Source: Deltaproteobacteria bacterium (lineage in GTDB: Bacteria > Bdellovibrionota > FAC87 > UBA2466). Taken from it: a DNA stretch of 64,000 bases. Made by a program: the position numbers and the translations under genes. The DNA lies in the NCBI GenBank assembly GCA_016196825.1, contig JACPWY010000019.1, positions 22,644-86,643 of the forward strand, given 5' to 3'. Of the stretch, positions 1 to 64,000 are shown piece after piece; within the stretch, counting starts at the first letter, position 1, and each line of letters opens with the position of its first letter. The notes under the pieces were generated by a model. The model was not told the DNA's origin. It saw only the letters and a list, made by a program, of their open reading frames with translations, and did not search any database.

Positions 1-162
1 CCGGAGATCGAATGGGCCAAATCCGGCGCCGAACTCCACCATCTTCTCAAGGCGCCCAAACCTATCAACATCGAAGACAACTACTTCAAACTCGACGCCA
101 ATCTCACCGAGTGGAAAACCCTGTTGGAGCTTCAGGCCCCTAGCGCGCCTTCGAGTGGCTGA
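1..162 (+). CDS. 3' end of an upstream gene (partial; open from window start, TGA at 160-162)
   Basis: Frame-1 is open from position 1 to a stop at 160-162 (…LTEWKTLLELQAPSAPSSG*). No start codon lies in the window. Function unknown. Confidence 0.3.
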   Translation, partial: PEIEWAKSGAELHHLLKAPKPINIEDNYFKLDANLTEWKTLLELQAPSAPSSG

Positions 163-238
163 GATTGGGCTTGGGACGTTGCGTCATGCGGCCTGTTTGA
201 TTGACGATCCCGAGGGGGTTCCCTATCTTAGCGATGGA

Positions 239-1216
239 ATGGACAAGATTCTTATCACTGGGGCGGACGGCTTCATCGGGAGCCATCTGACGGAGAAGGC
301 CGTGCGTTCGGGTCTTTCGGTCCGCGCTCTCGTTCAGTACAACTGTCGTAACCATTGGGGCTGGCTCGAGGATCTTCCCCAACAGTTTTTGAATTCGGTC
401 GAGGTGATCTCGGGCGACCTGCGTGATCCCTTTTGCATGGAAAAGGCGATGAGCGGGTGTCAAAAGGTCTTCCACCTTGGCGCCCTGATCGCGATTCCGT
501 ATTCCTATGTTGCGCCCCATGAATATATCGCGACTAACGTGGCAGGGACGCTGAATGTGCTCGAGGCGGCTCGCAAAGCGGGCGTGGAGAGATTCATTCA
601 CACCTCCACGAGCGAGGTGTACGGCACTGCTCAATATGTGCCAATCGACGAAAAGCACCCCCTCCAGGGTCAGTCGCCCTATTCAGCGAGTAAGATTGCG
701 GCCGACAAGTTGGCGGAGAGCTTTCACCTTTCGTTTGGGCTGCCGGTGGTGACCGTGCGCCCTTTCAATACCTATGGCCCGCGCCAATCGGCGCGCGCGG
801 TGATTCCGACGATTGTGAGCCAGGCTTTCGACAACCCGGAGATCCGACTGGGATCGCTGACACCGGTCCGGGATCTCACTTTTGTCGAGGACACGGTGAA
901 TGGATTTCTCCTCGCTGCGAAGGCAAGCGGTGGAGTGGGTGAGGTGATCAACCTAGGCGTTGGCAGTGGCGTGACCGTGGGTGATCTGGCGAATCAGATT
1001 CTTGCTCTCATGAAGATGCAAAAGCCGATCGTTCAGGCGGATGAACGGATGCGCCCCGAGAAGAGTGAAGTGATGCGTCTGGTGAGCGACAACAGCAAGG
1101 CGCGCTCGCTCATCGGCTGGGCCCCGCAGGTGACACTCGAAAAGGGACTTTCTCAAACCATTGATTGGATCAGCCAGCACCGCAGCATCTATAAAAGTGG
1201 ACTTTACAATGTGTGA
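239..1216 (+). CDS. NAD-dependent epimerase/dehydratase (extended SDR, nucleotide-sugar 4,6-dehydratase/epimerase family)
   Basis: The ORF 155..1216 has an internal ATG at 239 giving MDKILITGADGFIGSHL, the classic GxxGxxG Rossmann N-terminus. A YxxxK-like SPYSASK motif is present. The 239 start was chosen over 155 because the SDR fold begins there. Confidence 0.75.
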   Translation: MDKILITGADGFIGSHLTEKAVRSGLSVRALVQYNCRNHWGWLEDLPQQFLNSVEVISGDLRDPFCMEKAMSGCQKVFHLGALIAIPYSYVAPHEYIATNVAGTLNVLEAARKAGVERFIHTSTSEVYGTAQYVPIDEKHPLQGQSPYSASKIAADKLAESFHLSFGLPVVTVRPFNTYGPRQSARAVIPTIVSQAFDNPEIRLGSLTPVRDLTFVEDTVNGFLLAAKASGGVGEVINLGVGSGVTVGDLANQILALMKMQKPIVQADERMRPEKSEVMRLVSDNSKARSLIGWAPQVTLEKGLSQTIDWISQHRSIYKSGLYNV

Positions 1217-1225
1217 GGGGAAGCG

Positions 1226-1939
1226 ATGAGGGCGGTGATCTTGGCGGGTGGCCTCGGCACTCGGCTCAGGCCGTATACGACGGTGTTGCCCAAGCCGCTG
1301 ATGCCGATCGGCGATACGCCGATTCTCGAGGTGTTGGTGCGGCAACTCGCTCGCCACAAGATCTGCGAACTGACGGTGACGCTGGGCCACCTGGGAAAAT
1401 TGATCCGCACCTACTTTGGTGATGGGAGCCATTTGGGCGTTCGAATAGACTACTCGATGGAGAGCCAACCACTGGGCACGATGGGGCCGCTCAAGCTCAT
1501 CCCCGATCTGCCCGAGGATTTTCTAGTGTTGAATGGCGATATCCTGACGGATCTCTCCTTCTCAGATTTTTTCCGAAAGCACCGCGAGAGTGGCGCGGGC
1601 TTTACGATCTCCTCTTTTCCGCGCGAAGTGGAGACCAACCTCGGCGTGCTCGAGACGAATGAGACGGGCCAGCTCGTTGGATTTCGCGAGAAGCCAAAGC
1701 TTCCATTTGAGGCCAGTATGGGGATCTACGCGCTGAAACGCTCGGTTGTCGATGACATCCCTGCGGGGCGGCCTTTCGGTTTCGATGATTTGATGCTCCA
1801 GCTCATTCAGTATGGAAAGTTTCCCAATGTGATTCGCCACGAAGGTTTTTGGCTCGATGTGGGTCGCCACGAAGATTTTGAAAGGGCCCAGGTCTATTTC
1901 ACGGATCTGAAATCGTCTCTTTTGGAGGCGGGTGAGTAA
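1226..1939 (+). CDS. sugar-phosphate nucleotidyltransferase (NTP_transferase family)
   Basis: N-terminus MRAVILAGGLGTRLRPYTTVLPKPLMPI is the G-x-G-T-R-L signature of sugar-1-P nucleotidylyltransferases. It lies 10 bp after the upstream epimerase and is translationally coupled to the next gene. Confidence 0.75.
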   Translation: MRAVILAGGLGTRLRPYTTVLPKPLMPIGDTPILEVLVRQLARHKICELTVTLGHLGKLIRTYFGDGSHLGVRIDYSMESQPLGTMGPLKLIPDLPEDFLVLNGDILTDLSFSDFFRKHRESGAGFTISSFPREVETNLGVLETNETGQLVGFREKPKLPFEASMGIYALKRSVVDDIPAGRPFGFDDLMLQLIQYGKFPNVIRHEGFWLDVGRHEDFERAQVYFTDLKSSLLEAGE

Positions 1940-2795
1940 TTCCATTCTTGTGACGGGATCCGAGGGTTTTATCGGCCGCGCTCTCTGCCGGCGACTTCAG
2001 GCTGAGGAGTTTGAGGTTCACCGCTTTTCGCGATCGCTGGGCCACCAGATTCTCTCGGAAGAGGCCTTTCGCCCCTTTTACGACAAACCCATCGGTCAGG
2101 TCGTTCACTTGGCCGGGGAATCTTTTATTCCGACGAGCTGGGAGACACCTGGGCCGTTTTACGCGATGAATACGCTGGGCACGCAAAGAGTGCTGGATTT
2201 TTGTCGACGGATGGGGTCACGGCTGATCTATTTCTCTTCGTTTGTGTACGGGGCCCCAAAGTATTTGCCCATCGATGAAGAACACCCCATCGCGCCGCTC
2301 AACCCTTACACCCATTCACGCTGGTTGGCGGAGGAGCTTTGCGAGTTTTACTCCCAGCGATTCTCCGTCGATTCGGCGATTCTCAGGCCTTTTAACATTT
2401 ATGGGCCTGGTCAGGACGAGCGGTTTTTAATCTCGCAGTGTGTAGGGCAATGGAAGCGGGGCGAGAGGGTGCAGGTGAAGAGCCTGACCCCGCGGCGGGA
2501 TTATCTTTATCTGGATGATCTGGTGGAAGCGACTCTGCTGGTGATCCGGAATCGCGAACTCTCGGGTGTATTTAATATCGGATCGGGGCAATCCTACTCG
2601 GTGCAAGAGATCCTCACGACCCTGCAGGAGCTGATCGGCCCCACCTTCACCTTTGAATGTGTGAATCAGGAGCGCATCGACGAGGTCCCCGAGACGAGGA
2701 GCAGCAGCCGGCTCCAGACGACGGGGCTTTGGAATCCGCGGGTCTCCTTGCGAGAGGGGCTTACGCGTATTCTTCGTGAAGGGGCGATTCTTTGA
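1932..2795 (+). CDS. NAD-dependent epimerase/dehydratase family protein
   Basis: GTG start overlaps the upstream stop. N-terminus SILVTGSEGFIGRAL is a Rossmann motif, and the YxxSK-like YTHSR region fits the SDR family. Confidence 0.7.
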   Translation: MSNSILVTGSEGFIGRALCRRLQAEEFEVHRFSRSLGHQILSEEAFRPFYDKPIGQVVHLAGESFIPTSWETPGPFYAMNTLGTQRVLDFCRRMGSRLIYFSSFVYGAPKYLPIDEEHPIAPLNPYTHSRWLAEELCEFYSQRFSVDSAILRPFNIYGPGQDERFLISQCVGQWKRGERVQVKSLTPRRDYLYLDDLVEATLLVIRNRELSGVFNIGSGQSYSVQEILTTLQELIGPTFTFECVNQERIDEVPETRSSSRLQTTGLWNPRVSLREGLTRILREGAIL

Positions 2796-4018
2796 AACCG
2801 CGCCTTAAGATTTTTCATATCATCACGCGTCTGAATGTTGGTGGGGCGGCGCTCTACAATATCCTTCTGGCCGATGGACTGGCGGATCTGGGGCACGAGG
2901 TGTGGCTTGTGTACGGAACGGTCGAGTCGTCAGAGAGCGAGATGTTCGATTACATGGACCGGAAGGAGTATCGGTTTGTGAAACGATATATCCCCGAGCT
3001 CATGAGAGAAATTCGATTGGGGAAGGACCTCATCGCTTTCTGGAAACTTTTTGTCCTGATCGCGCATGAGCGGCCCGATGTGATCCATACACACACATCG
3101 AAAGCAGGGCTTCTGGGTCGGCTGGCGGCTTGGCTATTGCGCGTGCCGGTCAAGATTCATTCGTATCATGGGACGGTCTTTCAGGGGTATTTCGGCGGAT
3201 TGGCGAGTCGAGCGATTGGCTCATTCGAAAAATTCCTGGGGCAACGGTGTGAAGCCATCTTTGCCGACACAGAGACCGTCGTGAAGCAGGCGACGAGTCG
3301 AGGTGTTGTGCCCAGCGATCGTGCCTTTTCCATGCCGCTGGGACTGGAGCTTGAGCCCTTCGCGGATCTGGCGGGTTTTCGGGGGCGGTTGCGCCGCCAT
3401 TTGGGGATCGGGAAGAGCACGCCTCTCGTCGGTATTGTGGCCCGTCTCACGCAGATCAAAGACGTCGAGACCTTTTTGCGCTCGGTCCCTGCGATTCTCA
3501 AAGCCCATCCCGAGACCCACATCGCCTCAGTGGGCAATGGTGAGCTTCGGATGCAGCTCGAGGAAGAGGCTCGCCGCATGGGGATTGCGGAGCGAGTCCA
3601 CTTTCTGGGTTTTTGGAGAGAGCTCCGCGAAATTTATGCCGACATCGATCTCTTGGCGCTCTCATCGCTTTCAGAGGGGTGCCCGGTCGCAATTCTCGAG
3701 GCGATGGCTTCCGGACTTGCCGTCGTGTCGACGAGCGTCGGCGGCGTCCCCGATGTTGTTCGGGATGGTAAGAACGGACTTCTGGTGCCTTCGCAAGATT
3801 CTGAGGCGATGGCGCAAGCCGTGAATCGATTGCTCTCGGATCGCGATCTCGCCCGACAAATGGGCGCGGCCGGCCAGCGTCTTGTTCTGGAGAAGTTCAC
3901 CGTTGCAGCGTCAGTCACCGCGACCGAAAGCCACTATGTGCGGCTGGTGGGGGAGAAGGCCCGAATCCCAGTTATGGGTGGTCTGATCGGGGGTAAAACT
4001 CTTTCCCATGATTCCTGA
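2792..4018 (+). CDS. glycosyltransferase, GT4/GT1 (GT-B) family
   Basis: TTG start overlaps the upstream stop (TTGA). N-terminus KIFHIITRLNVGGAALY and C-terminal EGCPVAILEAMASGLAVVSTSVGGVPDVV (E-x7-E like) are typical of GT4 enzymes. Confidence 0.75.
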   Translation: MKPRLKIFHIITRLNVGGAALYNILLADGLADLGHEVWLVYGTVESSESEMFDYMDRKEYRFVKRYIPELMREIRLGKDLIAFWKLFVLIAHERPDVIHTHTSKAGLLGRLAAWLLRVPVKIHSYHGTVFQGYFGGLASRAIGSFEKFLGQRCEAIFADTETVVKQATSRGVVPSDRAFSMPLGLELEPFADLAGFRGRLRRHLGIGKSTPLVGIVARLTQIKDVETFLRSVPAILKAHPETHIASVGNGELRMQLEEEARRMGIAERVHFLGFWRELREIYADIDLLALSSLSEGCPVAILEAMASGLAVVSTSVGGVPDVVRDGKNGLLVPSQDSEAMAQAVNRLLSDRDLARQMGAAGQRLVLEKFTVAASVTATESHYVRLVGEKARIPVMGGLIGGKTLSHDS

Positions 4019-5711
4019 CGTGGTCGACGGGCTCGTAAAGATTGTAGAACGGTGGGACGGGGATTTGTGTCCAGTGATTGTTGGTAAGTCCGGCGGCGGC
4101 GGCTTCGAATTCGGCAGAGATTTGCCAGCTCTGATCGCCTTTGTTTTCGTCCCAGTGGTGGGAGAGGCGGGCGGCGCGGGATGGGGTTTCAGCTGGAAGT
4201 TCTGAGCGGCGGGCGACGAGGACTCCGCACGCTTTGTGTTTCTGGGCGTGGTCGAGAATTTTTTCCGTTGTGTCGAGTTTTTGCGTGAGAAGACGCGGCG
4301 CGAGGCGATTTGCGCGAGAGAAATTGCGGCCGAGGTGGGTGGATACGACCCAGTCAGTGATGTCGTCGGTGATGAGTTCACAGGTGAGAATCCCAGGCCG
4401 GTTCTCTTTTATCCACCTGGCAGTTTGGTCGAGATGAGTGAACTCACGGACGGCAGGGGCGCGATAAAGGAGGAAGGCGAGCCTGCCTCGCCACGGAAAG
4501 GCCGGAGGAAACGCGAGAGCGGCGACGAGCAGACCAGCGGCCCAGAAAGGGAGCGCGCGGAGAAGCGAGCTCACTAAAATGAAACCAAACGGCAGGACAT
4601 AGAAAATTCGGTATAGGATGTAGCCGGTAGGCATGAGCCAGCAGAGAAGGAGTGCCGTTGCCGGACAGAGGACCACAAAAAACGGGGCGATGGTGAGCGC
4701 CCCTTCGATCGGAAATTGTCGGAAAAAGACCAGTGCGAGGAGGAGGCTCACTACTCCCGAAATGCCGATCGTGTCGGCGAAGGGGCCGGTGCGTGACCAA
4801 ATCTTAAGGGACCCGTATCGGGTGAGTTCGGGGACCGTGTTGCGAATGTGGGCGATGAAGAAGTAGCCATTGATCCGCATCGCCACCCAACCCGCGACTG
4901 CCGATAGAATGCAGGCAATGAGGAAGGCTCGGAGGAAGAGACGCCTCTTGGGGGCGGGGGCCTTCTCGTACCAATGGCCGATGAGGATCGCCGCTGAGGC
5001 GAGGGCAGTGAGGATGATCTCTTCGGCGTGGTTGAGGGCCATCACCGCCAGGAGGAGGGGAATGGTCCACAGCACCTTTCGCCGGCGTTGAAGGAAATCG
5101 AGGAGCGTGGTTTCGACCTGCACAAATGCGATAAGTGCGAGAATAGTGGAGGAGGTCGAGTAATAACGGAGACCAAAGATATTTGATCCGAAAAGGCCGA
5201 GATACGCGAACGTCTTGAGTGCGGGGGCTCTTTTGTCGTCGCTGAGCCTGAGCGCAAATCTGTAAATCATGCGGGCCGTGAAGGTGAGCCAAAAACTGCT
5301 GTAAAGGCCGAGGGCGAATCGACGGTACGGGATAGGAATCGAGCCCAAGATTGTCCAGCCCCAGAAATAGGAGAACTTGTGCCAGGTCTCACTCGTTCCT
5401 ATGGTTGGGATCGTCTGCCAGCTGTAGAGGCGTCGAAAATGCTCCCAGGCATCGGACGGGTACTCAAGATACGCGCCGGGCAGCGCCAGAACGACAAAAA
5501 CCGCGAGCCACGGAAGGAGCGTTTGCAGGCCAGCCTCCCGAGCGGCTGTGAAGAACCATGCCAAGTAAAGAGCGTGGAGCCCCCAAAAGATTATTGTGAC
5601 AGCGGGAACTGGGATCTGGAGCGCCCAGGCGATGATATAGACCGCCAAATAGGGAAGAAAGAGGAGGGCCCCCGCTTCGTCAGGTCGCGGCAGAGATCGC
5701 GTGAGATTCAT
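3972..5711 (-). CDS. polytopic integral membrane protein (>=12 predicted TM helices) with a C-terminal soluble domain; possible GT-C-like glycosyltransferase or polymerase
   Basis: 579-aa ORF, very hydrophobic with many W/F/L-rich helices over about 430 aa, then a hydrophilic 150-aa tail. Its 3' end overlaps the GT4 gene convergently by 47 bp. Function inferred only from topology and context. Confidence 0.4.
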   Translation of the reverse strand: MNLTRSLPRPDEAGALLFLPYLAVYIIAWALQIPVPAVTIIFWGLHALYLAWFFTAAREAGLQTLLPWLAVFVVLALPGAYLEYPSDAWEHFRRLYSWQTIPTIGTSETWHKFSYFWGWTILGSIPIPYRRFALGLYSSFWLTFTARMIYRFALRLSDDKRAPALKTFAYLGLFGSNIFGLRYYSTSSTILALIAFVQVETTLLDFLQRRRKVLWTIPLLLAVMALNHAEEIILTALASAAILIGHWYEKAPAPKRRLFLRAFLIACILSAVAGWVAMRINGYFFIAHIRNTVPELTRYGSLKIWSRTGPFADTIGISGVVSLLLALVFFRQFPIEGALTIAPFFVVLCPATALLLCWLMPTGYILYRIFYVLPFGFILVSSLLRALPFWAAGLLVAALAFPPAFPWRGRLAFLLYRAPAVREFTHLDQTARWIKENRPGILTCELITDDITDWVVSTHLGRNFSRANRLAPRLLTQKLDTTEKILDHAQKHKACGVLVARRSELPAETPSRAARLSHHWDENKGDQSWQISAEFEAAAAGLTNNHWTQIPVPPFYNLYEPVDHVRNHGKEFYPRSDHP

Positions 5712-5749
5712 CTGGCCGACAGATTATCACCCGGATTATACATTCAGCC

Positions 5750-6403
5750 ATGATTCTTCTGTCGTATCCCCTCTCCCCAACGACGCCCGCTTACGGCGGT
5801 GGAAAGCGCCCGCAATTTGAACAAGTGCGCTCACTCGAAAAGGGGGACAGTTGCAACATGCTCGAGCTTTTGCTCACCAACCATTCCGGCACCCACATCG
5901 ATATGCCAGCCCACTTTATTAAGAGCGGACCAACGGTGACCCAGGCCCCATTGGATTTTTGGTTTACGACCAACGTGGGCGTGATGGATCTGAAACGGTG
6001 CCCGGCCCCCGGGCAATTGCTCGGATCAGAGGATCTTCCCCTAGCCTCAATCTCTGCTGATTGCGAGGCTCTTCTCCTTAAGACGGGGTGGGGCGGGCAT
6101 AGAGGTGAAAACGTGTATTGGCAAAACCCTCCCGGGTTTCAGCCTGAGCTCGCGGCTGACTTGCGCCAGCAGTGTCCGCGTCTGAGATTCTTCGGATTCG
6201 ATCTCATCTCGCTCTCGAGCTTTGTGAACCGAGAGGAGGGACGAAGGGCCCACCGAGCCTTCTTGGGTGGTGACCAGCCGATTCATCCGATCGAAGACAT
6301 GGACCTTTCGGCACTTCCAGCCCCCATTCACAGCCTTCTCGTTTCTCCGTTTTTCCTCGAAGGGGGGGACGGAGCCCCTGTGACGGTCTGGGCCAATCTC
6401 TAG
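5750..6403 (+). CDS. cyclase family protein (kynurenine-formamidase-like fold)
   Basis: Contains HSGTHIDMPAHF, matching the HxGTHxDxPxH motif of the putative cyclase family. Confidence 0.6.
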   Translation: MILLSYPLSPTTPAYGGGKRPQFEQVRSLEKGDSCNMLELLLTNHSGTHIDMPAHFIKSGPTVTQAPLDFWFTTNVGVMDLKRCPAPGQLLGSEDLPLASISADCEALLLKTGWGGHRGENVYWQNPPGFQPELAADLRQQCPRLRFFGFDLISLSSFVNREEGRRAHRAFLGGDQPIHPIEDMDLSALPAPIHSLLVSPFFLEGGDGAPVTVWANL

Positions 6404-6592
6404 CCTGAAAGTGACAATAAATTTCGAGGAAAAATGCGTCAGGTGGGCTACTACAGCGACGTACTCACTTTTTTAAGCCGAGTCGTATCCATAGATACGG
6501 GGAGGTTTAAAAAAGTGAGTACGTCGCTGTAGTAGCCCACCTGACGCAAGCCTTGGCGGTTTTTACCGAAATTTATTGTCACTTTCAGGCTA
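6401..6592. repeat. 192-bp nested near-perfect palindromic element (MITE-like or large structured RNA)
   Basis: Outer arms tagcctgaaagtgacaataaattt (6401-6424) and aaatttattgtcactttcaggcta (6569-6592) are perfect inverted repeats. Inner 38-nt arms at 6437-6474 and 6508-6545 are perfect inverted repeats. The central loop contains gtatccatagatac. The element is AT-richer than its surroundings and intergenic between the cyclase and FkbM genes. Confidence 0.6.
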
Positions 6593-6654
6593 GGGGCCAG
6601 CCATTTGACATTGGTCGCGCCCGAAAACCATTATAGACAGATCAAAGGGGTCGT

Positions 6655-7500
6655 ATGAGCTCAACATCCGAAACGTTCTCAAGGAGAGTGTTTAGGTTTT
6701 TCGCGGATTCGGTTGTGAATGGTTTGGCGCTGAACAAGGCCAACCGTGTGACATGCCAGCTGGCTGGCCGTCTCTCCCCCACGTTTCATCTCACTCACAA
6801 TGGAATCGACTACGTCTTCGCTTGTCCGAATCCTCTCACCCGCTGGCGAGCGGAAACGTTTGCGGACAAGGAGCCCGAAACCCTGGAGTGGATCGATACA
6901 TTCCAAAAGGGTGCGACGCTGTTCGACATCGGAGCCAATGTTGGAATTTATGCGATCTACGCCGCGAAACGCGGGATCAACGTGATGGCCTTTGAGCCGG
7001 AATCTCAAAATTACGCGCTGATCAATAAGAACGTCTATCTGAATGGTGTGGCCGATCGCGTGAAGTGCCTCAGTGTCGCGCTCTCGGACTGCGATGGCAT
7101 CGACTACCTCTACATTCCGGAATTTCAGGCTGGCGGTGCGCTCAACAACTTTGGTTCGGCCATCGATCTTAACCACCAAGAGTTCAGCCCCGCCTTCAAG
7201 CAGGGCGGACTGTCCTACTCGCTGGATTCCTTCGTGCAGAAGTACACTGAATCCTTTCCCAACCACATCAAGATCGATGTGGATGGGATCGAATTTGCCA
7301 TCGTCCGAGGAGCCGAAAAGACCCTGAGGGATCTGCGGCTTCGATCGCTCTCGATAGAACTCAACGAGGTTTTGCCCGAGTCACCGGCCATACAGACCTT
7401 CATTGAAGGAACGGGTCTTAAGTTTGTCCAAAAGAAACACGCCGCGATGTTCGACGACACCCAGTACAAACAAATTTTTAACTACGTGTTCGGTCGCTGA
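6655..7500 (+). CDS. FkbM family methyltransferase
   Basis: Motif LFDIGANVGIYAIYAAKRGINVMAFEPESQNYALINKNV matches the FkbM-family SAM-binding core (DIGAN.G…FEP). Confidence 0.75.
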   Translation: MSSTSETFSRRVFRFFADSVVNGLALNKANRVTCQLAGRLSPTFHLTHNGIDYVFACPNPLTRWRAETFADKEPETLEWIDTFQKGATLFDIGANVGIYAIYAAKRGINVMAFEPESQNYALINKNVYLNGVADRVKCLSVALSDCDGIDYLYIPEFQAGGALNNFGSAIDLNHQEFSPAFKQGGLSYSLDSFVQKYTESFPNHIKIDVDGIEFAIVRGAEKTLRDLRLRSLSIELNEVLPESPAIQTFIEGTGLKFVQKKHAAMFDDTQYKQIFNYVFGR

Positions 7501-8822
7501 CGAAAAAGCCCAAAGGGATCCACTACCAAGGCTTGGCGGCGTCTCAAATCCTGTGCGTCCGTCACCAAAAAAGGCAGGCTGAGTAGAAGCGCAAAGAGCG
7601 GCGACAGGAATTCAGAGGTGAAGAGGAGCTGCCAGATCAGCGTGACCGAAAGCACGACCCCGAACCCCCAGCGCAATTTCCAGTCGTTCGAACTCCGAAT
7701 ACTCGAGACACACTGTCCAGCGAATAGAAAGAAAAGTGTGATCTGGAGGAGGACCCCAGCGAGTCCAAAGCGGACGAGATTCAAGAGAAGGCCAGCGGCA
7801 TAATGCCTTTCGGCTGGCGACCGGATTCCCATGCCAAACAGCCCGGCCCGGTCCCAGGGTATCCAGGTGTAGGTGTTGACGGTGGTGTTGAAAAACGCCT
7901 CCAGGCGGGCGCCGACGAAGGGGTTCAGCGGCACCTTTTTCTGGAGAACCAAGACGATGAGGACAGCAGCGAAAATGCCGCTGAGGATCGCCAATCGTCG
8001 AAAGAGCCGATTGCGAAACAGCACAATCATCATTGCGATAAAGACCGTTCCGAAGGCGGCGTAAGAATGGTTGATGAAGAGAGCCGCCGCGTGGAGTGGC
8101 AGTGAAATCCAGAGAAAGAGCGGCCAGTCGGCGACCGTGAGCAGAAGACAGGCTACCCCCGCGAGAATGATCAGAGAACCGTATTTCGACTCTGTCGTGT
8201 AGCCGAAGGCTCGATTGAATTCGAGGGGGCCATACTTTACCTCGGCCTCTTTGCGCAGATACCCCAGGCGGTAAGGGTTGATATAGCCTTCGTTGGCGCG
8301 GCCATCGATTTCGGTGTTGGAGAGCTCCGTGAATTTTTCGAGGTTGCCTTGATCGAACGTGTGAAGGATGAGGCATTGAGTGAGAAGGGCAAAGCTCGCG
8401 ATCGTCGTGCCCCAGGCGAAATAGAATCCAGCTCGCTTCACACGATCCGACTGGGAAAAGAGCGAAAGGCAGAAGAGGAGATAGGCCGCCATTTTGAGCG
8501 CCATGCCTCCATCCTCTTCGATGAGCTCGTGCAGCAATAGGTAGACAATGAGACTTCCCAGGATCGCCATGAACCATGCGCCACGCCGGGTCTGGGAGAA
8601 TAGAAGAGTGTGTCGCAGAAAGAGGGTTGCCCCTCTTCGTTCCACTAAGCAGGAGAGAAACCAAATGGCGAGAAGCACGCCGACGACGGCATTGAATCCA
8701 CTCGTCCCGATGACCCCCTTGAACCAGACCGCCTCTTTACTGGTGAGCAGTATGAAAAGCAGAAGGTAGAAAAAGGGAATCATGCCGACGGCCCCCCGGC
8801 ACGGAAGGCCCTGTAAATACAC
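7482..8822 (-). CDS. O-antigen ligase/polymerase-like (Wzy/WaaL family) integral membrane protein
   Basis: 446 aa, multi-TM throughout, with a larger loop in the C-terminal third. It is embedded in a glycan locus. The family assignment is tentative. Confidence 0.45.
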   Translation of the reverse strand: MYLQGLPCRGAVGMIPFFYLLLFILLTSKEAVWFKGVIGTSGFNAVVGVLLAIWFLSCLVERRGATLFLRHTLLFSQTRRGAWFMAILGSLIVYLLLHELIEEDGGMALKMAAYLLFCLSLFSQSDRVKRAGFYFAWGTTIASFALLTQCLILHTFDQGNLEKFTELSNTEIDGRANEGYINPYRLGYLRKEAEVKYGPLEFNRAFGYTTESKYGSLIILAGVACLLLTVADWPLFLWISLPLHAAALFINHSYAAFGTVFIAMMIVLFRNRLFRRLAILSGIFAAVLIVLVLQKKVPLNPFVGARLEAFFNTTVNTYTWIPWDRAGLFGMGIRSPAERHYAAGLLLNLVRFGLAGVLLQITLFFLFAGQCVSSIRSSNDWKLRWGFGVVLSVTLIWQLLFTSEFLSPLFALLLSLPFLVTDAQDLRRRQALVVDPFGLFRQRPNT

Positions 8823-8871
8823 ATCTACTCACAATCCTACAGTCGCTAATGTAGCGTCAATATTCCTGTGA

Positions 8872-10632
8872 TCAAAAGGCTAGGAGCTCGGTTCTCCAGA
8901 TCGAGGCCCAAGCAAGATCGGCGCGGGCGTAGTGCTCGCAGAGCTCTTTTCGTGCCTCCTGCACAATGGTTTGGCTCCACCACGCTGTTGCATCGGAGCC
9001 GATGCGATTGAGCTGGTGGGCCGCTGCCTCCGGGGTAGTCCAAAGAACGCCAGCCTGAATCAATTTTTCAAAAACCGCTTCGGCCTCGGGTTGGAATAGA
9101 AATGTGCCGGGGCGCCAGTAGAGGAGCGTGGGTGCGTTGGCGGCGAATGCCTCGAGGATCGTCGTGGCCGGATGGTTCACAATGATGAGGCCGGCCGAGC
9201 GCAGGTGATGGGAAAACGTGGGCGCGGAATCGAAAGGGATGGCGAGGCGCTGCCAGTGCTCGCTCAGGTTCCAACCGAAATCGGGATTCAATGAGACCCG
9301 GACGATCATTTTTTGGCGGACCTTGTCATCGAGAGCCTCCACGAACCGAGCTTCATCGTCGTAGACCCTTTCCCATTGTGGGCCAGCGGGGTGGCTCTGG
9401 AAGCGCAGAAGCACACGCGGGTGGATCGTAGAAACATGGACGATAGGCCTTGAAGCGGGGGCGCCCTTTTTCCGCTGTCCGATCTTGAGCGCGGCCGAGA
9501 GTTTGAAGGAGGGCATCGGGCGCACGTCGGCTCTGGGCCAAAGCCCCTTCGAAACGCCCCAACTGTAGAAACGATCGGTACACTTTTGTTCGTGTGTCTC
9601 CAGACAATTGAAAGCGAGAACTCCATAGTAGCCGCCGTGCTGGAGCGAGCAGAGGTGGGCGCCGCGATTGGCGGCGGCCTCGGCCGCGAGAATCTTGAAC
9701 ATCTCATCACCGCACCAGCTGGTGCCCGAGACGATGGTGCGGGCCTTGAGAGGTCGATTCTTGGCACATTTTCTCCACTCCTCGAAGTTTTCCACGTAGA
9801 GCGTCGGGATCTCCCTCTCTATCAGGCTGGCAAGAATACTTTCGAAGCGATCTTGGCTGGACCAACCACGAAAGAGCTCGCCGCGCAGCGTGGGGTCCTT
9901 CTGCGCCTTGCCGACGGAGACAGGCGGCAGCCTTTCACTGTAGACTACACCGAGACCCTGCTTCAGGAACTCACAAGAGGCCGCGCGTGGCATCGCTCCG
10001 CCAACTATGATCGCCTCGGCTCTTCGAAGAAATACCAACCAAACTTGTGCCTCAAACGATCGCAAAGTGTTCTTCCACGAGAACGTCTTTGGGAGGGTGT
10101 GGAGCCTGCTTTGCCGTTTGATCTGAGCCCCTAGCTTTTCCGCGAGTAGGGTCGAGATCTGGAGATTGTAATGGTCCGAAAGAAGATGATCGAGGGAGGT
10201 GGTTGAAAAGTCGGGCAGGAGAAGAAAGTCCTTTTCCGCTAGGCCGATGCACTTCACGGAGGAATTATTCTGAAAGATAGGTTCGAGTGCCCGGTACCGA
10301 TCGTAAAGAGCCTCGGTGAAATAGAGTAGCCATGGGCCGATGAGAATACGCCAGTAGCGCTCGTTTCGATCGAGCCCGTGAAGCGCGTTGAGCCGAGGTG
10401 TCAGCTCCCTGAGGACGCGATCGACGAGCACCTCTGTATAGCGGGCCGCCGCTCGAAATTGCTCCGGATCATCCCACGGGTAGGGGGAGATCGAAACGCG
10501 GCCGGAACGCAAAAGCTCTTCGTAATGGGGCAGTGGCTTTCGCGGCAAACACCACCGGCCGGGCGCGGTCACCGGGCCTTCGCGGGGCCAAAAATTGGGA
10601 TCATCGCAAAGGACGAGCTGAATCTCTTTCAC
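8872..10632 (-). CDS. hypothetical protein of glycan locus (586 aa); possibly a large O-antigen-cluster transferase
   Basis: GTG start overlaps the upstream gene stop (GTGA). No motif I can name with confidence. Size and context resemble the 'LIC12162-type' putative transferases of O-antigen loci, but that is speculation. Confidence 0.35.
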   Translation of the reverse strand: MKEIQLVLCDDPNFWPREGPVTAPGRWCLPRKPLPHYEELLRSGRVSISPYPWDDPEQFRAAARYTEVLVDRVLRELTPRLNALHGLDRNERYWRILIGPWLLYFTEALYDRYRALEPIFQNNSSVKCIGLAEKDFLLLPDFSTTSLDHLLSDHYNLQISTLLAEKLGAQIKRQSRLHTLPKTFSWKNTLRSFEAQVWLVFLRRAEAIIVGGAMPRAASCEFLKQGLGVVYSERLPPVSVGKAQKDPTLRGELFRGWSSQDRFESILASLIEREIPTLYVENFEEWRKCAKNRPLKARTIVSGTSWCGDEMFKILAAEAAANRGAHLCSLQHGGYYGVLAFNCLETHEQKCTDRFYSWGVSKGLWPRADVRPMPSFKLSAALKIGQRKKGAPASRPIVHVSTIHPRVLLRFQSHPAGPQWERVYDDEARFVEALDDKVRQKMIVRVSLNPDFGWNLSEHWQRLAIPFDSAPTFSHHLRSAGLIIVNHPATTILEAFAANAPTLLYWRPGTFLFQPEAEAVFEKLIQAGVLWTTPEAAAHQLNRIGSDATAWWSQTIVQEARKELCEHYARADLAWASIWRTELLAF

Positions 10633-12398
10633 AGCGAGTGGTCTTCGGCGACCTGGATGAACTCCGCCGCCTTGGCACCGATCCCGAGAGCTTCGCCCAT
10701 GGGGCCGAGGCGGGCGAGATCGGAGCCGGTGTCGATGTCGAACCTCAAATCTTCACGCGCCAACGCATCGGGGGCTGGGAAGGTGGCGATCTCAAATTCG
10801 TGCGCATGATCCCAAAGGTAGCTCGTCACGTGTTCGCGGTGGGCTGGGCAAGTGGCCACCCGATCGATCTCGCCCAGAATCTGAGCAGAGAGGACCTCGG
10901 CTCCAAACCCATCGGCATAGCCATTCCCCAACCGGCTCACGTGATTGAACGCGTAGTCGGGGCGCTGGTGGAGGAAATGTGTCACCACGCGATCGATCTC
11001 TTCGGGCTCGATGAATGGGTTATCAGCGCAAACTCTCACGACGATATCGGCGCCGCCCACCTGCGCGGCCAGGACAAAACGCGAAAGGACATCGTTTTCA
11101 TCGCCCCGAACAGTCTGAATTCCCAACTCAGTTGCGACGGTCTCGAGGGCGTCGTTGCGCGGGTCGCTCGAGGACGCAAGAATGACTTGGTTCACGAGTT
11201 TCGACCGCTGAACTCGTTCGAGAACCCAGGAGATCAGCGGGCGGTCGCCGATCTTGGCCATCATTTTCCCCGGGAAGCGAGTGGAACCCATGCGAGCCTG
11301 AACCACCGCCACAACCTTGTCTTTCCAGGGGGAGAGGTCGAGATCCTTCCACTGAAGAACATGGTCTTCAGTGAGGTCAGTGGTCACTCGAGTGCCCAAG
11401 ATTCTATCCCAGTGAAGAGGGCTCACGCCGAGGCCGGGCCTTTTGTATGTGATATCGAGCTCGCTGAGGGGCTGTCCCTTCTTGACACTTTTTGCGAGGA
11501 CGATGCTCCGGCGAGCGTTTTTGCGGGAAACCTCTTCCGAAGGGAGTGGGGCCTTTTCACGGCTGCCCAAAAGCACTTGAATCCGCCGGGCGTTTCTGAC
11601 GAACACAGCGCAATCACACGAATCCATGGCATGGTAGTGGTCATTCCCCGGAAGGGATTTGTCGTTTGTGAAGTGCTTTTCGATAATTCGGGCCCCCATC
11701 GAGTAGGCCGCTGTGAGCGTGGTCATCGTCGAATCGGGGAGAGAATGGTCAGAGTAGCCCACGATCAAATTGGGGTAGCGCTCCATCAGAGACGGAATCA
11801 TGTTGAGGTGAACATGCGGATCGGGCGTGGGGTAGTTCAGCACGCAGTGGAGCAACGCAATTTCGCGGCACCCCGCCTCTGTGAGGGTCCGGATCGCCTC
11901 ATCCACCTCACCGAGTCGGCTGGCACCGGTCGAGAGCACTATGGGTTTCCCGAAGCGAGCCACTCGACGGAGAAGCGGGGTCGTCGTGAGATCTGCCGAG
12001 GCGACTTTAAAAAACGGCATCAGCGGTGCGAGCAGATCCACTGCTTCGTCATCAAATGGGGTCGAAAGAAAATCGATTCCGACCTGTTCGCAGTGTTTGG
12101 CCAGAAGGCGGTATTCTTCGGGGCCAAACGCATCGAGTTTGCTGAAGAGATCAAATTGATTGGTGGTGGGCTCTTTCGAGAGGTCCCAATAGGATGGGCT
12201 GTGTTTCGAGGCGAGCTTGCCCGCTTTGTAGGTCTGGAATTTTGCAGCGTCGGCTCCGCCCTCTTGGGCCAGCTCGATGAGCTTTTTGGCGCGCTCGAGG
12301 GATCCTTCGTGGTTCACACCGATTTCGGCGATGACGTAGGGCAAGGAGTTTTCCGAAAGGTCGCAGGAGCCAAGTCGAATCTGTCGCATATCAAACAC
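10629..12398 (-). CDS. bifunctional nonulosonic-acid synthase (NeuB/PseI/LegI-like, N-terminal) fused to acylneuraminate cytidylyltransferase-like domain (C-terminal)
   Basis: N-terminus LPYVIAEIGVNHEGSLERAKKLIELAQEGGADAAKFQTY is the NeuB-family signature, followed by a SAF domain. From about aa 350, KVVAVVQARMGSTRFPGKMMAKIGDRPLISWVLERV is the CMP-sugar synthetase (CTP_transf_3) signature. Confidence 0.75.
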   Translation of the reverse strand: MFDMRQIRLGSCDLSENSLPYVIAEIGVNHEGSLERAKKLIELAQEGGADAAKFQTYKAGKLASKHSPSYWDLSKEPTTNQFDLFSKLDAFGPEEYRLLAKHCEQVGIDFLSTPFDDEAVDLLAPLMPFFKVASADLTTTPLLRRVARFGKPIVLSTGASRLGEVDEAIRTLTEAGCREIALLHCVLNYPTPDPHVHLNMIPSLMERYPNLIVGYSDHSLPDSTMTTLTAAYSMGARIIEKHFTNDKSLPGNDHYHAMDSCDCAVFVRNARRIQVLLGSREKAPLPSEEVSRKNARRSIVLAKSVKKGQPLSELDITYKRPGLGVSPLHWDRILGTRVTTDLTEDHVLQWKDLDLSPWKDKVVAVVQARMGSTRFPGKMMAKIGDRPLISWVLERVQRSKLVNQVILASSSDPRNDALETVATELGIQTVRGDENDVLSRFVLAAQVGGADIVVRVCADNPFIEPEEIDRVVTHFLHQRPDYAFNHVSRLGNGYADGFGAEVLSAQILGEIDRVATCPAHREHVTSYLWDHAHEFEIATFPAPDALAREDLRFDIDTGSDLARLGPMGEALGIGAKAAEFIQVAEDHSL

Positions 12399-13599
12399 CC
12401 CGTCGGGATCGAAATTGATCTAGGATCCCTTTGAGGCTCGAGATCAGGTAGCCCTCTTGCTCTTCCGTCATCCAGTGCTGGAAGGGGAGCGAGATCATAT
12501 TGTCGAAGATAGAATTGGCGTTGGGGCACTGGGCCGCTCCAAATCCGGCCTTTTGGAAAAGCGGATAGCGATTGAGCGGGCAGTACCGCACGTCGGAGCG
12601 AATGCCGTACTCAAACACCAACATATCCATGAATTCGTTTCGAGAGCGGCCCAGCGCTTGGGGATCCACGATCATCGGCAGGAGATGGTAGCTGTGGCCG
12701 CAGTCGTCGGGCTGCTTCTGGAAGCGCACCTCCGGGTAATCCTTGAGAGCTGATCGGACCCTCTCGGCGCGGGCGGCGCGATCGGCGTTCATGGATGCCA
12801 CTCGATCGATCAAGGCCGATCCCAGGCCACATTGAATCTCTCCGAGACAGAAATTGTAGGGCCAGAATCCTTCGAAATCGAAATCGATATTGGACATCGC
12901 GGGGACCCAGTAGCGTTCGCGGGCCCCTTCGAACGGGCGCATGCCATTGTGCCGAAGGCCGGGTACAAGCTTGGCCTTCTCCGCATCGCGCACCGTGAGG
13001 ACTCCCCCCTCACCGAGGGTGCTGATGTTTTTGTGGGTGTGGAGACTGTAGCAACCGAAGTCGCCCAACGTTCCCGAAGGGCGTCCTTTGTAGGCGGCGC
13101 CGATCGATTGGGCGGCGTCTTCGACGACCAGGAGATTGTGTTTCCTGGCAAGCAGAAGAATCGGATCCATGTCGGAGACAAGGCCGTAGAGGTGAACCAC
13201 CACGATAGCGCGTGTTTTGGGCGTGATGAGGGGTTCGAGAGTGGCGGCGGTGGCGAGAAAGGTGTCGCGATCGGAGTCGGCCCAGACCAGCTTGGCGCCA
13301 GTGCGCCCGAAGGGAATGGCGGAGGCGGCAAAGGTGTGGACCGGAAGAATGACCTCATCGCCGGGCTTCAGGCGGCACAGAATGGCCGAAAGTTCGAGCG
13401 CGGCCGTTCCTGTGGCAACGGCAAAGGCGTGTTCGGCGTTGAACACGCGGCAAAACTTTTTCTCAAACTCATCCTGGTGGCGCCCCTGGGTCATCGGGTC
13501 CGCCTGTCGCATCAGATCGGCGACGAGGCGCACCTCTTCATCCGTGTATTGGTGTCCTCGGCCACTCAAAGGAACTCGATAGGTCGGTGGCGAGGTCAC
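12391..13599 (-). CDS. DegT/DnrJ/EryC1/StrS family PLP-dependent sugar aminotransferase
   Basis: …[25 protein letters not shown]… is typical of the family. It overlaps both neighbours by 4-8 bp, indicating an operon. Confidence 0.8.
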
Positions 13600-14264
13600 A
13601 ATGAGATCTCCCCGTGTTTAGCCTCAAGCTTTTTTTGGTAGTGGGCCAATTGAGCTAGGTCGTTAGTCATATTTTCTGAGTGTCGACGATAGCGATACAG
13701 AGGAAGCTCGAGCCTGTGGATCTTGTATTTTTGTTCGAAGCGCAGGCGGAGATCCTTGTCTTCATGGTAGAGGAAATTATCGTCGTAAAGGCCGATTTCG
13801 AGCAGGTGTTCAATTCGGAACATGATCCCGCACCCAAGCGGATCCTGCATGCAGTTCTTGCGGGCGATGACGTCTTCGCGGTCGTCGACGAGAAGATAGT
13901 CGCACGCGATAGCATCCATGTAGGGGTTCATTTTCAGAAAAAGGGCCAGAAGCCGGATGTATTCGGCCGAAACGTAGTCATCGGCGTCGAGTCTAACGAC
14001 GAATTGGCCCCGGGCGGCCTTAATGCCGATGTTGAGTGATTTGGGAAGCCCCTGTTGTTCGTTGTTCCGGATCACGAGGACATCTTCGCCAAAGAGCTCC
14101 AGCGCGTACTGCGTGCGATCGGAGCTCGCATCGTCAATGACAATGATCTCAAAGTCCTGGGGAGCGAGCGTCTGCCCGAGAAGCGAACGAATGCAGCGCC
14201 CGATATAGCGCTCTTCGTTGCGGGCGGGGACGATGATCGAGACTTCGGGATTGTGTTTGCGCAT
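13596..14264 (-). CDS. glycosyltransferase family 2
   Basis: [25 protein letters not shown]…[14 protein letters not shown] is a GT-A DxD region. The ATG at 14264 ([12 protein letters not shown]) is preferred over the longer ORF, which would overlap the upstream gene by 145 bp. Confidence 0.7.
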
Positions 14265-14266
14265 CG

Positions 14267-15376
14267 TTAGATCCGTTGGAACAGCTCCCGGACTTTGCGG
14301 AGGGTGAGAGTGTCTTTGTAGTGCACCCCCAAAGCATTGGTCAGGGGCCGTTCGTGAATCACCGTCGACTGATAGAGCCGCTCCATCTGCCCGTCGGACA
14401 ACCCTCGGCAAACATCACTGGGAAGGGTGATTCCCTGCGCCTTTAACATCTTTTTGAAGTGGGCGGTCTCGCGGGGGTAGTAGTCCTGCATTTGGTTCAT
14501 GACGAGGCAGTTGGCGAGGCAATGGTGAATCCCGAGCACGACACTGAGGCCGGCCGAGAATGGGTGGACCACTCCAACGTAGCTATTCGCGATAGCGCAC
14601 CCACCGAGATAGGAGGCGACCATCAGCTTTTCGCGGTTGGCGAGCGCCATCATTTCGTTCGAATCGAAAACTTCCGAGACCAAGCGCAACGCCTCGTGGG
14701 AAAAGGCATCCCCTACGGGGTGCCGATAACTCCCCGCGAGGGATTCGATGCAATGGATGTAGGTGTCCATCCCTGTGTAGAAATACTGCTCTTTTGGCAC
14801 CGACTCGGTGAGGTCGGGATCGAGGATGAGTTGGTCATAGAGCGTAAATTCGCTGTTCATCCCGAGCTTCAGGTTTTTCTTCTCGTTCATGAGAACGCAG
14901 GTGCGTGAGGCCTCGGCCCCCGTCCCAGAAACGGTGGGGATCCCAATCTTGTAGAGGGCCGGTTTTTTGACGAGGTCCCAACCCTGGAAGTCTTCCGCCT
15001 TTCCTCCGTTGGTGAGGAGATTGGCGACCGCCTTGGCGACGTCGAGAGTGATTCCTCCGCCCATTCCGACGACGCAGCAGGGGGCTTTCGCCGAATGTTT
15101 GCGAACGTTTGCGGTCATGTGGTCCGCGAGATCGGTGGTGGGTTCGAGGGCGGTCTCAACGAAAACGAGAAGATCCTGAGGGCGGACCGGGAACGCCAAG
15201 GAACCTAACCTTCCTCGGAAAAAGGCGTCTACGAAAAAGACCACAAAATCGTCAGCCGTGGTTCGGCGGGCGGCCAGCAGAGTCTCAAGCCCCCGAACAG
15301 CCCCGCGGCCAAAGGCGTAGCGGGCGATGTTTTTTGAGTTGGTAAATGTCTCCACCTTCGCCGCAAAGGTAATCAA
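14267..15376 (-). CDS. iron-containing alcohol dehydrogenase / dehydroquinate-synthase-like oxidoreductase
   Basis: [20 protein letters not shown] matches the GGGSxxDxAK motif of Fe-ADH/DHQS-like enzymes. First gene of the minus-strand glycan operon. Confidence 0.65.
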
Positions 15377-15435
15377 TCAGATTAGCCTTGTCACCCCATT
15401 TGCCCTGATTTACCCTGCAGCCGCAGAGGTTTCCC

Positions 15436-16323
15436 TTGGACGAAAAAATGAAATTTGCGGTCGATTTTGCGGTGGTGCCCCGGCTTGTGAAGGCCCACTT
15501 TCTGACGCTGAGTTTGATATTGGCGGCGGGAATGGTGCTATGCGTTATCGCCATCAGGCGCCAGCCGAATCTCTCTGCGTACCGATCGGTCATCCAGTTG
15601 GGAACCGTCTGGGAAGAAGACTCCACGGAGCTTCTGGAGCCGATTGGCATGTCGGCGTTGCGGGTCAATCAGCACTACATCAGTCCGATACTGGAGGAAT
15701 ACCGACGCACTCATCCTGACGACAAAGAGACGACGATGGCGGTCTATATCTTTGCGGGTGCCCAAAGCCTCGAGATCACCGGCACTGCGCGCGAAGGGGC
15801 TGAGGCCGACTACATTCGGATGAATGGGGAGGTCTTTAAGCGTCTTGCCAACGACCAGGAGCGATTGGCAGCGGAGCACCAACTTCCTCTGAAGCGAAGC
15901 CTTTCGGTGGTCGAGAATCGACTTGAGGCGCTCAAGGTGCGTCAGGCGATGATTTTGAAAAGTCAGGCGAACGTGAACGACGAACTACCGAAATTGGCCA
16001 AAGGGTTCAACGACAAAAACGTGACCGGGCAGCTTTTCCTCCTTCTCCTGCAATCGCAGCTCGACGCCCACTCGAAGGAGCTTTTGGAAAATACGCAGCA
16101 GCAACACTCGCTTTCCGGGGAGCGCGATAAGTTGAGCTATGAGATCGCCAGCGTGCGTGAGCCCAGTGTATTCTTGGCCCCGACGAAACAGACGACCGTT
16201 CGCCGAGCCTCGATGGGGATTCGCCTGTCGGTGGGGCTTCTTCTCAGCGCTTTGGCTGCGGCTCTTGCGATTGTCGTGATGGAGCGAGTCAGGCCTCGTG
16301 TTCTGATTCCGACCTCTGCGTAA
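15436..16323 (+). CDS. polysaccharide chain-length determinant (Wzz/PCP-like) protein
   Basis: N-terminal TM (LTLSLILAAGMVLCVIAI), a long hydrophilic coiled-coil-like middle, and a C-terminal TM (LSVGLLLSALAAALAIVV) give PCP topology. TTG start at 15436; an alternative ATG is at 15448. Confidence 0.5.
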   Translation: MDEKMKFAVDFAVVPRLVKAHFLTLSLILAAGMVLCVIAIRRQPNLSAYRSVIQLGTVWEEDSTELLEPIGMSALRVNQHYISPILEEYRRTHPDDKETTMAVYIFAGAQSLEITGTAREGAEADYIRMNGEVFKRLANDQERLAAEHQLPLKRSLSVVENRLEALKVRQAMILKSQANVNDELPKLAKGFNDKNVTGQLFLLLLQSQLDAHSKELLENTQQQHSLSGERDKLSYEIASVREPSVFLAPTKQTTVRRASMGIRLSVGLLLSALAAALAIVVMERVRPRVLIPTSA

Positions 16324-16468
16324 CGACGCTGGCAAACCTGGCAAAAGAAAACCAGTAAGGTTGTATTTCAGACCACATCTACGGAAAATCACCACCTATC
16401 ACGGGAAATCCTCAAGTGAATATCTATCTGGGTGAACTATCGCTCACCGACATTCGTTAAGCGACGAA

Positions 16469-16822
16469 CTAAATAGTGATCACCGGGCCCGTTCTCTTCT
16501 TCACGCGCCACTGATCCTCCCAATGAAGATAACTATGGTGATTGGAACAAAGCGTGGTCAGATTCTCTAGGACATCCTGTCCACCGAGGTACACCGGTAG
16601 GATGTGGTGAATGTGGAGGAAGCGCCGCTCCTCGCATCTGGTGCCATCCGAGTGAACGTGAGTGCACTGGTGCTTGTCTCTAAGGACGACGTCATAACGC
16701 AGTTGCCAGCGGATAGAGTTGCGTTTGTACGGAGTCAGCGGTCGGGTGGGTGGCGCAACAGTAGCCACTGGCCGCTCAGGCGCTGAAGCCTGGGCTTTTT
16801 TCTTTCTGGCGGCACTTCTCAT
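16469..16822 (-). CDS. HNH endonuclease domain protein (stand-alone, 117 aa)
   Basis: CTHVHSDGTRCEERRFLHIHHILPVYLGGQDVLENLTTLCSNHHSYLH has the HNH Cys/His pattern and the H-N-H triad. Confidence 0.6.
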   Translation of the reverse strand: MRSAARKKKAQASAPERPVATVAPPTRPLTPYKRNSIRWQLRYDVVLRDKHQCTHVHSDGTRCEERRFLHIHHILPVYLGGQDVLENLTTLCSNHHSYLHWEDQWRVKKRTGPVITI

Positions 16823-16885
16823 TGCCCGGGCAATGGACTGCGCGTCAGCATTCTACAAATGTGCGAAGGTCAAGAAACTTGGCGC

Positions 16886-18380
16886 TCATACCGGATCGGA
16901 CGTTCTTACGCTGCAAGATGGTGTGAAGCTGCATTCGCGCGACGGGCCGAGGGGGCGTGTGGGGAACGAGAGGAAAAAGGTGCTTCCCTTTCCGAGTCGG
17001 GAATCTACCCAAATTGTACCGCCGTGATTTTCCATCACCTTTTTGCAGCTGGCTAGCCCGATACCGGTGCCCGGAAATTGAGATTGGCTGTGTCCGCGCT
17101 GGAATATTTCAAAGACCTTTTTGGTGTCCGCTTCGTCAATGCCGATTCCATTGTCTGAAAATGAAATCACAAAGTGATCTCCCTCGGTCGAGGCGGCAAT
17201 GTGGATCTTGGGCTTTCTGCGCGAGTATTTAAGGGCGTTGTCGACGATATTCATGAAGAGACGCCGCAGTTGAACCTCGCTCCCAACTACCTCCGGCAGA
17301 AGATCGAAGGAGATGTCGGCTCTCTTCTCGGTGATTTCGGGGGCCAGAATGGCGAGCACGTCGCGCGCCACTTTGACGAGCGAGATGACCTTCATCTCGG
17401 GCTTTGAGTAGGACACAGATGAGTATTCGAGGAGGTCTTCAACAACTTCCTGCATCCGCTTCGATTCCGAAAGGATGGTTCCCAGGTACTCCTGGCCGCG
17501 ATCGTCTAGTCGATCGCCGTACTCCCGGGCGAGGAGAGCCGCGTAATGGTTAGCGGTGCGGGCGGGTGCTTTCATATCATGTGAAGCGATCGAGGTGAAA
17601 TGTTGAAGTTGCTCATTGGAATCCGAAAGGCTCTGGGCCCGATCAGAGAGGACGGTTTCGAAGGCCTTTTGGGCGGTGATGTCGGAATAGATGTGGAGAC
17701 GAATGTCCAGGCTGGTGGAGGTGTCTTGGATTTTGCGGGATTCTCCCTTAAGCCAAACTATTCGCCCCCGGGGAAGGACAACCCGAAATTCCTGAGCCGC
17801 ATTGCCCCCTTCCCAAGTCCCTGGCTCGAGGAGGTCTTCTAATTTCCTGTCTTTCAGCTCAGTCGACGATGGCCGCTGAAAAAGACGGGCCATGGCATCG
17901 TTGGCTCGCAAAATGCGATCCTCAGTATCCACCTCCACCATGGCGACCGGCGCGAGGTCGAAGAGGGAGCGAAAATTTTTCTCGCTTTCCTCGAGTCGTT
18001 TTTCAAGGCGATAGGCATTCAGGGCGATCTCTATCGTTGTTTTTATGGAATGGTCCCGGTAGGGCTTCATCAAATAGCCAAAGGGGTGCGTCTTTTTGGC
18101 CTTTTCAATAGTTTGATCGTCAGAAAAGGCCGTGACAAAAATCACGGGGATATCGAAACGGTCGTGAATGATCTGAGCGGCGGCCGTCCCATCGGGCATT
18201 CCCCGCAGCTGGATATCCATCAAAACGAGATCGGGCCTTTCTTTTTCCGCCGTCGCGATGGCCTCTTCCGCCGTGAAGGCTATTCCAGCGCTCCGATACC
18301 CCAACTCCAATAGTTTTTCTTCGAGGTTCATGGCCGCGAGGCTTTCGTCCTCCACGATGAGAATTCTCTCATTGGACATG
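16886..18380 (-). CDS. hybrid response regulator / sensor histidine kinase (REC-PAS-HisKA-HATPase_c)
   Basis: ATG at 18380 gives MSNERILIVEDESLAAMNL…DLVLMDIQLRG (REC domain). C-terminal H-box FTSIASHDMKAP and G-boxes DNGIGI / GTGIGL follow. It starts 9 bp after the upstream kinase gene. Confidence 0.75.
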
Positions 18381-21300
18381 GTGTTCCCCTGTTTGATGAT
18401 GAGAAGGACTTCCAAAAAAGATGGAAAACTTAGCGCCGTGATCGATATCCATGTGAACCCTCCCACCGATCTGGCGGGTGAGCGTCTTCACTAATCGCAG
18501 GCCAAGCGACCTCGAGCGGTCAATGTCGAAGGCCTCGGGAAAGCCGACGCCGTCGTCCTCGACAACCAGCTCATAATCTCCCTCGACACGATTTTTATGG
18601 ATTCCCACCCGAATCGTCCCCTTCTCTTTGTTGTGAAACGCGTATTTCAGGGAGTTGGAGACCAGCTCGTTGATGATCAAACTGCATGGGATGGCGGTGT
18701 CGATTTCAAAGTCCGCGTCGTGGATGTCGAGCTTCACGGTCACGCGATTAGGGTCGACTCCGTAAGAATGGAACAGGGTACCGAGGAGATCTCTCACGTA
18801 CTCTTCGAAGTCGATTCGAGTCAGATTCTTCGACTGGTAGAGCTTTTCGTGAACCATCGCCATCGATACCACGCGATTCTGCGCCTCTCGAAAAGCGCCC
18901 CCCAGAGACTGGTCTTTGATGGATCTGAGCTGAAGGTCGAGCAGGCTTGAGATGACGTTGAGATTGTTTTTCACCCTGTGGTGAATCTCACGCAACAGAA
19001 TTTCCTTTTCCGCCAGTGCCGTGCGAATTCTCTCCTCAGACTCCTTAACGCGGTTGAGGTTGGGACTTACAGTCGCCCAGGCCATGGCCTTGCCCGAGCG
19101 ATCCCTGATCAGGAAGGCGTTCCAGATCGTGTGAATGGATGCTCCGGTCGTAAAGTGCCTGAATCGCACCTCACCGGACCACCGCCCCTTTGATTCCAGA
19201 GCTGGAATCGCTGTGGATTGAATGAGGGCTCGATCGTCCGGATGGAAGTAGTCGAGCAGAGCGGTCTTACTGATATCGTCGACAGATGTGAGCCCCACCA
19301 TCTCTCTGCCCGCCTCATTCACATAGATCGGCGCCATTTCGGGCGTACAGATGCCGATAAAATCATTGCTCCCCTCCACTACGGCGGCGAGAGTTCGCAT
19401 TTGGGAATCCATCTCCTTCTTGACGGTGATATCTCTCACGGCGACAATCACATAGGCATCAGCATCAGCATCAGCATCAGCATCAGCATGGATCGCCCCT
19501 TGTCCGGGGCTCAAGCTGATCTCCACCGGAAAGAACCGGCCATCCTTCCTCACCCCGAGAAGGTCCTTTCCAGCTCCCATGGCGCGGATGGTGGCATTCT
19601 GAAAATAGCTTTCCCTGAGAGAGACATGCTGCGCGCGGATGCTCTCGGGAACCAGAATCTCAACGGGCTGACCGATCAGCTCGCTCTTGGAATAACCAAA
19701 CATCCTTTCGGTTTCATTATTGACGTAGGTGATCTGACCTCGGAAACCCACGATCATCATGGCGTCGGGGGCTGACTCGAGAACCGCCCGAAACCGCCGC
19801 TCGTGCGCCAGCGCCTCGGCCTCGACTCTTTTTCGCTTCGACATGTCCCAACACACGCCAACCAGTCGGATGGGGTTGCCCTGTTCGTCGTTGTAACTCC
19901 TGCCCCGGACCTGGACGGTGTGGACCGAACCATCGGGCCAGCACGCGCGGTATTCGTCGTCCAATTGGAGGGTTGTGCCCGCAATAGACCGAACCTTCGT
20001 GTCCGCGCGCGAGCGATCCTCCGGGTGCAGCAAGGAAAGAAAATGCGAGTAGCTTGTCTCAAAGGTCTCGGGAGCTGTTCCGAAGATCTTGTGCATTCTC
20101 GCATCCCACGAAACCACTCCCGCGTTGATGTCCAACTCCCATCTCCCCATTTCCGAGGAAGAGAGAGACAAAGCAAGCTGAGATTCGCTGGTTGCGAGCA
20201 ATCGGGTCCTCTCTTCAACCTTTTTTTCCAGATTTCCAGCCAGGTCTCTGAGTGCGTGAGTCTGCTCCTGAACCCGTACCTCTAGGCGATCAGAATCCCC
20301 TTTCCGCAGTCTCCACAAATGAGCAAGGAGGGAGAGTAAAAGAGAGAAAAAAATCCCCCCCGAAAGCACCTTCCAGCGGGTGAGCGAGACCATCGCTTCA
20401 GCCTCGGCGCGCAAGGGAAGGATGACCATTTCCCATTTGGTGTCTTCATCCAACGGGAAGGTGACGTGCTGCCACCAATCAGCAGAGGAGGGCACGTTCG
20501 TAGGGGAGCGCCGATAAATCTCATGAGCATCTGAGAGAACCAGAAACCCAGAGCTCTCCTCCGCTGAGCTAGGAAGCAAATCCCGAATGAGAGAGTTAGC
20601 CCCAAACTCCGCCACCACGGCCCCGAGCCCTTTGACCGGAACTACAAAGAGAAGCGTTGTTGCCGTTTCATCAGGAACCCACACTGGGTGCTTTTGCCTC
20701 GTGGCAGTCGCTACCGCCCGCGGGAGGAAATGATCGAGATTGGAGAGCGGAAAGAGATTGGTTGAGATCAAGCTTTGCGATCCATTGCCTTGAGGCAACA
20801 GGCGAATGGAGCGAAGGGCGGTGTAATCTGGAAAATATTGAGTGGAGTCTTCCCTCCAAAATTTCAGATAGCTATCTCCGGCGATCTCCCACCTCCTGGC
20901 GATCCGCTTGATGGCTCTCTCTTTTTCTCGCAGGCCCAGCTGAACAATTCTCTGGGCCCCTTCCACCTTTTTTGAAAAAACATGTTGAATCTGGTCTCTT
21001 TCGTTCGCGGTCACGGCCTGCCACATAATGACCGAAACCGTCAGCCCCGAGATTCCCACCGAGATGGCGAGCCAGGACGGAATCTGCCGGGATTCTCGCC
21101 AGCTTTGGAAAAACGCGCGAGTGCCCAACGCGACGCTCAAGAGAAGGAAGAGGCCCGCCGTGTGAATGGCCATCCCAGTCAGCCCGGCCCACTGATGCGA
21201 GGGCGGGATTCCTGCCAGATAACCGTAGAGTGCGGCCACGGCCGATGCGCCCACAAATCCCGCCAGCGTGCTCGAAAACCAGCTCCTTTTTAGGGGAGAG

Positions 21301-21770
21301 AGCCGGCGACTCAGGGCACATATTTCGGCAACGCTCAGCAAGGCAAAGCTCAGGGCGGTCGGCGCGTCCATTCTGCCTGGGTAGGGAGCCCAGGGGAGAG
21401 GAAATGCCGACACAAAAAACTGATCGATTCCCAGGTTTTTTCCCGTGATGTATTCGAGGAGCGTGAGCCCTGAAATCACGAACGTGACGGCCACGAGCCC
21501 CCAGGCGAGAAGTTTGCGGAGAGGGGGGCGGCCGTCGAGAAGAGCGAGAATGCCCAAGGCCAGGAAACAAATCGCCGTGTTGAATTGCATCGGAGCCGAA
21601 TTGGGAAAGAGCTGAATCAACCCCGCGCTATGGATATGCCATGCGTAGACACCCAGGGCCCCGAAGAAAATCGTGATGATCCCGGTCGCTCGGTGAAGCA
21701 CGCATTCAAAACGCGACATCTGCGCTAAAAACATGCCTGCATTTTCATCTTTCTCGATCCACGAACGCAA
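18369..21770 (-). CDS. membrane-anchored multi-PAS sensor histidine kinase (HisKA_2/HWE-type H-box)
   Basis: The N-terminal about 330 aa are polytopic membrane. Several PAS/PAC blocks follow. H-box [27 protein letters not shown] is of HisKA_2 type, followed by an ATPase domain ([11 protein letters not shown]…DDGVGFP). Confidence 0.75.
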   Translation of the reverse strand: MRSWIEKDENAGMFLAQMSRFECVLHRATGIITIFFGALGVYAWHIHSAGLIQLFPNSAPMQFNTAICFLALGILALLDGRPPLRKLLAWGLVAVTFVISGLTLLEYITGKNLGIDQFFVSAFPLPWAPYPGRMDAPTALSFALLSVAEICALSRRLSPLKRSWFSSTLAGFVGASAVAALYGYLAGIPPSHQWAGLTGMAIHTAGLFLLLSVALGTRAFFQSWRESRQIPSWLAISVGISGLTVSVIMWQAVTANERDQIQHVFSKKVEGAQRIVQLGLREKERAIKRIARRWEIAGDSYLKFWREDSTQYFPDYTALRSIRLLPQGNGSQSLISTNLFPLSNLDHFLPRAVATATRQKHPVWVPDETATTLLFVVPVKGLGAVVAEFGANSLIRDLLPSSAEESSGFLVLSDAHEIYRRSPTNVPSSADWWQHVTFPLDEDTKWEMVILPLRAEAEAMVSLTRWKVLSGGIFFSLLLSLLAHLWRLRKGDSDRLEVRVQEQTHALRDLAGNLEKKVEERTRLLATSESQLALSLSSSEMGRWELDINAGVVSWDARMHKIFGTAPETFETSYSHFLSLLHPEDRSRADTKVRSIAGTTLQLDDEYRACWPDGSVHTVQVRGRSYNDEQGNPIRLVGVCWDMSKRKRVEAEALAHERRFRAVLESAPDAMMIVGFRGQITYVNNETERMFGYSKSELIGQPVEILVPESIRAQHVSLRESYFQNATIRAMGAGKDLLGVRKDGRFFPVEISLSPGQGAIHADADADADADAYVIVAVRDITVKKEMDSQMRTLAAVVEGSNDFIGICTPEMAPIYVNEAGREMVGLTSVDDISKTALLDYFHPDDRALIQSTAIPALESKGRWSGEVRFRHFTTGASIHTIWNAFLIRDRSGKAMAWATVSPNLNRVKESEERIRTALAEKEILLREIHHRVKNNLNVISSLLDLQLRSIKDQSLGGAFREAQNRVVSMAMVHEKLYQSKNLTRIDFEEYVRDLLGTLFHSYGVDPNRVTVKLDIHDADFEIDTAIPCSLIINELVSNSLKYAFHNKEKGTIRVGIHKNRVEGDYELVVEDDGVGFPEAFDIDRSRSLGLRLVKTLTRQIGGRVHMDIDHGAKFSIFFGSPSHHQTGEHHVQ
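19456..19490. repeat. hexanucleotide SSR (gcatca)x5-6 inside the kinase CDS, encoding (Ala-Asp)n
   Basis: gcatcagcatcagcatcagcatcagcatcagcatg is read directly. The minus-strand translation is HADADADADADAY, in a PAS-PAS linker. Confidence 0.8.
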
Positions 21771-21843
21771 AAGAAAACCAGTTGCGCAGGTCGTCAGAAC
21801 GTGGCGGAGAGTTAACGACGCCGGCCCACCACGGCCATGCGCG

Positions 21844-22134
21844 TCATGCCTGCAGGGCCTCCGGGGGGGGGGCCAAAAGAACCGCCGAATGAGATACCTT
21901 GCCTTTATTCACCGAAATCTCGATTCGATAGCGATCGAATTCAAGGGTTTGGTGGTCTTGCTTCGCATCCACATCATCGAACGTGACTCCCTGAAGATCG
22001 CCATTCTGCGCAAAGAAACCTACTCCATCACCCTTTTTCGCCTCCGTGGCATCCCCAAAGGGGCCAGGTTGAAAATCAAGGTGAAGAGCACCTGAACCGC
22101 CAATTGAAATAAAGTTGACCTTAGCTTTTTGCAT
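21844..22134 (-). CDS. small hypothetical protein (96 aa), possible DUF2283-like antitoxin partner
   Basis: Overlaps the upstream small gene by 14 bp. Its 3' region contains a G10/C10 homopolymer encoding PPP. Family similarity is weak and from memory only. Confidence 0.3.
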   Translation of the reverse strand: MQKAKVNFISIGGSGALHLDFQPGPFGDATEAKKGDGVGFFAQNGDLQGVTFDDVDAKQDHQTLEFDRYRIEISVNKGKVSHSAVLLAPPPEALQA

Positions 22135-22405
22135 AATGAACCTTCTTCAGATTTTTGTGTTTACGACGAACGGTCACCAGCAGGTAATGGAGGGAATCGA
22201 AGCGATAAAAAAGGTGAAATAGGTGTTTCTTTTGCTCTTGGAACACTTCCGATGGATCCCGCAGCACCCGCTCGACAAGTTCTAGAACTATTTCCTCGGG
22301 GAAAAGGGGAAAGTGACGGGCCATAGTGTGTCCCAAGGCTTCCGTGAGTACTACCACTCTATCGCCAAGAACATCGGTAATAACTGCTGTCACTTTCTTG
22401 TTCAT
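22121..22405 (-). CDS. small hypothetical protein (94 aa), possible DUF4258-like toxin
   Basis: LGHTMARHFPLFPEEIVLELVE resembles the H-A-x-x-R-M-x-x-R-x-I motif region of DUF4258-type toxins. The assignment is uncertain. It forms a two-gene module with 21844..22134. Confidence 0.3.
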   Translation of the reverse strand: MNKKVTAVITDVLGDRVVVLTEALGHTMARHFPLFPEEIVLELVERVLRDPSEVFQEQKKHLFHLFYRFDSLHYLLVTVRRKHKNLKKVHYAKS

Positions 22406-22492
22406 GTCGCGATCCTCAAAAAATTGTCCAGACTAAGGGGGCTCCGACTGGTGGAGGGTATGTCATAAGAGTAATATTACCTCTGAACATGC

Positions 22493-23683
22493 TCACCCCC
22501 TAAGCGAACAGACGTCAATCCCGCCCTCTCGATAGCTCTCATTGGTGTGGGTTAGCATCATCAGTCGCGGTTTCTCGGAGCGTGCTCTTTCTTGGAAAGC
22601 AATCAGACTGGCCCAATCCCGACGTGTCGGAGCTTCACCATCAAAAGGACGAATGGCAAGTGGTGGTGGACTGTTTCTCGCCTTTGGAAAACTGATGACC
22701 ACTGGAATCCTAGAGGATTTCTCATTTCGATAATACTCCAGTCTCGGTCGACCGAAACCGTGATACTCCAAAGTGGATAAGGCCTGAACGGCTACGAATG
22801 TCCGCAACTGCGTGTCGCGGTTGGCTCCGAGAGAGTGGGCGATTCCACTGTCACACAAGATGTATTCTGATTTCCCGACGCCGGCTTGGTGCGGTCTTAA
22901 TTCTCTCAGGACGAATATTCTGGTGAATGCGTCTAGATATCGTTGAACCACTCGCCTGTCACGACCTACGACTATGGCAATGGCCGCCGCGGTGGGCTCT
23001 TCCTGTCTCGCCACCGCGCTCAGGATATCTTGAGCCAGTTCTCCATCAAACTTTCCGGAACCGGCCCTGGAAATGTCTCTTTGGCACGTGGTCTCAATCC
23101 AAACGGAGACCGCGCTTGAAAACTCGGAATCGGTTCTCAGAAAGCAGATCCCGGGCATCCCACCTCGCTCCAGTGTCCTATCAAATTGCGTCAAAGAAAT
23201 TTGGCTTTCCGATTTCCGAAAAGTCAGAAAATATTTCCCCATTTTCTTTTCATGAAGTTCGGAACAATTGAGAGGGTATAACTGAATCAGCCCGATTCGC
23301 CCCGTCAATGACTCTCTCACGCCGGTGTACCGGGAAAATTCAGTCGAACCGCTGATGACATACATTCCGGGGCGCCGCCTTTCATCAACATGCAACTTAA
23401 TCGCGTCAAAGAGATCGGGGACCTTTTGTATCTCATCAATGAAAAGCGCCTCCCCCTTGATTCTCGGGGCACTGAAACTCTCGGGTGCTCTCGTGGCCCG
23501 TTCCCGATCCTTCTTTGAGTCCATCGTGTGATAGTCGCCCGACACGCAGGGAGCTAGAAGCTCCCTTAGCAATAGGCTTTTACCGCACTGCCTGACTCCC
23601 ACCACACCCAAAACAGGCCACAACCGAATTCGTTTCTTGAGTAACTCCAGAACGTCGCGCTCTCTTCTGTGTGCCATTGACAA
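22493..23683 (-). CDS. AAA_14/DUF4143 family ATP-binding protein
   Basis: Walker A GVRQCGKSLLLRELL and Walker B/arch region ALFIDEIQKVPDLFDAIKL, with a C-terminal DUF4143-like region. It is a paralog of 40535..41677 and of the fragment at 24478..24969. Confidence 0.65.
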   Translation of the reverse strand: MSMAHRRERDVLELLKKRIRLWPVLGVVGVRQCGKSLLLRELLAPCVSGDYHTMDSKKDRERATRAPESFSAPRIKGEALFIDEIQKVPDLFDAIKLHVDERRRPGMYVISGSTEFSRYTGVRESLTGRIGLIQLYPLNCSELHEKKMGKYFLTFRKSESQISLTQFDRTLERGGMPGICFLRTDSEFSSAVSVWIETTCQRDISRAGSGKFDGELAQDILSAVARQEEPTAAAIAIVVGRDRRVVQRYLDAFTRIFVLRELRPHQAGVGKSEYILCDSGIAHSLGANRDTQLRTFVAVQALSTLEYHGFGRPRLEYYRNEKSSRIPVVISFPKARNSPPPLAIRPFDGEAPTRRDWASLIAFQERARSEKPRLMMLTHTNESYREGGIDVCSLRG

Positions 23684-23765
23684 AGCATACCGTTTTTTAC
23701 GTGTAGACGCAATTATCGGTATGATATGAGCGCTTCGTTCAAGGCGCCGATTCAGTTCTAGAGCA

Positions 23766-24140
23766 TCACCACATAGCCTTCCCGAAGTGCCTGAGAATAG
23801 ACCGGTCCTTGGTCACAAGTCTTGCATTGCCGATGATGGCCTGTGCGACGAGTAGGCGATCAAATGGATCTCTCGTCCACGATTGCTCTATGGCCGCTTC
23901 GCTGATCAGCTCGAACGATTCTGAGGCCAAAACCAAGCCCACGCGCATCTCAAGGTCTCTCAAAATCTCTTTGGAACCGACCGATACCTTTCCGGCCTCG
24001 TGGAGATACTCCAACTCGAGCGAAACCATCGGGGAAATGCTGAGGTCGTTGACCTCAATCAGTTTTTTCGCTTTATCGGAAATGAGCTCGCTGCGCCCGT
24101 AATAGAGCCAAACCACCACGTGGGTGTCGAGGTGAATCAT
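23766..24140 (-). CDS. vapC: PIN-domain ribonuclease toxin VapC
   Basis: IHLDTHVVVW…DPFDRLLVAQAIIGNARLVTKDRSI is the PIN acidic-residue pattern. ATG at 24140 overlaps the antitoxin stop (ATGA). Confidence 0.7.
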   Translation of the reverse strand: MIHLDTHVVVWLYYGRSELISDKAKKLIEVNDLSISPMVSLELEYLHEAGKVSVGSKEILRDLEMRVGLVLASESFELISEAAIEQSWTRDPFDRLLVAQAIIGNARLVTKDRSILRHFGKAMW

Positions 24141-24367
24141 GGAAGCTTTGGCTTCCAGTGTTTCGACCAATCCATGTGAACAAGCTCTTCGGGGTCGCCA
24201 CTCAACCCTTCACGTCGCTCTAGCCGATCTAGCTTGCTGACACGCTCGAGAGCCGAAATCCGTATGGTCCTTCCCTTCCGCACGATCTCGATGGGACGCC
24301 CGGTCTTCAAGACCTGGTCCAGTAACCGATAGATATTGGCCCTCAGGCGCGAGGCGTTCAGCTTCAT
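24137..24367 (-). CDS. Phd/YefM-type antitoxin (VapB-like)
   Basis: MKLNASRLRANIYRLLDQVLKTGRPIEIVRKGRTIRI is a typical Phd/YefM N-terminal fold sequence. It is 4-bp coupled to vapC. Confidence 0.55.
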   Translation of the reverse strand: MKLNASRLRANIYRLLDQVLKTGRPIEIVRKGRTIRISALERVSKLDRLERREGLSGDPEELVHMDWSKHWKPKLP

Positions 24368-24477
24368 CCCAAAAGAATAGCAAAAAAGCGTACGTATTTT
24401 CAATATTAAAACGTACGTATTCGATGACGTCTACAGGCGTTTTGACAAGACTCCAAAAACGTTGAGAATTTTGGAGT

Positions 24478-24969
24478 ATGGTCCATCGACTTTGTAACCC
24501 TTTGATGTCACGATCTTTTTTTCTCTTCGGGGCGCGCTCCACCGGAAAGAGCACGCTCATCCGGCAGCTTCCCGCGTTTGACGAACGCCATTACGTTGAC
24601 CTGCTCGACGATGAGGTTTTGAACGAGTATTCACGGGATCCGAAAAAGCTGGAGATGCTGGCGTCAGAAAGTGATTGGGTCTTCATTGATGAAGTTCAAA
24701 AATCGACAAAACTTCTCAATACTGTGCACAAGCTGATCGAAAAGAAGAAAACCAAATTTGCTCTGACCGGGTCTAGCGCACGCAAGCTGAAGCGCGGCGG
24801 TGCAAACCTGTTAGGCGGGCGGGCCAATGTGTTTCATCTCTACCCCTTGACCGCCAGGGAAGCGTTTCTATCTCTCCCAGGACCACAAGACCGGCGAGTC
24901 AGAGGGCGTTCAGTGTCTTCATTGGGAAGAATTTCTAGCCAAAGTTTTTGTCTGAACAGGTTTCAGTAA
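24478..24969 (+). pseudogene. truncated AAA_14/DUF4143 ATPase (N-terminal 163 aa only)
   Basis: Walker A GARSTGKSTLIRQL and Walker B WVFIDEVQKSTKLLNTVHKL are present. The ORF stops after about 160 aa, whereas full-length paralogs are 380-396 aa, and it runs convergently into the REC gene. It is either a fragment or a different short-form protein. Confidence 0.45.
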
Positions 24970-25651
24970 CGGCGGGGTGGACTCCACCTCGCGATTCCGC
25001 CCCTTGTTCTTTTCTGAGGTTTAGAAGAAAGTCGTCAATCAATTCCCCCACTTTCCGAGCGCCATCGACTGAAACCTGAAGGAGTCGCTCCAGTTCCGGG
25101 TCAGATCTCTCTGTGCCCTTTCTCTGAAGGAGTGAAAGGTGGGTTGAAAGCATTCGAAGGGGCTGTTTCAAATCATGGGAGGTAATCGATGCGAATTGTT
25201 CGAGCGCGCGGTTGGATCGGCTAAGCTGTTCCTCCAAAGCCCGTTGTTTTTCCAGAGAAATCAGGAGGCCCTTTTCGAGGCGAATTTTTTCAAGTGCAAT
25301 CTCAATGGTCGAGCGAATGGCGGTGTCACGCACTGGTTTCACGAGGTATCCGTAGGGAGCTGTATTCTGGGCGCGGAAGAGCGTTGCGTCGTCTGAGAAC
25401 GCTGTCAGATACACAATCGGGGTGTTGTTCGATTCTTTGATCTGGATCGCAGCCTCAATCCCATCCATTTCTCCTTTGAGCTTAATGTCCATCAAGATGA
25501 GATCCGGCACGGTCTCCGCCGCCTTCTTGATGGCCTCGGCACCGGAAAAGGCTATGCCAGCACATTCGTAGCCCAGCTGGACCAATTTGGTTTCTAGATT
25601 CATCGCCGCGACGGCTTCGTCTTCGACGACTAAGATGCGCGTTTTATTCAT
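24935..25651 (-). CDS. response-regulator receiver protein with C-terminal HisKA (DHp) segment but no ATPase domain
   Basis: [18 protein letters not shown]…[11 protein letters not shown] is a REC domain. [16 protein letters not shown] is an H-box. The ORF ends about 90 aa later with no N/G boxes. It is 4-bp coupled to the upstream kinase. Confidence 0.6.
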
Positions 25652-28185
25652 TGCTGACCCCCCACGGCGGCAGCCCTTTCGGGTGAAGGAAATCGAATTT
25701 GATAATGGGTTCCGGCTATCCCGGTGGGAGGGCTCATCAATTCCGCGTCAAGCTGACGACTGAGCATTGTGACGAGCTTCAGTCCCAAGGAGCGGGCTTT
25801 CGTTACGTCGAACCCACTCGGAATGCCAACGCCATCATCAGAAACCGCCAATTCGAGATTCTCACCATTTGGGGACTGACGCATTGATATACACACTTTC
25901 CCTGTTTTCCTTCCCTTGAATGCGTGCTTGAGCGAATTCGACACCAGTTCGTTAATGATGAGACTGCAAGGAACAGCGGTATCTATAGGCAGAGAAATAC
26001 TCTCTGTCTGGAGAACGGGCTCAAATTTCGAAGGGTCAACCCCATAGGAATGGTAGAGATTCAGGACCAACTCCCTCACATAGGAATGAAAATCAATCTC
26101 TGCAATGCTCTTGGATTGGTAAAGTTTTTCGTGGATGAGAACCATCGAGATGATGCGATTCTTACTCTCGGCGAATGCTTCATGGAGTTCGGGGTCAGCA
26201 ACATGGGTGGATTGGAGGTCGAGAAGGCTCGAGATGATATTGAGGTTGTTCTTCACACGGTGATGGATTTCACGGAGAAGAACCTCCTTTTCTCTGAGTG
26301 AGGCCTCAACTTGTTTCTGCGCATTCTTGCGACTCGTAATATCGCGAATGGTACTGGAAATAATAACACCAGCCGGAGTTTGCAAAGGGCTGAGGCTGAT
26401 CTCAACGGGAAACTCACTTCCATCTTTCCGCAAACCGTACAACTCCATTCCGCTTCCCATGGGGCGTGCCTTGGGATTTGCGAAATAATTGTTGCGATGC
26501 GCGGGATGTTTTTGTCGAAAACGCTCCGGTATGAGTGCCTCGACATATTGGCCGAGTAGCTCATTGCGCTGATACCTGAAGACCTCCTCCGTCTGTGCGT
26601 TGATTAAGACAATCTTACCTGCCCTGTCTGTAATCACCATGGCATCGGGTGCCGATTCGACGAGGCCCCTGAGGTTTTCTTCTGCTCTCTTTTGTGCCGT
26701 GATATCCCGAGCGATCTTGGAGGCCCCGACAATGTTCCCGCTTGCGTCTTTTATGGGAGAAACGGTGATGGACATCTCCACAATAGTCCCATCTTTTCGA
26801 ATGCGCGCGGTTTCATAATGCTCAATCCGCTCCCCGTGCTTGAGCCTTTCCAAAATATGAGCCTCTTCATCGGCAAGGGAAGAGGGAACTAACAAAGAGA
26901 TGGGTTTTCCCAATATCTCATCATTTGCATAACCAAAAATTCGTTGGGCACCTTCGTTCCAGCTAGTCACTTTGCCGTCCAGTGTTTTTCCGATAATCGC
27001 ATCGTCGGAGAAAGTGACAATCGCCGCAAGCTTGGCAAGTTCCCCTTCGGCTCGCTCACGCTCCCTTACCTCAAGCTTCAGTTTCTCTTTTTCTGAATTC
27101 AAATCCTCCAGGATATTGAAGGCGGCCCGTTGCAGGTCTTCCATTTTTTCGCGTTCAGCACTAAAGTCTTCCAAAATGTTGAAAGTCGCAGCTTGGGTGT
27201 CCTCAATCTTCGATTTCTCAGACGCAAAGTCTTCAAGAATATTGAAGGTAGCATGTTGAGTGCTTTCGCTTTTCAACCGTTCCTGAGCGAAGTCATCCAG
27301 AATATTGAAGGTTGCCCGCTGATTTTCCTCAAGACGTAGTCTTTCAGTGGCAAAGTCTTCAAGAATATTCACGGCCGCCCGCTGCATATCTTCCAACGAC
27401 TGGACTTGCTTGCTTTCGGTGAGATCACGAGTGATCTTGGAGAATCCGATGAGATTGCCCGTATTATCTCTGATCGCGGAGATAATGATATTAGCCGAGA
27501 ACCTTGAGCCGTCTTTCCTGACTCGCCAACCCTCGTCTTCGAATCTCCCTACCCGTGCAGCGACATCAAGCTCGTGTTGGGGTTTACCATGATTAACATC
27601 TTCCTCTGTGTAGAACTTTGAAAAGTGTTGGCCGATAATCTCATCGGCCGGATACCCTTTGATCCGCTCCCCACCGGCGTTCCAACTGAGAACGGTGCCT
27701 TTTGTATCAAGTATGAAGATGGCATAGTCTTTGACGCTCTCAACGAGAAGACGGAGCTTTTCCTCGCTTTCACGGAGGGCAGCATCGGCGTGCATTCTTT
27801 CCGTGAGATCCCGGATGACTTTACCAAACCCCACGAGCCGACCGTCGCTATCACGAATGGCCCCAATGACGGCATTCGCCCAAAAACGGCTGCCGTCTTT
27901 GCGAACCCGCCAACCCAGATCCTCGGAGCGTCCTGTTTCCTTGGCAATTTTAAGCTCTCGTTCGGGTTTTCCGGCCTCGATATCCCCCTTGGGATAGAAC
28001 TGAGAGAAATGGCTGCCCAGGATCTCTTCGGATCGGTAACCTTTGAGTCGCTCCGCGCCCGCGTTCCAGCTCACAACCCTTCCTTCGGGATCGAGCATGA
28101 CAATGGCGTAGTCGACGACAGTGGATGCAAAGAGGCGAAAACGTTCTTCAGCCCTGTGCGGATCTTCGTGATGAGGTGAAAGCAT
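25648..28185 (-). CDS. cytoplasmic multi-PAS sensor histidine kinase (HisKA_2-type) with internal 21-aa tandem repeats
   Basis: Multiple PAS/PAC blocks ([12 protein letters not shown]…). H-box [27 protein letters not shown] and ATPase domain [11 protein letters not shown]…DDGVGIP. Five repeats of ..[10 protein letters not shown].. lie at aa 266-372. Confidence 0.75.
27070..27400. repeat. five tandem ~63-bp in-frame repeats inside kinase CDS
   Basis: DNA units of the type gtcttc(c/a)a(g/a)aatattgaag(g/t)… recur. They are translated as (Q/T)xA(A/T)FNILEDFxxE(R/K)x(K/R)xE(D/E) x5. Confidence 0.75.
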
Positions 28186-28200
28186 GACAAAGCTAATGAA

Positions 28201-29865
28201 TTACGCCGCTGGTCCCGAGCTCCTTTTCAGTTCCTCGATCTCCTTTTTAAGCTCAATCATCTTGAGCTCGCGTCCCACGGTGAGCTTTTGAAATCGCTCG
28301 AGTTCGGCCAGACGAACAAGCTCTCTGGTTCGTTGTTCCGCGACCTCTTTCTCGGCGCGTTTTTGGGCGGTCACGTCACGAGCAGCGGCGAAAACCCCCA
28401 ATACGTTTCCACGGACATCCTTATAAACGGAGGCGTTGTAAAGAACGTCGGTCAGCTTTCCATATTTGTGTCGAATCGTGAGCGGGTAATCAGATACGAA
28501 GCTTTTTGCAAATACCTGTTTGTAGCCCTCCCGCGCCTTCCCAGGCTCCGTGAAATAGTTCGAGAAGTCGGAGCCGATCAACTCCTGTCGCGAGGTGCCC
28601 GTGACTCTCATGGTCGCTTCATTAACGTCCATGATTTTGCCGTCAGGACTGATGGTCACGAGTGGATCTAAAGAGGCCTCAATCAAGCTTCGCGAATATT
28701 GTGACGCTTGTTTCTGCGCGGTCACGTCACGAGCAGCGGCGAATACGCCTGACACATTCGCGGTTCCATCCTTATAAACGGAGGCGTTGTAAAGAACGTC
28801 GCTCAGCTTTCCGTCTCTGTGCCGAATCGTGAGCGGATAGTCAGCGACAAACCCTTTGGCAAAGACTTGTTGATAACCTTCTCGTGCTTTCTCAGGCTCC
28901 GTGAAATAGTTCGAGAAGTCGGACCCGATCAATTCTTCTTGGGAAACACCGGTAACCTTGGTTGTGGCCTCGTTAACGTCCGTGATCTTACCATCGGCGC
29001 TAATGGTCACGAGTGGATCTAAGGAAGCCTCGATCAAGCTGCGGGCGTATTGCGACGCTTGTTTCTGCGCGGTCACGTCGCGAGCGGCGGCAAACACGCC
29101 CAGCACATTTCCGCGAACGTTCTTATAAACAGACGCATTGTAAAGAACATCGGTCAGCTTTCCGTCCTTGTGCCGAATCGTGAGGGGATAGTCGGAGACA
29201 AACCCTTGAGCGAATACCTGCTTATATCCCTCTCGCGCTTTCTCAGGCTCCGTGAAATAGTTCGAGAAGTCGGACCCGATCAATTCTTCTCGGGAAATAC
29301 CCGTAACCTTGGTTGTGGCCTCGTTAACGTCTGTGATCTTACCATCGGCGCTAATGGTCACGAGTGGATCTAAGGACGCCTCGATCAAGCTTCGGGCATA
29401 TTGAGCAGCTTGCTGCGAAGCCTCTTTCTGGGCCGTCACATCGCGTGTAATGGACGAGACACCCACGACGTCGCCTATTTTATTCTTAATTGGCGACACC
29501 GTCAGGGAGACGTCGATAATCACGCCATCTTTTTTAATGCGCTTCGTATCGTAATGCTCAGTTTTCTCACCTCGTTTAATCTTTTCTATGACGGGCGCCA
29601 ATTCGTTGGAATGGTCTTTCGGCACCAGGGTGTAAATTGATTGGCCGATCATCTCATCTGTTGTGAATCCGTAAATTCGTTCGGCGCCTTCGTTCCAGCT
29701 GGTGATCGTGCCGTCCAGATCCTTGCCTACGATCCCATCGTCGGCGGACTCGACAAGTGATGCGAGCCGGTCGCGATCATCCTCGAAACTGCTCGCCATC
29801 GATCCTTTTTCCTTCGAATACTTTCTGTATTGTGATTTTATCGGCACTTGGGTTTGCTCATGCAT
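28201..29865 (-). CDS. PAS-domain-only signalling protein with three near-identical tandem PAS repeats and C-terminal coiled coil
   Basis: An N-terminal PAS block is followed by three copies of a ~106-aa PAS unit (TAQKQASQYARSLIEASLDPLVTISADGKITDVNEAT…VFAAARDV). The tail is ELVRLAELERFQKL… with no output domain. Confidence 0.7.
   Translation of the reverse strand: MHEQTQVPIKSQYRKYSKEKGSMASSFEDDRDRLASLVESADDGIVGKDLDGTITSWNEGAERIYGFTTDEMIGQSIYTLVPKDHSNELAPVIEKIKRGEKTEHYDTKRIKKDGVIIDVSLTVSPIKNKIGDVVGVSSITRDVTAQKEASQQAAQYARSLIEASLDPLVTISADGKITDVNEATTKVTGISREELIGSDFSNYFTEPEKAREGYKQVFAQGFVSDYPLTIRHKDGKLTDVLYNASVYKNVRGNVLGVFAAARDVTAQKQASQYARSLIEASLDPLVTISADGKITDVNEATTKVTGVSQEELIGSDFSNYFTEPEKAREGYQQVFAKGFVADYPLTIRHRDGKLSDVLYNASVYKDGTANVSGVFAAARDVTAQKQASQYSRSLIEASLDPLVTISPDGKIMDVNEATMRVTGTSRQELIGSDFSNYFTEPGKAREGYKQVFAKSFVSDYPLTIRHKYGKLTDVLYNASVYKDVRGNVLGVFAAARDVTAQKRAEKEVAEQRTRELVRLAELERFQKLTVGRELKMIELKKEIEELKRSSGPAA
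28440..29400. repeat. three tandem ~318-bp near-identical repeats (each encoding one PAS domain)
   Basis: DNA blocks beginning gtcacgtcacgagcagcggcgaa… recur at about 28365, 28715 and 29065 with few substitutions. Protein repeats differ at about 10% of positions. Confidence 0.75.
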
Positions 29866-30013
29866 GGGCCACCTCGCTCAATTTTGTCGGAATTATTCTA
29901 GGCCACACCTTCGCCAAAAGCATTCCTGGATTTTCGTCTTTTCTGGGTCCAACAAAAAAGAAATATTGTTGCGCAGCACGGCAGACCTTCGCTGTGATCA
30001 TTGCCACTTAGAC

Positions 30014-30165
30014 ACTTTCTACTCGGAACGATCAAAACACCCTGGCCCTTCGTTCTCCGGTATCGCTTGATCGCCAACTTTTAAAAGAAAGGGCCCGTTC
30101 TCCCCGGTCCGGGACATTTTGCCTCGCTCCTCCCGACGAAAGGGATTTAGGGATAGGCTCTTAGC
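30014..30165. repeat. MITE-like palindromic repeat, copy A (variant core)
   Basis: Shares the left arm ctttctactcggaacg…cctggcccttcg and right arm ggacattttgcctcgctcctcccgacgaaaggg…taggataggctct with copy D (56697-56874). It has a different central segment. It lies in a divergent intergenic region. Confidence 0.6.
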
Positions 30166-30250
30166 CCAACGCATTAACGCGCTAGACTGCCTAAAACACT
30201 TCAGAATTTCGCCTGTTTTGCCGATAATAGAGAAGTCCTCCACCCAAACC

Positions 30251-31048
30251 ATGCGATCCCTCTGCATCATTCCGGTCTATAACCAGGCGCTTGATCTTTC
30301 TTTGGTGCTTGAGAAGTGTCGAAAGGGAATCGCGTGCGATGAAATTCTTTTGGTTGATGATGGCAGCGATGATGGGTCTGAGACCCTTATCGAGAAGTCG
30401 GGTTTTCGTTTTCTGAAACTCAAGGAGCGAAAGGGGATCGGCCACGCCCTTATCCAGGGAACTCAGTACGCGATCGAGCAGGGATTCGATATCGTGATCC
30501 ACATGGCCGGCAATGGGAAGATGGATCCGGCCGAGATGCCTCGGGTCCTCAATCCCATTTTGGAGGGGAAGGCCGATTACGTGTGGGGGAGTCGATTTTT
30601 GCCGGGCGGACGCTGTGACAATACGCCCGCCATTCGTCGGTACGGGATCCCGTTTTTGTTTAATCTGATTCCACTCATCTTCACGGGTAAGCGGGTGAGT
30701 GATGCCACCTGCGGATTTCGGGCCTACCGGGTCGCTCTTCTCGAGGATATCGCGAAGGGTTGGGATCTGCCGTGGCTCTTCAAATATGAGTTTGAGTATT
30801 TTGTTCTAGCGAAGGTCCTCTTGAGTCGGCGCTACCGCTATCAGGAGGTGCCCATCAGCATGATCTATCCGGCCCGCAGGAAGAACTACTCGAAGATCAC
30901 GCCTGTCATTTCATGGTGGTCGATGCTTAAGCCGTGGATCGTGGTGCGCCTAGGGCTCGAGCCGAAGCGGATTAGTTCCGCGTCGTCGACTCCACTCCCA
31001 AAACGGCCTGATGAACGGCCGGCTTCTCAACAACGGGCCGAGGGTTGA
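30251..31048 (+). CDS. glycosyltransferase family 2 (polyprenyl-phosphate sugar transferase-like)
   Basis: ATG at 30251 gives MRSLCIIPVYNQALDL…ILLVDDGSDDGS (GT-A fold, DxD). The longer ORF from 30119 runs into the repeat element and is unlikely. Confidence 0.7.
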   Translation: MRSLCIIPVYNQALDLSLVLEKCRKGIACDEILLVDDGSDDGSETLIEKSGFRFLKLKERKGIGHALIQGTQYAIEQGFDIVIHMAGNGKMDPAEMPRVLNPILEGKADYVWGSRFLPGGRCDNTPAIRRYGIPFLFNLIPLIFTGKRVSDATCGFRAYRVALLEDIAKGWDLPWLFKYEFEYFVLAKVLLSRRYRYQEVPISMIYPARRKNYSKITPVISWWSMLKPWIVVRLGLEPKRISSASSTPLPKRPDERPASQQRAEG

Positions 31049-31442
31049 TGAGCGTTTTCATGTTTTCTCGCCCCAAGTAGGGCCCCTGCTTCAACTCCAA
31101 AAACTCCGTGTCTTCCAGAAAGTGAAAGGCGTGGCCGCCCCTTAAGAGGAGAAGCGAATCGCCTGGTCCCATTTCGAATTCCTTTAAGAGTGTGTCCGAG
31201 GTGTCATAGACGGAGGCGATCACTTTCCCCCGCTTGACCATGATGAACTCCTGAAACTCTTCAACTACGGCGGCCTTCCCTCTGTGGCGGTGAGGCTCCA
31301 CGCATCCCCCTTTTTTGAAAACGCCGATGCCCAACTGAATGGGCTCGCTCAGAGGTGTGAGGAAGCTCGTCTTCTCAGGGGAGTGCGTGGCTCCAATGAA
31401 AATGGCGATCATCTGGTCGCCTGATGTCAGAATCTCAAGCAT
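30972..31442 (-). CDS. WbuC-like cupin-fold protein
   Basis: MLEILTSGDQMIAIFIGATHSPEKTSF…GGCVEPHRHRG has a cupin His cluster. The start is ambiguous (ATGs at 31463 and 31442), and the upstream ORF region is the other-frame shadow of the methyltransferase. Confidence 0.45.
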   Translation of the reverse strand: MLEILTSGDQMIAIFIGATHSPEKTSFLTPLSEPIQLGIGVFKKGGCVEPHRHRGKAAVVEEFQEFIMVKRGKVIASVYDTSDTLLKEFEMGPGDSLLLLRGGHAFHFLEDTEFLELKQGPYLGRENMKTLINPRPVVEKPAVHQAVLGVESTTRN

Positions 31443-32181
31443 GGCCCACTCCTCGGCAAACATATAACAGATTGTAGTCCGTTGGCGAAACCGGCGCCTC
31501 TCGGTAGGCAGGGAGCATGTCAAGGCACTCCCATTCCGCGGCCCGGAGGTTCGCCAGGAATTCTCTCGGTGTTTGGTAATACATCGTGTGATTTTCAGAG
31601 GCCGAAAATCCATTGCGGCTGGAGAGGTCGATTCGAATCTCAAGTTTTTGTTGAATCCAATCCAGTTCAGCCACGGACTGACGGGTGTAAAGCGCTCCGT
31701 CGGACCCTGGGGCTGAGCGTTCGCGGTAGGAGGCGAACTGAAAAGGCACCGCCGAGCCGTTCCAAACGTCGAAGATGGCAATCCCTCCCGGCTTCAGACA
31801 AAGGCGCAGGCGCTTCAGTGCCGCCAAAAGGGGCTCCCCATGGGGCAGGTAGTTTAAGACAGAAAACAGAGACAGAACGAGATCGGTGGCCCCGTCGGGT
31901 GTGTGGTCCAGAAATGCGATGGGGAGCTCGGTTTTCTTGGCTCGCTCGCGAGCCAGAGCGAGCATGTCGGGGGAGCTGTCGACGCCGGTCACGGTCCAGC
32001 ATTGGCGTGCGAGCTGTTCGCAGTGTCGGCCGGTGCCGCAGCCGTAATCGAGTGCTGTCTTTCCGCCCGAGCGGCCATGGCGATCCCAGAGCGAAAGAAC
32101 GAGGTCGATCTCCTTTTCATAGTCCTTCCCGGCGTAGAAGGCGTCGTACAGGCTCGAGTACCGCTCGCCGAAGGGGGTCAT
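31435..32181 (-). CDS. class I SAM-dependent methyltransferase
   Basis: ALDYGCGTGRHCEQLARQCWTVTGVDSSPDMLALARERA is SAM motif I plus post-I. Confidence 0.7.
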   Translation of the reverse strand: MTPFGERYSSLYDAFYAGKDYEKEIDLVLSLWDRHGRSGGKTALDYGCGTGRHCEQLARQCWTVTGVDSSPDMLALARERAKKTELPIAFLDHTPDGATDLVLSLFSVLNYLPHGEPLLAALKRLRLCLKPGGIAIFDVWNGSAVPFQFASYRERSAPGSDGALYTRQSVAELDWIQQKLEIRIDLSSRNGFSASENHTMYYQTPREFLANLRAAEWECLDMLPAYREAPVSPTDYNLLYVCRGVGHA

Positions 32182-33311
32182 GGGGTGAGCACCCTCCGCA
32201 GCGTCGCTGCAATACGATCGATCTCCGATTCCGTCAGGTGGCTACTCGACGGCAGATAGAGTCCTTTGGCGCCGAGGTGTTCCGCGATCGGGAGCGACTG
32301 ACCGGTTTGGAAGATGGGCTGGGTGTGCATGGGCGAAAAGAAGGGCCGGGATTCGATGCCCCGCTCTTTCAGAAGGGCCATCGCGTCTGAGACGGTCCGC
32401 TTGGTGTAGCTTGGTCGCAAGACGATGCCGTACATCCAATAACAGTTGCGGGCCCACTCTCGCTCGACGGGGAGCTGGATGAGATCCTCGAGTGTGCGGA
32501 GCCGGTCGGAGTAGCGGCGAGCGTTTTGTCGTCGCATTTCGACCAGGCTCTCAAACCGCTCCGTTTGAGCGCAGCCGAGGGCTGCCTGGAGATTGGTCAT
32601 GCGATAATTGAAACCCACCTCTTCGTGGTGGTAGCGCCGCTCGCCCTTCAGGGGAAACGCGAGATTTTTGAGGGAGCGGCAGCGGTCTGCGAGTTCACGA
32701 CGGTTGGTGCAGACCATTCCCCCTTCTCCGGTCGAAATGATCTTGTTGGCGTAAAAGGAGTAGACCGTCACATCGGGGAGGGCGGCGAGCTTTTTGCCCT
32801 GGTAGAGGGCGCCGTGCCCTTCGGCCGCATCTTCCAGCCAGCTCAGGCCGTGTTGACGGCAAAACGAGGCGATCGGATCCAAATCACACGGGTGACCGTA
32901 GATCGTGACCGACATCACCGCTTTGGTGCGCGGGGTGAGGGCGGCCTTGAGTTGAGCGGGATCCATCGTCCAGGTGTCGGGATCGGAATCGATAAACACA
33001 GGAGTGGCGCCGCAGTACTGAATGGCGAGGGCGGAGGCCACCATAGTGAAGGACGGAAGGATTACCTCGTCGCCCCCTCCAATCCCCAAGGCCTTAAGTC
33101 CTAGGTGGAGACCGACGGTTCCGTTGCAGACGGCGATCCCCTCGCGAGCGCCAACCTTTTCGGAAAAGGTCTCCTCAAATCTCGGAATGAATTCGCCCGC
33201 GGAGGAGATCCAGCCGGTCGAGACGGCGCGAGTGACGTATTCGAGCTCGCGGGGGCCGAGGGTGGGCTCACAGACCGGGATGCGCTTCTGATCCATGCGA
33301 GGCTCTCCCAA
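32178..33311 (-). CDS. DegT/DnrJ/EryC1/StrS family sugar aminotransferase
   Basis: IPVCEPTLGPRELEYVTRAVSTGWISSAGEFIPRFEETF…AVCNGTVGLHLGLKALG is typical of the family. Confidence 0.8.
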   Translation of the reverse strand: MGEPRMDQKRIPVCEPTLGPRELEYVTRAVSTGWISSAGEFIPRFEETFSEKVGAREGIAVCNGTVGLHLGLKALGIGGGDEVILPSFTMVASALAIQYCGATPVFIDSDPDTWTMDPAQLKAALTPRTKAVMSVTIYGHPCDLDPIASFCRQHGLSWLEDAAEGHGALYQGKKLAALPDVTVYSFYANKIISTGEGGMVCTNRRELADRCRSLKNLAFPLKGERRYHHEEVGFNYRMTNLQAALGCAQTERFESLVEMRRQNARRYSDRLRTLEDLIQLPVEREWARNCYWMYGIVLRPSYTKRTVSDAMALLKERGIESRPFFSPMHTQPIFQTGQSLPIAEHLGAKGLYLPSSSHLTESEIDRIAATLRRVLTP

Positions 33312-34425
33312 ATAGCTGTGCCCTTGTCGACGATTTCACGCCCAGGGCGTTGGCGATGGCATTGACCACTGTGTGTTGAATCGCGGGTGTCATCTGGGGC
33401 CAAATGGGTAATGACAAAACCTCTTGCGCCGCCTGTTCGGCGATAGGGCACGAAATAGCGAGGTGCTGGTACACCGGCAATTGGTGCACCGGGGTGGGAT
33501 AATAGACGATCGTTGATACGCCGGCCTTTTTGAGGCTTTCGACTACCGCATTTCGCCGCCCGTCCCGAATTCGGATTGTGAACTGATGATAGACATGGCT
33601 TTCAGAATGAGGGGTGCATCCGACGCCCGGCATGTCGCTCAACAGATCTGTGTAAAGGCGAGCAGCCACATTGCGGGCGGCGTTCATCGCCTCGACGCGA
33701 GGGAGCTTGATGCGAAGAATGGCGGCCTGCAGTTCGTCGAGGCGCGAGTTGTACCCGAGTGTCTCATTACGATAGCGTTCGATTGAGCCATGGGTGCGAA
33801 GTTTTCGCGCCTGAAGCGCCAACTCGGGATCGGATGTGACGACCAGCCCCGCATCGCCGAAAGCCCCCAGGTTTTTCGTTGGAAAAAAGGAGAAGCACCC
33901 GACGGTGCCTAAAGAACCCAATCGTCGTCCATGGCGACGACCTCCGAAAGCCTGAGCCACATCTTCAATAATGGGCACATTGGCCTTCTGCCCAATCTCA
34001 ATGATGCGATCCATGTCGGCGCTCTGTCCGAAAAGATGAACCGGAAGGATCGCCTTGGTGCGATTCGTTATCAAAATCTTATCGGGATCGATGTCGAAAA
34101 ACTTGGGCCGAATGTCGGCGAAGACGGGGCGAGCCCCCACTAGGCTAATCGCTTCGGCGGTTCCGAAAAAAGTGAACGGGGTGGTGATCACCTCATCGCC
34201 GGGGCCAACGCCCAGGGCTCTGAGCGCGATCACAAGTGCATCGGTGCCCGAATTGAGGCCGACCGCATAGGGGACTTCCAAAAAATGAGCAACCTCCTGC
34301 TCGAAGCGCGCCCCCTCCTCACCGAGGATGAAATGGCCGCTCCTCACAACTCGTTCGAGGGCGAGCGAAATCTCGGGCCACAGCGCTTCAATTTCAGGTT
34401 TGAGGTCGAGGATCGGTATCATCAC
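33268..34425 (-). CDS. DegT/DnrJ/EryC1/StrS family sugar aminotransferase (second copy)
   Basis: MMIPILDLKPEIEAL…GLNSGTDALVIALRALGV. The downstream partner's start codon lies within its last 44 bp (33268-33311). Confidence 0.8.
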   Translation of the reverse strand: MMIPILDLKPEIEALWPEISLALERVVRSGHFILGEEGARFEQEVAHFLEVPYAVGLNSGTDALVIALRALGVGPGDEVITTPFTFFGTAEAISLVGARPVFADIRPKFFDIDPDKILITNRTKAILPVHLFGQSADMDRIIEIGQKANVPIIEDVAQAFGGRRHGRRLGSLGTVGCFSFFPTKNLGAFGDAGLVVTSDPELALQARKLRTHGSIERYRNETLGYNSRLDELQAAILRIKLPRVEAMNAARNVAARLYTDLLSDMPGVGCTPHSESHVYHQFTIRIRDGRRNAVVESLKKAGVSTIVYYPTPVHQLPVYQHLAISCPIAEQAAQEVLSLPIWPQMTPAIQHTVVNAIANALGVKSSTRAQLFGRASHGSEAHPGL

Positions 34426-34459
34426 GATGCATTCTAGAATACTGGGGAATAACCGAAAC

Positions 34460-34897
34460 TCAAGGTTTCAGGCGGGTGAAGCCCACGGTGATCTTCCCCC
34501 GGGCCACCACCCCGCATTGGGTTAGGTTTCGAATGGTGAGGTGGAGGATGAGCGCCCTTTCCCCCTCGATTCTCTGGGCCACAACGGTTTCAATTTCCAC
34601 CGAGTCTCCAGGATAGGACGGAGCGTGGTAACGCACATCAGCCCCGAGAAGGAGGGCTTGGCGGCCGGGAAAGACCCTCCCAATGAAATGGGACAAAAGG
34701 CCGTGGAGGATGCCACCGTGGATCACCGGTCCCTGAAAGCCAGCCTTTTGGGCAAATTCCTTGTCCGCATGAAGGGGGTTGGTGTCGCCAAAGAGCGCCA
34801 TGAACGATTGGTGGAGCTCCTCGCTGAGTGGGTATTCATGGCTGTGGCGATCGCCGAGATGCACCTGGTCAAAATGAAAATCGGGAGAGATCTCCAT
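34460..34897 (-). CDS. MaoC-like (R)-hydratase/dehydratase, hotdog fold
   Basis: FMALFGDTNPLHADKEFAQKAGFQGPVIHGGILHGLLS is the MaoC signature. Confidence 0.7.
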   Translation of the reverse strand: MEISPDFHFDQVHLGDRHSHEYPLSEELHQSFMALFGDTNPLHADKEFAQKAGFQGPVIHGGILHGLLSHFIGRVFPGRQALLLGADVRYHAPSYPGDSVEIETVVAQRIEGERALILHLTIRNLTQCGVVARGKITVGFTRLKP

Positions 34898-34950
34898 TTC
34901 GTTATTCTACCTGGTTGACGAGAGATCGGGAGTCTTGAGAGCTTCTGCAG

Positions 34951-36063
34951 ATGGCAGTGGCTTTGGTGACCGGCTCCTCCGGGCTTGTGGGGAGCGAGAC
35001 CGTAAAATTCTTGGTTTCTCAGGGGCTGGAGGTTCATGGGCTCGACAACGACATGCGTTCCTATTTTTTTGGAGGCGAAGCCTCGACGCAATGGAACGCT
35101 GAGTGGCTGACGCATCATCTGAAACCCTTTCATCACCACTCGCTCGATATTCGCAATGAGGCGGAGGTCAACGCGCTCTTTGGGCGATTTGGTGGCGCCA
35201 TCGATCTCATTGTGCATGCCGCTGCCCAGCCGAGCCATGACTGGGCGGCGCGCGAGCCGCTCACCGATTTTTCTGTCAACGCAGTGGGGACCTTGGTTTT
35301 GCTGGAGGCCGCCCGCCGCCATTGCCCAGCCGCCACGTTTATTTTTATCTCAACGAATAAGGTCTATGGTGACCGTCCCAATTCTTTGCCGATTCTCGAG
35401 GGGGAATCTCGGTATGAAGTGGATCCCAAACATCCTTTCGCGCAATCCGGCATCGATGAGACGATGCCAATCGATCAGTCGAAGCACAGTCTCTTCGGGG
35501 TGAGCAAGATGGCGGCCGATCTCCTGGTGCAGGAATATGGCCGGTATTTTGGAATGAAGACCGGCGTTTTTCGTGGGGGCTGTCTGGCGGGGCCGGCCCA
35601 TTCTGGCGTCGAGCTCCATGGCTTTTTGCCTTACCTTGTTCGATGCGCAGTAACCGGGATCCCCTATCGCATTTTCGGATATCGAGGGAAGCAGGTTCGC
35701 GACAATATCCATTCCGCTGATCTGGTGAGCGCGTTCTGGCATTTTTATCGGCAGCCGGGTTGCGCAGCCGTCTACAATATCGGTGGCTCGCGCCACAGCC
35801 ACTGTTCGATCCTGGAAGTGATTCAGCTGATTCAGGAGATCGCGGGGCGCGAAATTTCTTACACGATCGAGGATGGGGCGCGGACTGGTGATCACATTTG
35901 GTGGATCAGCGATGTGCGTAAGTTTCAGCATCACTACCCGGGTTGGTCCTACCGTTATGATTTGCGGGGCATCCTCACCGAAATGGTTGAGGCCGCGCGG
36001 GAAAGATATCTCACTCCCCAACACTTCCGACAGAGTTTGGAAACTCCCCCTCTCAACGCATGA
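34951..36063 (+). CDS. NAD-dependent epimerase/dehydratase family protein
   Basis: [21 protein letters not shown] is a Rossmann motif. Extended SDR, 370 aa. Confidence 0.75.
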
Positions 36064-37928
36064 ACCTGGATCATCTGAAGGCTCTTCGGAATGCGAAACC
36101 GGAAGAGTATTGGTCTGAGTACCGCCGCATGGTGGGGTTGGCGCTGTCATTCTCCGATCTTTTTGCGCTCAAGCGGGAAGCCGACCGGGCAAAGGCAATC
36201 GTGGGGAGGGCGGACTGGCTCGCGTTACGATTGGCTCTGATCGGCGGAGCCAACTTTCGACCATTTTGTGATGGCGTGGAGGCGGCCCTTTTGGGTGAAG
36301 GGATTCGGGCGGAGATTTGGGTGGGGGAGATCGATCGCCAGGTTTGGGAGGTGAATGATCCGCAGAGCGAACTCGTCGGGTTTCGCCCTGATGTGGTGGC
36401 TTTTTTCCCGTCGGAAAACCTCCTTCGTTGGGAGGATGGTCTTAGGGTCGCGGAGTCAGTCAGTCGGGGGCGTGTCAATCAGGTCGTGGAGGAAACACTG
36501 GGGCTCTGCCAGCGCATCTTTGATCATTTGGGGGCGGAGGTTTTGCTTTTGAACTATCCGCTTTTTGGAGACTGTGATCTCGGGCCTTATCGAAATCGGC
36601 AGCTCGGTAGCCTTTGGGCTTTTCGTAAGATGGTGAATTTGGAATTGGGCTTGCGGGCACCGGCCTTCGTGCGGGTGTGCGATCTGGAATTTCTCAGCGC
36701 ACGCCTTGGCACCGACTTGAGCCGTGATGCCCGGGGGTGGTTGGAAAGTCGACAACCCTTTTCGCAAGAATTGATGTTTGGGGCGGCAAAAGAGCTCGCT
36801 CACATGATCTCACGTCTTCGACAGACGCCGAAGAAGGTCTTGGTGCTCGATCTCGACAACACGCTTTGGGGCGGGATCCTGGGAGAGGAGGGTGTGGAGG
36901 GGGTTGAACTGGGGCACAATTCGGCGCGGGGGGAGGCCTTCAAAGGGTTTCAGAGCTACGTGAAGACGCTGGCTCAGCGAGGAATCCTGCTCGTTGTGTG
37001 CAGCAAGAACGACGATTCGCTGGCGCGCGAAGCATTTGTGAATCACCCGGAGATGGTGCTGAAAATGGATGACCTGGCCGGGTTCTCAGTCAATTGGGGA
37101 CCAAAATCTGAGGCGATCGCTTCTATCGCCCGGCAGCTGGCGTTGGGGCTGGAATCGTTCGTTTTTGTCGACGATAATCCTGCGGAGATCGCCGAAGTGA
37201 ACCTAGCTCTGCCCGAGGTAGCCACGGTGGTACTGGGGGACGACCCAGTGGATTTTGTTCGTCGGCTCCAGCGGGGACGTCACTTTGAACCCCATTCGCT
37301 ACTGGAAGAAGATTTTGAACGCGGGCAACTCTACCATCAGCAAAGGCAGCGGAAGGATCTGAAAACTTCTGTTTCGGATCTGAAATTCTATCTGCGCTCC
37401 CTTGAAATGGTGGCGGAGGTCCAAGTGGCCGGGGCTTGCGATCTGCCGCGCGTGGCCCAGCTTATCGGTAAGAGCAATCAATTCAACCTCACCGCAAAGC
37501 GGAGGACTTTGGGAGAGATACAGACGCTTCTTAAAAGCGAAGGCTCCGCGGGGGTGACAGTGCGATTGCGGGATCGTTTCGGGGATCAGGGGCTCATCGC
37601 GGCGGTGCTACTGGTGGAGAGCGGCCAGGGCGCGGCGATCGATACGTGGGTGATGAGTTGCCGGGTGTTGGGGCGTCAGGTGGAAGAGCTGACGGTCAAT
37701 GCGTTGGTCGCTTTGGCTGAGCGTCGCGGCTGGAGATGGATTCGAGCGAACTATGTGGAGACTGCGAAAAACCGCCTTGTGAAGGAGCTTCTGCCCAATA
37801 TGGGATTTGTTGAAGGCGAATTGGATGTGCTTGGGTTTACCCCGCGATCGACATTTATAGTTGGGTCAAGCGGAGAATTCGATCGATCTCCGCGAGTGAA
37901 TTCGCAAACAGAAGAAATGTCGCGCTGA
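36060..37928 (+). CDS. FkbH-like HAD-superfamily subfamily IIIC protein
   Basis: [27 protein letters not shown] is the HAD-IIIC/FkbH motif with catalytic DxDxT. There are about 250-aa N-terminal and C-terminal extensions. Start overlaps the epimerase stop (ATGA). Confidence 0.7.
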
Positions 37929-39033
37929 CAAAGAGGAACGTGAGAAGGACTGCCACCGCATGGACAGTCCGGCTCCGCTGGTAGGCTCTCAGTCTTTCTC
38001 TGGGCAGACTCTTGAGACCCAGGCCGTAGAGATAGTTGAAAGTGACCCCGGCGGCATGGGTCAATCCGAATAGGAAGAAGTTCCAGCCGAGGCCGTGCCA
38101 GAGTCCAATGAGAGAAAAGACGACAGTGATTCCTAGGATGATCGCCCAATGGGCGGATTGTGGCCCGAGCCGATGGATGAGGGTTTTAGTGAGCGGCAAA
38201 AACACGATCGTCTGCATGTATTCGGACAGTGTAATGTGTTGTCGATTCCAGAAATCTTTTATATTGCGGGCGGCAAAGGGCTGGTTGAAATTTTCCTTCA
38301 CCCGAATGCCAAGAAGGCCGGCCGTGCCGATGGCGATATCGCAGAAGCCGGAGAAGCTGAGAACGATCTTCAGATAGGTGGCAATGCACGCTACAGCGAG
38401 ATCGATCGGCGGATGAATGGCGTTTTCGGAATAGACCTTCTGGAAGGAAATTTGATCCATGAGAGGGGCTAAGACGAGAAATTTTGCGAGCCCCACCAGA
38501 ACTCGGATAACGGCCTGCGTGGCTAGGCCCTGGGTCTGGGGAAGTGGGGACTGGAAGGTGGTGAGTGGACTGATGGGACCGACATTGAGAGTCGGAGCGA
38601 ACAGCGCGAACGAAATGTAGGCGGCAAAGGAGGGAAAGGTGGCCGTTCCGTTTCGAACCTCGAGCGCTGCGAAGCTGAGACGAAAGGCTAGAAAGGAGAT
38701 TCCCACGAGAAAAAGTCCGAGCGACTTGACCGTTGCCAAAAGGAAAAGTGGGAAAAGGAAAGCCAACCAAAAGGATCTGTCTTGGCGGTGCCCGAATCTC
38801 TTGAGAAGCCCGTAGTGAATCACGACAATGATGATGGAGAGAATGGTGAGATGATCGGCCTCGGTGGGTGAGATCTTCTGTGAGGCGCAGACGATGCGGA
38901 CAATGAAGCGGATCGAAATGAGGTTGAGCGCGGCAAAGAGTGATTCACCGGTAGGTGAGTGAAGCCGCTGCAACGTGCGGCCGGCTCCGACATAGAACAG
39001 CCAACCCACAAAAATGCGGGTCCACGAATACAC
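37855..39033 (-). CDS. MBOAT family membrane-bound O-acyltransferase (AlgI/DltB-like)
   Basis: Polytopic membrane protein. FWNRQHITLSEYMQT and GLWHGLGWNFFLFGLTHAAG resemble the conserved FWRRWH…/WHG histidine region of AlgI/DltB. The 3' end overlaps the FkbH gene convergently by 74 bp. Confidence 0.55.
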   Translation of the reverse strand: MYSWTRIFVGWLFYVGAGRTLQRLHSPTGESLFAALNLISIRFIVRIVCASQKISPTEADHLTILSIIIVVIHYGLLKRFGHRQDRSFWLAFLFPLFLLATVKSLGLFLVGISFLAFRLSFAALEVRNGTATFPSFAAYISFALFAPTLNVGPISPLTTFQSPLPQTQGLATQAVIRVLVGLAKFLVLAPLMDQISFQKVYSENAIHPPIDLAVACIATYLKIVLSFSGFCDIAIGTAGLLGIRVKENFNQPFAARNIKDFWNRQHITLSEYMQTIVFLPLTKTLIHRLGPQSAHWAIILGITVVFSLIGLWHGLGWNFFLFGLTHAAGVTFNYLYGLGLKSLPRERLRAYQRSRTVHAVAVLLTFLFVSATFLLFANSLAEIDRILRLTQL

Positions 39034-39141
39034 TAAAACCCTCCATAGGCGAGGGTGGGGTCAAAGACCTCTCGCGGGATGAGCGCAATGAGCCGGAGGC
39101 TGAGCAGGGTGAGCATCAGGAGCGTTCCCCAGAGGGCGAGC

Positions 39142-40374
39142 TCAGAGAGTCGAGCTTGGTGCTGTTCCATAGATCTCCGCCAGAGTGGGGGTGACAGCTC
39201 GGGTGAAGAGTCTAGCCCCGTTGATGTTGAAATGATTGACGTCGTAATAGAGGCCCCGAACCTCGTCTTCCGAAAGACTGGAGAAAAGATCGGCCGGCAC
39301 AACGCCTGCCACAAAGAGATTGGGAGCGGGAAAGCGCCTCCTCCAGTCTTGGCGCAACACGATTGTGTGATCCGCGCGATCGAGAAACCGAGGCATGTCC
39401 AAGAGCACGACCTTTGTCCCGTGGGTGAGCGCGAGGTCCACCGCCTTGGCGAAAAAATAGGCGTCGTAAGGGGGAAGCGGTCGGTTGAGCGAGGAGAAAT
39501 TGTTTTGTGTGGCGGGGGAAAGAATAGTCCCTGTCGCACCGGTCGAAATATTTTTTTCTTGGAAGGACGGGTCTTCAGGGAAAGTTCTTGCGCTAAGAAG
39601 AGCGCCCGTTGAGGAGATGGTGGGATCGGATGGGTGAGAGTGTCTAGAACCTATCTCATAAATAGTTTCTACTCGGCTGGTCAAAAAGCCCAGGCTCTTC
39701 GTCCTCCGCGCTCGGCTGCTCGACGTGCCCAGAGGGCACGCCTCCGCGGCCTCGCTTGTGCGTCCTTGATCCAGGGCTTTTTGACTCAGCCTCGCTACGA
39801 AACTATTTATGAGATAGGTTCTATTTCTCAGAAGGCCTAAGACATGCCGTGGAGCCCCTAGATAGGAGTAGGCCCAGAGTCTGAATTTCGAGGGAAGATC
39901 GAGGCCGTTGAGCTCCCCGATGTGTTCTCCCGCGATCCACCAGTAGAGCGAGTAGTAGTGGGGTTCCTTTCGGCCCGCATCGCCCTCGGGTGGATCGATG
40001 ACGACCGTGTGCACTCGGCGTCGTTGGAGGAGCTCTTTCAAAAGAAGATAGATCAAATCTTCCCCTCGCCAGTTTGCGCCAAGATTCAAGGTGACCAATT
40101 TTTTTCCAGGCACCAGGGTCTCGGCCAAGAGATCGGTGTTCACTGCGTTCCAGATGTAAGACGATCCCAAAACAAGGAGATCGATGTCGCCGGTTTCTTC
40201 GAATATTGAATGAGCCATGAACTGGTAGTGGCCGCCGTGGCTCGGTGCGGAATGAAACTTTTGCTCCGGTCGATAGCCCGGCAGGCTCGGAAGAGCCCAC
40301 GGCAGAACTAACAGGAATGCGAGCAGAGCGCAGAACAGCCAGCCCTGCATGCGAGTGGAAAAGGCTGGCTCCAT
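39142..40374 (-). CDS. DltD/AlgJ-like (SGNH-type) extracytoplasmic protein carrying an in-frame MITE-like insertion
   Basis: N-terminal signal/TM (WLFCALLAFLLVLPWALP). C-terminal DAYFFAKAVDLALTHGTKVVLLDMP…LYYDVNHFNINGARLF resembles DltD/AlgJ acyltransferase-partner proteins. Residues about 178-245 are encoded by repeat copy B (39645-39823) with no stop. Confidence 0.45.
   Translation of the reverse strand: MEPAFSTRMQGWLFCALLAFLLVLPWALPSLPGYRPEQKFHSAPSHGGHYQFMAHSIFEETGDIDLLVLGSSYIWNAVNTDLLAETLVPGKKLVTLNLGANWRGEDLIYLLLKELLQRRRVHTVVIDPPEGDAGRKEPHYYSLYWWIAGEHIGELNGLDLPSKFRLWAYSYLGAPRHVLGLLRNRTYLINSFVARLSQKALDQGRTSEAAEACPLGTSSSRARRTKSLGFLTSRVETIYEIGSRHSHPSDPTISSTGALLSARTFPEDPSFQEKNISTGATGTILSPATQNNFSSLNRPLPPYDAYFFAKAVDLALTHGTKVVLLDMPRFLDRADHTIVLRQDWRRRFPAPNLFVAGVVPADLFSSLSEDEVRGLYYDVNHFNINGARLFTRAVTPTLAEIYGTAPSSTL
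39645..39823. repeat. MITE-like palindromic repeat, copy B (full)
   Basis: Perfect 24-bp terminal inverted repeats (agaacctatctcataaatagtttc / gaaactatttatgagataggttct). Inner arms are tactcggctggtcaaaaagcccagg / ccagggctttttgactcagcctcg. Conserved core cttcgtcctccgcgctcggctgctcgacgtgcccagagggcacgcctccgcggcctcgcttgtgcgtcct. Confidence 0.7.
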
Positions 40375-40454
40375 GGAGTGAAGTGTACCCTACTGAGGAG
40401 CTCATGGTTAAGGACACCGCAATGTACTGGCTTGTGATCGAAGCCACCGTCACT

Positions 40455-40534
40455 TCAGTCGGCGCAGTTTGAATACTTTTTGGTATACCGATTTGTATTA
40501 AAGAATAGATTTTGGTATACCGAAAAGTATTCAA
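40455..40534 (+). promoter_or_regulatory. AT-rich putative promoter/operator with duplicated palindromic site TTGGTATACCGA
   Basis: gaatactttttGGTATACCGAtttgtattaaagaatagattttGGTATACCGAaaagtattc carries two copies of GGTATACC (self-complementary), flanked by inverted gaatactttt / aaaagtattc. It lies immediately upstream of the AAA_14 gene. Confidence 0.4.
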
Positions 40535-41677
40535 GTGGGGATTCCTTTGAAACGCTATCTGACAACTTGGTTGAAAACGGCACTGAAGGAAAAGATGGTT
40601 TTTGTGGGTGGGCCGCGCCAGGTCGGAAAGACGACTTTAGCATTTCAACTCCTGGGGAACGCGGATCCTGAGCAATCGGCCTATTTCAATTGGGATATTC
40701 ACGGGACAAAGACGCGGATTCTCAACCATGAATTGCCGGTGGATCAGAAACTCTTAGTGTTTGATGAGATTCACAAGTACCGACAATGGCGGAATTTTCT
40801 GAAAGGGCTTTTCGATCAATACAAGTCAAAAAAGGAGATTCTCGTTACCGGGTCTGCGCGACTGGATGTTTTTCGAAGGGGGGGCGACGCTCTCACTGGT
40901 CGGTACCACTATTATCGATTTCATCCCCTGTCGCTCTGTGAGATCAGTCAGCAGCCAAAATCGTCCGATCTTGATCATTTGCTTAAGTTTGGGGGATTTC
41001 CAGAGCCATTTCTCAAGGGAGAAGAGCGCGCTTGGAAGGTGTGGCAGAATGAACGCGTTACTAGAGTCGTTCAAGAGGACCTGATTTCCTTGGAGAGGGT
41101 GAACGAGCTCAGTCAACTCAGTCTCCTTGCGGAAATATTGCCTATCAGAGTCGGAAGTCTCCTCTCACTCAACAACCTTCGAACTGAGCTCAAGGTCTCT
41201 TACGAGGCTGTCGCAAGGTGGATAGAGATCTTCGATAATCTCTATTACTCCTTTCGCATTTCCCCCTTTGGGTTTGCCCCCCTGCGGACGGCCAAGAAGG
41301 AAAAGAAGCTTTACCTCTGGGACTGGTCTTCTGTTCCCAATGAGTCGGCAAGAGTGGAAAATTTTGTGGCCAGCCATCTGTTGAAATATTGTCATGCGAG
41401 ATATGATCACTTTGGAGAACGGTTGGAGCTACTCTTCTTACGCTCACCGATTGGCAAAGAGATCGATTTCCTCGTGTGCGATCGAAAAAAGCCGGTCTTC
41501 GCCGTGGAATGTAAGTCAGGGGATCGGGAGGTGAGCTCGTCGATTAAATACTTTGCCCCACGAATGCCCATCCCGCGCTTTTTTCAGGTCCATCTCGGGA
41601 AAAAGCATGTCGAGGTGAAGGATTATCGCACTGAGATTATCCCCATGACCCAGTTCGGGAAATGGCTGGGTGTCTAG
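40535..41677 (+). CDS. AAA_14/DUF4143 family ATP-binding protein
   Basis: Walker A GGPRQVGKTTLAFQLL and Walker B LLVFDEIHKYRQWRNFLKGLFD. 380 aa. Its stop abuts the ACP gene's GTG start. Confidence 0.65.
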   Translation: MGIPLKRYLTTWLKTALKEKMVFVGGPRQVGKTTLAFQLLGNADPEQSAYFNWDIHGTKTRILNHELPVDQKLLVFDEIHKYRQWRNFLKGLFDQYKSKKEILVTGSARLDVFRRGGDALTGRYHYYRFHPLSLCEISQQPKSSDLDHLLKFGGFPEPFLKGEERAWKVWQNERVTRVVQEDLISLERVNELSQLSLLAEILPIRVGSLLSLNNLRTELKVSYEAVARWIEIFDNLYYSFRISPFGFAPLRTAKKEKKLYLWDWSSVPNESARVENFVASHLLKYCHARYDHFGERLELLFLRSPIGKEIDFLVCDRKKPVFAVECKSGDREVSSSIKYFAPRMPIPRFFQVHLGKKHVEVKDYRTEIIPMTQFGKWLGV

Positions 41678-41929
41678 GTGGATGCAGGCACCGTGCTGTT
41701 GAGGCTCCAGACCATTTTTGACGACCTGCTTCTTCAGCCGGTCACGCTCACGCCAGCGCTCAGCGCCGATGAGGTCGAGGAATGGGATTCCCTGTTACAG
41801 GTGTCGATCGTGGCCGCGGCCGAAGAGAGATTTGGCATTCAGTTTCGCACGGGTGAAGTGGAGGCGACGCGGAATGTGGGTGATCTGGTCGCCTTGATCC
41901 AACGGCATCTTTCCCGTCAGGCAGGTTGA
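41678..41929 (+). CDS. acyl/peptidyl carrier protein (phosphopantetheine-binding)
   Basis: GTG start. …ADEVEEWDSLLQVSIVAAAEERFGIQF…VGDLVALIQ has the DSL Ser motif and four-helix ACP pattern. Confidence 0.65.
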   Translation: MDAGTVLLRLQTIFDDLLLQPVTLTPALSADEVEEWDSLLQVSIVAAAEERFGIQFRTGEVEATRNVGDLVALIQRHLSRQAG

Positions 41930-43383
41930 AGCGTGCCGGTCGGAATGGGGAGTTCTTCCTGGTGTTCGGACCTGAGTCCGAGCTCCGTGATCACGGCCGA
42001 TTCTTGGTAGGATTCGTAGTCGGTGTTGATGTCCCAGAGGTTGTGCTTCGCCCCTTGGTTTATCTTTTCAGCGGCGAGGAGCCCCATGAGGAGGCTGTGA
42101 TCTTGGTTATTGTATTTGAAGGAGCCATACCGACCGATGGGTGTGAGATTGTTGATCCCATTGATCCACTTTGCGATGTGGCTGACCAAGGTCTTGTATC
42201 CTCGTCGATAAACTGGGTAGCAGCGATTGAGCCGCTCGACATGGCCGCGCAGGATATTGGCCTTGCCGATGAGCCCCGTCTTGCGGAGCTCCGCCGAGGC
42301 CGTTGCGGCGAGTGAGTCATGCGAGTCGCTCCAGAGGGTGTCGTCTCTATTGCACCAATATTCGAGGGCCAAGATCGAATTCTCGGATCCTCGGTGGAGC
42401 TCGGGGACCCAGTTGCGAAAATTGGTGATACGACCGGTCTGGAGTTCGGGAGAGTGGACGTAGATCCAGTTGTCGGGGAAGAGGTTTTTCGAGTCGATCT
42501 CGAGATAAACTAGGATCGTGTTGCGAAATGAGAGGCCATCGACGGCGGCGCGGACGGAGTCGGGAACACCGGAAAGGGATTTCACCAAAAGTGTCAGGGG
42601 CATCGTGGAGACGACGTGATCATAAAGACGTTTTTCTCCGGTCGATAGCTCGACACCGGTGACATGGCCGTGGTCAGACATCAGTCTTTGAATCGGTGAG
42701 TTGAGGTAGACCTTGTTGCCCTTTCGCTCTATGAAGTCGGCCATCCGAGTGTAGAGTGCGCCGGAGCCCTCCTTGGGATAAGCGAAGCGATCGACGAGCG
42801 TTTTATGTTGGGTGGTTCCGATCTGAAAAGCGTTTTTGATCGCCTCAAGCAACGAAAGCTTCTTGATTCGTTGAGCCGCGAAATCGGCATCGAGATCTTC
42901 ACAGGAGATGCCCCAGAGCTTTTCGCTGTAGGTCTTGAAAAAAACCTCGAAGAGTCGCCTCCCAAAGCGCGAGGTGACCCATTGTTCAAAGCTCAAATCG
43001 TGCGACGCGGCCCTGGTCCGGAATTTTTCCGTGGCGTAGCTCGCGAGACAGCGCGTCGATTCCCATCCGCCGAGATTCGAAAGCGCGTCGAAAGGCTTGA
43101 GCGGGTAGTGGAAGAATCGCTTTCGGTAATAGATTCGCGTGAGGCGGTCGATCATCGCGTAGTCGCGGCCGATCACCTCGAGCCAGAGGCGGTTGATCCG
43201 GGCGTCGCAGGAGAAGAATCGGTGGGGGCCGAGATCCACGCGTTGTCCCCAGAGGTCGAACGAGCGTCCGAGGCCGCCGACAACGGGGGCGGCCTCAAAC
43301 ACATCGACCGAGTGGCCGGCCTTTGAGAGCTCGTAGGCAGCCGTGATACCAGCCGCGCCGGCTCCGATGACCGCAGTTCTCAT
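41917..43383 (-). CDS. FAD/NAD(P)-binding oxidoreductase (amine-oxidase / UDP-galactopyranose-mutase-like fold)
   Basis: MRTAVIGAGAAGITAAYELSKAGHSVDVFEAAPVVGG is a dinucleotide-binding GxGxxG motif plus the oxidase-family GG motif. Confidence 0.6.
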   Translation of the reverse strand: MRTAVIGAGAAGITAAYELSKAGHSVDVFEAAPVVGGLGRSFDLWGQRVDLGPHRFFSCDARINRLWLEVIGRDYAMIDRLTRIYYRKRFFHYPLKPFDALSNLGGWESTRCLASYATEKFRTRAASHDLSFEQWVTSRFGRRLFEVFFKTYSEKLWGISCEDLDADFAAQRIKKLSLLEAIKNAFQIGTTQHKTLVDRFAYPKEGSGALYTRMADFIERKGNKVYLNSPIQRLMSDHGHVTGVELSTGEKRLYDHVVSTMPLTLLVKSLSGVPDSVRAAVDGLSFRNTILVYLEIDSKNLFPDNWIYVHSPELQTGRITNFRNWVPELHRGSENSILALEYWCNRDDTLWSDSHDSLAATASAELRKTGLIGKANILRGHVERLNRCYPVYRRGYKTLVSHIAKWINGINNLTPIGRYGSFKYNNQDHSLLMGLLAAEKINQGAKHNLWDINTDYESYQESAVITELGLRSEHQEELPIPTGTLQPA

Positions 43384-43467
43384 TCAGACCCCGCAGAGCG
43401 AAACAAAATTTGTTGCGAAAAAATGGCCAGGATTCGCGGGGGACCCCGCAGCTCCAGAAAATGATTT

Positions 43468-43532
43468 TAGAACGTATTTCATAAATAGTTTCTACTCGGC
43501 TGGTCAAAAAGCCCAGGCTCTTCGTCCTCGCG
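43468..43532. repeat. MITE-like repeat, copy C (left half only, solo arm)
   Basis: tagaacgtatttcataaatagtttctactcggctggtcaaaaagcccaggctcttcgtcctcgcg matches the left 65 bp of copy B. No right arm is present. Confidence 0.6.
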
Positions 43533-43574
43533 CCTGGCCTGGGATTTCGGTGGGTTTCATGCTAAGACCAACCG

Positions 43575-44657
43575 ATGACGCAAGCACCAGAAACCCCTTC
43601 GGACGGCCGAGTTCTTCTGATCACGGGCGCGGCGGGTTTCATCGGCGCTAACGCGTGCCGCTATTTTTCCCAACGGGGCTGGCAGGTTGTGGCTCTTGAG
43701 TCGCCCAAAACGATCGGGTGGCGACTCAAAGGAATAGATGGCATTACGCGTCTCAAGGTGGACATCACGGATGCTGTGGCGGTGCGGGAAACACTGCTCC
43801 GTTGCCGGCCGCAATTTGTGATGAATTGCGCGGCCTACGGAAGCTACCCAAGCGATCAACGCCAGGATCTGATCTACCGCGTGAACTTTGATTCGGTTCG
43901 CGCGATGCTCGAGGTCTTGAAGGATTCCCCCGGGCTTCGAGGTTTTATTCAGGCCGGGTCATCCTCCGAATATGGATTCAACTGTGCGGCCCCCCGCGAG
44001 AATATGGCGTGTGAACCGGATAGCCACTTCTCCGTTTCGAAGTTGGGGGCGACTCAACTCGTTCAGTTTTATGGTCGTCGATTCAACGTGCCCGCGTGGT
44101 CATTGCGCTTGTCTTCGGTCTACGGACCACTCGAAGAATTCTCGCGCCTGATTCCTCAGATCTGTTGGAAGGCCTTGAAGGGGACACTGCCCGATCTTGC
44201 TTCCCCTGAGATCTCGCGGGACTTTGTTTACATCGACGATGTGCTTGAGGCCTTCGAGGCTGTGATGATGAAGGCGGACTCGTTGGCCTGCGGAGAGGTC
44301 TACAATATTGGCAGCGGGATCTGCACGACATTGGGGCATCTCGCCGAGACGGCCCGAGAAATATTTGGAATCACGGACCTTCCGCGCTTTGGACAGTTTG
44401 CCGACCGCGGGTGGGATCACCCCTCTTGGTATGCCAACCCGGAGAAGGGGGTGGCGTTCTTGGGGTGGAATGTGCGCGTACCGCTCGTCGACGGGTTGAG
44501 AAAAACCTACGCATGGATGGAGCAGAATCCGGAAACGGTTCTCGCGTCTGAGAAGTACAGCATTATTCAAAGAGGGAAAGGCAATGTCGGCTTTGGCAGA
44601 GACGCTGGCGCGCGACGCTCGGGAAATCCGGAAGCGCCTCCTCAAGCCTCACCTTGA
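43575..44657 (+). CDS. NAD-dependent epimerase/dehydratase family protein
   Basis: VLLITGAAGFIGANACRYF is a Rossmann motif. 360 aa extended SDR. Confidence 0.75.
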   Translation: MTQAPETPSDGRVLLITGAAGFIGANACRYFSQRGWQVVALESPKTIGWRLKGIDGITRLKVDITDAVAVRETLLRCRPQFVMNCAAYGSYPSDQRQDLIYRVNFDSVRAMLEVLKDSPGLRGFIQAGSSSEYGFNCAAPRENMACEPDSHFSVSKLGATQLVQFYGRRFNVPAWSLRLSSVYGPLEEFSRLIPQICWKALKGTLPDLASPEISRDFVYIDDVLEAFEAVMMKADSLACGEVYNIGSGICTTLGHLAETAREIFGITDLPRFGQFADRGWDHPSWYANPEKGVAFLGWNVRVPLVDGLRKTYAWMEQNPETVLASEKYSIIQRGKGNVGFGRDAGARRSGNPEAPPQASP

Positions 44658-44694
44658 CGCCAAGGCGGGTCACATTGGCGGTGGAGTTCATTGA

Positions 44695-44997
44695 CTACTG
44701 GGCGACTGCGGCCTCCCGGGGGCGCGCGATGGTCGGTGCCTCAGGCATGATCTGCACAGCGAAGTAATTGTGAGGTTTGGTGCCGGTGAGTACTCCGAGC
44801 GATCGGGAGCCTACAATCACGATGTTCCCCGAGAACGCGATAGGGGCGAGGTCGTTTACGTGAAAAACAATCGCTCTGTCTTCAATATGATGGCCGTAAA
44901 AGGTGGGTGGCACCTGGAAAGAAACCGTCCGTTTCGTTCCGTCGGGATAGCTCAGGGCTAAACTTTGTTGGGGGACTCCCATGGGTTGTCCGGGCAT
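44695..44997 (-). CDS. hypothetical small protein (100 aa)
   Basis: Same strand as, and 7 bp downstream of, the large lipoprotein gene. No recognisable motifs. Confidence 0.25.
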   Translation of the reverse strand: MPGQPMGVPQQSLALSYPDGTKRTVSFQVPPTFYGHHIEDRAIVFHVNDLAPIAFSGNIVIVGSRSLGVLTGTKPHNYFAVQIMPEAPTIARPREAAVAQ

Positions 44998-45003
44998 TCC
45001 GAC

Positions 45004-47748
45004 TTACGGCCAGTAACGCATGATCGCGAAGTCGTAGCTGGCCGCCTGCGCATTACCCACCGCCACAATCTTGCCGTCGGACTGCAGCGCCAACCCAAAG
45101 ATGCTGTTGTTGTTGGCGGCGCCGCCGAGGCCTGTGTAATCCGTCTCGACCTGGCCGGTGCTGTTGAAGCTCGCGTCGAGGGCGCCGGCTGAGGTGAGCC
45201 GCATCATCGCGAAGTCTTTCTCCGTGTTTGTCGAGTAGCCGCCGATGATGATGTTGCCCGAGCTATCGATCACAAGCGCCGTGCCATCCGCCGCACCCGC
45301 GCCAATCGCGGTGGTGTAGGTGCCGGCAGTGCCGAAGGTGGCATCGACGGCACCCACAGAGGTCAAGCGCGTCACCGTCATCTGGTTCGAACCCGTCGCG
45401 CTCACGCCGCCGAGGACGATGTTACTGCTCGAGTCGATGGCCATTGCCTTCACGATGTCGGTGCCGGCAGTGACATCAACCGTGGTGTAGCCCGAGGTGC
45501 CGAAGTCCGTGTCGATCGCACCGACCGAGCTCACCTGGGCCACCGCGAACTGATAGGTGCCGGAGAGAGCCGTGCCGGCCATCACGATTTTGCCGCTGGA
45601 AAGAATCGAGAGGGCATAGCAATCATTCTGTGAATTTGCGATCGGGCTGAACACCGCTCTACCCGTGGTGTTGAAGGTCGTGTCGGCCGTTCCATCCGTG
45701 CCGTAGCGAGCGATGGCGAAACGCTTCTTGCCCGCGAGAGAGATGCTGTAACCGACGGCAACCGCTTTGCCATTGCTGTCGAGCGCGAGGCCGCGGAGCA
45801 CATCGTCTTGGCCGTTGAACTGCGTTATGGCGATGCCGCTCGTGCCGTAGGCGGTGTCGATCGCACCGGCCGAAGTCAACCGTACCACCGAGAAGTTGAG
45901 GTCACCCGAGGTGGCCGCCGAACCGCCGACTAGAACTTTGCCATCGGCCTGGATGACTACCGCGTAGGCAACATCGTTTCCACCCGCCGAAACATCGATC
46001 GAAACCTTACCGCCCGTACCGAATGAGGCGTCGAGCGCGCCGGCGGTGCTGTAGCGGGCGACCGCGAAATCCGTGTCGGAGCCGTTGTAGCTCGAACCGG
46101 CGACCACAATCTTGCCATCGCTCTGCAGGGCCACAGCGTATCCGTAGGCATCCGCAGAACCTATCGACGAGGCCACTTGGCCCGTGGTGTTGAAGGTCGT
46201 ATCGAGCGAGCCGGGGTTGCCGATGCCTGTGCCGGTCATCGCGCGGGTCGCGCTCGAGGTCGAGGCATCCGGAAGAGTGTAGTTGACCGTTAGCGTATCG
46301 CTCGCGGCACCGAGGGCGGTCGGGCTGAAGCGGACCACGATTGTGCAGGTGGCGAGGCTTCCGATTGAATTGCCACAGGTGCCGCCGGTGCCGGGGTACG
46401 CACCGCCCTTATATGTGTACGGCGCCGAGAGGGCCGCCCCACTCACGACCGTGGCCGAGCCGTGCTGCGAATTGGTCACCGTGAAGGACTTATCCGTATT
46501 TGTGGTGTTGATGTACTTCGAACCGAAGCTGTAGGTCGCGCCATCTGAAATCGAAAGTGAGGCATAGCCGAGGCCCGTGCCAGCCACATCGCGGGAGGCG
46601 GTCTGCGTGGCGACGCCATCATTATAGGTGAGGTTGATGGTGCTGCTCGTGGCGCCCGTAGCCGTTGGGGAGTATGTCACGATGAGCGTGCAGGTCGCGC
46701 TGCCGGCAAGCGAGGCGCCACAGGTGCCGCCAGTGCCGGGATATGAACCACCCTTGTAACCGTACGGAGCGGCGAGGGCCGGAGTTGTGTTCGAGAACGA
46801 AGTTGCCGTTGCGCTACCCGCGTTTGTGACCGTGAACGTCTTGTCGGCCGTGAGTGTCTCGTAGGTGTCGGGGTAGGTGTAGGTGGCGCCGTCCGAAACC
46901 GAGAGAGAGGCCGGGGTTTGGCCCGTGCCCTGCATCGCGCGCGTGGCCGATTGTGTGCTTGTGCCATCATTGTAAGTGAGGCGGAGCGTGTCCGAGCTCA
47001 GCACCGCGGCCGACGGGGTGTAGCGCACAACCACCGTGCAGGTGCCACTGGCCGCGAGGGTCGCGCCGCAGGTGCCCCCGGTGCCGGGGTAGGCGCCGCC
47101 CTTGAAGGTGAACGGGGCCGCCATCGCGGGGGTGCCAGCCGCCATCGCCGTCGCGCCCACCGTGCCCGTGTTAGTCACGGTGAAACTCTTGTCCGAGGTG
47201 TTGCCGATCACAATCGTTCCATAGTCGTAGGTGGCGCCATTCGAAATCGAGAGGACCGCGCCGTCGGAGGCCGCACCAGTCAGCTGCGTGATGTCCGAGG
47301 TGAGGACGGTCTTGCTGTCGACCCCGTTATAGTAGGTCAAGAAGAGCTCGCCTGTCGCGGCGCCACTTGAGGTCGGGCTGAAAGCAAGAACCACGGTGCA
47401 GGTCTCACCGACCTGAATCACAAGGCCGCAAGTTCCGCCGACGCCGGGGTAGTAACCGCCGAGAAAGGTGAACGGGGCAGTGAGCGACTTGGGTTGCGGG
47501 GCACTCGCGAGGAGGCCACCGTTGTTGGAAAGGGTCAGGTTGGCCGTGACCGTTCCGCCCACGCTTGCCGTGCCGAAATCGATCGGTCCGTTTGTCGCCA
47601 CGAGATTGGCCGGACCAGAGATGAGCTTATCGGAATCTTTTTTCTGCTTGCGGCAAGAAACTGCGGACGCAGCTAAGATAAGCGCGAACCCAACGTATTG
47701 GGCGAAGCGCAGAGAGGCTTTAATTTGTGAGCAGCTACCAACGTACAT
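45004..47748 (-). CDS. large secreted/lipoprotein with N-terminal Gly/Thr-rich Ig-like repeats and C-terminal delta-60-type repeat region
   Basis: Signal/lipobox-like N-terminus (ALILAASAVSC). At least five repeats share FTVTN-G…PY.YKGG.YPGTGGTCG…C…V.(R/T)(Y/F).P(T/S). The C-terminal half has repeated TDFAVARY…G.LD..FG..G motifs, which are delta-60/beta-propeller-like. Confidence 0.6.
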   Translation of the reverse strand: MYVGSCSQIKASLRFAQYVGFALILAASAVSCRKQKKDSDKLISGPANLVATNGPIDFGTASVGGTVTANLTLSNNGGLLASAPQPKSLTAPFTFLGGYYPGVGGTCGLVIQVGETCTVVLAFSPTSSGAATGELFLTYYNGVDSKTVLTSDITQLTGAASDGAVLSISNGATYDYGTIVIGNTSDKSFTVTNTGTVGATAMAAGTPAMAAPFTFKGGAYPGTGGTCGATLAASGTCTVVVRYTPSAAVLSSDTLRLTYNDGTSTQSATRAMQGTGQTPASLSVSDGATYTYPDTYETLTADKTFTVTNAGSATATSFSNTTPALAAPYGYKGGSYPGTGGTCGASLAGSATCTLIVTYSPTATGATSSTINLTYNDGVATQTASRDVAGTGLGYASLSISDGATYSFGSKYINTTNTDKSFTVTNSQHGSATVVSGAALSAPYTYKGGAYPGTGGTCGNSIGSLATCTIVVRFSPTALGAASDTLTVNYTLPDASTSSATRAMTGTGIGNPGSLDTTFNTTGQVASSIGSADAYGYAVALQSDGKIVVAGSSYNGSDTDFAVARYSTAGALDASFGTGGKVSIDVSAGGNDVAYAVVIQADGKVLVGGSAATSGDLNFSVVRLTSAGAIDTAYGTSGIAITQFNGQDDVLRGLALDSNGKAVAVGYSISLAGKKRFAIARYGTDGTADTTFNTTGRAVFSPIANSQNDCYALSILSSGKIVMAGTALSGTYQFAVAQVSSVGAIDTDFGTSGYTTVDVTAGTDIVKAMAIDSSSNIVLGGVSATGSNQMTVTRLTSVGAVDATFGTAGTYTTAIGAGAADGTALVIDSSGNIIIGGYSTNTEKDFAMMRLTSAGALDASFNSTGQVETDYTGLGGAANNNSIFGLALQSDGKIVAVGNAQAASYDFAIMRYWP

Positions 47749-47980
47749 CGTTTGCTCCTAAAGATCTGAATGTCTACAGTCTCTAGAGTACTGGGGGAAT
47801 GTGCTGATGGGATGCGGGCATTGTGAAGAATCCCGCACGGTCTGAGCCTGAGGGGAGAATCGGTTCTCGCACGGGCCCACGAAATTGTGTGAACCGACAT
47901 ATTTCCCCCACAGAAGCACCATACATTGTAGGAGCCGGAAAAGCTGTGGACTCGAGCCTATTGGCTCCGATAACGTATTT

Positions 47981-48493
47981 CCGATGTCCCTTCAAAAGAT
48001 CCTGATCACTGTTCACGATAATCTGGAGCGGGAAAACATTGAACACGCTCTCATTGGGGGGTTGGGGCTAGCCTCTCTTGGAATTCAGCGCGCTACCTTT
48101 GACGTTGATCTTCTTGTTGATGGAAAAGACAAAGCGCGCATCAGTCAATTGATGACCTCGTTGGGATGGCAGATTGCGATGGAAACCAGCGAGGTTCTTC
48201 ATTTCTCTGGCAACGGTAGAGTCGACTTCTTGCTAGCAAATCGGCCATTGGGCCTTGAAATGCTTTCTCTTGCCAAGCCAGGCGCACTGGGAATTCGAGT
48301 GGTGGGCCCAGAGGGAATCATCGGTCTGAAAATTCAGGCCTATAAGAATAGTCCTCGCCGGGAGCTGCAGGATAAAGCCGATATTCTCTCTCTCATGGAA
48401 AAGTTTCCCAAACTTGATTGGAAGAGGGTCAAAGAATATGCAGACCTTTTTGATGAATGGCAGGAAATCGAGAGAATAAAAAACACACTATGA
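47981..48493 (+). CDS. nucleotidyltransferase-fold protein (hypothetical)
   Basis: HALIGGLGLASLGIQRATFDVDLLV is the hG[GS]…[DE]h[DE]h minimal NTase motif. ATG at 47981 is preferred over the longer ORF. A 35-aa ORF (48490-48597) overlaps its stop (ATGA). Confidence 0.4.
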   Translation, partial: PMSLQKILITVHDNLERENIEHALIGGLGLASLGIQRATFDVDLLVDGKDKARISQLMTSLGWQIAMETSEVLHFSGNGRVDFLLANRPLGLEMLSLAKPGALGIRVVGPEGIIGLKIQAYKNSPRRELQDKADILSLMEKFPKLDWKRVKEYADLFDEWQEIERIKNTL

Positions 48494-48606
48494 CGTTTGA
48501 GGAATATCTAAAGTGGCTGGATGAGTTCTGGGAGCTCTTCGGCCCGATCCCCAATCCGCCTTCGGATTCGAGTAAGTATCGGGTATTTAGAATATAACGA
48601 GGAACT

Positions 48607-49569
48607 GTGATCGAAAACATTAGTACGAGGAGCGTGAAGAGTCGTGTCCTGAGCCTTTTTGCAGTGGCTGGCCTTGCCCTTCTCTTTTTTCTCGGGAACC
48701 CGTCCCAATCGAACACAGCCGACAATTTTCAATGGGTCGCGATCAATGTGAATGCGAATCCTCGCCAACAGGCGGATGCCCATCTTTTGCGGTTTCCCAG
48801 CGGTCGCTATTTCTTGATCGACGCCGGACGGTCGGGCGAATTTATCGTGCCGGCGCTGAAGCAGCGAGGAGTGAAACGACTGGAGGCGGTGATCATTTCC
48901 CACGTTCACAAGGATCACTACGGTGGCCTACTGGCTATTCAGCAGAGTGGGATTGAGATCGGAACGGTCTATCGCAATTTGCCTTCTCGTGAAGGGTGTG
49001 GGCGTGAAGTGCCCTGGGGCTGTGATCTCCAGGATATAGACAGCATTTTCTCGACGATATTTCGGCTCGGGATTCCGGTGAAAACTATTCAGACCGGTGA
49101 GACTCTTCACCAAGAGGCGAAACATTCTCTCGACGTCTTGGCGGCGTTTGCCCAGAAATCGGGTGAGTATGAAGCTCCGTCGGTGAACGATATGAGTGCT
49201 GTGCTCCGTCTTAGCGCGGGGAACCGACGAATTCTCTTCACGGGTGATCTCGACAGCCCTGGCGGTGATGAGATCCTGCGGCGGGGGATCGATATTCGCG
49301 CCGATGTGCTGAAGGCCCCTCACCATGGGTGCGAAGGGTTGGTGAGCGAGGCTTTCTTGGAAATGGTCGCCCCGCGCTGGATAGTTGTGCCCGCGCCCAC
49401 AAACCTTTGGAACCAGCCCCGCTGCCGGCGCGTGAAGGATTTTGCAACTCGTCATCGAATCCCTCTTCTGGTCAACGCGATCGATGGTGACATCACATTT
49501 GAGGTGACCCAGGACGAGATCGCCGTTTTCACCCAATTTGGGCCCATCTTGAGTGGGCTAACTCGCTGA
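48607..49569 (+). CDS. MBL-fold metallo-hydrolase with N-terminal signal/TM
   Basis: LEAVIISHVHKDHYGGL is the HxHxDH zinc motif. An additional downstream His (KAPHHG) is present. Confidence 0.7.
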   Translation: MIENISTRSVKSRVLSLFAVAGLALLFFLGNPSQSNTADNFQWVAINVNANPRQQADAHLLRFPSGRYFLIDAGRSGEFIVPALKQRGVKRLEAVIISHVHKDHYGGLLAIQQSGIEIGTVYRNLPSREGCGREVPWGCDLQDIDSIFSTIFRLGIPVKTIQTGETLHQEAKHSLDVLAAFAQKSGEYEAPSVNDMSAVLRLSAGNRRILFTGDLDSPGGDEILRRGIDIRADVLKAPHHGCEGLVSEAFLEMVAPRWIVVPAPTNLWNQPRCRRVKDFATRHRIPLLVNAIDGDITFEVTQDEIAVFTQFGPILSGLTR

Positions 49570-49682
49570 CTTCATTCCGCTTTATAACGTCTCCAAATTG
49601 TGAAGATTTTCGAGAAGATTTAGGACCGATATTCCGATGCGTCTTCTGAGGGAGTGAGACCTCTAGGTGTGTATTTGACGCA

Positions 49683-50621
49683 TTGGGTAATTATTTGAGA
49701 CGAAAATTTTCCATTTTGCTCCTGTTGGTCTTGAGCGCGCCGACGTCGTTGTACGCCCGCTCTCCCGAAGAGTCGGAGTTTTATGCGGCCTCTCTTCTGG
49801 GTGATGACATCGCCCGTTGGGTGATGAAGCTCAACCGCGGACCGATGGCGATCGGAATCTTTTCCGTCTACGCGAATCCACCCTTTGAGGCGGACTACTC
49901 CCAGATTGTAGAGACCGAGGTCGTGAAAAGCTTGGCGAAAGCCGGCGTGGAAAAGGTGTCGACCTGCCCTGAGTGCAGCACGCCCCATGTGACTGTGTCT
50001 GAGGAGCGGCTCATCGTGAAAAAGGGGGCGCCGGATCTCGAGACACTCAAGCGAATCGGGATGAAGCAGCCTATAGACGCCTTCATGACGATCGATCTCT
50101 ATCGCACGAAGCTCGCCGTCATGGCGCAGGTGGTGCTCTACCAGAACCCGACAGCCGTGGTCATCGCCGCCGAACGGTTCCGCGTGCCAGCGATGAGCCT
50201 CACCGATGGAGCGGTTCAGGTCTTGCTGACTTTTGGTGGTGGCCAGGCCATCGGTGGCACGAGTACAACGATGCCGCTGGGTTTCGGTCTCTCGCTCTTA
50301 GAGGAGGTCGGCTTTGGAAAAGCCGGTCTCAGCGCCGGCGCGGTGATGGGAACGGGATCGATCATCTATCTCAATCCCACACTCGCCTGGTTTGGCCGAT
50401 ACGGCGCCTCTTCGCTTTCCTATTCGATCAATTTGGGGCTCGGTTTTGGTTTTGCAGGCGCTGACAAGGGGATTGTCGTCAAAGGGGCCTATGAGATCTA
50501 TTTGGGCTCACTGGCGGTAGCCGGTTTCGACGGGGAGTATTTCATACCGTCGGGCACGGCCACTGCTGGGCAGATGAACGGATATTTCGGAGTGCACGTA
50601 GGGTTTGCGTTCGGTCGTTAG
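49683..50621 (+). CDS. secreted hypothetical protein; Gly-rich C-terminal half suggests a beta-barrel or outer-membrane protein
   Basis: Signal peptide KFSILLLLVLSAPTSLYA. Gly/Ala-rich alternating hydrophobic C-terminal half. First gene of a tightly packed five-gene operon. Confidence 0.45.
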   Translation: MGNYLRRKFSILLLLVLSAPTSLYARSPEESEFYAASLLGDDIARWVMKLNRGPMAIGIFSVYANPPFEADYSQIVETEVVKSLAKAGVEKVSTCPECSTPHVTVSEERLIVKKGAPDLETLKRIGMKQPIDAFMTIDLYRTKLAVMAQVVLYQNPTAVVIAAERFRVPAMSLTDGAVQVLLTFGGGQAIGGTSTTMPLGFGLSLLEEVGFGKAGLSAGAVMGTGSIIYLNPTLAWFGRYGASSLSYSINLGLGFGFAGADKGIVVKGAYEIYLGSLAVAGFDGEYFIPSGTATAGQMNGYFGVHVGFAFGR

Positions 50622-50627
50622 ATACGA

Positions 50628-51293
50628 ATGGAGATTGAAGCAAGGATGCTCAGTCGATCAAAAATTCTGATTCTGCTCACGATCTGGGGGAGATTGGTCT
50701 GGGCTCCACCTGAGTACAAGGTCGAAGAGCAGGGCAATAATCTGATTCTTATCACGCCCGACGGGCGCCGAATCCTTTGGGGCGATCACAATCTTCCGTC
50801 TGAAAGGGCGTACGAATTTGAGATTCCGCTTTCGGAGCTAGCCGAGGATACGATCAAGAAAACCCCCGATCGTGCGCCGACCAGTCTCCCGCCCCAAAAC
50901 TTACCGTCCCCATCCCCGACTCCCTTTTATGACGTGGATTGGGATTGGGAGGAGCCGGACGAAGAGATCGTGATCGCGCCCACTCCGTCACCAACACCGG
51001 TAGTTGTCGCCTCCCCCACGCCCACACCCAGTCCTGTTGTGGAATTCGATGAGAGTGATGGCCTGATTCTCAAGGCCAATCGGCTTTTTCACAAAGGTCG
51101 GTACTACGAAGCGGCGTTGTATGTTGATGAGATCTTGCGCAAGCACCCGACGCACCTACGGGCCTGGCTCATGAAGGGCAGCGCGCTCTACAAGATGGGG
51201 CAAAAGGATATGGCTCAGAAGGCCTGGCAGCAGGCCCAGACTCTCGACACGGAAAAGAAAGTGACCCAAGGAATTCTGGAGCGCTATAAGTGA
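50628..51293 (+). CDS. periplasmic TPR-repeat protein with Pro-rich linker
   Basis: N-terminal signal, PTPSPTP linker, and C-terminal ANRLFHKGRYYEAALYVDEILRKHPTHLRAWLMKGSALYKMGQ (TPR-like). Confidence 0.5.
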   Translation: MEIEARMLSRSKILILLTIWGRLVWAPPEYKVEEQGNNLILITPDGRRILWGDHNLPSERAYEFEIPLSELAEDTIKKTPDRAPTSLPPQNLPSPSPTPFYDVDWDWEEPDEEIVIAPTPSPTPVVVASPTPTPSPVVEFDESDGLILKANRLFHKGRYYEAALYVDEILRKHPTHLRAWLMKGSALYKMGQKDMAQKAWQQAQTLDTEKKVTQGILERYK

Positions 51294-53083
51294 TTCAATT
51301 ATCACTCCTACTAGGAATTCTGGCGTTTGCGGCGCCAGACCCCTACCTTGTCGAGTCGAAGGTGCAGCTCGACCTCGACAACGCGCTTTCCAAGATGATC
51401 CCGCATGAGCTCTATCTGGTTCAGATCCACACGGACGTTGTGACAAAGTCGGAGAGAAAGCTCATCGAAGGTGAGAGTATCCAGGAGCCACAGGTCGTCG
51501 AGGACGACCCGGCTAACGAAGAGCCGATGCCGGGCTATATTCCCGAGCCGGAGCCCTTGTCAGCTAAGAAACATGGTCCACGGGTGAGACAGGTCTTCCG
51601 AGTCGTGGACACGCCGGAACTCCAGATGGTCCATGTCTTGGTGAACTTCGATGACACCGTTGCCCTGGACACCATGAACCGCGCGCGCGCGTTTATTCAG
51701 AGCTATCTCCGAGAGGGATATGCAAACAAGTCGACTTTCGTGTTTGCGCAGGTGCCGATGTTGAAACCACCGAAGCCGTCGGTTGCGCCGACCCCTACGC
51801 CGACACCGGTGGAGTTTGACGATGAGGATATGGAGGAGGATGGATTCGAGTATCCCAAGGCGCCGCTCCCACCGCCTCCGCCAGTGAAACCGGAGCCGAC
51901 TTGGCTCGACAAGGTCTGGGAGGCCAAGTGGTTCTGCCTCGCAGCCTTTGGTGCCCTTCTGTATTTCATCCTGCATTGGCGATCGCTTTCAGTGCGCGCG
52001 ATGAAGAAGAAATTCCCGCAGCCTCTGGCGCCACATCCGCTCGAGAATCTCCTTCGCATCCTGATTCCCGGCCATAATCTGGCGAAGGAGCCCGAGAAGG
52101 GAAAGGCAGGGAGCACTGATGGCGCCGGGGGCACCAAGACGCCAGCTACCGCCGAGGAGCTTGATGAAGAGGCGGCCAAGCACAAGCGCCGCGATAAGAT
52201 GCTCGACAAGTTCTTGATGTTCTCCAAGGCCTTTGCGCCTTACTACCGCACACTTTCGGCCGAGCAGAAGGACGAGCTCTATGGTCTGCTCAAAGGGCCC
52301 ACGATGGATGGACTGATGACCGGTCTCGGGTTTCCGAAACCCAAATCGGAGGTGCCAGAGCCAGGCAATCCAGAAGAGGTTTTTGAAAAACACGAACGGG
52401 ACTTTGCTGAGTACCTGAATGCACGCGATTGGCAAGCGAAGCAGTTTTTCGGATTCCTTTCGGAGCTCTCCGAGGAGCAGCTCGTGAGTCTGGTGAATCA
52501 CGAAACTCCCGTCGCGGTCTGCGCAATGCTTCGGTTCATGAAGCCGCAGCAGTCGGCCTCAATCCTCGAGGCTTTGCCCGCCGGGCGTCGCCTTGAGATT
52601 CTGTCGGCTGTCCCCCAGGTTCAGACGACGCCCTTCACAGAATTGGTCAATATTGAGCGAGAGGTTCGCACGGCCGTTCAGATGATGCCCGCCCATCTCT
52701 TTGGAGCGAAAAAACAAGATGTCGAGTACTGGGGGAATGTGCTTGCCGAGTCGACGAACCAAGATGTCATATTGGGCGACCTCGAAAAGACGAACCCCGA
52801 GATCTACCCCGATTTGAGCAAGTTCAAGTTCAAGTTGGAGGATGTCTCCACCCTACCCGACTCGCTGCTACAGACCATTCTTGCCGAGGCGGACAACGAC
52901 GAGCTCGCGATGGCTTTGTCGACCTGTCCGGATGACGTGTGCGAAGTGATTCTCGATGCCATCTCGCCCCGTCGTCAGGAGATGTTGCGCCAGACCATTC
53001 AAGCTTCAAAGACGGCACCGAAGGAACAGACTAAGGCTGCCCGTGTAAACCTGACCAAGAAATTCAGAGAGGCCATGCAATGA
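51290..53083 (+). CDS. membrane-anchored protein with C-terminal FliG-like (MgtE_N/FliG armadillo) domain
   Basis: Signal peptide, a 200-aa periplasmic domain, a Pro-rich segment and a TM (WFCLAAFGALLYFILHW). The cytoplasmic …ASILEALPAGRRLEILSAVP…LPDSLLQTILAEADNDELAMALSTCPDDVCEVILDAISPRRQEMLRQ resembles FliG middle/C-terminal motifs. It overlaps neighbours by 4 bp. Confidence 0.5.
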   Translation: MIQLSLLLGILAFAAPDPYLVESKVQLDLDNALSKMIPHELYLVQIHTDVVTKSERKLIEGESIQEPQVVEDDPANEEPMPGYIPEPEPLSAKKHGPRVRQVFRVVDTPELQMVHVLVNFDDTVALDTMNRARAFIQSYLREGYANKSTFVFAQVPMLKPPKPSVAPTPTPTPVEFDDEDMEEDGFEYPKAPLPPPPPVKPEPTWLDKVWEAKWFCLAAFGALLYFILHWRSLSVRAMKKKFPQPLAPHPLENLLRILIPGHNLAKEPEKGKAGSTDGAGGTKTPATAEELDEEAAKHKRRDKMLDKFLMFSKAFAPYYRTLSAEQKDELYGLLKGPTMDGLMTGLGFPKPKSEVPEPGNPEEVFEKHERDFAEYLNARDWQAKQFFGFLSELSEEQLVSLVNHETPVAVCAMLRFMKPQQSASILEALPAGRRLEILSAVPQVQTTPFTELVNIEREVRTAVQMMPAHLFGAKKQDVEYWGNVLAESTNQDVILGDLEKTNPEIYPDLSKFKFKLEDVSTLPDSLLQTILAEADNDELAMALSTCPDDVCEVILDAISPRRQEMLRQTIQASKTAPKEQTKAARVNLTKKFREAMQ

Positions 53084-53856
53084 TAGTCAAAATGTTCGGA
53101 TTCGCCATATTGGTGGGCTGTCTTTTTATAGTCTTCGAGTTCGAATCCCAATCGGAAGCCACGGGCATCATGCGAATCTTTCACTGGCCGGCTATGGTGT
53201 TGACCGGAATCGGTCCGACGGCCCTCGTGTTTATGTGTTCGGAGGTGCGGGCCTTTTTTCAAACGATTGGATTTGTCTTTGGTCGCTCCGCCATGAAGGT
53301 TAAAAAGAAACATGATGTCGAATTGATGTTGCTGCAGAAGATCTCAAAGGACTTCTACACGCAAGGCCCGAAAGTGTTTGAAACGGTGCAGGTGAAAGGT
53401 CTTTCGGCGTTTATCGTGAAAACGATCGATCGCCTGTCGATCCGAATGCCTACGCCGGACGTTCGCGAGCTCCTGCAATCGGAATGTGAACGGGTGGAGC
53501 ACAACATGAAGAACTGCGTAAGTGTGCTTGGAATGGGTATCAAGCTCACCCCCTCCGTAGGAATGTTGGGAACCATCATGGGAATGGTGAACCTGCTCGC
53601 CAATATGCAGGATCCCTCGACAATCGGCTCCTCAATGAGCTTAGCCCTTCTCACGACATTCTTTGGACTGTTTTTTTCCATGACCGTTTGGACACCGCTT
53701 CAGGCGAAGGTTGATCGGGTCATGACGGCGGAAATCGATGCCTATGAAAAAACGATTCGTTGGCTTGAGACTTTAGAAAAACGCAAACCGGCGACCTACT
53801 TTGCTGACGCGGTCAATATCAAAGTGATCGATGCAGCTCCAGCCGGAAAGAAATAG
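53080..53856 (+). CDS. MotA/TolQ/ExbB family proton-channel protein
   Basis: Four TM helices with a large cytoplasmic loop between TM2 and TM3. Conserved LGMGIKLTPSVGMLGTIMGMVNLL in TM3 resembles the MotA/ExbB signature. 258 aa. Confidence 0.7.
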   Translation: MIVKMFGFAILVGCLFIVFEFESQSEATGIMRIFHWPAMVLTGIGPTALVFMCSEVRAFFQTIGFVFGRSAMKVKKKHDVELMLLQKISKDFYTQGPKVFETVQVKGLSAFIVKTIDRLSIRMPTPDVRELLQSECERVEHNMKNCVSVLGMGIKLTPSVGMLGTIMGMVNLLANMQDPSTIGSSMSLALLTTFFGLFFSMTVWTPLQAKVDRVMTAEIDAYEKTIRWLETLEKRKPATYFADAVNIKVIDAAPAGKK

Positions 53857-53868
53857 AGGACTACTGAA

Positions 53869-54507
53869 ATGAGCGGCGGCGGTGACGATGAGTTTCTGTG
53901 GCTGATGAGTTTGAGCGATCTAATGATTCTGCTCTTCATCTTTTTCGTCGTACTTTTTAGCTTCACCTATAAGAAGGTGAAAAACGTCGACATGTCTCGG
54001 ATCGCGGAGATCATGCGCACCGGGAAGGCCTCCGAGACCCCGGCTGAAAAGCTACAAAAGAAGATGGAAGAGTTCACAAAGCAGGAGCATCTCGACCAGA
54101 TGATCGAGGTGGTCCGTGAGGAAGACACCGTTCGTCTCGAGATCAAGGACAAGGTTCTCTTTGCTAGCGGCGATTATATTCCCACGGAGGGTGGAGTCAT
54201 TGTTCTGGCAAAATTGTCGAAGGTGCTGGAAACAGTCCCCAAGGAGTTTCAGATAGGAATTGAGGGCCACACCGATGACGTCCCCTTGCGAGGCGCCTCG
54301 ATTCGAGACAACTGGGAGCTCGCGGCTCGTCGTTCTCTCGCTGTCTTTTACGTGATGAACGTGACTCCCGAACTGCTCAAAAGAATTGTTGTCATGGCCT
54401 ACGGCGACCAACGCCCACTCGTCCCCAACCGCGACCCCGCCGGCAATTCCCTCCCGGAAAACCAGGCTAAAAACCGCCGTGTCACCGTCCGCATCTTCCA
54501 ACTCTAA
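53869..54507 (+). CDS. MotB-like protein with OmpA-family peptidoglycan-binding domain
   Basis: N-terminal FLWLMSLSDLMILLFIFFVVLF with a conserved Asp, like the MotB plug/TM. C-terminal IEGHTDDVPL…NWELAARRSLAV…NRRVTVRI is the OmpA/MotB PG-binding motif. Confidence 0.7.
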   Translation: MSGGGDDEFLWLMSLSDLMILLFIFFVVLFSFTYKKVKNVDMSRIAEIMRTGKASETPAEKLQKKMEEFTKQEHLDQMIEVVREEDTVRLEIKDKVLFASGDYIPTEGGVIVLAKLSKVLETVPKEFQIGIEGHTDDVPLRGASIRDNWELAARRSLAVFYVMNVTPELLKRIVVMAYGDQRPLVPNRDPAGNSLPENQAKNRRVTVRIFQL

Positions 54508-54519
54508 AGCAACTCTCTA

Positions 54520-56685
54520 TCAGGTACTCTTTTCAGAGGGCCGTGGGGGAAAGGCGGGGGTGCAGGATTCATCCGCCAGTGTGAGGTTGGGATTATAGTA
54601 TGGGTCGTTCGCGAGGGCGTCGCCCCAACGCTTCATCATCCAGTCGTTCTCCCGGCGGAACCGATCGATTCGCTCGGGGGCCTCATCTGATCCACGGGTT
54701 GCGGATTCCAGGTGATAGAGCTCGGCGTAAGGGGTCCATAGGTTGCGATAGCCAGCCTTCCTCAGTCGAATCCCGAGGTCAACGTCATTGAAAGCCACAG
54801 GAAGGTTCACCTCATCAAAACCCGCCACCTCTTGGAAAATAGTCCGTCGGATCACAAGGCACGCTCCGGTCACCGCAGTGTAGGCCTGCATGACATTCGC
54901 TCGCCCGATGAAGCGCCCCGTGTTCGCGGGCTGATGTTTTTGGGGGTGGCCGGCGACGCCACCGATACCCAGGACAATCCCCGCGTGCTGGATCGTGTTG
55001 TCGGCGTAATAGAGCTTGGCCCCCACGGCTCCAACTCCCTTTTGATTCGCGACGCGGACCATCTCATCCAGCCAGTTGGGTGCGATGACCCGAAGGTCAT
55101 TATTGAGAAAGGCCAGAATGTCCCCCCGAGCTTCGCGCGCGGCGAAATTATTCATCGCGGAAAAGTTAAAGGGGTGGTTGAAAGGGAGAACCCGCACTTT
55201 GGGATGGGACGAAATTGCCTTTAGATAGTCGATGGTTTCCGGTTCCGAGCTTTGATTGTCGACAATCAGAATCTCGAGGGGGTCGTAGTCTGTGTTGTGG
55301 AGCAGATCGTGCACAATGGCGGTGAGAAGGTCTTTTTTGTCGCGTGTGCAGATCATGATCGAAACCAGTGGTTGGGAATTGGGTTTCGGGTACACCACCC
55401 GGTGGTAGCTCTCATACCCTTCAGTCACCCGGGCCTCAACGCCTTGCGAGAGTAGGTACTCTCGAATGGATCGCCGGGCGTTTTCATGGGCATACCCCTT
55501 CGCCCCAGGTCCGAGCGCCGTGGAGCCCGCGATCGCCCGCCAGTGGTAGAGAATTTTCGGGATGTGACCGATCCGATCGGGAGATGTGTGCGCGATCACG
55601 CGCAGAAAGAGATCATAGTCCTGGCTCCCCTCATAACCTCGCCGAAATCCACTGACTGCATTCACTAGACTCCGCCGAATGCAGGCCAGGTGAGTGATGA
55701 GGTTGTAGGAGAGAAACAGGTCAGGGTTCCATTCGGTCTTGAAGTGTGGCTCAAACCGGTGGCCAAAGGAATCGATCTTATCCTCGTCGCTGTAAATGAG
55801 GTCGAGATCCGGCTGGCGATCGAGGCGTGCGGCCACCTCAAGCAGAGCATTCTCTGACAGCTCATCATCGTGATCGAGGAAGACGACAAAGTCCCCAGTG
55901 GCCAGCTCCAAGGCGGAGTTTGAAGCCTCTGAAATGTGGCCATTGATCGGGCGTCGGGTGATCTTGATCCGCGGGTGCTCTTCAAACTTTTGGAGAGTGG
56001 CTTTCACCGACGATAGGGAGGAGTTGTCATCGGCGATACAAAGTTCCCAATATGGGTAGAGTTGGCGAGTCACAGATTCAATCGCCCGAGTTAGGTAGGG
56101 CTCAGGCGTGTTGTAGACCGGAAGGATGACTGAAAACTTGGGGTGAGACGAGAGCCTTTCGAACTGTTTCCTCAGGAGGTCCCGCTTTGAGTCATCGATT
56201 GTGTCGTAGTTCTCAACCCAGATCGCGTACTCATTCTTCACGCACTCGCCCGATTGAAAAACCAGATCCTGAATGAGAGCGCGCACCAGCCGCCGTTGGC
56301 CCTGGGTTTCGATAAGCTGGCGGACAAAGGTCACTAGTCTTTTTGGATGCACGAGAAACCGAGCCAGGATCGGCATCAGGCTCAAAGCGAGGCTACCGGC
56401 AGTGGCCAAGGATCGGAAAGAGATGGCCTGCGGAGTTGCACCCTCAACCGCAAGGGTCTCCACCCACCCGGGAAATTTGATAAACGCTTCGCCCCTTTGT
56501 CGAGGTGAAGAAAGAGTCACTCGATAGGGCTCGCGGTTTTTCCCGAAACGTGCCGTCACACAAAGCGTGAAGGGCTGTCGCGAAGCCGAGTTTTCAAAAT
56601 CGACCCGCACCCAGCCGAGGGGAAAATCGACGACGGGCAGCTCCCAGCGGCCTGTGGTTCCGTTATTGCGAAAGTGAAGCGCCAT
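54520..56685 (-). CDS. large glycosyltransferase with two GT2 (GT-A) domains
   Basis: First domain FSVILPVYNTPEPYLTRAIESV…CIADDNSS. Second domain VSIMICTRDKKDLL…ILIVDNQS. A 170-aa N-terminal domain is unknown. Confidence 0.7.
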   Translation of the reverse strand: MALHFRNNGTTGRWELPVVDFPLGWVRVDFENSASRQPFTLCVTARFGKNREPYRVTLSSPRQRGEAFIKFPGWVETLAVEGATPQAISFRSLATAGSLALSLMPILARFLVHPKRLVTFVRQLIETQGQRRLVRALIQDLVFQSGECVKNEYAIWVENYDTIDDSKRDLLRKQFERLSSHPKFSVILPVYNTPEPYLTRAIESVTRQLYPYWELCIADDNSSLSSVKATLQKFEEHPRIKITRRPINGHISEASNSALELATGDFVVFLDHDDELSENALLEVAARLDRQPDLDLIYSDEDKIDSFGHRFEPHFKTEWNPDLFLSYNLITHLACIRRSLVNAVSGFRRGYEGSQDYDLFLRVIAHTSPDRIGHIPKILYHWRAIAGSTALGPGAKGYAHENARRSIREYLLSQGVEARVTEGYESYHRVVYPKPNSQPLVSIMICTRDKKDLLTAIVHDLLHNTDYDPLEILIVDNQSSEPETIDYLKAISSHPKVRVLPFNHPFNFSAMNNFAAREARGDILAFLNNDLRVIAPNWLDEMVRVANQKGVGAVGAKLYYADNTIQHAGIVLGIGGVAGHPQKHQPANTGRFIGRANVMQAYTAVTGACLVIRRTIFQEVAGFDEVNLPVAFNDVDLGIRLRKAGYRNLWTPYAELYHLESATRGSDEAPERIDRFRRENDWMMKRWGDALANDPYYNPNLTLADESCTPAFPPRPSEKST

Positions 56686-56696
56686 TTTTTGGTTTA

Positions 56697-56874
56697 AGAG
56701 CCTATCCTAAAACCCTTTCTACTCGGAACGGTCAAAATGTCCTGGCCCTTCGTCCTCCGCGGTCGGTGTCCTCGACGTGCCCAGGGGGCACGTCTGCGGG
56801 ACCTCCCTTGTGCGTCCTCGGTCCAGGACATTTTGCCTCGCTCCTCCCGACGAAAGGGTTTTAGGATAGGCTCT
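56697..56874. repeat. MITE-like palindromic repeat, copy D (full)
   Basis: Perfect 23-bp termini agagcctatcctaaaaccctttc / gaaagggttttaggataggctct. Core cttcgtcctccgcggtcggtgtcctcgacgtgcccagggggcacgtctgcgggacctcccttgtgcgtcctcg. Confidence 0.7.
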
Positions 56875-58527
56875 AAGCGTGACCCGTTTGATCAAATTCA
56901 ACGCTCGGCGAGCCATTTTCACCGAACGCCTATTGAGAAATGCCTTCATCGCTGCGTTCTCGGCCTCGAGCCCTTGGAGGCGGCTGCGCAAGTGGGCCTC
57001 CACAGCGGGCTGCCTGGGGAAGGCGAGCGGTGGAAAGACCTGACCAAAAAGCTTCCGAAGCTCTGCGCGGTGGTGGTTTCGAGATCCGCCGCCGACGCGC
57101 TCCTGAAACTGGGCCTCTTGCTCCAGGGCCTCCTCGAAACGGGGTGCAACTCCGATGGAGTGGCAAAGAACGGTGTAAAGGTCATGCAAAGTGCGAAATG
57201 GCGCCGACGCACTCAATGTCTCAAAATCTCGAATGCAGGCAAAGACGTTCCGAAACACGAACCAGTGCACGGGAACGGGGCCAGCATTGTCCCATTCGAG
57301 ATCAAAATTGGTGAATCCCTCTCCTTCGACAATGGCGTTGAGGAAGACGGCATCCAGCGCCTCAGCTCTGAGTGCTTCGTTCGACTCTCGATACCGGGCG
57401 GCGGCCCAACGCAGATAGTGCGTGAAAAGGAATTGGAAGCGATCCCATTCCTCGAAATAAGCGGCGCGTGCGAGCTCAAAACGAAAAGGGGTCCCCGGAA
57501 CGAGCGGCGATTCGGTTTTGCCCTTGGTAACGGTGAGCCCCGAGGGTTTTTCCTGGAACCGGGTCTCGGAGTTCCCAAAGTGCCAGGCCAAAAGGTCGCG
57601 AGGCGGCCGGACCGTTTCCAGAATCGATGAATCCGCCTTCGTTGAGGCCATCACCAAAAAGGAGTTGGACATCTCGGCAAGCCAACCTTCACGAGCCGCG
57701 GTCAGCGTGGCCAAAGAATCGGGAAAGGAGCGCACCCGCGGGGTCGTATAGTTTTCATAAGGCCTGTGACACGCCAGCGAGGCCGCGGCCTCGGGGGCCC
57801 GCTCCAGCATCCTTTCCGTGAGCACACAGCTCGGGATCTTATAGTCGGGAAAGGGGTAGAGGAATTCGGCGCATTCAAAACCCGAACTTTGAAGAAGCGA
57901 GGAAAGCCGTTTACGGGAGAAGGTTTTGGCGCCGGGGCGGGAGGAATAGCCCACCATTCCGTCATAAAGCGTTCCATTGTGGTCTTCAGCCGCGCCGCCC
58001 CAATATTTCAGGCCGAGGGCATTTTCGATCGCGAGGATCAATACTCCATCGGGTTTCAAAAACCGTTTCACCTGTTCGAGAAAGATCGGGTGCGCCAACT
58101 CGGTGGGTGTGATGAACCGTTCGGCGTATTCGAGGACGCCGATCACAATGGCCACATCATACTGTCGCCGTGGAGTGCAGGTCGCAAACTCCGCCACCTC
58201 GCCGGTCCAGTTTGAAAGACCCTGCAGACGCAATTCGATTCCACGGTGACGATCTTCCGTCCCCTCGATCGTGTGAAGGGAGCGGGCGTTTTCCGCGAGG
58301 TATCGAGAGACAGCGCCCATGCCAGCGCCGATCTCCACAACATCTAGCCCCTGAAAGTGAAACGGGCGGACAAGATTCGAGCGTTCGCGGCAAAGGTGGT
58401 AGCGGACCGACCACTCCCCATACTGGGTCGCGCCCGGGTTTTCCCCCGAACCTAGATTCGGCGAGTCGGCCAGAATGGCCCTTACGCGCGCCTCTTCAGC
58501 TGCCCCGTCGGTGTACTCGATCGCCAT
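56719..58527 (-). CDS. SAM-dependent methyltransferase domain protein with large C-terminal extension; 3' end encoded by repeat copy D
   Basis: LDVVEIGAGMGAVSRYLAENARSLHTIEG is SAM motif I. 602 aa. The last about 50 codons (…CPLGTSRTPTAEDEGPGHFDRSE*) lie inside the MITE-like element, so the native C-terminus is uncertain. Confidence 0.55.
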   Translation of the reverse strand: MAIEYTDGAAEEARVRAILADSPNLGSGENPGATQYGEWSVRYHLCRERSNLVRPFHFQGLDVVEIGAGMGAVSRYLAENARSLHTIEGTEDRHRGIELRLQGLSNWTGEVAEFATCTPRRQYDVAIVIGVLEYAERFITPTELAHPIFLEQVKRFLKPDGVLILAIENALGLKYWGGAAEDHNGTLYDGMVGYSSRPGAKTFSRKRLSSLLQSSGFECAEFLYPFPDYKIPSCVLTERMLERAPEAAASLACHRPYENYTTPRVRSFPDSLATLTAAREGWLAEMSNSFLVMASTKADSSILETVRPPRDLLAWHFGNSETRFQEKPSGLTVTKGKTESPLVPGTPFRFELARAAYFEEWDRFQFLFTHYLRWAAARYRESNEALRAEALDAVFLNAIVEGEGFTNFDLEWDNAGPVPVHWFVFRNVFACIRDFETLSASAPFRTLHDLYTVLCHSIGVAPRFEEALEQEAQFQERVGGGSRNHHRAELRKLFGQVFPPLAFPRQPAVEAHLRSRLQGLEAENAAMKAFLNRRSVKMARRALNLIKRVTLRAYPKTLSSGGARQNVLDRGRTREVPQTCPLGTSRTPTAEDEGPGHFDRSE

Positions 58528-58567
58528 AGACGACAGAGGCTAGCTCAAAGGCGAAGAGGTGTGAATA

Positions 58568-58750
58568 CTAATCCCTCAGCTCGATTGAATTTGGCCACTG
58601 GGCGGGTGCTTTTGACCGACCACTTCGTCCTCCGCGTTCGGCTCCTCGACGTGTCCAGGGGGCACGCCTCCGGGGCCTCTCTTGTGCGTCCTCGTGGTCG
58701 GCCAAAATCCCCTCGCCGATTGGACCAAATTCAATCGAGCAGAGGGATTA
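58568..58750. repeat. MITE-like palindromic repeat, copy E (full, divergent arms)
   Basis: Termini ctaatccctcagctcgattgaatttgg / ccaaattcaatcgagcagagggattag (1 mismatch). Core cttcgtcctccgcgttcggctcctcgacgtgtccagggggcacgcctccggggcctctcttgtgcgtcctcg. It contains the stop codon of the downstream gene. Confidence 0.7.
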
Positions 58751-59527
58751 GTTTTGGTGTTCCAGCTGGGTCAGCGGGAAAAGCTGCACAGCCATACGGT
58801 AGACCTCGGTCGGCTCATTTTCGACCTCGGCCTGATCCATCAGCTCGTCCTGAAATCGTCGGATCATCTTTTTCGCACTGGCCAGCGTCTTCGGGTTCAT
58901 CGGGAAGGTGATCCAGGTGAAATCACGTTGCGGAACGGGGATCGTCCCAAGCTTTTCCTGGGCCAAAGTGAGGGTGTCGCCGTGTGACTTCTTGATCCAT
59001 TCGTTGGGTGTGTCTTCAGTTGTGGTCAGAGAGGGTTTCGAGCGACGCCAGCCTCCGCTTTCCAGCTGCTCTAAATAGCCGCTTCGGACGAGTCGCTCCA
59101 TCGCGTCGGCCGCCTTCTTACGCGGAATGCCCAGCCGCTGAGCGATCCAATCTGGGTCGCCCTGAAACGCATTCATCGTCGCTAAATTCAAGATCGCGAA
59201 GTTCTCCCACTCAGTGAGGAGAAAATACTTATCTGCCTCCATTCGGAGGTAGCGATCGGAATTGGGGCGCCGGTTCGAGCGGGCCGCCTTTTTCTCGATG
59301 AGATCCAGCAGCGCGCCCCGTTCGGGTGGGGGGAGTGCCATGCTGTCGGTGAGCTTGCGTGCCAGCTTAGCCGAGACCCGACGTTTACCGAGGAGAACCA
59401 GACTGAGGGTTCCGGCGCTGATGCCAAGCCGCCGGGCGTAACCTCTCACCGACATCCTTGGGTTGCGGCTTCTGAGGGCCGTGAGTTGGGACTGAAGGCT
59501 ACTTCGAATGGCCAGTTGTTCTTCCAT
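58748..59527 (-). CDS. HTH-domain protein resembling the TIGR02147 family
   Basis: SVRGYARRLGISAGTLSLVLLGKRRVS is an HTH. The overall 259-aa architecture resembles what I recall of TIGR02147 proteins. Unverified. Confidence 0.45.
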   Translation of the reverse strand: MEEQLAIRSSLQSQLTALRSRNPRMSVRGYARRLGISAGTLSLVLLGKRRVSAKLARKLTDSMALPPPERGALLDLIEKKAARSNRRPNSDRYLRMEADKYFLLTEWENFAILNLATMNAFQGDPDWIAQRLGIPRKKAADAMERLVRSGYLEQLESGGWRRSKPSLTTTEDTPNEWIKKSHGDTLTLAQEKLGTIPVPQRDFTWITFPMNPKTLASAKKMIRRFQDELMDQAEVENEPTEVYRMAVQLFPLTQLEHQN

Positions 59528-59592
59528 GGGGAAGGCCTATACGTGACTCAATGCATCTAAGTCTAGGATTATTGATACAGATCGTATCCGGT

Positions 59593-60243
59593 CTATGGAT
59601 ACAGGGTGTGGTGTACGAAATTATCTTTATGAATTCGATAGTTAACGGAAGGGAGCGGGGCTAGGACGGTGGGGCGGGCGGCCACAAATCGAAGGGCCCA
59701 TTCTCGGTCTTCCCCGCGGGAGAGCCGGGTATCGAAAGGGCCAATCGCATCAGCGGCCGCCTTGCGAAAGAGGCCCAACCACAGACCGCAGGCGACGAGG
59801 TTATCTGCTTTCAGTGTCTCGGGCGTGAGTCGGGCTACGAAGGGTGTTTTTGCCATGGGTGTTTCGATACTCCGCCCGTTTCTGTCGATCACCCGTCCGA
59901 TCTGGCCGAACACCCCATCCCAACCCCCCGACCGGAGCAGCTCCAGACGAGCCGCCACAGAGCCGGCAATGAGTTCATCATCGGAGTCCAGGAAGGTGAA
60001 AAAACGGCGGGTGCAGGCATTGAGCGCGATGTTGCGGGCCGCGGGAATGCCAACCGGCTCCTCCACGCGAATGAGTTGAATGGAGGGACTTCTCCAAATG
60101 ATCGGTTGGATTGAGCCGTCATCCACCAGGATCAACTCCGCGCCGGCCGTTAGGTCATACTCACAACTCGCGATCGCAGTTTCAAGAAAACGCGGCGCCA
60201 CATCTCGCGCCACCATAAGAATGGAAACGTCCCGCAACCCCAT
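59593..60243 (-). CDS. glycosyltransferase family 2
   Basis: ATG at 60243 gives MGLRDVSILMVARDVAPRFLETAIASC…ELILVDDGS (GT-A). The longer ORF to 60408 is possible. Confidence 0.6.
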   Translation of the reverse strand: MGLRDVSILMVARDVAPRFLETAIASCEYDLTAGAELILVDDGSIQPIIWRSPSIQLIRVEEPVGIPAARNIALNACTRRFFTFLDSDDELIAGSVAARLELLRSGGWDGVFGQIGRVIDRNGRSIETPMAKTPFVARLTPETLKADNLVACGLWLGLFRKAAADAIGPFDTRLSRGEDREWALRFVAARPTVLAPLPSVNYRIHKDNFVHHTLYP

Positions 60244-60364
60244 CTTCCCAGCGTCTGCGAGGTCGGACCGGTTGTAAAGGATGGGTGCCTTGTCGAAAGC
60301 AAAGCGTCGTGAGAAGCTGAGCACATGCTTCAGATTAGCCGGGCCGAGTAGAAGGAGTTTAGGG

Positions 60365-61345
60365 ATGGGCTCTCTGCTTTGGTTATGTGTAATCTTTCTT
60401 CCGATCATTGCGAGTGCGCGACCGCTTTGGATGGTGGGAGACGACTACATTCTTCACGCCGATTCCAAGGGCCACGAGGTTCACCGATGGTCGGTCGGCG
60501 CGAAGAGCTGGGGCTTTGACCCCCAAGGGTGTCGCCTGTGGGTGCAGGACGGGGAGTCGGTCGCTCTCTTTTTCCCGACGGGAACCCGCCATTCCGTTCC
60601 ATTGAATGTGACTCTGGTTTCCGATCAGATCGCCAATGCCATTTTTCTCCTTGATGGGACAACACTCATTCGTGCTGACGCTAACGGAGTGCTTCAAGAG
60701 CGATCGACCGATCCTGCGTTTGCCCAATTGAAACGGGTGGTCCCGGCCGCTTGCGGCTTCTGGGGAGTTCAGCGTGAGGGGCGCGGGAGTCTTACAATGC
60801 TGGAGATTTCCCACTCGTTGAAGCTCGCCCAAAAGACCGAACTCGCAAAAGGTCATGAACTTTGGGCGCGAGAAAAGCTTCTGCCCGGACTCGATGGAAT
60901 GGTGTGGCTCGGCTATTCGATTACAACTCCATCGGCGATCTACTCACCGCGCGTGGATCTCATCCGCCCGGGCGGCGATATCGTGGCGACGAGTGCCTTT
61001 CAGGGGAAGGGACTCTTTTTCGACGCATGCGTGGCCCCTGATGATCGTCTCGTCGTTTCGCGCGATCTGGCCGGCTCCAGTGAATTCACAGTCCCCATAT
61101 CTTCCTTCGTAGACGCCATTGATCGTGAGGGTCGCACTGAGACTTTATTCGCGGCGGACACCAACCAATTGATCGACGCAGTGGCTTGCTCGACCCAATC
61201 GGTTTTCCTCGCGCAACATTCCATTTTGGGTGGCGGTAACACGCGGCTTTCCCGGATCGACTTTGCGCACCCGAAAACCGAGACGTTTTTGACATCTTTA
61301 CCGGGCACTGTCCGTGCCCTCTATCTGTGTGAAGGAGGTCCCTAA
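60365..61345 (+). CDS. secreted hypothetical protein (possible beta-propeller-like)
   Basis: Signal peptide MGSLLWLCVIFLPIIASA. No other motifs. The start could also be 60281. Confidence 0.4.
   Translation: MGSLLWLCVIFLPIIASARPLWMVGDDYILHADSKGHEVHRWSVGAKSWGFDPQGCRLWVQDGESVALFFPTGTRHSVPLNVTLVSDQIANAIFLLDGTTLIRADANGVLQERSTDPAFAQLKRVVPAACGFWGVQREGRGSLTMLEISHSLKLAQKTELAKGHELWAREKLLPGLDGMVWLGYSITTPSAIYSPRVDLIRPGGDIVATSAFQGKGLFFDACVAPDDRLVVSRDLAGSSEFTVPISSFVDAIDREGRTETLFAADTNQLIDAVACSTQSVFLAQHSILGGGNTRLSRIDFAHPKTETFLTSLPGTVRALYLCEGGP
61331..61338 (+). promoter_or_regulatory. Shine-Dalgarno sequence gaaggagg, 7 nt upstream of ATG 61346
   Basis: gaaggaggtccctaATG is read directly. This is an unusually strong RBS for this window. 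Confidence 0.6.
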
Positions 61346-61489
61346 TGGCAGGAAAGACAGCAAGAAAAAAGGCCGCGAGAAAGGCCAAGATACGACGCGG
61401 TCGCCAACAACAACGCCAGAACCCAAAGCTTGCTCGTAGGCGGCGGGCCAAAAAGTTGATGCGGGTCAAGAAGATGCGCCGAGCTTAGA
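61346..61489 (+). CDS. small highly basic protein (47 aa, about 50% Lys/Arg)
   Basis: MAGKTARKKAARKAKIRRGRQQQRQNPKLARRRRAKKLMRVKKMRRA. It begins 1 nt after the upstream stop and has a strong SD. It is absent from the ORF track only because it is under 60 aa. Confidence 0.45.
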
Positions 61490-61574
61490 GCTAGTCCGGC
61501 TCCAGCCAGGCTGCCAGTTGACCTTTTCGAAATGGATTCCATACTACCGGCATGTGGGACTATTTTAGTCCCCG

Positions 61575-63998
61575 ATGGGAGTGGGTGTCGTGGATATCGG
61601 AAAAAAGGTCATTGAGATTCCGGAGGTCTTGCCGGTTCTTCCGGTGAGAAACACCGTCCTCTTTCCGAATGCGGCCGTGCCGCTGATCGTCGGCCGATTG
61701 AAAAGCATTGAGGCGGTGAAACTAGCCAAACGAGCGGGTGATCTCATCCTTGTGGTGTCGCAAAAGGACAGCTCCAAGGAGGAGCCTGCCGCCAGTGATC
61801 TCTATACAATTGGTGTCGTTTGTCTCATCTCCAAGATGAATGAAATGGAGGGGGGCGGCTATCAACTCGTCGCCAATGGCCTCATCCGCTTTGAGGTGGC
61901 CGAGTATATTGACAAAGTGAGTCACTTTGAGGCTCGGGGTTTTCAGATGGCCGAGGTTATGCCCAGCCAGACCACCCGAGTCGATGCGTTAGCGGAAGAG
62001 CTGCGGCAACTGGGGAAGGCGATTTTGGCTCTCACGTCGATTCCGGCGGCGGAATCGATTTCAAAACTTCTCACACAGCTCACCGATGCTGGGCAGATTG
62101 CGGATCTGTGCAGCACGTTTCTGCACCTCCCTCTGATCACCAAGCAGACCATTTTGGAAACGCGGGATGTCGACCGTCGCCTCCAGATGTTGTTTGAGCA
62201 AATGGTGGCCGAGAAGGAGAAGGTGACACTCCAAAACGAAATTCAGGCGAAAATGATGGAGCGGCTGACCAAGGATCAGCGGGAGCACCTGCTGCGCGAG
62301 CAGATCAAGACGTTGCATGAAGAGCTGGGTGAAGAGCCCCAGACGCCAGACGATTATACGAAAAAGATTGAAGAGGCGGGCCTTTCTCCTGAAGCGAAAA
62401 AGATCGCCAAGGAGGAGCTCGCTCGCCTCAATGGGATTTCGCGGTCCTCGCCGGAGTACCACGTCATACGCACCTACCTCGACTACATGCTGGCACTGCC
62501 ATGGAGTAAGACGAGCGCGCTGGCCACCGAGGCGATCTCTTTGACCAATGCGAAAAAGATATTGGATCATGAGCATTTTGGGATTGAGAAGGTAAAGAAA
62601 CGGATTATCCAGTTCCTCGCAGTCGCTAAGCTCAAGAAAGATCTGAAGGGGCCGATTCTTTGTCTGGTGGGGCCGCCAGGAGTGGGCAAGACCAGTATCG
62701 CACGAGCTGTGTCGCAGGCGCTGGGACGGAAGTTTATGCGCGCGAGCCTGGGCGGTCTGCGCGACGAGGCCGAAATCCGCGGCCATCGCCGAACTTACGT
62801 TGGGGCTCTCCCCGGTCGGATCATCCAGAGTTTGAAACGGGTGGGTGTGAAAGATCCCGTCATTCTCCTGGACGAGATTGATAAGGTAGGCATCGATTTC
62901 CGCGGCGATCCCGCATCCGCTTTGCTCGAGGTCCTGGATCCCGAACAGAATAATACTTTCCTCGACCACTATCTCGACGTGCCGTTCGATCTCTCGAATG
63001 TTTTTTTCATCACGACGGCGAATGTTGTCGAGACGATCCCGCCGGCTTTACGGGATCGAATGGAGATCATCGAGATGACGAGCTATTCGAAGATCGAAAA
63101 GATCGAGATCGCTCGGCGCCATATTCTTCCCAAGGTGATCACGGAGCACGGTCTCACTTCCGAGCAAGTCCGCGTGGCGGATGAGGCCCTCGAGCTTGTG
63201 GTGGATGGCTACACGCGGGAATCAGGCGTGCGAGAGCTCTCCCGAAAGATGGCCGACCTCTGTCGATTCGCGGCTGAACAACTTGCCGCTGAACAGCCGC
63301 CTCTCTTTGTCGAGATCAAGTCGGAGATGATCGAGGCGATCTTGGGTTCACGCCGATTCTACGCCGAGGAGATTGAGAAGCTCCCGCGTCCTGGAGTCGT
63401 GACGGGGCTCGCCTGGACGCCAGTGGGGGGTGAGATCTTGAAGATCGAGGTCACCCGAATGGAGGGGAAAGGGAACCTGATTCTGACTGGGCAGCTCGGT
63501 GATGTGATGAAGGAGTCGGCCCAAATTGCCCTGAGCTTGATCCGAGCGAATATGGGGCGCCTGCCCTATCGTTTTGACTCGTCAGATTTTCACATCCATG
63601 TCCCATCTGGGGCCATCCCCAAAGATGGACCCTCGGCGGGCGTGGCTCTGTTTCTGGCGCTGACCTCTTTAGTCGAGGGACGCCCCGTGAAGCCCGATCT
63701 GGCGCTAACTGGTGAGATCACTCTGCGAGGGGCCGTCCTTCCCGTGGGTGGTATCAAGGAGAAGGTGATCGCGGCTCATCGAGCCGGCATTCGGACGGTG
63801 ATTCTCCCTGAGCGAAACCAGGGTGATCTGAGAGACGTCACCGATGATGTGAAGAAGCAACTCAAGTTCCACTTAGTGAAGGATATTTCTGAAATTCTCA
63901 CGATTGCCGGTTTTGAAGCGCCAGCCGAGCACCCCGAGTTCATGTCCCCATCGCTTCCGCCGTCAGCGGCCACGGCTCACCCAAGCGCGACTAACTAA
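61575..63998 (+). CDS. lon: ATP-dependent Lon protease (LonA)
   Basis: N-terminal [13 protein letters not shown] (Lon N domain). Walker [10 protein letters not shown], Walker B ILLDEIDK and catalytic-Ser region [18 protein letters not shown] are present. 807 aa. Confidence 0.9.
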
Positions 63999-64000
63999 AC

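Follow-up and report, generated by a model that had tools for sequence, protein, structure and literature searches.

The 194-bp nested palindrome that lies between a cyclase gene and an FkbM-type methyltransferase gene is probably a small non-coding mobile repeat (MITE), belonging to a previously unseen family and inserted at a CTAG tetramer within a sugar-biosynthesis cluster. The window, by which we mean the whole 64,000-nucleotide stretch of DNA that was analysed, belongs to a MAG of an uncultivated bacterium that carries the label 'Deltaproteobacteria bacterium'. Our reading of the palindrome draws on its own properties, a total length of 194 bp, perfect terminal inverted repeats of 27 bp, no coding capacity, an intergenic position and a GC content 10 points below that of the window, and equally on its distribution, in that it has more than one flank, its ends are sharp, and a size variant with conserved ends is present in another organism. 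The small size (about 50-500 bp), the absence of coding sequence and the terminal inverted repeats that characterise MITEs are all found here. An autonomous partner was not found; searches of the window ORFs, GTDB representatives, IMG/VR, plasmids and phages yielded no full-length insertion sequence (IS) with matching ends, which is weak negative evidence.

Table 1. Coordinates of the palindrome, its parts, the adjoining genes and a second repeat family, in positions of the window.
Feature	Position	Strand	Basis or remarks
Cyclase-family protein gene (PF04199), upstream of the element	5750..6403	+	Pfam; 217 aa
Whole element, 194-bp nested palindrome	6400..6593	.	Sequence, repeat finding, folding, base-by-base script
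Left outer arm (terminal inverted repeat)	6400..6426	.	27 bp, perfect; CTAGCCTGAAAGTGACAATAAATTTCG
Cyclase TAG stop codon	6401..6403	+	Within the left CTAG of the element
Left subterminal stretch	6427..6434	.	AGGAAAAA; imperfect pairing with 6560-6566
Left inner arm	6435..6476	.	42 bp, perfect
Central loop	6477..6506	.	30 nt, non-palindromic; 5-bp mini-hairpin GTATC-CATA-GATAC at 6485-6498
Right inner arm	6507..6548	.	42 bp, perfect
Right subterminal stretch	6549..6566	.	11-nt bulge AGCCTTGGCGG (6549-6559), then TTTTTAC
Right outer arm	6567..6593	.	Exact reverse complement of 6400-6426; CTAG at end
Promoter-like site TTGACA-18-CATTAT	6605..6634	+	10/12; consensus match only, 0.7 expected by chance in the region
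FkbM-type methyltransferase gene (PF05050), downstream of the element	6655..7500	+	Pfam
Other repeat family, copy	about 30007-30167		
Other repeat family, copy	39645-39823		
Other repeat family, fragment	43468-43529		
Other repeat family, copy	56697-56874		
Other repeat family, copy	58564-58755		

A preliminary description of this region had recognised a nested palindrome, and inspection of the sequence, repeat finding and a base-by-base script all confirm it, with some adjustment of its dimensions (Table 1). The true ends lie one base outside those first proposed (6401-6592, 192 bp). The arms are perfect, as had been claimed, but their lengths were understated (24 bp for the outer pair and 38 bp for the inner), and the loop, which does contain the mini-palindrome, measures 30 nt rather than 34. 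By script, complementarity is complete in both pairs of arms (27/27 outer, 42/42 inner) and is 91% when the outer arms are extended to 34 nt, and the base pair directly outside the arms (6399/6594) is non-complementary. Symmetry is broken on the right side by the 11-nt bulge, which is unpaired and has no partner on the left. Should the central TA prove to be a target duplication, the element proper would be 190 bp long, and 186 bp should the duplication comprise CTAG. Folding as RNA gives -153.9 kcal/mol (z = -22.4, with none of 200 shuffles reaching this value) and folding as DNA gives -93.1 kcal/mol (z = -22.1), far outside chance. The impression that the palindrome is AT-richer than its surroundings also holds (45.4% GC against 55.7% for the window). 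Its ORFs encode just 21-43 aa and are mirrored between the two strands, and their peptides have no homologues (no candidates for the 43-aa ORF; one weak, irrelevant match for the 32-aa ORF). Neither arm has a second copy in the 64-kb window at up to three mismatches, and none is expected by chance.

The element is intergenic, between two genes on the same strand, and the gene upstream of it appears intact: the cyclase is full length when compared with its homologues, most of which have 208-247 aa. Both genes belong to a region of polysaccharide biosynthesis that also encodes nucleotidyl-transferases, epimerases, GT4 and GT2 glycosyltransferases, NeuB and a DegT-type aminotransferase. The promoter-like site listed in Table 1 lies outside the element, in the native sequence that separates it from the FkbM gene. 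A Pfam scan of 26 window ORFs revealed no transposase, no recombinase near the element, and no RAYT, Y1 transposase, IS110 or IS605 gene.

Contigs coding for exactly the window's cyclase were looked up, and these comprised a MAG contig at NCBI and contigs from Logan. The MAG contig, JACOTR010000028.1 (GCA_016178225.1; hereafter L001), stems from the same population and is the same as the window up to position 6593, save for one mismatch and deletions of 41 bp and 138 bp that fall in neighbouring genes, and its copy of the element (8767-8960) is 100% identical to that of the window. L001 departs from the window exactly after 6593, where the terminal CTAG is followed by unrelated DNA (flank B) that occurs nowhere in the window. 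The first gene of flank B encodes a 298-aa secreted protein, which served as a query for independent junction evidence. A Logan contig from run SRR12113417 (L029) contains flank B and ends in ...ctgcctga followed by ctagcctgaaagtgacaataaatttcggta, stopping after exactly 30 nt of the element in its right-arm version. From the same run come L002, a cyclase contig whose end lies exactly 30 nt inside the left arm, and L005, an FkbM contig that starts within the right arm. Contigs of a second and a third run (L003, L004 and L006) behave in the same way, with L003 again ending exactly 30 nt into the element. FkbM and flank B are therefore right flanks that were observed directly, both of them in one sample.

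Logan contigs are built with k = 31. A stop at k-1 = 30 nt, as in L002 and L003, is what is expected if the 31-mer at 6400 has at least two predecessors, and by this logic a second left flank is implied. Together, these observations imply at least two left flanks and two right flanks (FkbM and flank B) for the element in the sampled population, and the sequence that is shared between contexts is bounded exactly by CTAG at one end and CTAG at the other. Our conclusion is that two or more copies of the element, or at minimum two structural contexts, exist in the population that was sampled, and the contexts could belong to different strains. A single copy genome-wide, the outcome that the preliminary description had named as telling against its proposals, is contradicted by what this population shows. 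The contigs on the FkbM side begin 26 nt (L004, L005) or 21 nt (L006) into the element, not 30, a pattern that suggests another branch point shortly inside the FkbM flank (within a few bases), arising from a third junction or from a strain variant.

A relative of the element was recovered from another metagenome. Among JGI/ENA metagenome contigs, a 19-mer from the outer arm was present at 13 loci, one of which is a true relative (L010); the other 12 are chance matches that have neither CTAG nor a partner arm, and several of them lie inside ORFs. L010 is a 1,075-bp contig from a microbial mat (48% GC), in which a response-regulator gene is followed downstream by a 77-bp palindrome, CTAGCCTGAAAGTGACAATAAATTCGGGCAAAAAC-CGCTGAC-GTTTTTGCCCGAATTTATTGTCACTTTCAGGCTAG. 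The terminal 24 nt of this palindrome on either side, CTAG included, are identical to the ends of the window element, similarity reaches about 38 nt inward from each end, and the asymmetric GCGGTTTTT.CC on the right side of the window element (6549-6566) is present as well. L010 thus corresponds to the window element minus an interior of about 115 nt, with the whole of the 114-bp inner hairpin absent. Both of its arms bear the same differences from the window element, and pairing is kept, a symmetry that may be partly an assembly artefact: the 34 nt on the far side of the palindrome repeat, in reverse complement, the 34 nt before it, an artefact of assembly fold-back at the end of the contig, where coverage is low, and the right arm may for this reason have been copied in part from the left.

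Elsewhere, searches for the arms were negative. The outer arm is absent from the GTDB species representatives as a 23-mer, and as a 19-mer it gave nine chance matches; IMG/VR holds no exact-word match to the outer arm and no match to the inner arm. Comparison of the whole element and of its 39-nt end with plasmids and phages by blastn produced nothing or chance matches only (E >= 2), and the arm sequence matched only unrelated primers in the literature. The recovery of a single relative from very large collections indicates that the family is rare in current data.

The ends of the element point to a particular target. C-TA-G is found at 4/4 of the observed junction ends (left and right in the window, flank B, and left in L010), and the tetramer is about four-fold depleted in the window, where 61 occurrences are observed against some 243 expected. 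CTAG (or TA) stands at both ends of the element, and each of these motifs is palindromic and hence indistinguishable from an extension of the inverted repeat. In the IS5 family and the MITEs derived from it, duplications are of 4 bp (YTAR/CTAG) or of 2-3 bp (TA/TNA), according to ISfinder descriptions. The present element resembles this family in having CTAG at both ends and terminal repeats of about 20-30 bp; unlike that family, it is accompanied by no IS5-type transposase that we could find, and it matches no annotated IS ends in plasmids or phages. The window's second repeat family, with its TA or TAA flanks and ends of the GAGCC/GAACC type, also recalls IS5-family elements. The IS630/Tc1-mariner group and its MITEs, such as RUP of Streptococcus pneumoniae, insert in TA and duplicate it, which the C-TA-G junctions recall, but neither an IS630-type transposase nor a full-length IS with these ends was found; the likeness is drawn from the junctions. 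As cited in PMC2170065, Tenzen and Ohtsubo (1991) describe a preference of IS630 for TA within 5′-CTAG-3′, and for the related ISY100 about 24-30 bp of each end are enough in cis (PMC2170065). The CTAG junctions are compatible with a TA duplication of the IS630/Tc1-mariner type; a CTAG duplication of the IS5 type also fits.

We propose that a DDE transposase encoded at another place in the genome would bind and cut at the 27-bp terminal repeats, and that such an enzyme, IS630-like or IS5-like, would act in trans to move the non-autonomous element. The insertion target would be the 5′-CTAG-3′ that contains the cyclase stop codon. If the central TA were duplicated in IS630/Tc1-mariner style, the element would read GCCTG...CAGGC; if the whole CTAG were duplicated in IS5 style, it would read CCTG...CAGG. 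Insertion into CTAG or TA is expected to recreate TAG and leave the frame and stop of the cyclase untouched, as is found in the window. The corresponding empty site should be ...AATCTCTAGGGGCC... with one CTAG. No empty site was recovered by way of cyclase homologues, the nearest of which is only 50% identical and too distant. The nested shape may best be read as a basic hairpin of about 80 bp, like the 77-bp palindrome of L010, whose loop is occupied by an extra palindromic module of 114 bp; or else the short form seen in L010 may have arisen from the long one by internal deletion. Should the element be co-transcribed with the cyclase gene, the resulting RNA would contain a perfect 42-bp duplex. 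Judging from Correia and ERIC elements, such a duplex, if transcribed, would likely be a substrate for RNase III or a stabiliser of the 3′ end, and it could in this way alter the stability of the cyclase mRNA.

Several families of small repeats offer points of comparison. Correia elements of Neisseria (CREE/NEMIS) form hairpins when co-transcribed with neighbouring genes, whose expression is affected through processing by RNase III (PMC10969869; PMC2649163). Like these elements, which measure about 100-200 bp and have terminal inverted repeats of about 26 bp, the palindrome described here is small, non-coding and intergenic and has TA at its junctions. The two have no sequence similarity, and Correia elements occur in hundreds of copies per genome, against at least two junction contexts here; they are also not palindromic over their full length and have no counterpart to the nested, perfect 42-bp inner hairpin. 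Where an ERIC copy has inserted at the 3′ end of a gene, mRNA decay is altered (PMC10969869). ERIC/IRU and REP/REPIN sequences, about 100-130 bp in length, are imperfectly palindromic and form hairpins as RNA, a likeness limited by arms that are far longer and perfect in our element. Chunjie, a MITE of Geobacter uraniireducens, is likewise deltaproteobacterial, spans 178-235 bp and has size variants, although it is present in tens of copies with documented direct repeats; it is likened to our element by description only, and nothing indicates a relationship. By analogy, then, the element is best filed among repeats that would work like Correia, RUP, ERIC or Chunjie-type MITEs, and it has no sequence in common with the collections searched.

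Further assignments were considered and rejected. REP/REPIN sequences are marked by GTAG/CTAC where a short, GC-rich stem begins at its base, by a high copy number and by a linked RAYT gene. The present element ends in CTAG, not GTAG, and its arms are AT-rich and 27-42 bp long. Retrons, attC sites, CRISPR arrays and protelomerase telomere sites were set aside on anatomical grounds: no gene for a reverse transcriptase or an integrase and no cas gene lies nearby, a 30-nt loop occupies the dyad, and there is no repeat array.

The same anatomy could in principle reflect selection by the host, with mobility irrelevant. The palindrome would then be a cis-acting structured RNA or DNA hairpin that stabilises a 3′ end, provides an RNase III site uncoupling the cyclase from FkbM, or acts as an unconventional terminator. 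Its extreme stability and perfect arms would be expected of such a structure, as would its start exactly at the cyclase stop codon between two same-strand genes, and the arms of L010 differ from those of the window symmetrically with pairing kept, albeit with the possible contribution of assembly mentioned above. We nevertheless regard this explanation as unlikely. Structured RNA had been one of three options offered in the preliminary description, alongside a second type of MITE and a cruciform or recombination site, and it finds no support here: at gathering thresholds Rfam has no match to any part of the window, and the matches at the locus itself (E <= 10) are MIR161 (47.4 bits, against a threshold of 90) and mir-2985 (37.2 against 68), which are generic look-alikes of long hairpins. 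The MITE option is the one that is supported, by the two right flanks, the implied second left flank, the relative and the CTAG boundaries. L010 dispenses with the entire 114-bp inner hairpin, and the element is found beside unrelated genes in three contexts, unlike a locus-specific regulator.

Termination deserves separate mention. An intrinsic terminator consists of a GC-rich stem of about 5-15 bp that is directly followed by a U-tract. A scan for such terminators found none at the element, and there is no U-tract after the hairpin on either strand, the next bases being GGGCCAGCC on the + strand and AGATTGGCC on the - strand, in agreement with the initial judgement that a simple terminator was unlikely.

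An alternative account of the nesting is that two elements are involved, a loop-targeting module of about 114 bp (6435-6548) having entered a hairpin of about 80 bp that resembles a REP/REPIN or a MITE. The mover in that case would be an enzyme that recognises hairpins, of the IS200/IS605-RAYT type or the IS110 type, instead of a DDE transposase acting on terminal repeats. L010 matches the outer unit alone, and the same plan is seen in the second repeat family of the window, where outer arms that are perfect within each copy, yet vary from copy to copy, enclose a conserved core. We consider it improbable, as the inner module by itself is absent from both the window and IMG/VR, no direct repeat flanks it, the GTAG that is the hallmark of REP sequences is missing from the stem base, no gene for an enzyme of the required types is present among the scanned ORFs, and L010 is explained equally well as an internal deletion of the long form.

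A site of DNA rearrangement, either an inverton or cruciform that switches the polysaccharide locus or the boundary of a cassette, seems very unlikely, and would make the two right flanks alleles of one locus. The position of the element within a polysaccharide-biosynthesis cluster, the two right-hand continuations in one sample and the additional deletions of L001 in the neighbouring genes could all be accommodated. Two alleles of a single locus would explain the second right junction, but would not easily explain the implied second left flank. The contigs, moreover, break at 6429, as different left flanks would make them do, and not at 6426/6427, where the two orientations would diverge; there is no recombinase gene nearby, the near-palindromic interior means that inversion would change very little, the window and L001 have the element in the same orientation, and the relative L010 lies in an unrelated context. 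That the palindrome is a fold-back or chimera created by an assembler is extremely improbable, even though the end of L010 is such a fold-back and short-read contigs break within the element, given its unique and different flanks on the two sides, its non-palindromic 30-nt loop and 11-nt bulge, the identical copy in an independently deposited MAG contig, and the separate appearance of its two ends in Logan contigs of three sequencing runs.

If the palindrome is a MITE, as we think probable, it adds one more small family to those known, from an uncultivated deltaproteobacterial lineage, with modest practical consequences and no surprise to specialists. It marks a point at which metagenome assemblies break or are mis-joined: two deposited contigs disagree exactly at the end of the element, and one of them may be chimeric, or may represent a real deletion or rearrangement variant. 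Its location in a polysaccharide cluster means that rearrangements mediated by the repeat could yield variants of surface structures. The strict tie to a depleted tetramer, CTAG, provides a testable handle on the family of the transposase.

Perfect arms of 27 bp and 42 bp are unusual for an old MITE, and either a recent origin or a process that homogenises the arms is needed to account for them. The window also holds a second family of palindromes of about 180 bp (Table 1), which shows that the genome tolerates such repeats. The two families had been described as unrelated, and their similarity is indeed not significant, as 64-414 of 500 shuffles score as well. A connection drawn earlier between the GTATCC/GGATAC of the loop and a palindrome at 59584-59603 does not survive: the hexamer is a chance match that occurs 14 times in the window, and the site has a stem of only 6 bp and a loop of 8 nt.

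Like the element, the members of this second family are nested palindromes, with a conserved core of about 70 nt and conserved inner arms, and they have no match in Rfam. Within any one copy the outer arms (23-31 nt) form a perfect or almost perfect pair, yet they differ between copies, and this co-variation within copies is the most unusual observation made in the window. One could see in the two unrelated families, each of about 180-195 bp with outer arms perfect within a copy, a class of 'palindrome-within-palindrome' elements held by this genome, a proposition that we find doubtful. Such a class could arise if small modules specifically invade hairpin loops, or if template switching or hairpin-templated repair keeps the arms perfect, and were it real it would point to a mechanism of mobility or maintenance distinct from the ordinary cut-and-paste biology of MITEs. 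In one copy of the second family the outer arms are unrelated to those of the others and the arm context is flipped. The copies are flanked by TA or TAA, and their ends are of the GAGCC/GAACC type.

Three Logan contigs covering the FkbM side of the 194-bp nested palindrome (L004, L005 and L006) begin at window positions 6568 or 6573, that is, 26 nt into the element in two runs and 21 nt in one, where 30 nt would be expected. These starts point to an extra branch 4–9 bases into the FkbM flank. The branch could represent a third junction with CTAG+GGGC in common, or variation between strains just to the right of the element. The tetranucleotide CTAG, with which the element ends, is about four-fold rarer than expected from base composition in the whole window (61 observed, ~243 expected).

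In L001, a metagenome-assembled contig (JACOTR010000028.1) that carries the same cyclase gene and element followed by an unrelated flank B, this flank opens with TCAGGC (L001 8961–8966), a repetition of the last bases of the element before TAG. The join reads …CTTTCAGGCTAG followed directly by TCAGGCAGAG, giving a 6-nt direct repeat that may be due to chance. Apart from two missing segments of 41 bp and 138 bp (see table), L001 matches the window at nearly 100% identity. Its GT4 glycosyltransferase gene has a called length of 329 aa, versus 408 aa in the window, and a 579-aa ORF of the window corresponds to two called genes of 367 and 176 aa. These differences reflect either a strain variant whose polysaccharide locus is decaying or a set of assembly errors.

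Positions of the segments absent from L001 and of the second palindrome family
Feature	Window position	L001 position
41-bp segment absent from L001	3775-3815	6322-6323
138-bp segment absent from L001	5108-5245	7613
Second-family site	39645-39823
Second-family site	56697-56874
Second-family site	58564-58755
Second-family site	~30007-30167
Second-family site	43468-43529

The window also holds a second family of nested palindromic elements, ~180 bp each, which is unrelated to the element beside FkbM and has no match in Rfam. Its conserved core of ~70 nt (CTTCGTCCTCCGCG...CTTGTGCGTCCT) is accompanied by inner arms of 16–19 nt and outer arms of 23–31 nt, and the flanks read TA..TA or TAA..TAA. Two mutually related sub-types can be distinguished. 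The outer arms match perfectly or nearly so within a copy (94% in the third), whereas they differ between copies; in one copy they are unrelated and the arm context is flipped. This within-copy co-variation may reflect selection for a hairpin, homogenisation of the arms, or the presence of one core module within different palindromes.

The end of L010, a 1,075-bp microbial-mat contig with a 77-bp relative of the main element, is a fold-back (931–1075), an assembly artefact that the hairpin produced at 1.7x coverage: the 34 nt 3′ of its palindrome exactly reverse-complement the 34 nt preceding it.

Two genes of the window contain in-frame tandem repeats (28359–29360 and 45161–47480). One, a multi-PAS sensor gene, has a repeat period of 351 nt; the other, with periods of ~170 and ~350 nt, codes for a 914-aa protein whose repeats are of the DUF5122 beta-propeller and Ig-like types. 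Both are ordinary domain repeats.

Follow-up and report, generated by a model that had tools for sequence, protein, structure and literature searches.

The window (the whole 64-kb stretch of DNA analysed here) contains exactly three copies of one ATPase family, AAA_14-DUF4143 (COG1373), in a tblastn search with 240 family proteins as queries. A weak match at 62.6 kb, considered as a putative fourth copy, is the AAA+ module of a Lon protease. The features of the locus are as follows.

21844..22134, minus strand: orf96, a small ORF sharing 14 nt with orf94 and matching no family.
22121..22405, minus strand: orf94, a small ORF downstream of copy 1 with a weak PBECR2-like (barnase/EndoU/RelE-type) match.
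22493..23677, minus strand: copy 1, a 394-residue AAA_14 ATPase that also has a winged helix and, at its C terminus, a degenerate PD-(D/E)XK-like domain.
23681..23728, no strand assigned: imperfect inverted repeat with 22-nt arms that include CATACCG...CGGTATG, directly upstream of copy 1, a putative operator.
23766..24140, minus strand: vapC, a PIN-domain toxin of 124 residues.
24137..24367, minus strand: vapB, a Phd/YefM-like antitoxin of 76 residues.
24374..24421, minus strand: predicted promoter of vapBC, TTGAAA-18-TATTCT, with an AAA(G/A)CGTACGTATT box on either side.
24442..24483, plus strand: predicted copy 2 promoter, TTGACA-16-GAGAAT, overlapped by an inverted repeat.
24478..24969, plus strand: copy 2, an N-terminal AAA_14 fragment, pseudogene.
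24935..25651, minus strand: truncated REC-HisKA gene (Pfam), convergent with copy 2 and overlapping it.
40469..40534, plus strand: copy 3 regulatory region, a palindrome with 31-nt arms composed of two 32-nt units, each with TTTTGGTATACCGA.
40547..41677, plus strand: copy 3, a complete 376-residue AAA_14-DUF4143 protein with ATPase, lid, winged helix and intact PD-(D/E)XK domain.
41678..41929, plus strand: ACP gene, the GTG start of which abuts the copy 3 stop.

The three ATPase reading frames listed in the initial annotation are confirmed by Pfam and tblastn, with starts refined to 23677 (copy 1) and 40547 (copy 3). ATG 23677 is the likely start of copy 1 and is also the NCBI call, giving 394 residues; an exact-match look-up of the protein with a TTG start returned no record. 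TTG 40547 is the likely start of copy 3 because its homologues have about 376 residues. Copies 1, 2 and 3 score 80.3, 81.5 and 88.5 bits, respectively, with AAA_14 (PF13173; gathering cut-off, 27 bits), and Walker A and Walker B motifs, by which membership of this family is recognized, are seen in the family members of the window. DUF4143 (PF13635; cut-off, 28.1 bits) is matched above the cut-off by copy 3 alone, with 69.9 bits; copy 1 has only 17 bits, over profile positions 2–99 and the winged-helix part only, and this region is entirely missing from copy 2. Membership of the PADLOC family PDC-S01, defined by a single-gene HMM match, is indicated for all three by PDLC04790, with E values of 1.3e-48 for copy 1, 7.7e-22 for copy 2 (N-terminal part only) and 3.1e-43 for copy 3. 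The family, to which the initial annotation could give no function, already has entries in the literature: DUF4143 appears there among the PD-(D/E)XK families (PMC3424549), and PDC-S01 is reported as a very abundant single gene, with inter-domain transfers, in which an ATPase is fused to a PD-(D/E)XK domain (PMC12988326). All three window proteins resemble PDC-S01 in matching its models, but the full architecture is present in copy 3 only, copy 1 being without the catalytic nuclease residues and copy 2 a fragment.

A PD-(D/E)XK nuclease has an alpha-beta-beta-beta-alpha-beta core with an Asp on strand 2 and (D/E)xK on strand 3. In the model of copy 3, this core is predicted to comprise a helix (residues 266–289), three strands (293–299, 305–312 and 315–322), a second helix (331–336) and a final strand (345–349); E305-x-D307 and E321-x-K323 are invariant in the clade. 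The motifs conserved in the clade are Walker A and B, TGSARLD, RGGDxLxGR and ExD...ExK, and the mean column identity is 71%, which is unusually high for an immune gene. In copy 1, the order of the secondary-structure elements is retained and R-I-P and R-P-F occupy the catalytic positions, so that its clade, with the ATPase intact and the nuclease catalytic residues replaced, is predicted to be nuclease-dead. The family homology of copy 2 stops at about 24861–24945, as judged from the tblastn extents, and a tblastn search in all frames revealed no C-terminal remnant; a full-length relative with 51% identity has 394 residues and an intact EIDLII...ICEIK motif. Copy 2 is the first third of a gene, a dead remnant. 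The convergent REC-HisKA gene lacks the HATPase_c domain that is present in its paralogue at 16931–18379, and the two align over residues 1–185 only. One breakpoint truncated both copy 2 and this response-regulator/kinase gene.

The initial annotation referred to the three ATPases as paralogs, and the occurrence of three members of one Pfam family within 64 kb could suggest that they arose by recent duplication in this region of the genome. Such an origin is extremely improbable: the pairwise identities are only 24%, 26% and 27%, far closer relatives are found in other phyla (54–55% identity for copy 1, 51% for copy 2 and 71% for copy 3), and the promoter and operator designs differ among the copies. 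Because of the low pairwise identity, the copies are assigned to three different clades of the COG1373/AAA_14-DUF4143 family, and the term paralogs cannot be retained in the sense of local duplicates. Three members per 64 kb is clustering above uniform expectation; in a rumen survey, there are about 1.6 PDC-S01 genes per genome (PMC13356809), and 9 of 83 related loci have a second family member no more than 6 kb away. The window adds three distantly related members to a very common, known family and is a fairly ordinary example of it.

The palindromes previously noted upstream of the three genes are real, at 23681–23728 for copy 1, 24444–24483 for copy 2 and 40469–40534 for copy 3. Similar large inverted repeats occupy the same position as that of copy 1 in three loci of its clade (L086, L087 and L088). 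The repeat at copy 2 has 15-nt arms, CTCCAAAA...TTTTGGAG, and the same layout of promoter and inverted repeat (GCCAAAT...ATTTGGC) precedes a full-length gene of the copy 2 type at locus L069. The TTTTGGTATACCGA boxes of copy 3 are at 40478–40491 and 40510–40523. Boxes are exactly 32 nt apart in 44 of 79 loci of the copy 3 clade, as compared with 2–11 loci at any spacing in shuffled sequences, the first box overlapping the -35 element and the second following the -10 element; a consensus scan identified no canonical sigma-70 promoter for copy 3 in the window. The 32-nt phasing is absent from the copy 1 clade and from distant relatives and was rejected as a family-wide rule. The type of box sequence tracks the predicted recognition-helix motif of the protein, with variants such as VSYEA, VDHKT and ASHEA, and TGGACT or TTGACCnGAAAA boxes are the predicted targets of the latter two; common descent confounds this co-variation. 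The boxes are found only upstream of the gene and never downstream, and an interpretation as transposon terminal repeats was rejected on this ground.

Between copies 1 and 2 lies a toxin-antitoxin pair, as the initial annotation had proposed. VapC matches the Pfam PIN family (E 1.3e-10; 42.4 bits with a cut-off of 23.6), and VapB has a score of 27.2 bits with PhdYeFM_antitox, below the 29.8 cut-off, and a match to TIGR01552 (E 0.001). The stop codon of vapB overlaps the start of vapC (ATGA, 24137–24140), and the genes are called with 76 and 124 residues in other assemblies (vapC with 124 residues in three). The AAA(G/A)CGTACGTATT boxes, at 24385–24398 and 24408–24421 with a 23-nt spacing, are a putative VapB operator. 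The ACGTACGTATT boxes were also considered as an operator of copy 2; they lie on either side of the -35 element in the promoter predicted for vapB, and this assignment was rejected because copy 2 has its own inverted repeat in a design that is conserved at L069. With a PIN toxin, a small Phd/YefM-like antitoxin upstream, the ATGA overlap and palindromic promoter boxes, the pair is by sequence a VapBC type II toxin-antitoxin system, an ordinary module of its kind whose association with the flanking ATPases is not conserved. Farther downstream, orf94 matches PF18810 with 23.4 bits, below the cut-off of 27.1.

It had been suggested that the region from 21.8 to 25 kb forms a single functional defence or addiction islet, which would depend on joint action of VapBC, the ATPases and the PBECR2-like ORF. 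The co-directional, tightly packed order vapB-vapC-copy 1-orf94-orf96, the matches of all ATPase copies to PDC-S01, the position between duplicated kinase operons and the conservation of the region in four assemblies of the same organism are consistent with such a unit. However, the gene order is identical in the three other assemblies (one from NCBI and two from SRA), none of them a strain variant without the islet, and the four represent the same lineage and therefore carry no comparative weight. In the other related loci examined, homologues of VapB, orf94 and orf96 adjoin no family member, and a weak VapC-like match lies beside one at a single locus (L012). In addition, the relatives of copy 1 are solitary, each gene has its own predicted promoter or operator, and copy 2 is a pseudogene. 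A joint islet is therefore unlikely.

Copy 3 is adjacent to the ACP gene with no intergenic distance, as reported initially: its TAG stop codon is at 41675–41677 and the GTG of the ACP gene is at 41678. This 0-nt gap, the absence of a predicted promoter-like site between the two genes, the winged helix of copy 3 and its location in a glycan cluster might indicate that copy 3 works specifically as a regulator or partner of ACP-dependent glycan acylation, sharing a transcript with the ACP gene and coupled to it in translation. That role is very unlikely, since neither ACP nor any other recurring neighbour is found in the 83 loci of the clade (0 of 83), the homologous FkbH-ACP-356aa-MBOAT operon of a relative, whose ACP is 61% identical to that in the window, contains no ATPase, and copy 3, with the lowest GC content in the cluster, is its compositional outlier. 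The ACP gene belongs to the FkbH-like/MBOAT acyl-transfer cluster and not to the ATPase, and copy 3 interrupts this otherwise conserved FkbH/ACP/MBOAT arrangement. MITE-like repeats at 39645 and 43468 were considered as the ends of a composite element around copy 3 and rejected; the former lies inside a 410-residue ORF and the latter is a half copy.

Genes closely homologous to copy 1 or copy 3 stand alone in unrelated surroundings, most of them housekeeping, and a conserved neighbour, VapBC and ACP are all absent there. Genes of the copy 3 clade that are 49–58% identical to copy 3 are spread over more than 10 phyla. Among 114 immediate neighbours in this clade, PDC-S01 itself (three members) is the sole recurring PADLOC family, accompanied by a few single matches, and the Pfam profile of the neighbours is mostly metabolic and overwhelmingly housekeeping. 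Enrichment beside known defence genes, for which the initial annotation had suggested a search, was not found among these 114 neighbours or in the copy 1 contexts, which are also housekeeping. PDC systems are untested candidates that owe their status to 'guilt by embedding' (bioRxiv 10.1101/2024.01.29.577857), but the copy 3 clade lies mostly outside defence contexts, and one PDC-S01 representative assayed in E. coli B did not appear in the set of systems protective against T4, T5 and T7 (PMC12881386). A phage origin was rejected: relatives of the copy 3 clade are present in none of 2.9 million viral contigs, and PHROGs gave no match.

In about 10% of family loci, the gene forms a single-gene unit of 1.2–1.5 kb bracketed by direct repeats of the 3' end of a host gene. 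Flanking direct repeats were found in 12 of 67 and 5 of 51 loci, as compared with a control rate of 1%; about half of the cases in the first set are ordinary dispersed host repeats, and those at L074, L049, L064, L028 and L048 were discarded as dispersed or low-complexity host repeats. The att-like duplications are those at L003, L008, L054, L058, L073, L024, L167, L117, L141 and L155. At L003, a unit of 1,420 bp lies between perfect 25-nt copies of the tmRNA (ssrA) 3' end; at the others, 3' ends of protein-coding genes are duplicated. The repeats vary in length from 23 to 139 nt, and some have diverged by 8–10%. No integrase was found in or beside the units examined. Targeting of tRNA genes was rejected as a general rule, with a tRNA within 1.5 kb in only 2 of 83 loci, plus the one tmRNA. 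Transposons and insertion sequences have terminal inverted repeats, a transposase and target duplications of constant length; the elements do not match this description, in that the boxes do not occur 3' of the gene, termini are not shared and the repeats are of 23–139 nt.

These observations partly support the proposal, made initially, of a semi-mobile or selfish gene family. It agrees with the spread over many phyla, the low GC content of copy 3, its absence from the relative's cluster and the bracketed units, and the neighbours of copy 1 and copy 3 homologues vary, whereas conserved synteny in distant relatives would have spoken against it. The proposed comparison of flanks yielded repeats at a minority of loci but no boundaries common to the elements. 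On the other hand, copies 1–3 have no flanking repeat or insertion scar in the window, and local duplication is not their origin.

The window proteins share 14–16% identity with two archaeal Walker-type ATPases, SSO1545 (PDB 2fna) and PABY2304 (PDB 2qen), over the N-terminal 230–245 residues or so, the C-terminal nuclease domain lying outside the alignment; a sequence search of the PDB gave no match, and a literature search for 'AAA_14' returned unrelated string matches only. STAND NTPases (CED-4/Apaf-1, plant NLRs, bacterial Avs5 and MalT) combine an NTPase, helical and winged-helix module with a C-terminal repeat or sensor domain. The window proteins lack the latter, carry the effector at the C terminus and have only about 380–400 residues; their membership of this class is not supported. 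They differ from Orc1/Cdc6 initiators in the lack of a replication context, in the location of the boxes in their own promoter and in the appended nuclease domain. The L003 unit resembles tmRNA/tRNA-targeting islands and integrase-less, cis-mobilisable elements in its 25-nt ssrA duplication, but it differs from integrative islands, which combine an att duplication of a target gene's 3' end with an integrase, in its size of only 1.2–1.5 kb and in having one cargo gene and no integrase, and the copies in the window are scarless.

We consider that the window probably contains three independently acquired single-gene cassettes of the COG1373/AAA_14-DUF4143 (PDC-S01) family, to which VapBC, orf94, orf96 and the ACP gene are unrelated neighbours. 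In a full member, a P-loop ATPase of the archaeal-ATPase/STAND/Orc-Cdc6 structural type is followed by a helical lid, then by a winged helix and finally by a predicted PD-(D/E)XK nuclease domain at the C terminus, and each cassette carries its own predicted promoter with clade-specific repeats; copy 3 is complete, copy 1 has lost the nuclease catalytic residues and copy 2 is a dead remnant. With its winged helix, the protein may bind the repeats in its promoter and so repress itself, until a trigger leads to ATP-dependent assembly on DNA and activation of the nuclease in a genetic conflict, either defence or self-preservation. Horizontal spread would be as discrete units of about 1.2–1.5 kb. 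The lack of protection by the PDC-S01 representative, the rarity of defence genes beside the copy 3 clade, its conservation and the absence of flanking repeats at the window copies count against this explanation.

Two other views concern how the cassettes move. They are possibly, though with clearly lower probability, passive cargo, either as remnants of integrase islands or through Campbell-type excision and re-insertion by recombination between the flanking repeats, the ATPase-nuclease being uninvolved in movement. The perfect tmRNA duplication at L003, the lack of conserved termini and the derivation of the repeats from host-gene 3' ends are consistent with passive movement; the repeats vary in length and some have diverged, which accords better with homologous or site-specific recombination than with a fixed staggered cut. 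However, no integrase accompanies the units examined, their size is strikingly uniform with always just one gene, and the first arrival at new sites is left unexplained. It is quite unlikely that AAA_14-winged-helix-PD-(D/E)XK genes are autonomous mobile elements whose protein recognises DNA by its winged helix and itself catalyses or directs the insertion of its own cassette of about 1.2–1.5 kb into host-gene 3' ends. If they were, insertion would produce the long duplications of variable length, the element would use the 32-bp-phased boxes for its own control and recognition, and the abundance of these defence candidates would largely reflect selfish spread.

PDC-S01/COG1373 is reported among the most abundant candidate defence genes of bacteria and archaea, and because one large clade lies almost wholly in housekeeping contexts, not every PDC-S01 match should be taken for a defence gene. 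The 32-bp operator pair, the nuclease-ablated but ATPase-intact subclade and the units bracketed by host 3' ends provide handles on the family. The phased operator pair that tracks the recognition helix predicts autoregulation and a DNA-binding specificity code, and the bracketed single-gene units, including the ssrA case, predict movement as discrete cassettes.

The three AAA_14 ATPase ORFs of the initial annotation lie at the positions that it gave, and each is preceded, as it had described, by a palindrome, an inverted repeat at the 5' end of the gene.

Copy 1: 22493-23677, minus strand, AAA_14 ATPase gene; inverted repeat 23681-23728
Copy 2: 24478-24969, plus strand, N-terminal fragment; inverted repeat 24444-24483
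Copy 3: 40547-41677, plus strand, start TTG at 40547, 376 aa, all invariant clade motifs present; inverted repeat 40469-40534

These are the only copies of the family in the whole window (tblastn with 240 family proteins as queries); a weak match at 62.6 kb was rejected because it is Lon protease. All three score 80–88 bits with Pfam AAA_14 (threshold 27) and match the PDC-S01 models of PADLOC, and searches of NCBIfam and PHROGs with the window ATPases gave no match. DUF4143/COG1373 is counted among the PD-(D/E)XK families (PMC3424549), and PDC-S01, an ATPase-PD-(D/E)XK fusion, is the fourth most common prokaryotic defence candidate (PMC12988326), its candidacy having come from "guilt by embedding" (bioRxiv 10.1101/2024.01.29.577857); the systems protective against T4, T5 or T7 did not include the one PDC-S01 representative tested (PMC12881386). 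The window genes are new members of this known candidate family, of which 6,798 clusters (50% identity) are detectable with copy 3 as single query. They had been called paralogs, but their pairwise identity is 24–27% and they are therefore not recent ones. Each is much closer to relatives elsewhere than to the other two: copy 1 to a small clade (54–55% identity; 183 matches at E <= 1e-10), copy 2 to a gene of an Oligoflexia MAG (51%) and copy 3 to a very large clade (up to 71%).

Copy 3 contains the motifs GPRQVGKTT, DEIHK, TGSARLD, RGGDxLxGR, E305-x-D307 and E321-x-K323, which are invariant in its clade, and the C-terminal end of its model (pLDDT 84) forms an alpha-beta-beta-beta-alpha-beta core. 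In copy 1 (model pLDDT 91) the ATPase motifs are intact; throughout its subclade, Pro occupies the position of the nuclease Asp (RIPVVISF) and no ExK is present, and Pfam DUF4143 detects the winged-helix half alone, with 17 bits. Copy 2 ends about one third of the way along its full-length relative, which has 394 aa and an intact nuclease motif. The REC-HisKA gene that is convergent with copy 2 and overlaps it is missing the HATPase domain that its paralogue (16931-18379) has; because both genes are shortened, a single breakpoint near 24.87–25.0 kb cut both.

Copies 1 and 2 belong to the 21.8–25 kb stretch with orf96, orf94 and the predicted VapBC pair, which is indeed present: a Pfam PIN-domain toxin gene lies between the two copies, with a small Phd/YefM-like antitoxin gene, scoring just below the Pfam threshold, immediately 5' of it. 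Gene calls in other assemblies give 124 and 76 aa for toxin and antitoxin, with an ATGA stop/start overlap. VapB, orf94 and orf96 were associated with family members at no other locus examined, and VapC gave a single weak match, at comparison locus L012. The proposed "defence/addiction islet" finds no support as one functional unit. Two paralogous operons flank this stretch (16931-21770 and 24935-28185), each encoding a large PAS/HisKA_2 sensor kinase and, after it, a REC-HisKA hybrid, whose gene is truncated in the right-hand operon. The 845-aa kinase (25648-28185) has, between PAS domains, five tandem 63-nt (21-aa) repeats at 27092-27374 with units of the type (A/T)(F/V)NIL(E/D)DF. Within a 554-aa ORF (28201-29865), 28359-29360 holds three tandem repeats (351-nt spacing, 78% identity); the overlapping gene in locus L172 is called as a multi-PAS protein.

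Copy 3 lies in a glycan cluster (GT2, methyltransferase, two DegT, MaoC, epimerases, FkbH-like, MBOAT and ACP), in which its GC of 0.49 is the lowest (others 0.54–0.61). Its TAG stop (41675-41677) abuts the GTG start of the ACP gene, confirming the zero intergenic distance noted initially. In a distant relative, FkbH-ACP-356aa-MBOAT-MaoC are colinear without any ATPase, so the ACP belongs to that pathway and the copy 3 ATPase is an interloper, now occupying the region upstream of the ACP gene.

The acyl-transfer gene set itself (34460-41929; FkbH-like loader, 82–83-aa ACP, 356/410-aa protein, MBOAT and MaoC dehydratase) is conserved in comparison with loci L169–L171, rearranged in the window and colinear in the relative. 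The 356/410-aa protein has no Pfam family. Its 410-aa ORF (39142-40374) encloses, with the reading frame open throughout, one copy (39645-39823) of a MITE-like repeat, ~180 nt long, that ends in perfect 25-nt inverted repeats (TAGAACCTATCTCATAAATAGTTTC), and the sole homologue (356 aa) lacks ~58 residues at this region. Other copies are at 56689-56865, 58564-58755 and 30007-30169, with a half copy at 43468-43529. A large nested palindrome at 6400-6593, between ORFs 5750-6403 and 6655-7500, has 55-nt arms (6435-6489 / 6494-6548, 91% complementary) inside 34-nt arms (6400-6433 / 6560-6593) and no Rfam match. The 914-aa product of the gene at 45004-47748 combines DUF5122 beta-propeller repeats with several Ig-like domains, and the DNA of this gene has internal repeats with ~170-nt and 348-nt periods.

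Elsewhere, close homologues of copy 3 adjoin tsaE, follow smpB/ssrA or lie between sdh and aconitase genes, and those of copy 1 follow an opp ABC transporter or neighbor a DHH phosphoesterase. Across 83 copy-3-clade loci from >10 phyla no neighbor family recurs except another AAA_14 gene, distant in sequence, in nine. Among 114 immediate neighbors PADLOC matches are rare and Pfam matches mostly metabolic; the clade was not found in viral contigs.

Flanking-repeat signals above the 99th percentile of displaced-window controls were seen in 12 of 67 copy-3-clade loci, and, with dispersed host repeats removed, flank-only repeats of 23–114 nt were left in L003, L008, L054, L058, L073 and L024. For L003, L008, L054 and L073 a host gene or ORF could be identified whose 3' end forms the upstream repeat copy. 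In L003 a 1,420-bp unit of promoter and gene only lies between perfect 25-nt duplications of the tmRNA 3' end (Rfam RF00023, 149.5 bits, 5440-5788). ARAGORN missed this tmRNA, so that adjacency to tmRNA genes is undercounted wherever the counts rest on ARAGORN. The signature extends to the copy-1 clade (L167) and to 5 of 51 loci of the broader family (repeats up to 139 nt). The bracketed units span 1.2–1.5 kb, and no common terminal motif or integrase was found in them. Such single-gene units bracketed by duplicated host 3' ends are a new observation. The initial view of a semi-mobile family draws partial support from these comparisons. The window copies have no flanking-repeat scar. In L008 (copy-3 clade) and in L167/L168 (copy-1 clade) the cassette has entered at the same kind of site, the 3' end of an OppD/F-type oligopeptide ABC ATPase gene, with perfect 23–25-nt flanking repeats; this could be target preference or coincidence. 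In a Leptospiraceae MAG (L074, 3888-9682) an array of a 114-nt repeat with ~325-nt period lies upstream of a copy-3-clade gene.

In 44 of 79 copy-3-clade loci, the two boxes of the best direct repeat upstream of the gene (>=11/14 matches) lie exactly 32 nt apart, as compared with 2–11 loci at any of 26 spacings in shuffled controls. Where sigma-70 elements are recognizable, box 1 overlaps the -35 and box 2 follows the -10; boxes were never found downstream of the gene in these loci. In front of window copy 3, two TTTTGGTATACCGA boxes, at 40478 and 40510, form a perfect pair. These promoter boxes are a new observation; the copy-1 and copy-2 clades have a large inverted repeat at the start codon in their place. 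Box families were compared with the N-terminal residues of the predicted recognition helix.

Promoter box families and predicted recognition-helix residues
GACTCTAA: VA(F/Y)ET
TTGACCnGAAAA: ASHEA (4/4)
ACTCATGAGT: (A/G/S)H(E/D)T (13 loci)
TGGACT: xD(H/F)KT
Window and L002 type: VSY(E/Q)(A/T)

The box family tracks the helix residues, a correspondence confounded by shared ancestry, and from it we infer that the genes may be autoregulated through the winged helix. The cassette would most likely act as a self-repressed, ATP-switched, DNA-binding nuclease.

Follow-up and report, generated by a model that had tools for sequence, protein, structure and literature searches.

A PAS-only protein with an old three-unit tandem repeat and its adjacent histidine kinase: a putative two-protein sensor in a Bdellovibrionota genome

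The window (the whole 64,000-nt stretch of Bdellovibrionota DNA that was analysed) carries a gene for a protein composed of PAS domains, followed on the same strand by a gene for a histidine kinase and a shorter gene with REC and HisKA domains (Table 1). GAGGTG lies 4 nt upstream of the first start codon of the PAS gene, ATG 29865; the alternative start, ATG 29799, would give 532 aa and is the one used in the gene call of an NCBI MAG (GCA_016178225.1, locus L081). Exact look-up of the protein from both candidate starts gave no database match, because the sole deposited copy differs within unit 3 of the repeat described below. An Rfam scan of the window also gave no match.

Table 1. Features of the PAS repeat locus, with positions counted from the first nucleotide of the window
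Feature	Position	Strand	Size or residues	Details
Third gene, REC + HisKA	24935..25651	minus	238 aa	Pfam; apparently truncated; overlaps kinase stop by 4 nt
Partner histidine kinase	25648..28185	minus	845 aa	2 PAS, 5 x 21-aa repeats, 2 PAS, HisKA_2, HATPase_c
Five 21-aa repeats inside kinase	27076..27390	minus		Translation; motifs at 21-residue spacing
Spacer, PAS gene stop to kinase ATG	28186..28200	minus	15 nt	Sequence
PAS-only protein gene	28201..29865	minus	554 aa	ORF list; from ATG 29865, stop codon 28201-28203
Helical tail of PAS-only protein	28204..28383	minus	aa 495-554
Nearly invariant tail core AELERFQKLTVGRELKMIELKKEIEELK	28225-28308	minus		Translation, tail alignment
Three-unit tandem array	28360..29412	minus		Period 351 bp; one PAS domain per 117-aa unit
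Unit 3	28360-28710	minus	aa 386-502
Unit 2	28711-29061	minus	aa 269-385
Unit 1	29062-29412	minus	aa 152-268
N-terminal PAS domain	29416..29778	minus	aa 30-150	Different subtype, outside the repeat

Pfam detected four PAS stretches in the PAS-only protein and nothing else (PAS_9/PAS/PAS_4; 196.8 bits for PAS_9 against a cut-off of 27 and 184.9 bits for PAS against 22.6), and TIGR00229 was the sole NCBIfam model to pass (285.5 bits, cut-off 22.9). Neither collection revealed an output domain, and HisKA, HisKA_2 and HATPase_c had no match in either, so the protein is not itself a histidine kinase by domain content. The AF2 model (mean pLDDT 84.5) comprised four PAS folds, each a beta/alpha module, with block pLDDT values of ~85-97, and a C-terminus formed by one long helix (residues 477-527). 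Foldseek returned 726 PDB matches to this model at E<=0.001, of which the best 50 were all PAS-containing proteins; the matches were generic PAS proteins with 12-22 % identity. By sequence and by predicted fold, the protein belongs to the PAS domain superfamily, and the architecture described in the first-pass annotation (four PAS domains, a C-terminal helix or coiled coil and no output domain) was recovered.

The top structural match (E 5.5e-21) was of the PpsR/CrtJ type (PDB 4hh2; PMC3949515), in which several PAS domains are joined by helical linkers. Identity to the PAS-only protein was only 16-17 %, however, and here the PAS domains are repeats of one subtype and no HTH DNA-binding domain is present. 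The PpsR/CrtJ model TIGR02040 scored 82.4 bits, far below its cut-off of 275.4, and Pfam identified no DNA-binding domain. A PDB sequence search yielded only a phytochrome A PAS domain (E 7e-4), so that neither this search nor the generic PAS matches of Foldseek assigned a cofactor by homology. The protein contains no Cys, as do 271 of the 288 units collected from the family, and NCRFLQ-like and CxxCH motifs were absent from all 288; the features of LOV, PYP, c-type haem and Cys-ligated Fe-S PAS domains were thus lacking. Covalent and Cys-dependent cofactor classes do not fit these sequences, with which a non-covalently bound cofactor would be compatible. The His of a TIRH motif was conserved in 259/288 family units.

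Tandem Repeats Finder described 28359-29403 as a single array of 3.0 copies with a period of 351 (score 1392), and a repeat search found the 351-nt spacing to be exact between the three copies, all of them in frame in the 554-aa ORF. An HMM of the unit scored 247-250 bits on each of the three units, compared with merely 34 bits on the N-terminal PAS domain, whose best Pfam stretches covered aa 33-147 and whose subtype recurs at the N-terminus of many homologues. The earlier proposal of three tandem repeats, each encoding a whole PAS domain within a PAS-only protein, therefore agrees with Tandem Repeats Finder, Pfam and AF2, although three of its details need correction: the units recur every 351 bp (117 aa) and not every ~318 bp; position 28440, given as the start of the array, falls 80 nt inside unit 3; and the units are not near-identical, since DNA identity was 87 % between units 1 and 2 and 79 % for both 1/3 and 2/3, with exact matches no longer than 54 nt. 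At the protein level, the units in the window were 84-89 % identical.

Most differences between units were found at third codon positions (30 of 45 between units 1 and 2, 59 of 73 and 53 of 74 in the other pairs). NG86 estimates of dS between units were 0.50, 2.0 and 1.4, and dN/dS ranged from 0.03 to 0.11. Together these values indicate that the array arose long ago by in-frame triplication and has been maintained under purifying selection, in place of the recent duplication or ongoing concerted evolution read earlier from the supposed near-identity. Tandem duplication of PAS domains is common, and the PAS repeat by itself is for that reason ordinary.

Recombination between units does occur, but slowly. 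Units 1 and 2 form a mosaic, with 10 differences in 174 positions of the 5' half versus 35 in 177 of the 3' half, unlike the pairs 1/3 and 2/3, in which differences were spread uniformly; this tract points to a past recombination event between units 1 and 2. If the units were recent or homogenized by concerted evolution, with copy number shifting often through slippage or unequal crossing-over, such mosaics would be expected, and several family-wide observations lean the same way: unit identity was 83 % within proteins versus 75 % between proteins, the nearest neighbour of a unit lay in its own protein for 103 of 288 units, in the window, units 2 and 3 resembled their own unit 1 (89 %) slightly more than they did the units at corresponding positions in the relatives L001 and L002 (81-86 %), and the number of units spans 1 to 6 across the family. 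DNA identity nevertheless reached 95 % or more in just 4 of 365 within-protein pairs (in L006, L003, L035 and L073), the identity of the window units (79-87 %) matched the family median (80 %), the dS values are those of old copies and the longest exact matches between units were merely 54, 31 and 35 nt. The units of L001 and L002 corresponded position by position (97, 91 and 95 %). Frequent homogenization or turnover is accordingly an unlikely account of this array.

Comparison across strains, which the first-pass annotation had suggested as a check, revealed no difference in unit number: the window, the 99.8 %-identical MAG and the nearest relatives, L001 and L002/L084 (82-83 % aa identity), all contain three. 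Its expectation of variable copy number thus failed among strains and held between species, where one to six units were found. With unit identities of 79-87 % and a constant three units among close strains, the array does not have the features of a hypervariable (contingency-type) repeat.

Assemblies related to the window diverged from it almost only in the repeat. The MAG (L081) was 99.8 % identical over 14.5 kb, and all differences but one SNP fell within 28573-28636, in unit 3, where it carries a stretch identical to unit 1 at 100 of 100 positions and a 9-nt insertion, resulting in a 120-aa unit. The unit-1-like stretch ends at the 31-nt exact repeat common to units 1 and 3; the junction of this patch reads GGCAAAATTGGTAAG. 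Two Logan contigs, L082 and L083, match the window at 99.9-100 % identity and break off at the same position, 28445, which lies in the 35-nt exact repeat common to units 2 and 3. The warning that short-read assemblies fail on such repeats was therefore apt, and both the contig breaks and the clustered differences would be expected if short reads had failed to resolve the repeat and the window itself showed a wrong unit count or order. We consider this very unlikely: a divergence of 13-21 % leaves each unit with sequence of its own, two independent assemblies (the window and L081) each contain both junctions between units, the closest orthologues likewise consist of an N-terminal PAS domain, three units and the tail, and it is the window that retains the exact 117-aa register seen throughout the family, as against the 120-aa unit 3 of L081. 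As three assemblies of one population disagree almost only inside the PAS repeat, genes of this family predicted from short-read MAGs should be read with caution.

The gene downstream of the PAS gene encodes a histidine kinase of the HisKA_2/HWE type, in which Pfam identified HisKA_2 (1.3e-27; 96.1 bits, cut-off 22.3), HATPase_c (2.8e-8; 34.6 bits, cut-off 26.4) and four PAS stretches. Exact copies of this protein were present in one NCBI MAG and two Logan assemblies. The two genes lie directly next to each other on the minus strand, in agreement with the earlier description of a co-directional multi-PAS kinase immediately downstream, and the 15-nt spacer is too short for a promoter; a scan gave no terminator-like site in it. 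In the third gene, Pfam recognized Response_reg (1.2e-19) and HisKA (1.3e-9) but no ATPase domain; in homologous operons this place is taken by a REC-only protein with a REC-hybrid kinase behind it, and in 37 of 62 loci the kinase was followed by a REC ORF in the same orientation.

Between its PAS domains the kinase contains repeats of 21 aa with the pattern ..QRATLNILEDF..EK..LE, which occur in two to eight copies at the start of the kinases of this family. In a consensus built from 181 repeats, D12 was conserved in 100 %, N8 in 99 %, L10 in 98 %, A5 in 97 % and E16 in 91 %. The repeat had no relative in Pfam, NCBIfam or the PDB, and searching proteins with the repeat region through a word index yielded no more than 17 short fragments, which were uninformative.

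Homologues of the PAS-only protein number more than 8000, and the 117-aa unit is found in one to six copies in numerous phyla of bacteria and archaea, the range also seen per PAS-only protein in metagenome loci. Proteins with two to six units in the exact 117-aa register were present in Bdellovibrionota, Chloroflexota, Acidobacteriota, Bacteroidota, Nitrospirota, cyanobacteria, Methanotrichaceae and others. Among cultured organisms, the PAS protein is carried by Duganella violaceipulchra HSC-15S17 (L016), Simiduia aestuariiviva CECT 8571 (L031) and Dehalogenimonas etheniformans (P0071). A forward search, starting from the PAS protein, found a co-directional ORF with at least two 21-aa repeats directly downstream in 49 of 60 loci. 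The reverse search, with the 21-aa repeat alone, found the tail of the PAS protein in a separate ORF just upstream in 59 of 62 evaluable loci, and in the other three a three-unit PAS protein was also upstream. Adjacency, common direction and conservation across taxa are thus those of a stand-alone sensor with its cognate kinase, and the suggestion of a modular sensor adaptor gains strong comparative support from a pairing that is kept across phyla in both search directions. Behind the repeats, the partner kinases carry solely HisKA or HisKA_2 with HATPase_c, and they are mostly 300-430 aa long; the kinases of the window and of L001/L002, in which PAS domains flank the 21-aa repeats, are unlike the sensor-less majority of the family. 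One variant of the tail accompanied both types of core (22 HisKA and 12 HisKA_2), which indicates that the stalk formed by the repeats, rather than the catalytic core, is the constant partner.

The tail comprises ~50 residues and ends ~60 of 80 homologues, 48-68 aa past the last unit. It was found in the representatives of 1196 clusters (~1200 at 50 % identity) and was C-terminal in nearly all of the best 150. In an alignment of 63 tails from different phyla the core was nearly invariant from Bacteroidota to archaea. This near-invariance leaves too little variation for a covariation test. Codon entropy was higher in the tail (0.89) than in PAS motifs (0.73-0.82), showing that synonymous sites vary freely and that the constraint acts on the protein; an RNA element or other nucleotide constraint, as in translational coupling, was rejected on these grounds. 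The tail had no relative in Pfam, NCBIfam or the PDB. An Arg occupies the position that would correspond to the His of an H-box, but descent from a degenerate H-box (a pseudo-DHp with His replaced by Arg) was rejected, as hhalign gave a probability of 6.5 % against the HisKA H-box and aligned only ELE-F. Homology of the tail to the 21-aa repeat was likewise rejected (hhalign probability 0.1 %). The tail and the repeat are two strongly conserved helical motifs for which we found no curated family, solved structure or paper; a literature search that included their sequence motifs yielded no description.

In the window, the PAS gene and the kinase ORF share a reading frame, with TAA and 15 nt between them and no further stop, and three database proteins (P0244, P0162 and P0232) continue from the tail into the repeats, as if the two ORFs were made as one fused kinase by stop-codon readthrough or frameshifting. 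That relation is not conserved, because in most homologues the two ORFs overlap by 4 nt or lie 1-5 nt apart and are hence out of frame (the overlap was found in 20 of 50 pairs, and most junctions lay within 12 nt); moreover, tail and stalk were encoded by separate ORFs in 59/59 reverse-search loci. Programmed fusion was therefore rejected as extremely improbable. The three fused proteins end in garbled, domain-less C-termini typical of indel errors, without a match to HATPase_c, and were excluded as Rosetta-stone support for the pairing.

The conserved position of the PAS protein directly upstream of a mostly sensor-less kinase suggests that the pair probably works as one sensor kinase made of two proteins, with the PAS protein as its detached input half; this is the reading that we favour, with some reserve. 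The PAS and kinase genes would be co-transcribed, and in most species translationally coupled. The PAS array would receive a cytoplasmic signal, and the kinase, which in most species has no sensor domain of its own, would provide through its N-terminal stalk of 21-aa (three-heptad) repeats the surface on which the invariant tail docks, thereby controlling autophosphorylation; the phosphoryl group would then pass to the receiver protein encoded downstream. Candidate contact faces are TVGRELKMIELK in the tail and A5, N8, D12 and E16 in the repeat. Docking, the signal and the direction in which the kinase is regulated are all proposed here from comparison of sequences. Adjacency by itself cannot give a mechanism, and the kinase of the window, with four PAS domains itself, is not sensor-less.

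The PAS protein might instead be tied to the kinase in some way other than as a docked input, for example as an inhibitor (anti-kinase), a scaffold or a co-expressed sensor, with the tail serving as a homodimerizing coiled coil. Conserved adjacency suits any functional link equally, the PAS domains within the window kinase fit such a role, and multi-PAS proteins like PpsR, the top fold match, oligomerize via helical extensions (PMC3949515). PAS unit number and 21-aa repeat number were uncorrelated (Spearman -0.03, p 0.82), which is also in keeping with this alternative and argues against one-unit-per-repeat pairing, so that binding of one PAS unit to one stalk repeat is disfavoured. On the other hand, a plain homodimeric coiled coil is unlikely to be near-invariant from Bacteroidota to archaea while synonymous sites are free, other input domains are missing from most partner kinases, and the tail accompanies the repeat stalk whatever the type of kinase core. 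We regard a non-docking role as rather unlikely. A bolder form of the two-protein sensor, possible but doubtful, is that tail and repeat constitute an undescribed docking system across bacteria and archaea in which each repeat lands one tail: a sensor-less kinase would thereby build an antenna from several multi-PAS proteins, the repeat numbers (one to six PAS units, two to eight stalk repeats) would tune gain or cooperativity, and the stop codon between the genes would have been selected because the stoichiometry is not 1:1.

Stand-alone sensors encoded beside a cognate histidine kinase are exemplified by H-NOX proteins with HnoK-type kinases. The present pairs resemble them in that a sensor without output domain is encoded beside a cytoplasmic kinase that mostly has no input domain of its own. 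Unlike the H-NOX pairs, they have a sensor of one to six PAS units of one subtype, an invariant tail and a 21-aa stalk (two undescribed conserved helical elements) and kinase cores of both the HisKA and the HisKA_2 type. In split histidine kinases, as far as is known, the division lies within the catalytic machinery, between a phosphoacceptor/dimerization part and an ATP-binding part. No such divided core was found in the partner kinases, in which HisKA or HisKA_2 and HATPase_c are intact in one protein and the split would separate the input module from the stalk. Reports on split kinases (PMC3591291; Hik36-Hik43, PMC7656254) describe the functions of one kinase as distributed over two co-encoded polypeptides. 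The 117-aa unit also occurs within complete multi-PAS sensor kinases, such as those of the Methanoperedens loci L020 and L035, where the core is in the same ORF; in contrast to these ordinary kinases, the array in the family of the window has a stop codon behind the conserved tail and the kinase is encoded by a gene of its own, in more than 100 loci.

The two-gene sensing module is represented in ~1200 protein clusters (50 % identity), which come from methanogenic archaea as well as many bacterial phyla. If the tail docks on the stalk, it would represent a general way to fit interchangeable sensor arrays to two catalytic classes of kinase, and the two motifs, compact and portable, could serve as a pair of interaction elements in two-component engineering.

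The 554-aa minus-strand ORF of the PAS-only protein contained three in-frame tandem units of one PAS domain each, as the first-pass annotation had proposed, without giving the strand. Its period of about 318 bp and its start at 28440 were both revised, since the measured period was 351 bp and 28440 falls within unit 3. A repeat search likewise found three copies with start-to-start distances of 351 and 351. Unit boundaries were set by anchoring on the recurring peptide RSLIEASLDPLVTIS at aa 158, 275 and 392.

Features of the PAS array, its partner kinase and the surrounding genes
Feature	Position	Strand	Length or residues	Remarks
PAS-only gene	28201..29865	-	554 aa	contains the array
Tandem array	28359-29403			Tandem Repeats Finder: period 351, 3.0 copies, 83 % matches, score 1392
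Unit 1	29062-29412	-	aa 152-268	anchored on RSLIEASLDPLVTIS
Unit 2	28711-29061	-	aa 269-385	anchored on RSLIEASLDPLVTIS
Unit 3	28360-28710	-	aa 386-502	anchored on RSLIEASLDPLVTIS
Partner kinase	25648..28185	-	845 aa	starts 15 nt past PAS-gene stop codon
Five 21-aa (three-heptad) repeats in kinase	27076-27390	-		no Pfam, NCBIfam or PDB relative
Direct repeat in kinase gene	27508-27550 and 27892-27934			spacing 384, 72 % over 43 nt
PAS-gene stop to kinase start	28183-28203			TAA + 15 nt, stop-free
Third-gene region	22493-25651
Short AAA_14 ORF	24478-24969			convergent
Full AAA_14 gene	22493-23683
Second signalling pair	16886-21770	-
Sugar-modification cluster	30119-34425			divergent

The units arose long ago and are under strong purifying selection; they are not, as had been suggested, near-identical products of recent duplication: DNA identity was 79–87 % and NG86 dS 0.50–2.0. 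Units 1 and 2 were 87 % identical in DNA and 89 % in protein (30 of 45 differences at third positions, dS 0.50, dN/dS 0.11), units 1 and 3 were 79 and 89 % identical (59 of 73, dS 2.0, dN/dS 0.03) and units 2 and 3 were 79 and 84 % identical (53 of 74, dS 1.4, dN/dS 0.06); the longest exact matches between units were 54, 31 and 35 nt. Differences between units 1 and 2 were fewer in the 5' half (10 of 174 sites) than in the 3' half (35 of 177; Fisher p 9e-5, before correction for about 80 tested cut points), which is one sign of past exchange, whereas pairs 1/3 and 2/3 were uniform (36–38 differences per half). The repeat is an ordinary, moderately diverged PAS triplication.

The expectation of short-read assembly trouble at the repeat proved justified. 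The window population was represented by three assemblies, which disagreed within unit 3, and exact copies of the kinase protein were recorded in three places. Over 14.5 kb the NCBI MAG contig L081 (GCA_016178225.1) shared 99.8 % identity with the window, and all differences except one SNP at 32236 lay in 28573-28636, where its sequence was 100/100 identical to unit 1, carried a 9-nt insertion duplicating Gly-Lys-Ile and ended at the 31-nt exact repeat common to units 1 and 3. Two Logan contigs (L082 and L083, 99.9 and 100 % identical to the window) both broke off at 28445, within the exact 35-nt repeat common to units 2 and 3. These contig ends and the L081 patch indicate that short-read assemblies break or become chimeric in the array. 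The window version appears more plausible than that of L081, because it keeps the exact 117-aa register of the family and the closest orthologues have three units.

A protein search gave at least 8000 scored candidates, at least 7999 of them at E ≤ 1e-20, and the best 120 homologues were PAS-only proteins of 613–952 aa. The 80 loci of the genome comparison set came from Bdellovibrionota, Chloroflexota, Acidobacteriota, Myxococcota, Bacteroidota, Nitrospirota, cyanobacteria, Methanotrichaceae, Methanoperedens and others. A search with an HMM built from the window's three units found two to six strong copies per genome-locus protein (about 135–240 bits, mostly >170), mostly spaced exactly 117 residues apart, with some arrays interrupted by a PAS domain of another subtype (about 135 aa); unit number ranged from one to six once metagenome loci were added. 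Over 288 units, 41 of the 117 positions were conserved at ≥95 % and 79 at ≥80 %. Mean unit identity was 83 % within proteins vs 75 % between proteins, and 103 of the 288 units had their nearest neighbour in their own protein. Median DNA identity within proteins was 80 %, and only four of 365 pairs, in L003, L006, L035 and L073, reached ≥95 %. Unit 1 of the window was 93 % identical to unit 1 of its closest relatives, L001 and L002, which matched each other position by position at 97, 91 and 95 %. These data indicate that repeat turnover occurs in the family and that the window units are of typical, middling age. The pairs with 96–97 % DNA identity, units 2 and 3 of L003 (Methanotrichaceae) and those in L006, L035 and L073, differ from the window in that they represent duplication or conversion of genuinely recent date.

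Pfam detected four PAS stretches and nothing but PAS above its cut-offs in the PAS-only protein, and from NCBIfam the generic PAS model TIGR00229 alone passed. The first PAS (aa 30–150) belonged to another subtype (34 bits with the unit HMM vs 247–250 on the units). An AlphaFold2 model built from 60 homologues (mean pLDDT 84.5, pTM 0.39) predicted four PAS folds linked by helices, with low confidence at the helix junctions, and a single long C-terminal helix (model residues 477–527). Among the Foldseek matches listed against the PDB there were only generic multi-PAS proteins (12–22 % identity), including PpsR, DosP, NifL, MmoS and FixL, and a PDB sequence search with one unit returned phytochrome A PAS domains alone (E 7e-4). 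The window protein has no cysteine, nor have 271 of the 288 family units, and none of the 288 carries a LOV-type or CxxCH motif, which excludes covalent or Cys-dependent chromophores; a non-covalent ligand is possible. The His of TIRH was kept in 259 of the 288 units.

The C-terminal sequence of the window protein recurred in about 60 of the 80 loci, whose proteins ended 48–68 residues past their last unit. Across 63 aligned tails, which ranged from Bacteroidota to archaea, the core of this tail, AELERFQKLTVGRELKMIELKKEIEELK, hardly varied. When 1.84 billion cluster representatives were searched by phmmer with the 60-aa tail as query, 1196 matched at E ≤ 1e-3 (101 at E ≤ 1e-10), and almost all of the top 150 matches ended no more than a few residues from the C-terminus. 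Normalized codon entropy was 0.89 in the tail (120 loci) vs 0.73–0.82 in conserved PAS motifs; since synonymous sites vary freely, the constraint acts on the protein. In a profile comparison the tail matched the H-box with a probability of 6.5 %, and its reading as a degenerate H-box was rejected.

The PAS-only gene lies directly upstream of a co-directional multi-PAS kinase gene, as first annotated. The kinase comprises two PAS domains, the 21-aa repeats (the stalk), two further PAS domains, HisKA_2 and HATPase_c; the repeats number four in L001, L002 and the related L084. Its two N-terminal PAS domains share the subtype VxDYAIxxLD..G.V.SWN.G.ER.KGY about 128 aa apart, and the direct repeat in the gene reflects this second tandem duplication.

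The downstream neighbour was compared at 60 tail-type loci whose downstream DNA exceeded 1 kb. In 49 of them the directly adjacent, co-directional ORF carried two or more N-I-L-E-D-type motifs spaced by exactly 21 residues. The consensus of 181 repeats was E-T-Q-R-A-T-L-N-I-L-E-D-F-x-x-E-K-x-R-L-E (A5 97 %, N8 99 %, L10 98 %, D12 100 %, E16 91 %). Because these loci had been picked through the PAS protein, a reverse test was run on 80 metagenome loci fetched by the repeat pattern alone. Sixty-two of these loci were evaluable, with ≥450 nt of sequence ahead of the first repeat. In 59 of the 62 the tail motif lay in an ORF of its own that ended 57–261 nt before that repeat, and the remaining three also had a three-unit PAS protein upstream. 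In L084, one of these three, the tail lies farther away because the kinase has the PAS-PAS extension of the window. The pairing is essentially obligate in both directions. Neither tail nor repeats matched a Pfam or NCBIfam family or had a significant PDB relative.

Partner kinases were mostly 300–430 aa (short N-terminus, repeats, catalytic core), with two to seven repeats in genome loci and up to eight in metagenome loci; repeat number did not correlate with PAS-unit number (Spearman -0.03). In the small kinases Pfam found HisKA or HisKA_2 plus HATPase_c alone, both cores occurred behind the same repeats, and one tail variant went with both (22 HisKA, 12 HisKA_2). The HisKA-type kinases carry the H-box ELEAFSYSVSHDLRAPLR, which we take to be typical of phytochrome-type kinases. 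In 37 of the 62 loci the kinase gene was followed, on its own strand, by a REC-containing ORF, typically a REC-only protein and then a REC-hybrid kinase. In L003, L043, L064 and L070 the REC-only protein (about 125–150 aa, ending ..LG.YW..LN..P) presumably resembles the CheY-like regulators beside phytochromes (Rcp1 type).

The two genes overlapped by 4 nt in 20 of 50 pairs and most lay within 12 nt. Such short overlaps or gaps are the usual geometry of translational coupling, and the pair is probably so coupled. In the window no terminator-like site separates them, and promoter-like matches in the region (seven vs 3.9 ± 2.0 in shuffled sequence) were not clearly in excess. The kinase ATG is in frame with the PAS gene, and a fused protein of about 1400 aa would result from readthrough; this shared frame is probably due to chance, because homologues do not keep it. 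In three database proteins (P0244, P0162 and P0232) one ORF ran from a PAS unit through the tail into the repeats; with garbled C-termini and HATPase_c absent, they were rejected as natural fusions and are probably products of indel-rich assemblies.

The third gene of the window has a 4-nt overlap with the kinase stop, and its 238-aa REC-HisKA product is without an ATPase domain. After this gene come the short AAA_14 ORF, a PhdYeFM/PIN toxin–antitoxin pair and the full AAA_14 gene; an insertion may have truncated the third gene, because homologous operons have a full REC-hybrid kinase there. The second signalling pair, farther downstream, consists of a 1133-aa PAS-HisKA_2-HATPase_c kinase and a 526-aa REC-PAS-HisKA-HATPase_c hybrid, both without 117-aa unit, tail or 21-aa repeats. 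Upstream, the sugar-modification cluster (GT2 glycosyltransferase, SAM methyltransferase and two aminotransferases, both DegT_DnrJ_EryC1 in the L081 record) showed no obvious connection with the signalling genes.

The stalk-bearing kinase is usually without a sensor of its own, and the best-supported interpretation is a two-protein sensor kinase of which the PAS array would be the input half. The tail may dock on the stalk, as the conservation of both far exceeds that of ordinary coiled coils, the two occur together whatever the kinase class, and helical-wheel reasoning from the consensus places conserved repeat residues on more than one helix face. No description of the pair or its motifs was found in a literature largely without subscription journals. 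The pair would be of the same kind as known stand-alone sensors with cognate kinases, but would differ in that two uncharacterized conserved helical motifs join the partners, and this widespread system deserves modest follow-up.

Follow-up and report, generated by a model that had tools for sequence, protein, structure and literature searches.

The repeats dispersed through the 64-kb stretch of DNA analyzed here ("the window") are most probably non-autonomous mobile palindromic elements of about 175–180 bp, i.e., MITEs in the broad sense; we put the probability of this reading at roughly 0.7. They are a new, unusually structured MITE family and an ordinary kind of selfish element. The family matches MITEs in its size, its non-coding, dispersed, and multicopy character, its terminal inverted repeats, and its presence or absence at orthologous sites. 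Its structure is unusual in that helices covary and loops stay fixed: conservation across phylum-level labels falls on the loops and the apex and the arms covary, which is the reverse of a textbook MITE. The selected form appears to be a single strand, the reverse complement of the consensus quoted in an earlier reading of this DNA made from the letters alone (the "sequence-only reading").

Copies, insertion sites, and distribution

The sequence-only reading had reported related repeats at five loci, and we find all five at about the positions it gave, in identical orientation (copies A–E, all on the minus strand). Its statement that the five share a core was too broad. Three copies (B, D, and E) are intact, A is decayed, and C is a half copy; in the window, the ~70-nt core is confined to B, D, and E. 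A covariance model of the core, built in this analysis and run over the window, scored D at 122 bits, B at 119 (118.8), E at 107 (107.3), and A at 25.9; with filters off, nothing else in the window exceeded A's 25.9 bits.

Copy B spans 39645–39823 and consists of TA (39645–39646), a 175-nt element (39647–39821), and a second TA (39822–39823). Its core (39697–39766) comprises the conserved J2 loop strands, helix P3, and the apical helix P4, in which 39722–39730 pairs with 39734–39742. Copy D (56695–56876) has a 176-nt element (56698–56873) between TAA at 56695–56697 and TAA at 56874–56876, with its core at 56748–56818 and P4 formed by 56774–56782 and 56786–56794. Copy E (58569–58750) has a 178-nt element (58571–58748) between TA at 58569–58570 and TA at 58749–58750; its core lies at 58623–58692, with 58648–58656 paired to 58660–58668 in P4. 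The outer arms are complementary at 25/25 positions in B, 23/23 in D, and 29/31 in E, and likewise in other copies. The termini of these three copies of one genome differ three ways. The apical hairpin had been described as perfect (GACGTGCCC/GGGCACGTC). Among the window copies this is true of D only; B and E each carry one mismatch on the strand quoted, at a position where the opposite strand has a G.U pair.

The two incomplete copies bear out the arm subfamilies proposed earlier (A/D and B/C). Copy A is a degenerate D-type element at about 30007–30163, ending GGCTC/TTA at 30156–30163. It retains one terminal arm and P2, with the other terminal arm decayed, the core scrambled, and the apical hairpin missing; a repeat finder gave 85% and 94% identity to D over two flanking segments. 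Copy C (43468–43529), of B type, comprises TA, outer arm, J1, inner arm, and motif, with 97% identity across B's first 62 nt, and it breaks exactly after CTTCGTCCTC, where the minus-strand motif is GAGGACGAAG. A sixth, divergent relative in the window is probably the 194-nt near-perfect rod hairpin at 6400–6593 on the plus strand (−143 kcal/mol; ends CTA/GCC...GGC/TAG). It scores 25.1 bits with the core model on the plus strand and 15.6 bits on the minus strand, is oriented opposite to the five copies, and has a different apex.

Comparison with homologous genes shows the copies to be insertions that land between and inside genes. Copy B lies in frame within a 410-aa minus-strand ORF (39142–40374) adjoining an MBOAT gene, where it encodes residues about 184–243 and contributes 59 codons that a homolog of the host gene lacks; this 356-aa homolog aligns on both sides of the B-encoded part, with 58 gap positions mid-alignment. 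A 602-aa methyltransferase ORF on the minus strand (56719–58527) reads into D for its last 52 codons (56719–56874). Its best homologs are 559–578 aa long and cover 91–93% of the query, and homology stops at residue 550, two codons before D's terminal TTA. The practical effects include 59 added codons for B and 52 added C-terminal codons for D. Copy D is located between the methyltransferase gene and a glycosyltransferase gene. In a syntenic relative, which is only 56% identical, these genes overlap by 23 nt and the element is absent; D splits an operon junction. Copy E lies upstream of the methyltransferase start codon, ending 36 nt from it, and the copy's terminus provides the TAA stop (58748–58750) of a DUF4423 gene; one MAG locus carries the same insertion. 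D and E abut gene ends, and A and C lie between divergent genes, so the earlier placement of the copies within genes or at their boundaries was right. Relative to the flanking minus-strand genes, B, D, and E are sense. Across 20 copies no reading frame is consistently open, indicating that the elements are non-coding, and no recurrent neighboring gene or gene class was associated with them among the flanking loci examined.

Beyond the window we found 39 further copies in other MAGs and contigs, for a total of 42 with B, D, and E; the family is, as had been suggested, a dispersed, non-coding, palindromic family of MITE size. Seventeen of these are in at least eight MAGs (Bdellovibrionota, Phycisphaerae, "Pseudomonadota", and unclassified), and 22 more are on metagenome contigs, 14 of them from a single metagenome. 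The earlier extrapolation to several hundred copies per genome is unsupported: the three intact window copies, all within 19 kb, are three in about 84 kb of the source genome, and exact-pattern matches number at most five per MAG. Copies also fragment metagenome assemblies of these uncultured Bdellovibrio-like bacteria. Short-read contigs of the same population terminate inside B, D, and E, and another contig stops 30 nt into the 6400–6593 hairpin. Such assembly breaks speak for mobility, as do the absence of D from the syntenic relative, the codons that B and D add to their genes, and the TA flanks of most copies.

By manual reading of the listed flanks, about 24 of 38 copies have TA at both flanks. 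In the GAGCC-ended subfamily (D and copies at loci L049, L064, and L037), TAA or TTA is directly repeated at the two flanks. The termini, read manually, also appear to share a loose tip motif, roughly GRGSNTRTMYC. Since TA is a palindrome in its own right and no empty site was found at nucleotide resolution, a TA (or TWA) duplication is indistinguishable from the palindrome's own TA. Several types of terminal arm recur across distant genomes; this could reflect cognate transposases binding the ends, which would speak against recognition by fold.

Fold, covariation, and the constrained strand

Folding separates the intact copies from A, which does not fold (z +1.2). B, D, and E form a rod-like hairpin, with RNA energies of about −100 kcal/mol and z-scores of −9.3 to −11.9, and 0 of 200 shuffles folded as well. 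For B, the RNA fold is −97.4 kcal/mol (z −11.9); for D, it is −106.9 kcal/mol, and the DNA fold is −59.2 kcal/mol (DNA z −11.2). Read on the window's minus strand, the rod consists of P1, J1, P2, J2, P3, J3, and P4. P1 comprises the outer arms (about 23–30 bp), and the J1 loop has 5' CGU(A/C)GCGAGG opposite 3' C(C/G)GCAGU(A/U)G. P2 (about 15–19 bp) usually includes an A/T tract; J2 is a large purine-rich loop, with 5' GAGGACGCACAAGNGAGG opposite 3' GANCGCGGAGGACGAAG; and P4 is the apical hairpin, which carries a conserved G.U pair. GAGG is present in each purine-rich loop, GAGGACG motifs repeat directly rather than inverted, and GTAG is found in some J1 loops, not universally. With Rfam 15, whose families include ribozymes, 6S, Y RNA, and IS605-orfB, no family matched the window at gathering score, and copy B had no match at E up to 10; the D/E stretch gave two weak matches (E about 6.5), both outside the D and E elements.

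Across all 42 copies, compensatory double changes occur at 25 of 28 modelled base pairs and 93.2% of cells are paired, in a covariance-model alignment that is biased towards its own structure. The covariation score is 0.731; shuffles gave 0.179, and slid structures no more than 0.205. Between pairs of copies that are 84–96% identical, there are 55 compensated double changes vs 29 breaking single changes, with the compensated doubles scattered along the arms. Covariation spans P2, P3, and P4, i.e., about 60 nt per side. Because 21 core positions were fixed in the search pattern, they look more conserved than they are. Elements with the same outer arms and a closed or different apex occur at 4192–4385 of locus L062 and 3296–3491 of locus L034, as well as at 6400–6593 of the window, and the P4 hairpin with its G.U pair is retained even in variants with another apex. 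The existence of such variants means that the GAGGACG loops cannot be generally required for mobility.

Mispairing is strongly asymmetric between the strands. On the complement of the quoted consensus, the core and P2 contain 73 G.U vs 12 A.C pairs, making that single strand the apparent selected form. The outer arms contain 83 G.U vs 9 A.C pairs, and 54 purine-purine mismatches vs 8 C.T plus C.C. One P4 position is G.U in 30 of 42 copies, and the minus strand is the better fold in 19 of 20. Orientation is only weakly associated with GC skew (20/29 loci, p about 0.02) and weakly biased relative to flanking genes (10 sense and 6 antisense in co-directional contexts); one locus, L051, has two copies in opposite orientations, 1.1 kb apart.

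These data contradict a reading of the repeats as intrinsic terminators or as paralogous protein-coding segments, which is highly improbable. Stable hairpins do lie at gene ends, but the elements are followed by no U-tract or T-run, and terminator-like sites do not exceed those in shuffles. Likewise, ORFs traverse B and part of D, but it is nucleotides and base pairs that are conserved, compensatory changes scramble the peptide, and homologs of the host proteins align without the segment.

Recognition and mobility

Bacterial MITE movement is still largely unproven (PMC2229807). In the family described here, terminal sequences drift, and pairing, purine-rich loops, and one G.U are kept on one strand across MAGs whose phylum labels differ. 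This is the pattern expected if a folded single strand is recognized, and not double-stranded end sequence. Propagation would then depend on the single-strand fold, as DNA during mobilization or as RNA, and a trans-acting enzyme may recognize the hairpin by its conserved loops and TA-closed base instead of by a fixed sequence at the ends. A co-transcribed copy (B, D, or E with minus-strand genes) would yield an mRNA whose processing may be affected by a long hairpin, double-stranded for the most part. The identity of the enzyme or host factor that reads the fold becomes a concrete, testable question. Consistent with the earlier remark that no transposase is associated, no window ORF has a Pfam match to a transposase, integrase, or reverse transcriptase. 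The flanking loci examined likewise yielded no transposase, no autonomous element was identified, and no promoter or terminator of the element's own was found.

A real, if minority, possibility is that these are cut-and-paste MITEs of the classical kind, served by an IS630/Tc1-like or IS5-like DDE transposase, which would bind double-stranded terminal inverted repeats and duplicate TA (or TNA), with hairpin and covariation as by-products of both ends matching one enzyme. The TA flanks of most copies, the TAA/TTA direct repeats of the GAGCC-ended subfamily, the loose tip motif, and the identical arm types in different genomes all suit such an element, for which RUP/IS630-Spn1 is a TA-targeting precedent (PMC2229807). 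However, covariation over about 60 nt per side extends well beyond a transposase footprint, close copies show compensated doubles along the arms, and the excess of G.U over A.C and the purine-mismatch asymmetry point to single-strand pairing. Moreover, B, D, and E have three different termini in one genome, and no IS with these ends occurs in about 490 kb of loci. It is less probable that the element moves as folded single-stranded DNA in a REPIN/RAYT-like or attC-like manner, with an HUH or tyrosine enzyme, encoded a single time elsewhere in the genome, that recognizes the looped hairpin and cuts its base. Here the arms are not conserved REP sequences, and the repeated motifs are direct rather than inverted; GTAG in some J1 loops would fit, but it is not universal. 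The restriction of the pairing constraint to one strand, the compensatory changes like those in REPIN spacers (PMC3116915), and the stable DNA fold (−59 kcal/mol, z −11.2) argue for it. The evidence from orientation is mixed: the 5/5 agreement in the window and the weak link to GC skew are favorable, but the opposed copies at L051 are not, and the selected strand is on the C-rich strand. IS608-type transposition expects the lagging-strand template, which the C-rich strand here would not fit. In addition, no RAYT, Y1/HUH, or integrase gene was found among window ORFs or the flanking loci examined.

We consider it quite unlikely that the repeats are a functional structured RNA on a mobile scaffold, either a GAGGA-loop module that binds protein or ribosome, or a cis-acting element of mRNA processing or stability. 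Fixed loops with covarying stems, the conserved G.U, the GAGG-containing purine-rich loops, the better-folded minus strand, the sense placement of B, D, and E, and the persistence of the G.U-bearing P4 in other-apex variants would all be explained. By contrast, the lack of an Rfam match, of the element's own promoter or terminator, and of any gene-class association is not, and sense and antisense placements are both seen; a decayed A and a truncated C look like selfish DNA. A bolder and likewise improbable proposal is that selection acts on the folded single strand itself. The elements would then be replicators in the form of an RNA or ssDNA rod about 180 nt long, with a conserved G.U pair and conserved non-Watson-Crick loops in which GAGG occurs. 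They would have spread across bacterial phyla, either moved by an enzyme specific for hairpins, of a type so far unconnected with MITEs, or carrying a portable RNA module for binding to a host factor. If true, their logic would be nearer to that of attC sites, REPINs, and viroid-like rods than to that of transposase-bound inverted repeats.

Comparison with known systems

The copies agree with what has been published on bacterial MITEs, which are 100–200 bp long, end in TA, form long stem-loops that include A-G mispairs, and can be fused in frame to ORFs (PMC2229807). Among known palindromic repeats, RPE (Rickettsia palindromic elements) and YPAL/ERIC can likewise lie in frame within protein genes or lengthen ORFs (PMC2229807), as do B and D, but in the present family no frame is consistently open, and host lineage and sequence are different. 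RUP of S. pneumoniae, which is mobilized by IS630, shares the TA target and the small palindromic non-coding form (PMC2229807). RUP has a known parent IS whose ends match its own, but no such IS was found in the loci surveyed here, and in the present family, unlike RUP and other IS630-mobilized MITEs, the hairpin spans the whole element. Nezha is also an IS630-mobilized MITE, with a TA target and a small palindromic non-coding form.

PATEs, which derive from IS200/IS605, have direct-oriented subterminal hairpins at both ends and a fixed 4–5 nt target at the left end alone, and their termini are not inverted; we rejected this identity, as the present element forms a single inverted repeat over its whole length and has TA at each end. 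REPINs, mobilized by RAYT, are likewise non-autonomous elements that form hairpins; their hairpin is preserved by compensatory changes, and a single-strand intermediate has been proposed (PMC3116915). REP arms are conserved and the middle is variable, whereas here the arms are variable and the center is conserved. Identity with REPIN/REP was rejected: there are no two inverted conserved REP sequences, each made of 5' GTAG and a short palindrome, around a variable spacer, the GAGGACG repeats are direct, and GTAG is in some J1 loops only. Integron attC sites are recognized as a folded single strand, strand-selectively, by structure and a few conserved or unpaired positions. The conserved boxes of attC lie at the hairpin base, not the apex. 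In this one respect, single-strand recognition, the logic may be comparable, although the window has no integrase gene and the copies are not in a cassette array.

The Correia/NEMIS elements of Neisseria are 100–160 bp, with terminal inverted repeats of about 25 bp and TA at both ends, and their transcripts form long hairpins that are reportedly cut by RNase III (PMC2229807). They resemble the present family in size, inverted repeats, TA ends, insertion next to or in genes, and the lack of a known transposase, but are unrelated in sequence. Within their one genus, copies of Correia are nearly identical, whereas the arms described here differ between subfamilies and genomes. Unlike Correia, the present family combines loops conserved across phylum-level labels with covariation and a pairing bias on one strand.

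Repeat copies in the window and traces of insertion

Five palindromic repeat loci had been proposed in the window as a family from sequence alone. All five are true relatives, but they are unequal. Three copies are intact: B (39645-39823), D (56695-56876) and E (58569-58750), whose outer arms are complementary at 25/25, 23/23 and 29/31 positions, respectively. Copy A (~30007-30163) matches D at 85% and 94% in two flanking segments, but its center is scrambled and its folding lost. The idea of a replaced core in A, flanked by concerted change in both GAGGACG repeats, was rejected on alignment; A is a decayed copy. C (43468-43529) is a half copy with 97% identity to one half of B, and it breaks off right at the core's first conserved motif. 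Single strands of B, D and E each fold into one long rod (RNA, −97 to about −107 kcal/mol, z −9.3 to −11.9); D folded as DNA gives −59 kcal/mol (z −11.2). With filters off, a covariance model of the core scored D at 122 bits, B at 119, E at 107 and A at 26, and found no further copies in the window; it also found none in ~20 kb of adjoining sequence from the same population. The density of intact copies is 3 per ~84 kb, all inside 19 kb of a polysaccharide-synthesis gene cluster, and the scaled-up figure of several hundred copies in a genome is unsupported. A 26-nt stretch at 60352-60377, within overlapping ORFs, has 81% identity to the A/D terminal arm and could be chance or an old remnant.

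Several lines of evidence mark copies as insertions. The methyltransferase ORF at 56719-58527 encodes 602 aa, while its best homologs have 559-578 aa and cover 91-93% of the ORF. Homology to a 56%-identical ortholog stops at residue 550, two codons short of the terminal TTA of D, and the last 52 codons are read-through into D. That ortholog comes from a syntenic relative, where a 23-nt overlap joins the methyltransferase gene to the downstream glycosyltransferase gene and nothing lies between. The minus-strand sequence of D is ...CGC TTA|GAGCC...GGCTC|TTA AAC..., with the glycosyltransferase start codon 11 nt further on. B lies within a 410-aa ORF adjoining an MBOAT gene; in an alignment with a 356-aa homolog of the host protein, both ends match and 58 gap positions fall in the middle, and the reading frame survives the net gain of 177 nt (59 codons). 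A DUF4423 gene takes its TAA stop codon from E, which a sister MAG has at the same site. By our own reading of the listed flanks, ~24 of 38 copies have TA on both sides, and the GAGCC-ended subfamily includes four copies flanked by direct TAA or TTA. A duplication of 2-3 bp is likely. Empty sites in the same population, sought via the flanking proteins, were not found at nucleotide resolution; in three samples, short-read contigs stop within B, D and E, a pattern expected of repeats.

The window holds other repeats and possible accessory genes. An AT-rich 66-nt palindrome (40469-40534) with two TTGGTATACCGA units, possibly an operator, directly precedes the GTG start codon (at 40535) of an AAA_14/DUF4143 ATPase gene. 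In-frame tandem repeats occur within large ORFs (28359-29360, 27092-27374 and 45161-47480): 351-nt units that are PAS domains in ORF 28201-29865, 63-nt units in a PAS histidine kinase ORF (25648-28185), and units of 168-174 nt and ~348 nt in a 914-aa DUF5122/Ig-like protein. A lower-GC stretch (~50%, 22-30 kb), which may be an accessory island, contains a small HNH endonuclease ORF, a PIN-domain ORF and two further AAA_14 ATPase ORFs (16469-16822 and 22493-24969).

Anatomy, covariation and the favored strand

We read the elements on the minus strand of the window, i.e., as the reverse complement of the originally quoted consensus. From end to end, with helices P1-P4 numbered from the outer arms to the apex and loops J1-J3 between them, the order is TA, P1, J1, P2, J2, P3, J3, P4, TA. 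P1 (~23-30 bp) is very variable. J1 consists of 5' CGU(A/C)GCGAGG opposite 3' C(C/G)GCAGU(A/U)G, P2 (~15-19 bp) usually carries an A/T tract, J2 has 5' GAGGACGCACAAGNGAGG facing 3' GANCGCGGAGGACGAAG, and P4 is the apical hairpin. GAGG is present in all conserved loops, and GAGGACG forms a direct repeat, one on each J2 strand. Kink-turn and HDV-like readings of the loops were rejected by inspection.

The helices covary. When 42 copies were aligned to the model, a procedure biased toward the model's own structure, standard pairs filled 93.2% of cells and 25 of 28 pairs had changed on both sides; the covariation score was 0.731, versus 0.179 for shuffles and at most 0.205 when partners were slid. 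Independently, RNAalifold on a MAFFT alignment of 20 copies found compensatory changes in 24 of 33 pairs. The search pattern fixed 21 core positions; even so, >20 positions that it left free are ≥90% conserved. Between copies that are 84-96% identical, in pairings that are not independent of one another, there are 55 compensated doubles, 32 wobble-preserving singles and 29 breaking singles; one such pair (L039 and L046) shows six doubles, two wobbles and no breaks. Neutral decay of dispersed copies would be expected to yield mostly breaking singles.

Folding, G.U/A.C counts and mismatch counts all point to the minus strand as the favored one. Of 20 copies, 19 fold better on this strand. In 30 of 42 copies, P4 has G.U as its second pair, which would be an A.C mismatch on the opposite strand. 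Across the core and P2 there are 73 G.U pairs versus 12 A.C (43 versus 12 without the conserved P4 pair), and the outer arms of 35 copies contain 83 G.U pairs versus nine A.C mismatches, and 54 A.G and G.G mismatches versus eight C.T and C.C. Because both orientations relative to neighboring genes occur, strand-specific mutation bias is a poor explanation, and selection on minus-strand pairing is a more economical reading. In DNA, too, no mismatches are milder than G.T and G.A, so the mismatch evidence fits RNA and single-stranded DNA alike.

Occurrence and the wider family of hairpins

An exact pattern built from two core anchors was scanned against one genome per species, metagenome contigs and viral contigs. 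Among species representatives, 25 places matched, of which 17 are true copies (77-121 bits); the remainder are chance, mostly Streptomyces coding repeats. The MAGs with true copies are labeled Bdellovibrionota, Bdellovibrionaceae or Pseudobdellovibrionaceae, apart from one Phycisphaerae, one “Pseudomonadota” and one unclassified bacterium. MAG contigs labeled “Deltaproteobacteria bacterium” are nearly identical to the window, whose protein homologs are named Bdellovibrionota. A single metagenome supplied 14 of the 22 further true copies added by the metagenome scan, with elements of ~70% G+C. The sole match in viral contigs (12.9 bits) is chance, and blastn against plasmids and phages gave no match. 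Some copies are short: one without outer arms (L002, 5615-5814) lies directly upstream of a tRNA-Met gene (5615-5689) in the same orientation, and two others (L025 and L032) likewise lack P1. A solo E-type terminal arm (...AACTGAACTCAGGGATTAA) at an ORF end (L062, 3684-3708) resembles half copy C in being a remnant.

Related elements emerged when other long hairpins were sought. Two of these (L062, 4192-4385; L034, 3296-3491) have TA ends, P1 of type TAGCCCGCATTTCTCACCAG, which also surrounds a core-bearing copy (L007), together with J1, P2 and a P4 that keeps the family's G.U; in place of the J2 loops they have a closed helix. At both loci, TA-flanked hairpins without GAGGACG loops are adjacent or abutting (4106-4195 with 4192-4385 in L062; 3127-3304 with 3296-3491 in L034); among them are a 90-nt short form whose arms are of AACAG type and others that have P1, J1 and P4 in common with the family, which suggests a wider, locally clustered superfamily. 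In the window, a 194-nt near-perfect rod at 6400-6593 (ends CTA|GCC...GGC|TAG; RNA −143 kcal/mol; 25 bits on the plus strand) has the family build with a different apex, in the orientation opposite to A-E. A short-read contig runs only 30 nt into it before ending, and this palindrome is therefore probably present in multiple genomic copies. Since variants without J2 loops exist, the GAGGACG loops are the mark of one clade and no general requirement for mobility; candidates to account for their cross-phylum conservation include a recognition site specific to this clade or a role at the RNA level. Three unrelated loci (L049, 927-1031; L006, 2908-3001; L015, 241-357) carry another palindromic repeat, whose arms start (C)CGTCATTGCGAG; it constitutes a hairpin-repeat family of its own within genomes of this kind.

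Classification and possible movers

Bacterial MITEs are small, with TA termini, long stem-loops containing A-G mispairs, and in-frame fusions to genes (PMC2229807). The original MITE reading is essentially right, as size, TA termini, stem-loops and in-frame fusions match this profile. The alternatives fare worse: scans for promoters and terminators gave nothing exceeding shuffles, so a terminator role fails, as does a coding one, since no consistently open frame runs through the element (in a run with loose boundaries). Rfam yielded no relevant match at the gathering score or at E up to 10, and no described equivalent was found in the Bdellovibrionota or Deltaproteobacteria literature. We describe a family for which no Rfam or literature counterpart was found, whose distinguishing trait is the RNA-like conservation of a single-strand fold.

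Transposase, integrase and reverse-transcriptase domains are absent from all window ORFs. Across 38 loci, no gene family stands out as a recurrent neighbor of the copies, the families encountered being common ones (two-component systems, ABC transporters and secretins), and no longer element sharing these ends turned up in ~490 kb of loci. How copies are oriented to flanking genes is uninformative (10 sense, six antisense), and the relation of orientation to GC skew is weak (20 of 29 loci). One locus (L051) has copies in opposite orientation 1.1 kb apart (253-377 and 1471-1553), which argues against a strict orientation rule.

TA ends occur in some IS5 subgroups. IS630-type or some IS5-type enzymes fit as movers insofar as TA ends are compatible with them, and IS630/RUP offers a precedent for such ends (PMC2229807). 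However, one genome has three very different termini, covariation extends over the whole rod, and pairing is biased to one strand; these features fit recognition of a folded strand better than end binding by an IS630- or IS5-type enzyme. Folded-strand recognition has been proposed for REPINs (PMC3116915). The present family lacks the defining features of REPINs: its arms are the variable part, and its repeated motifs are direct, whereas those of REPINs are inverted.
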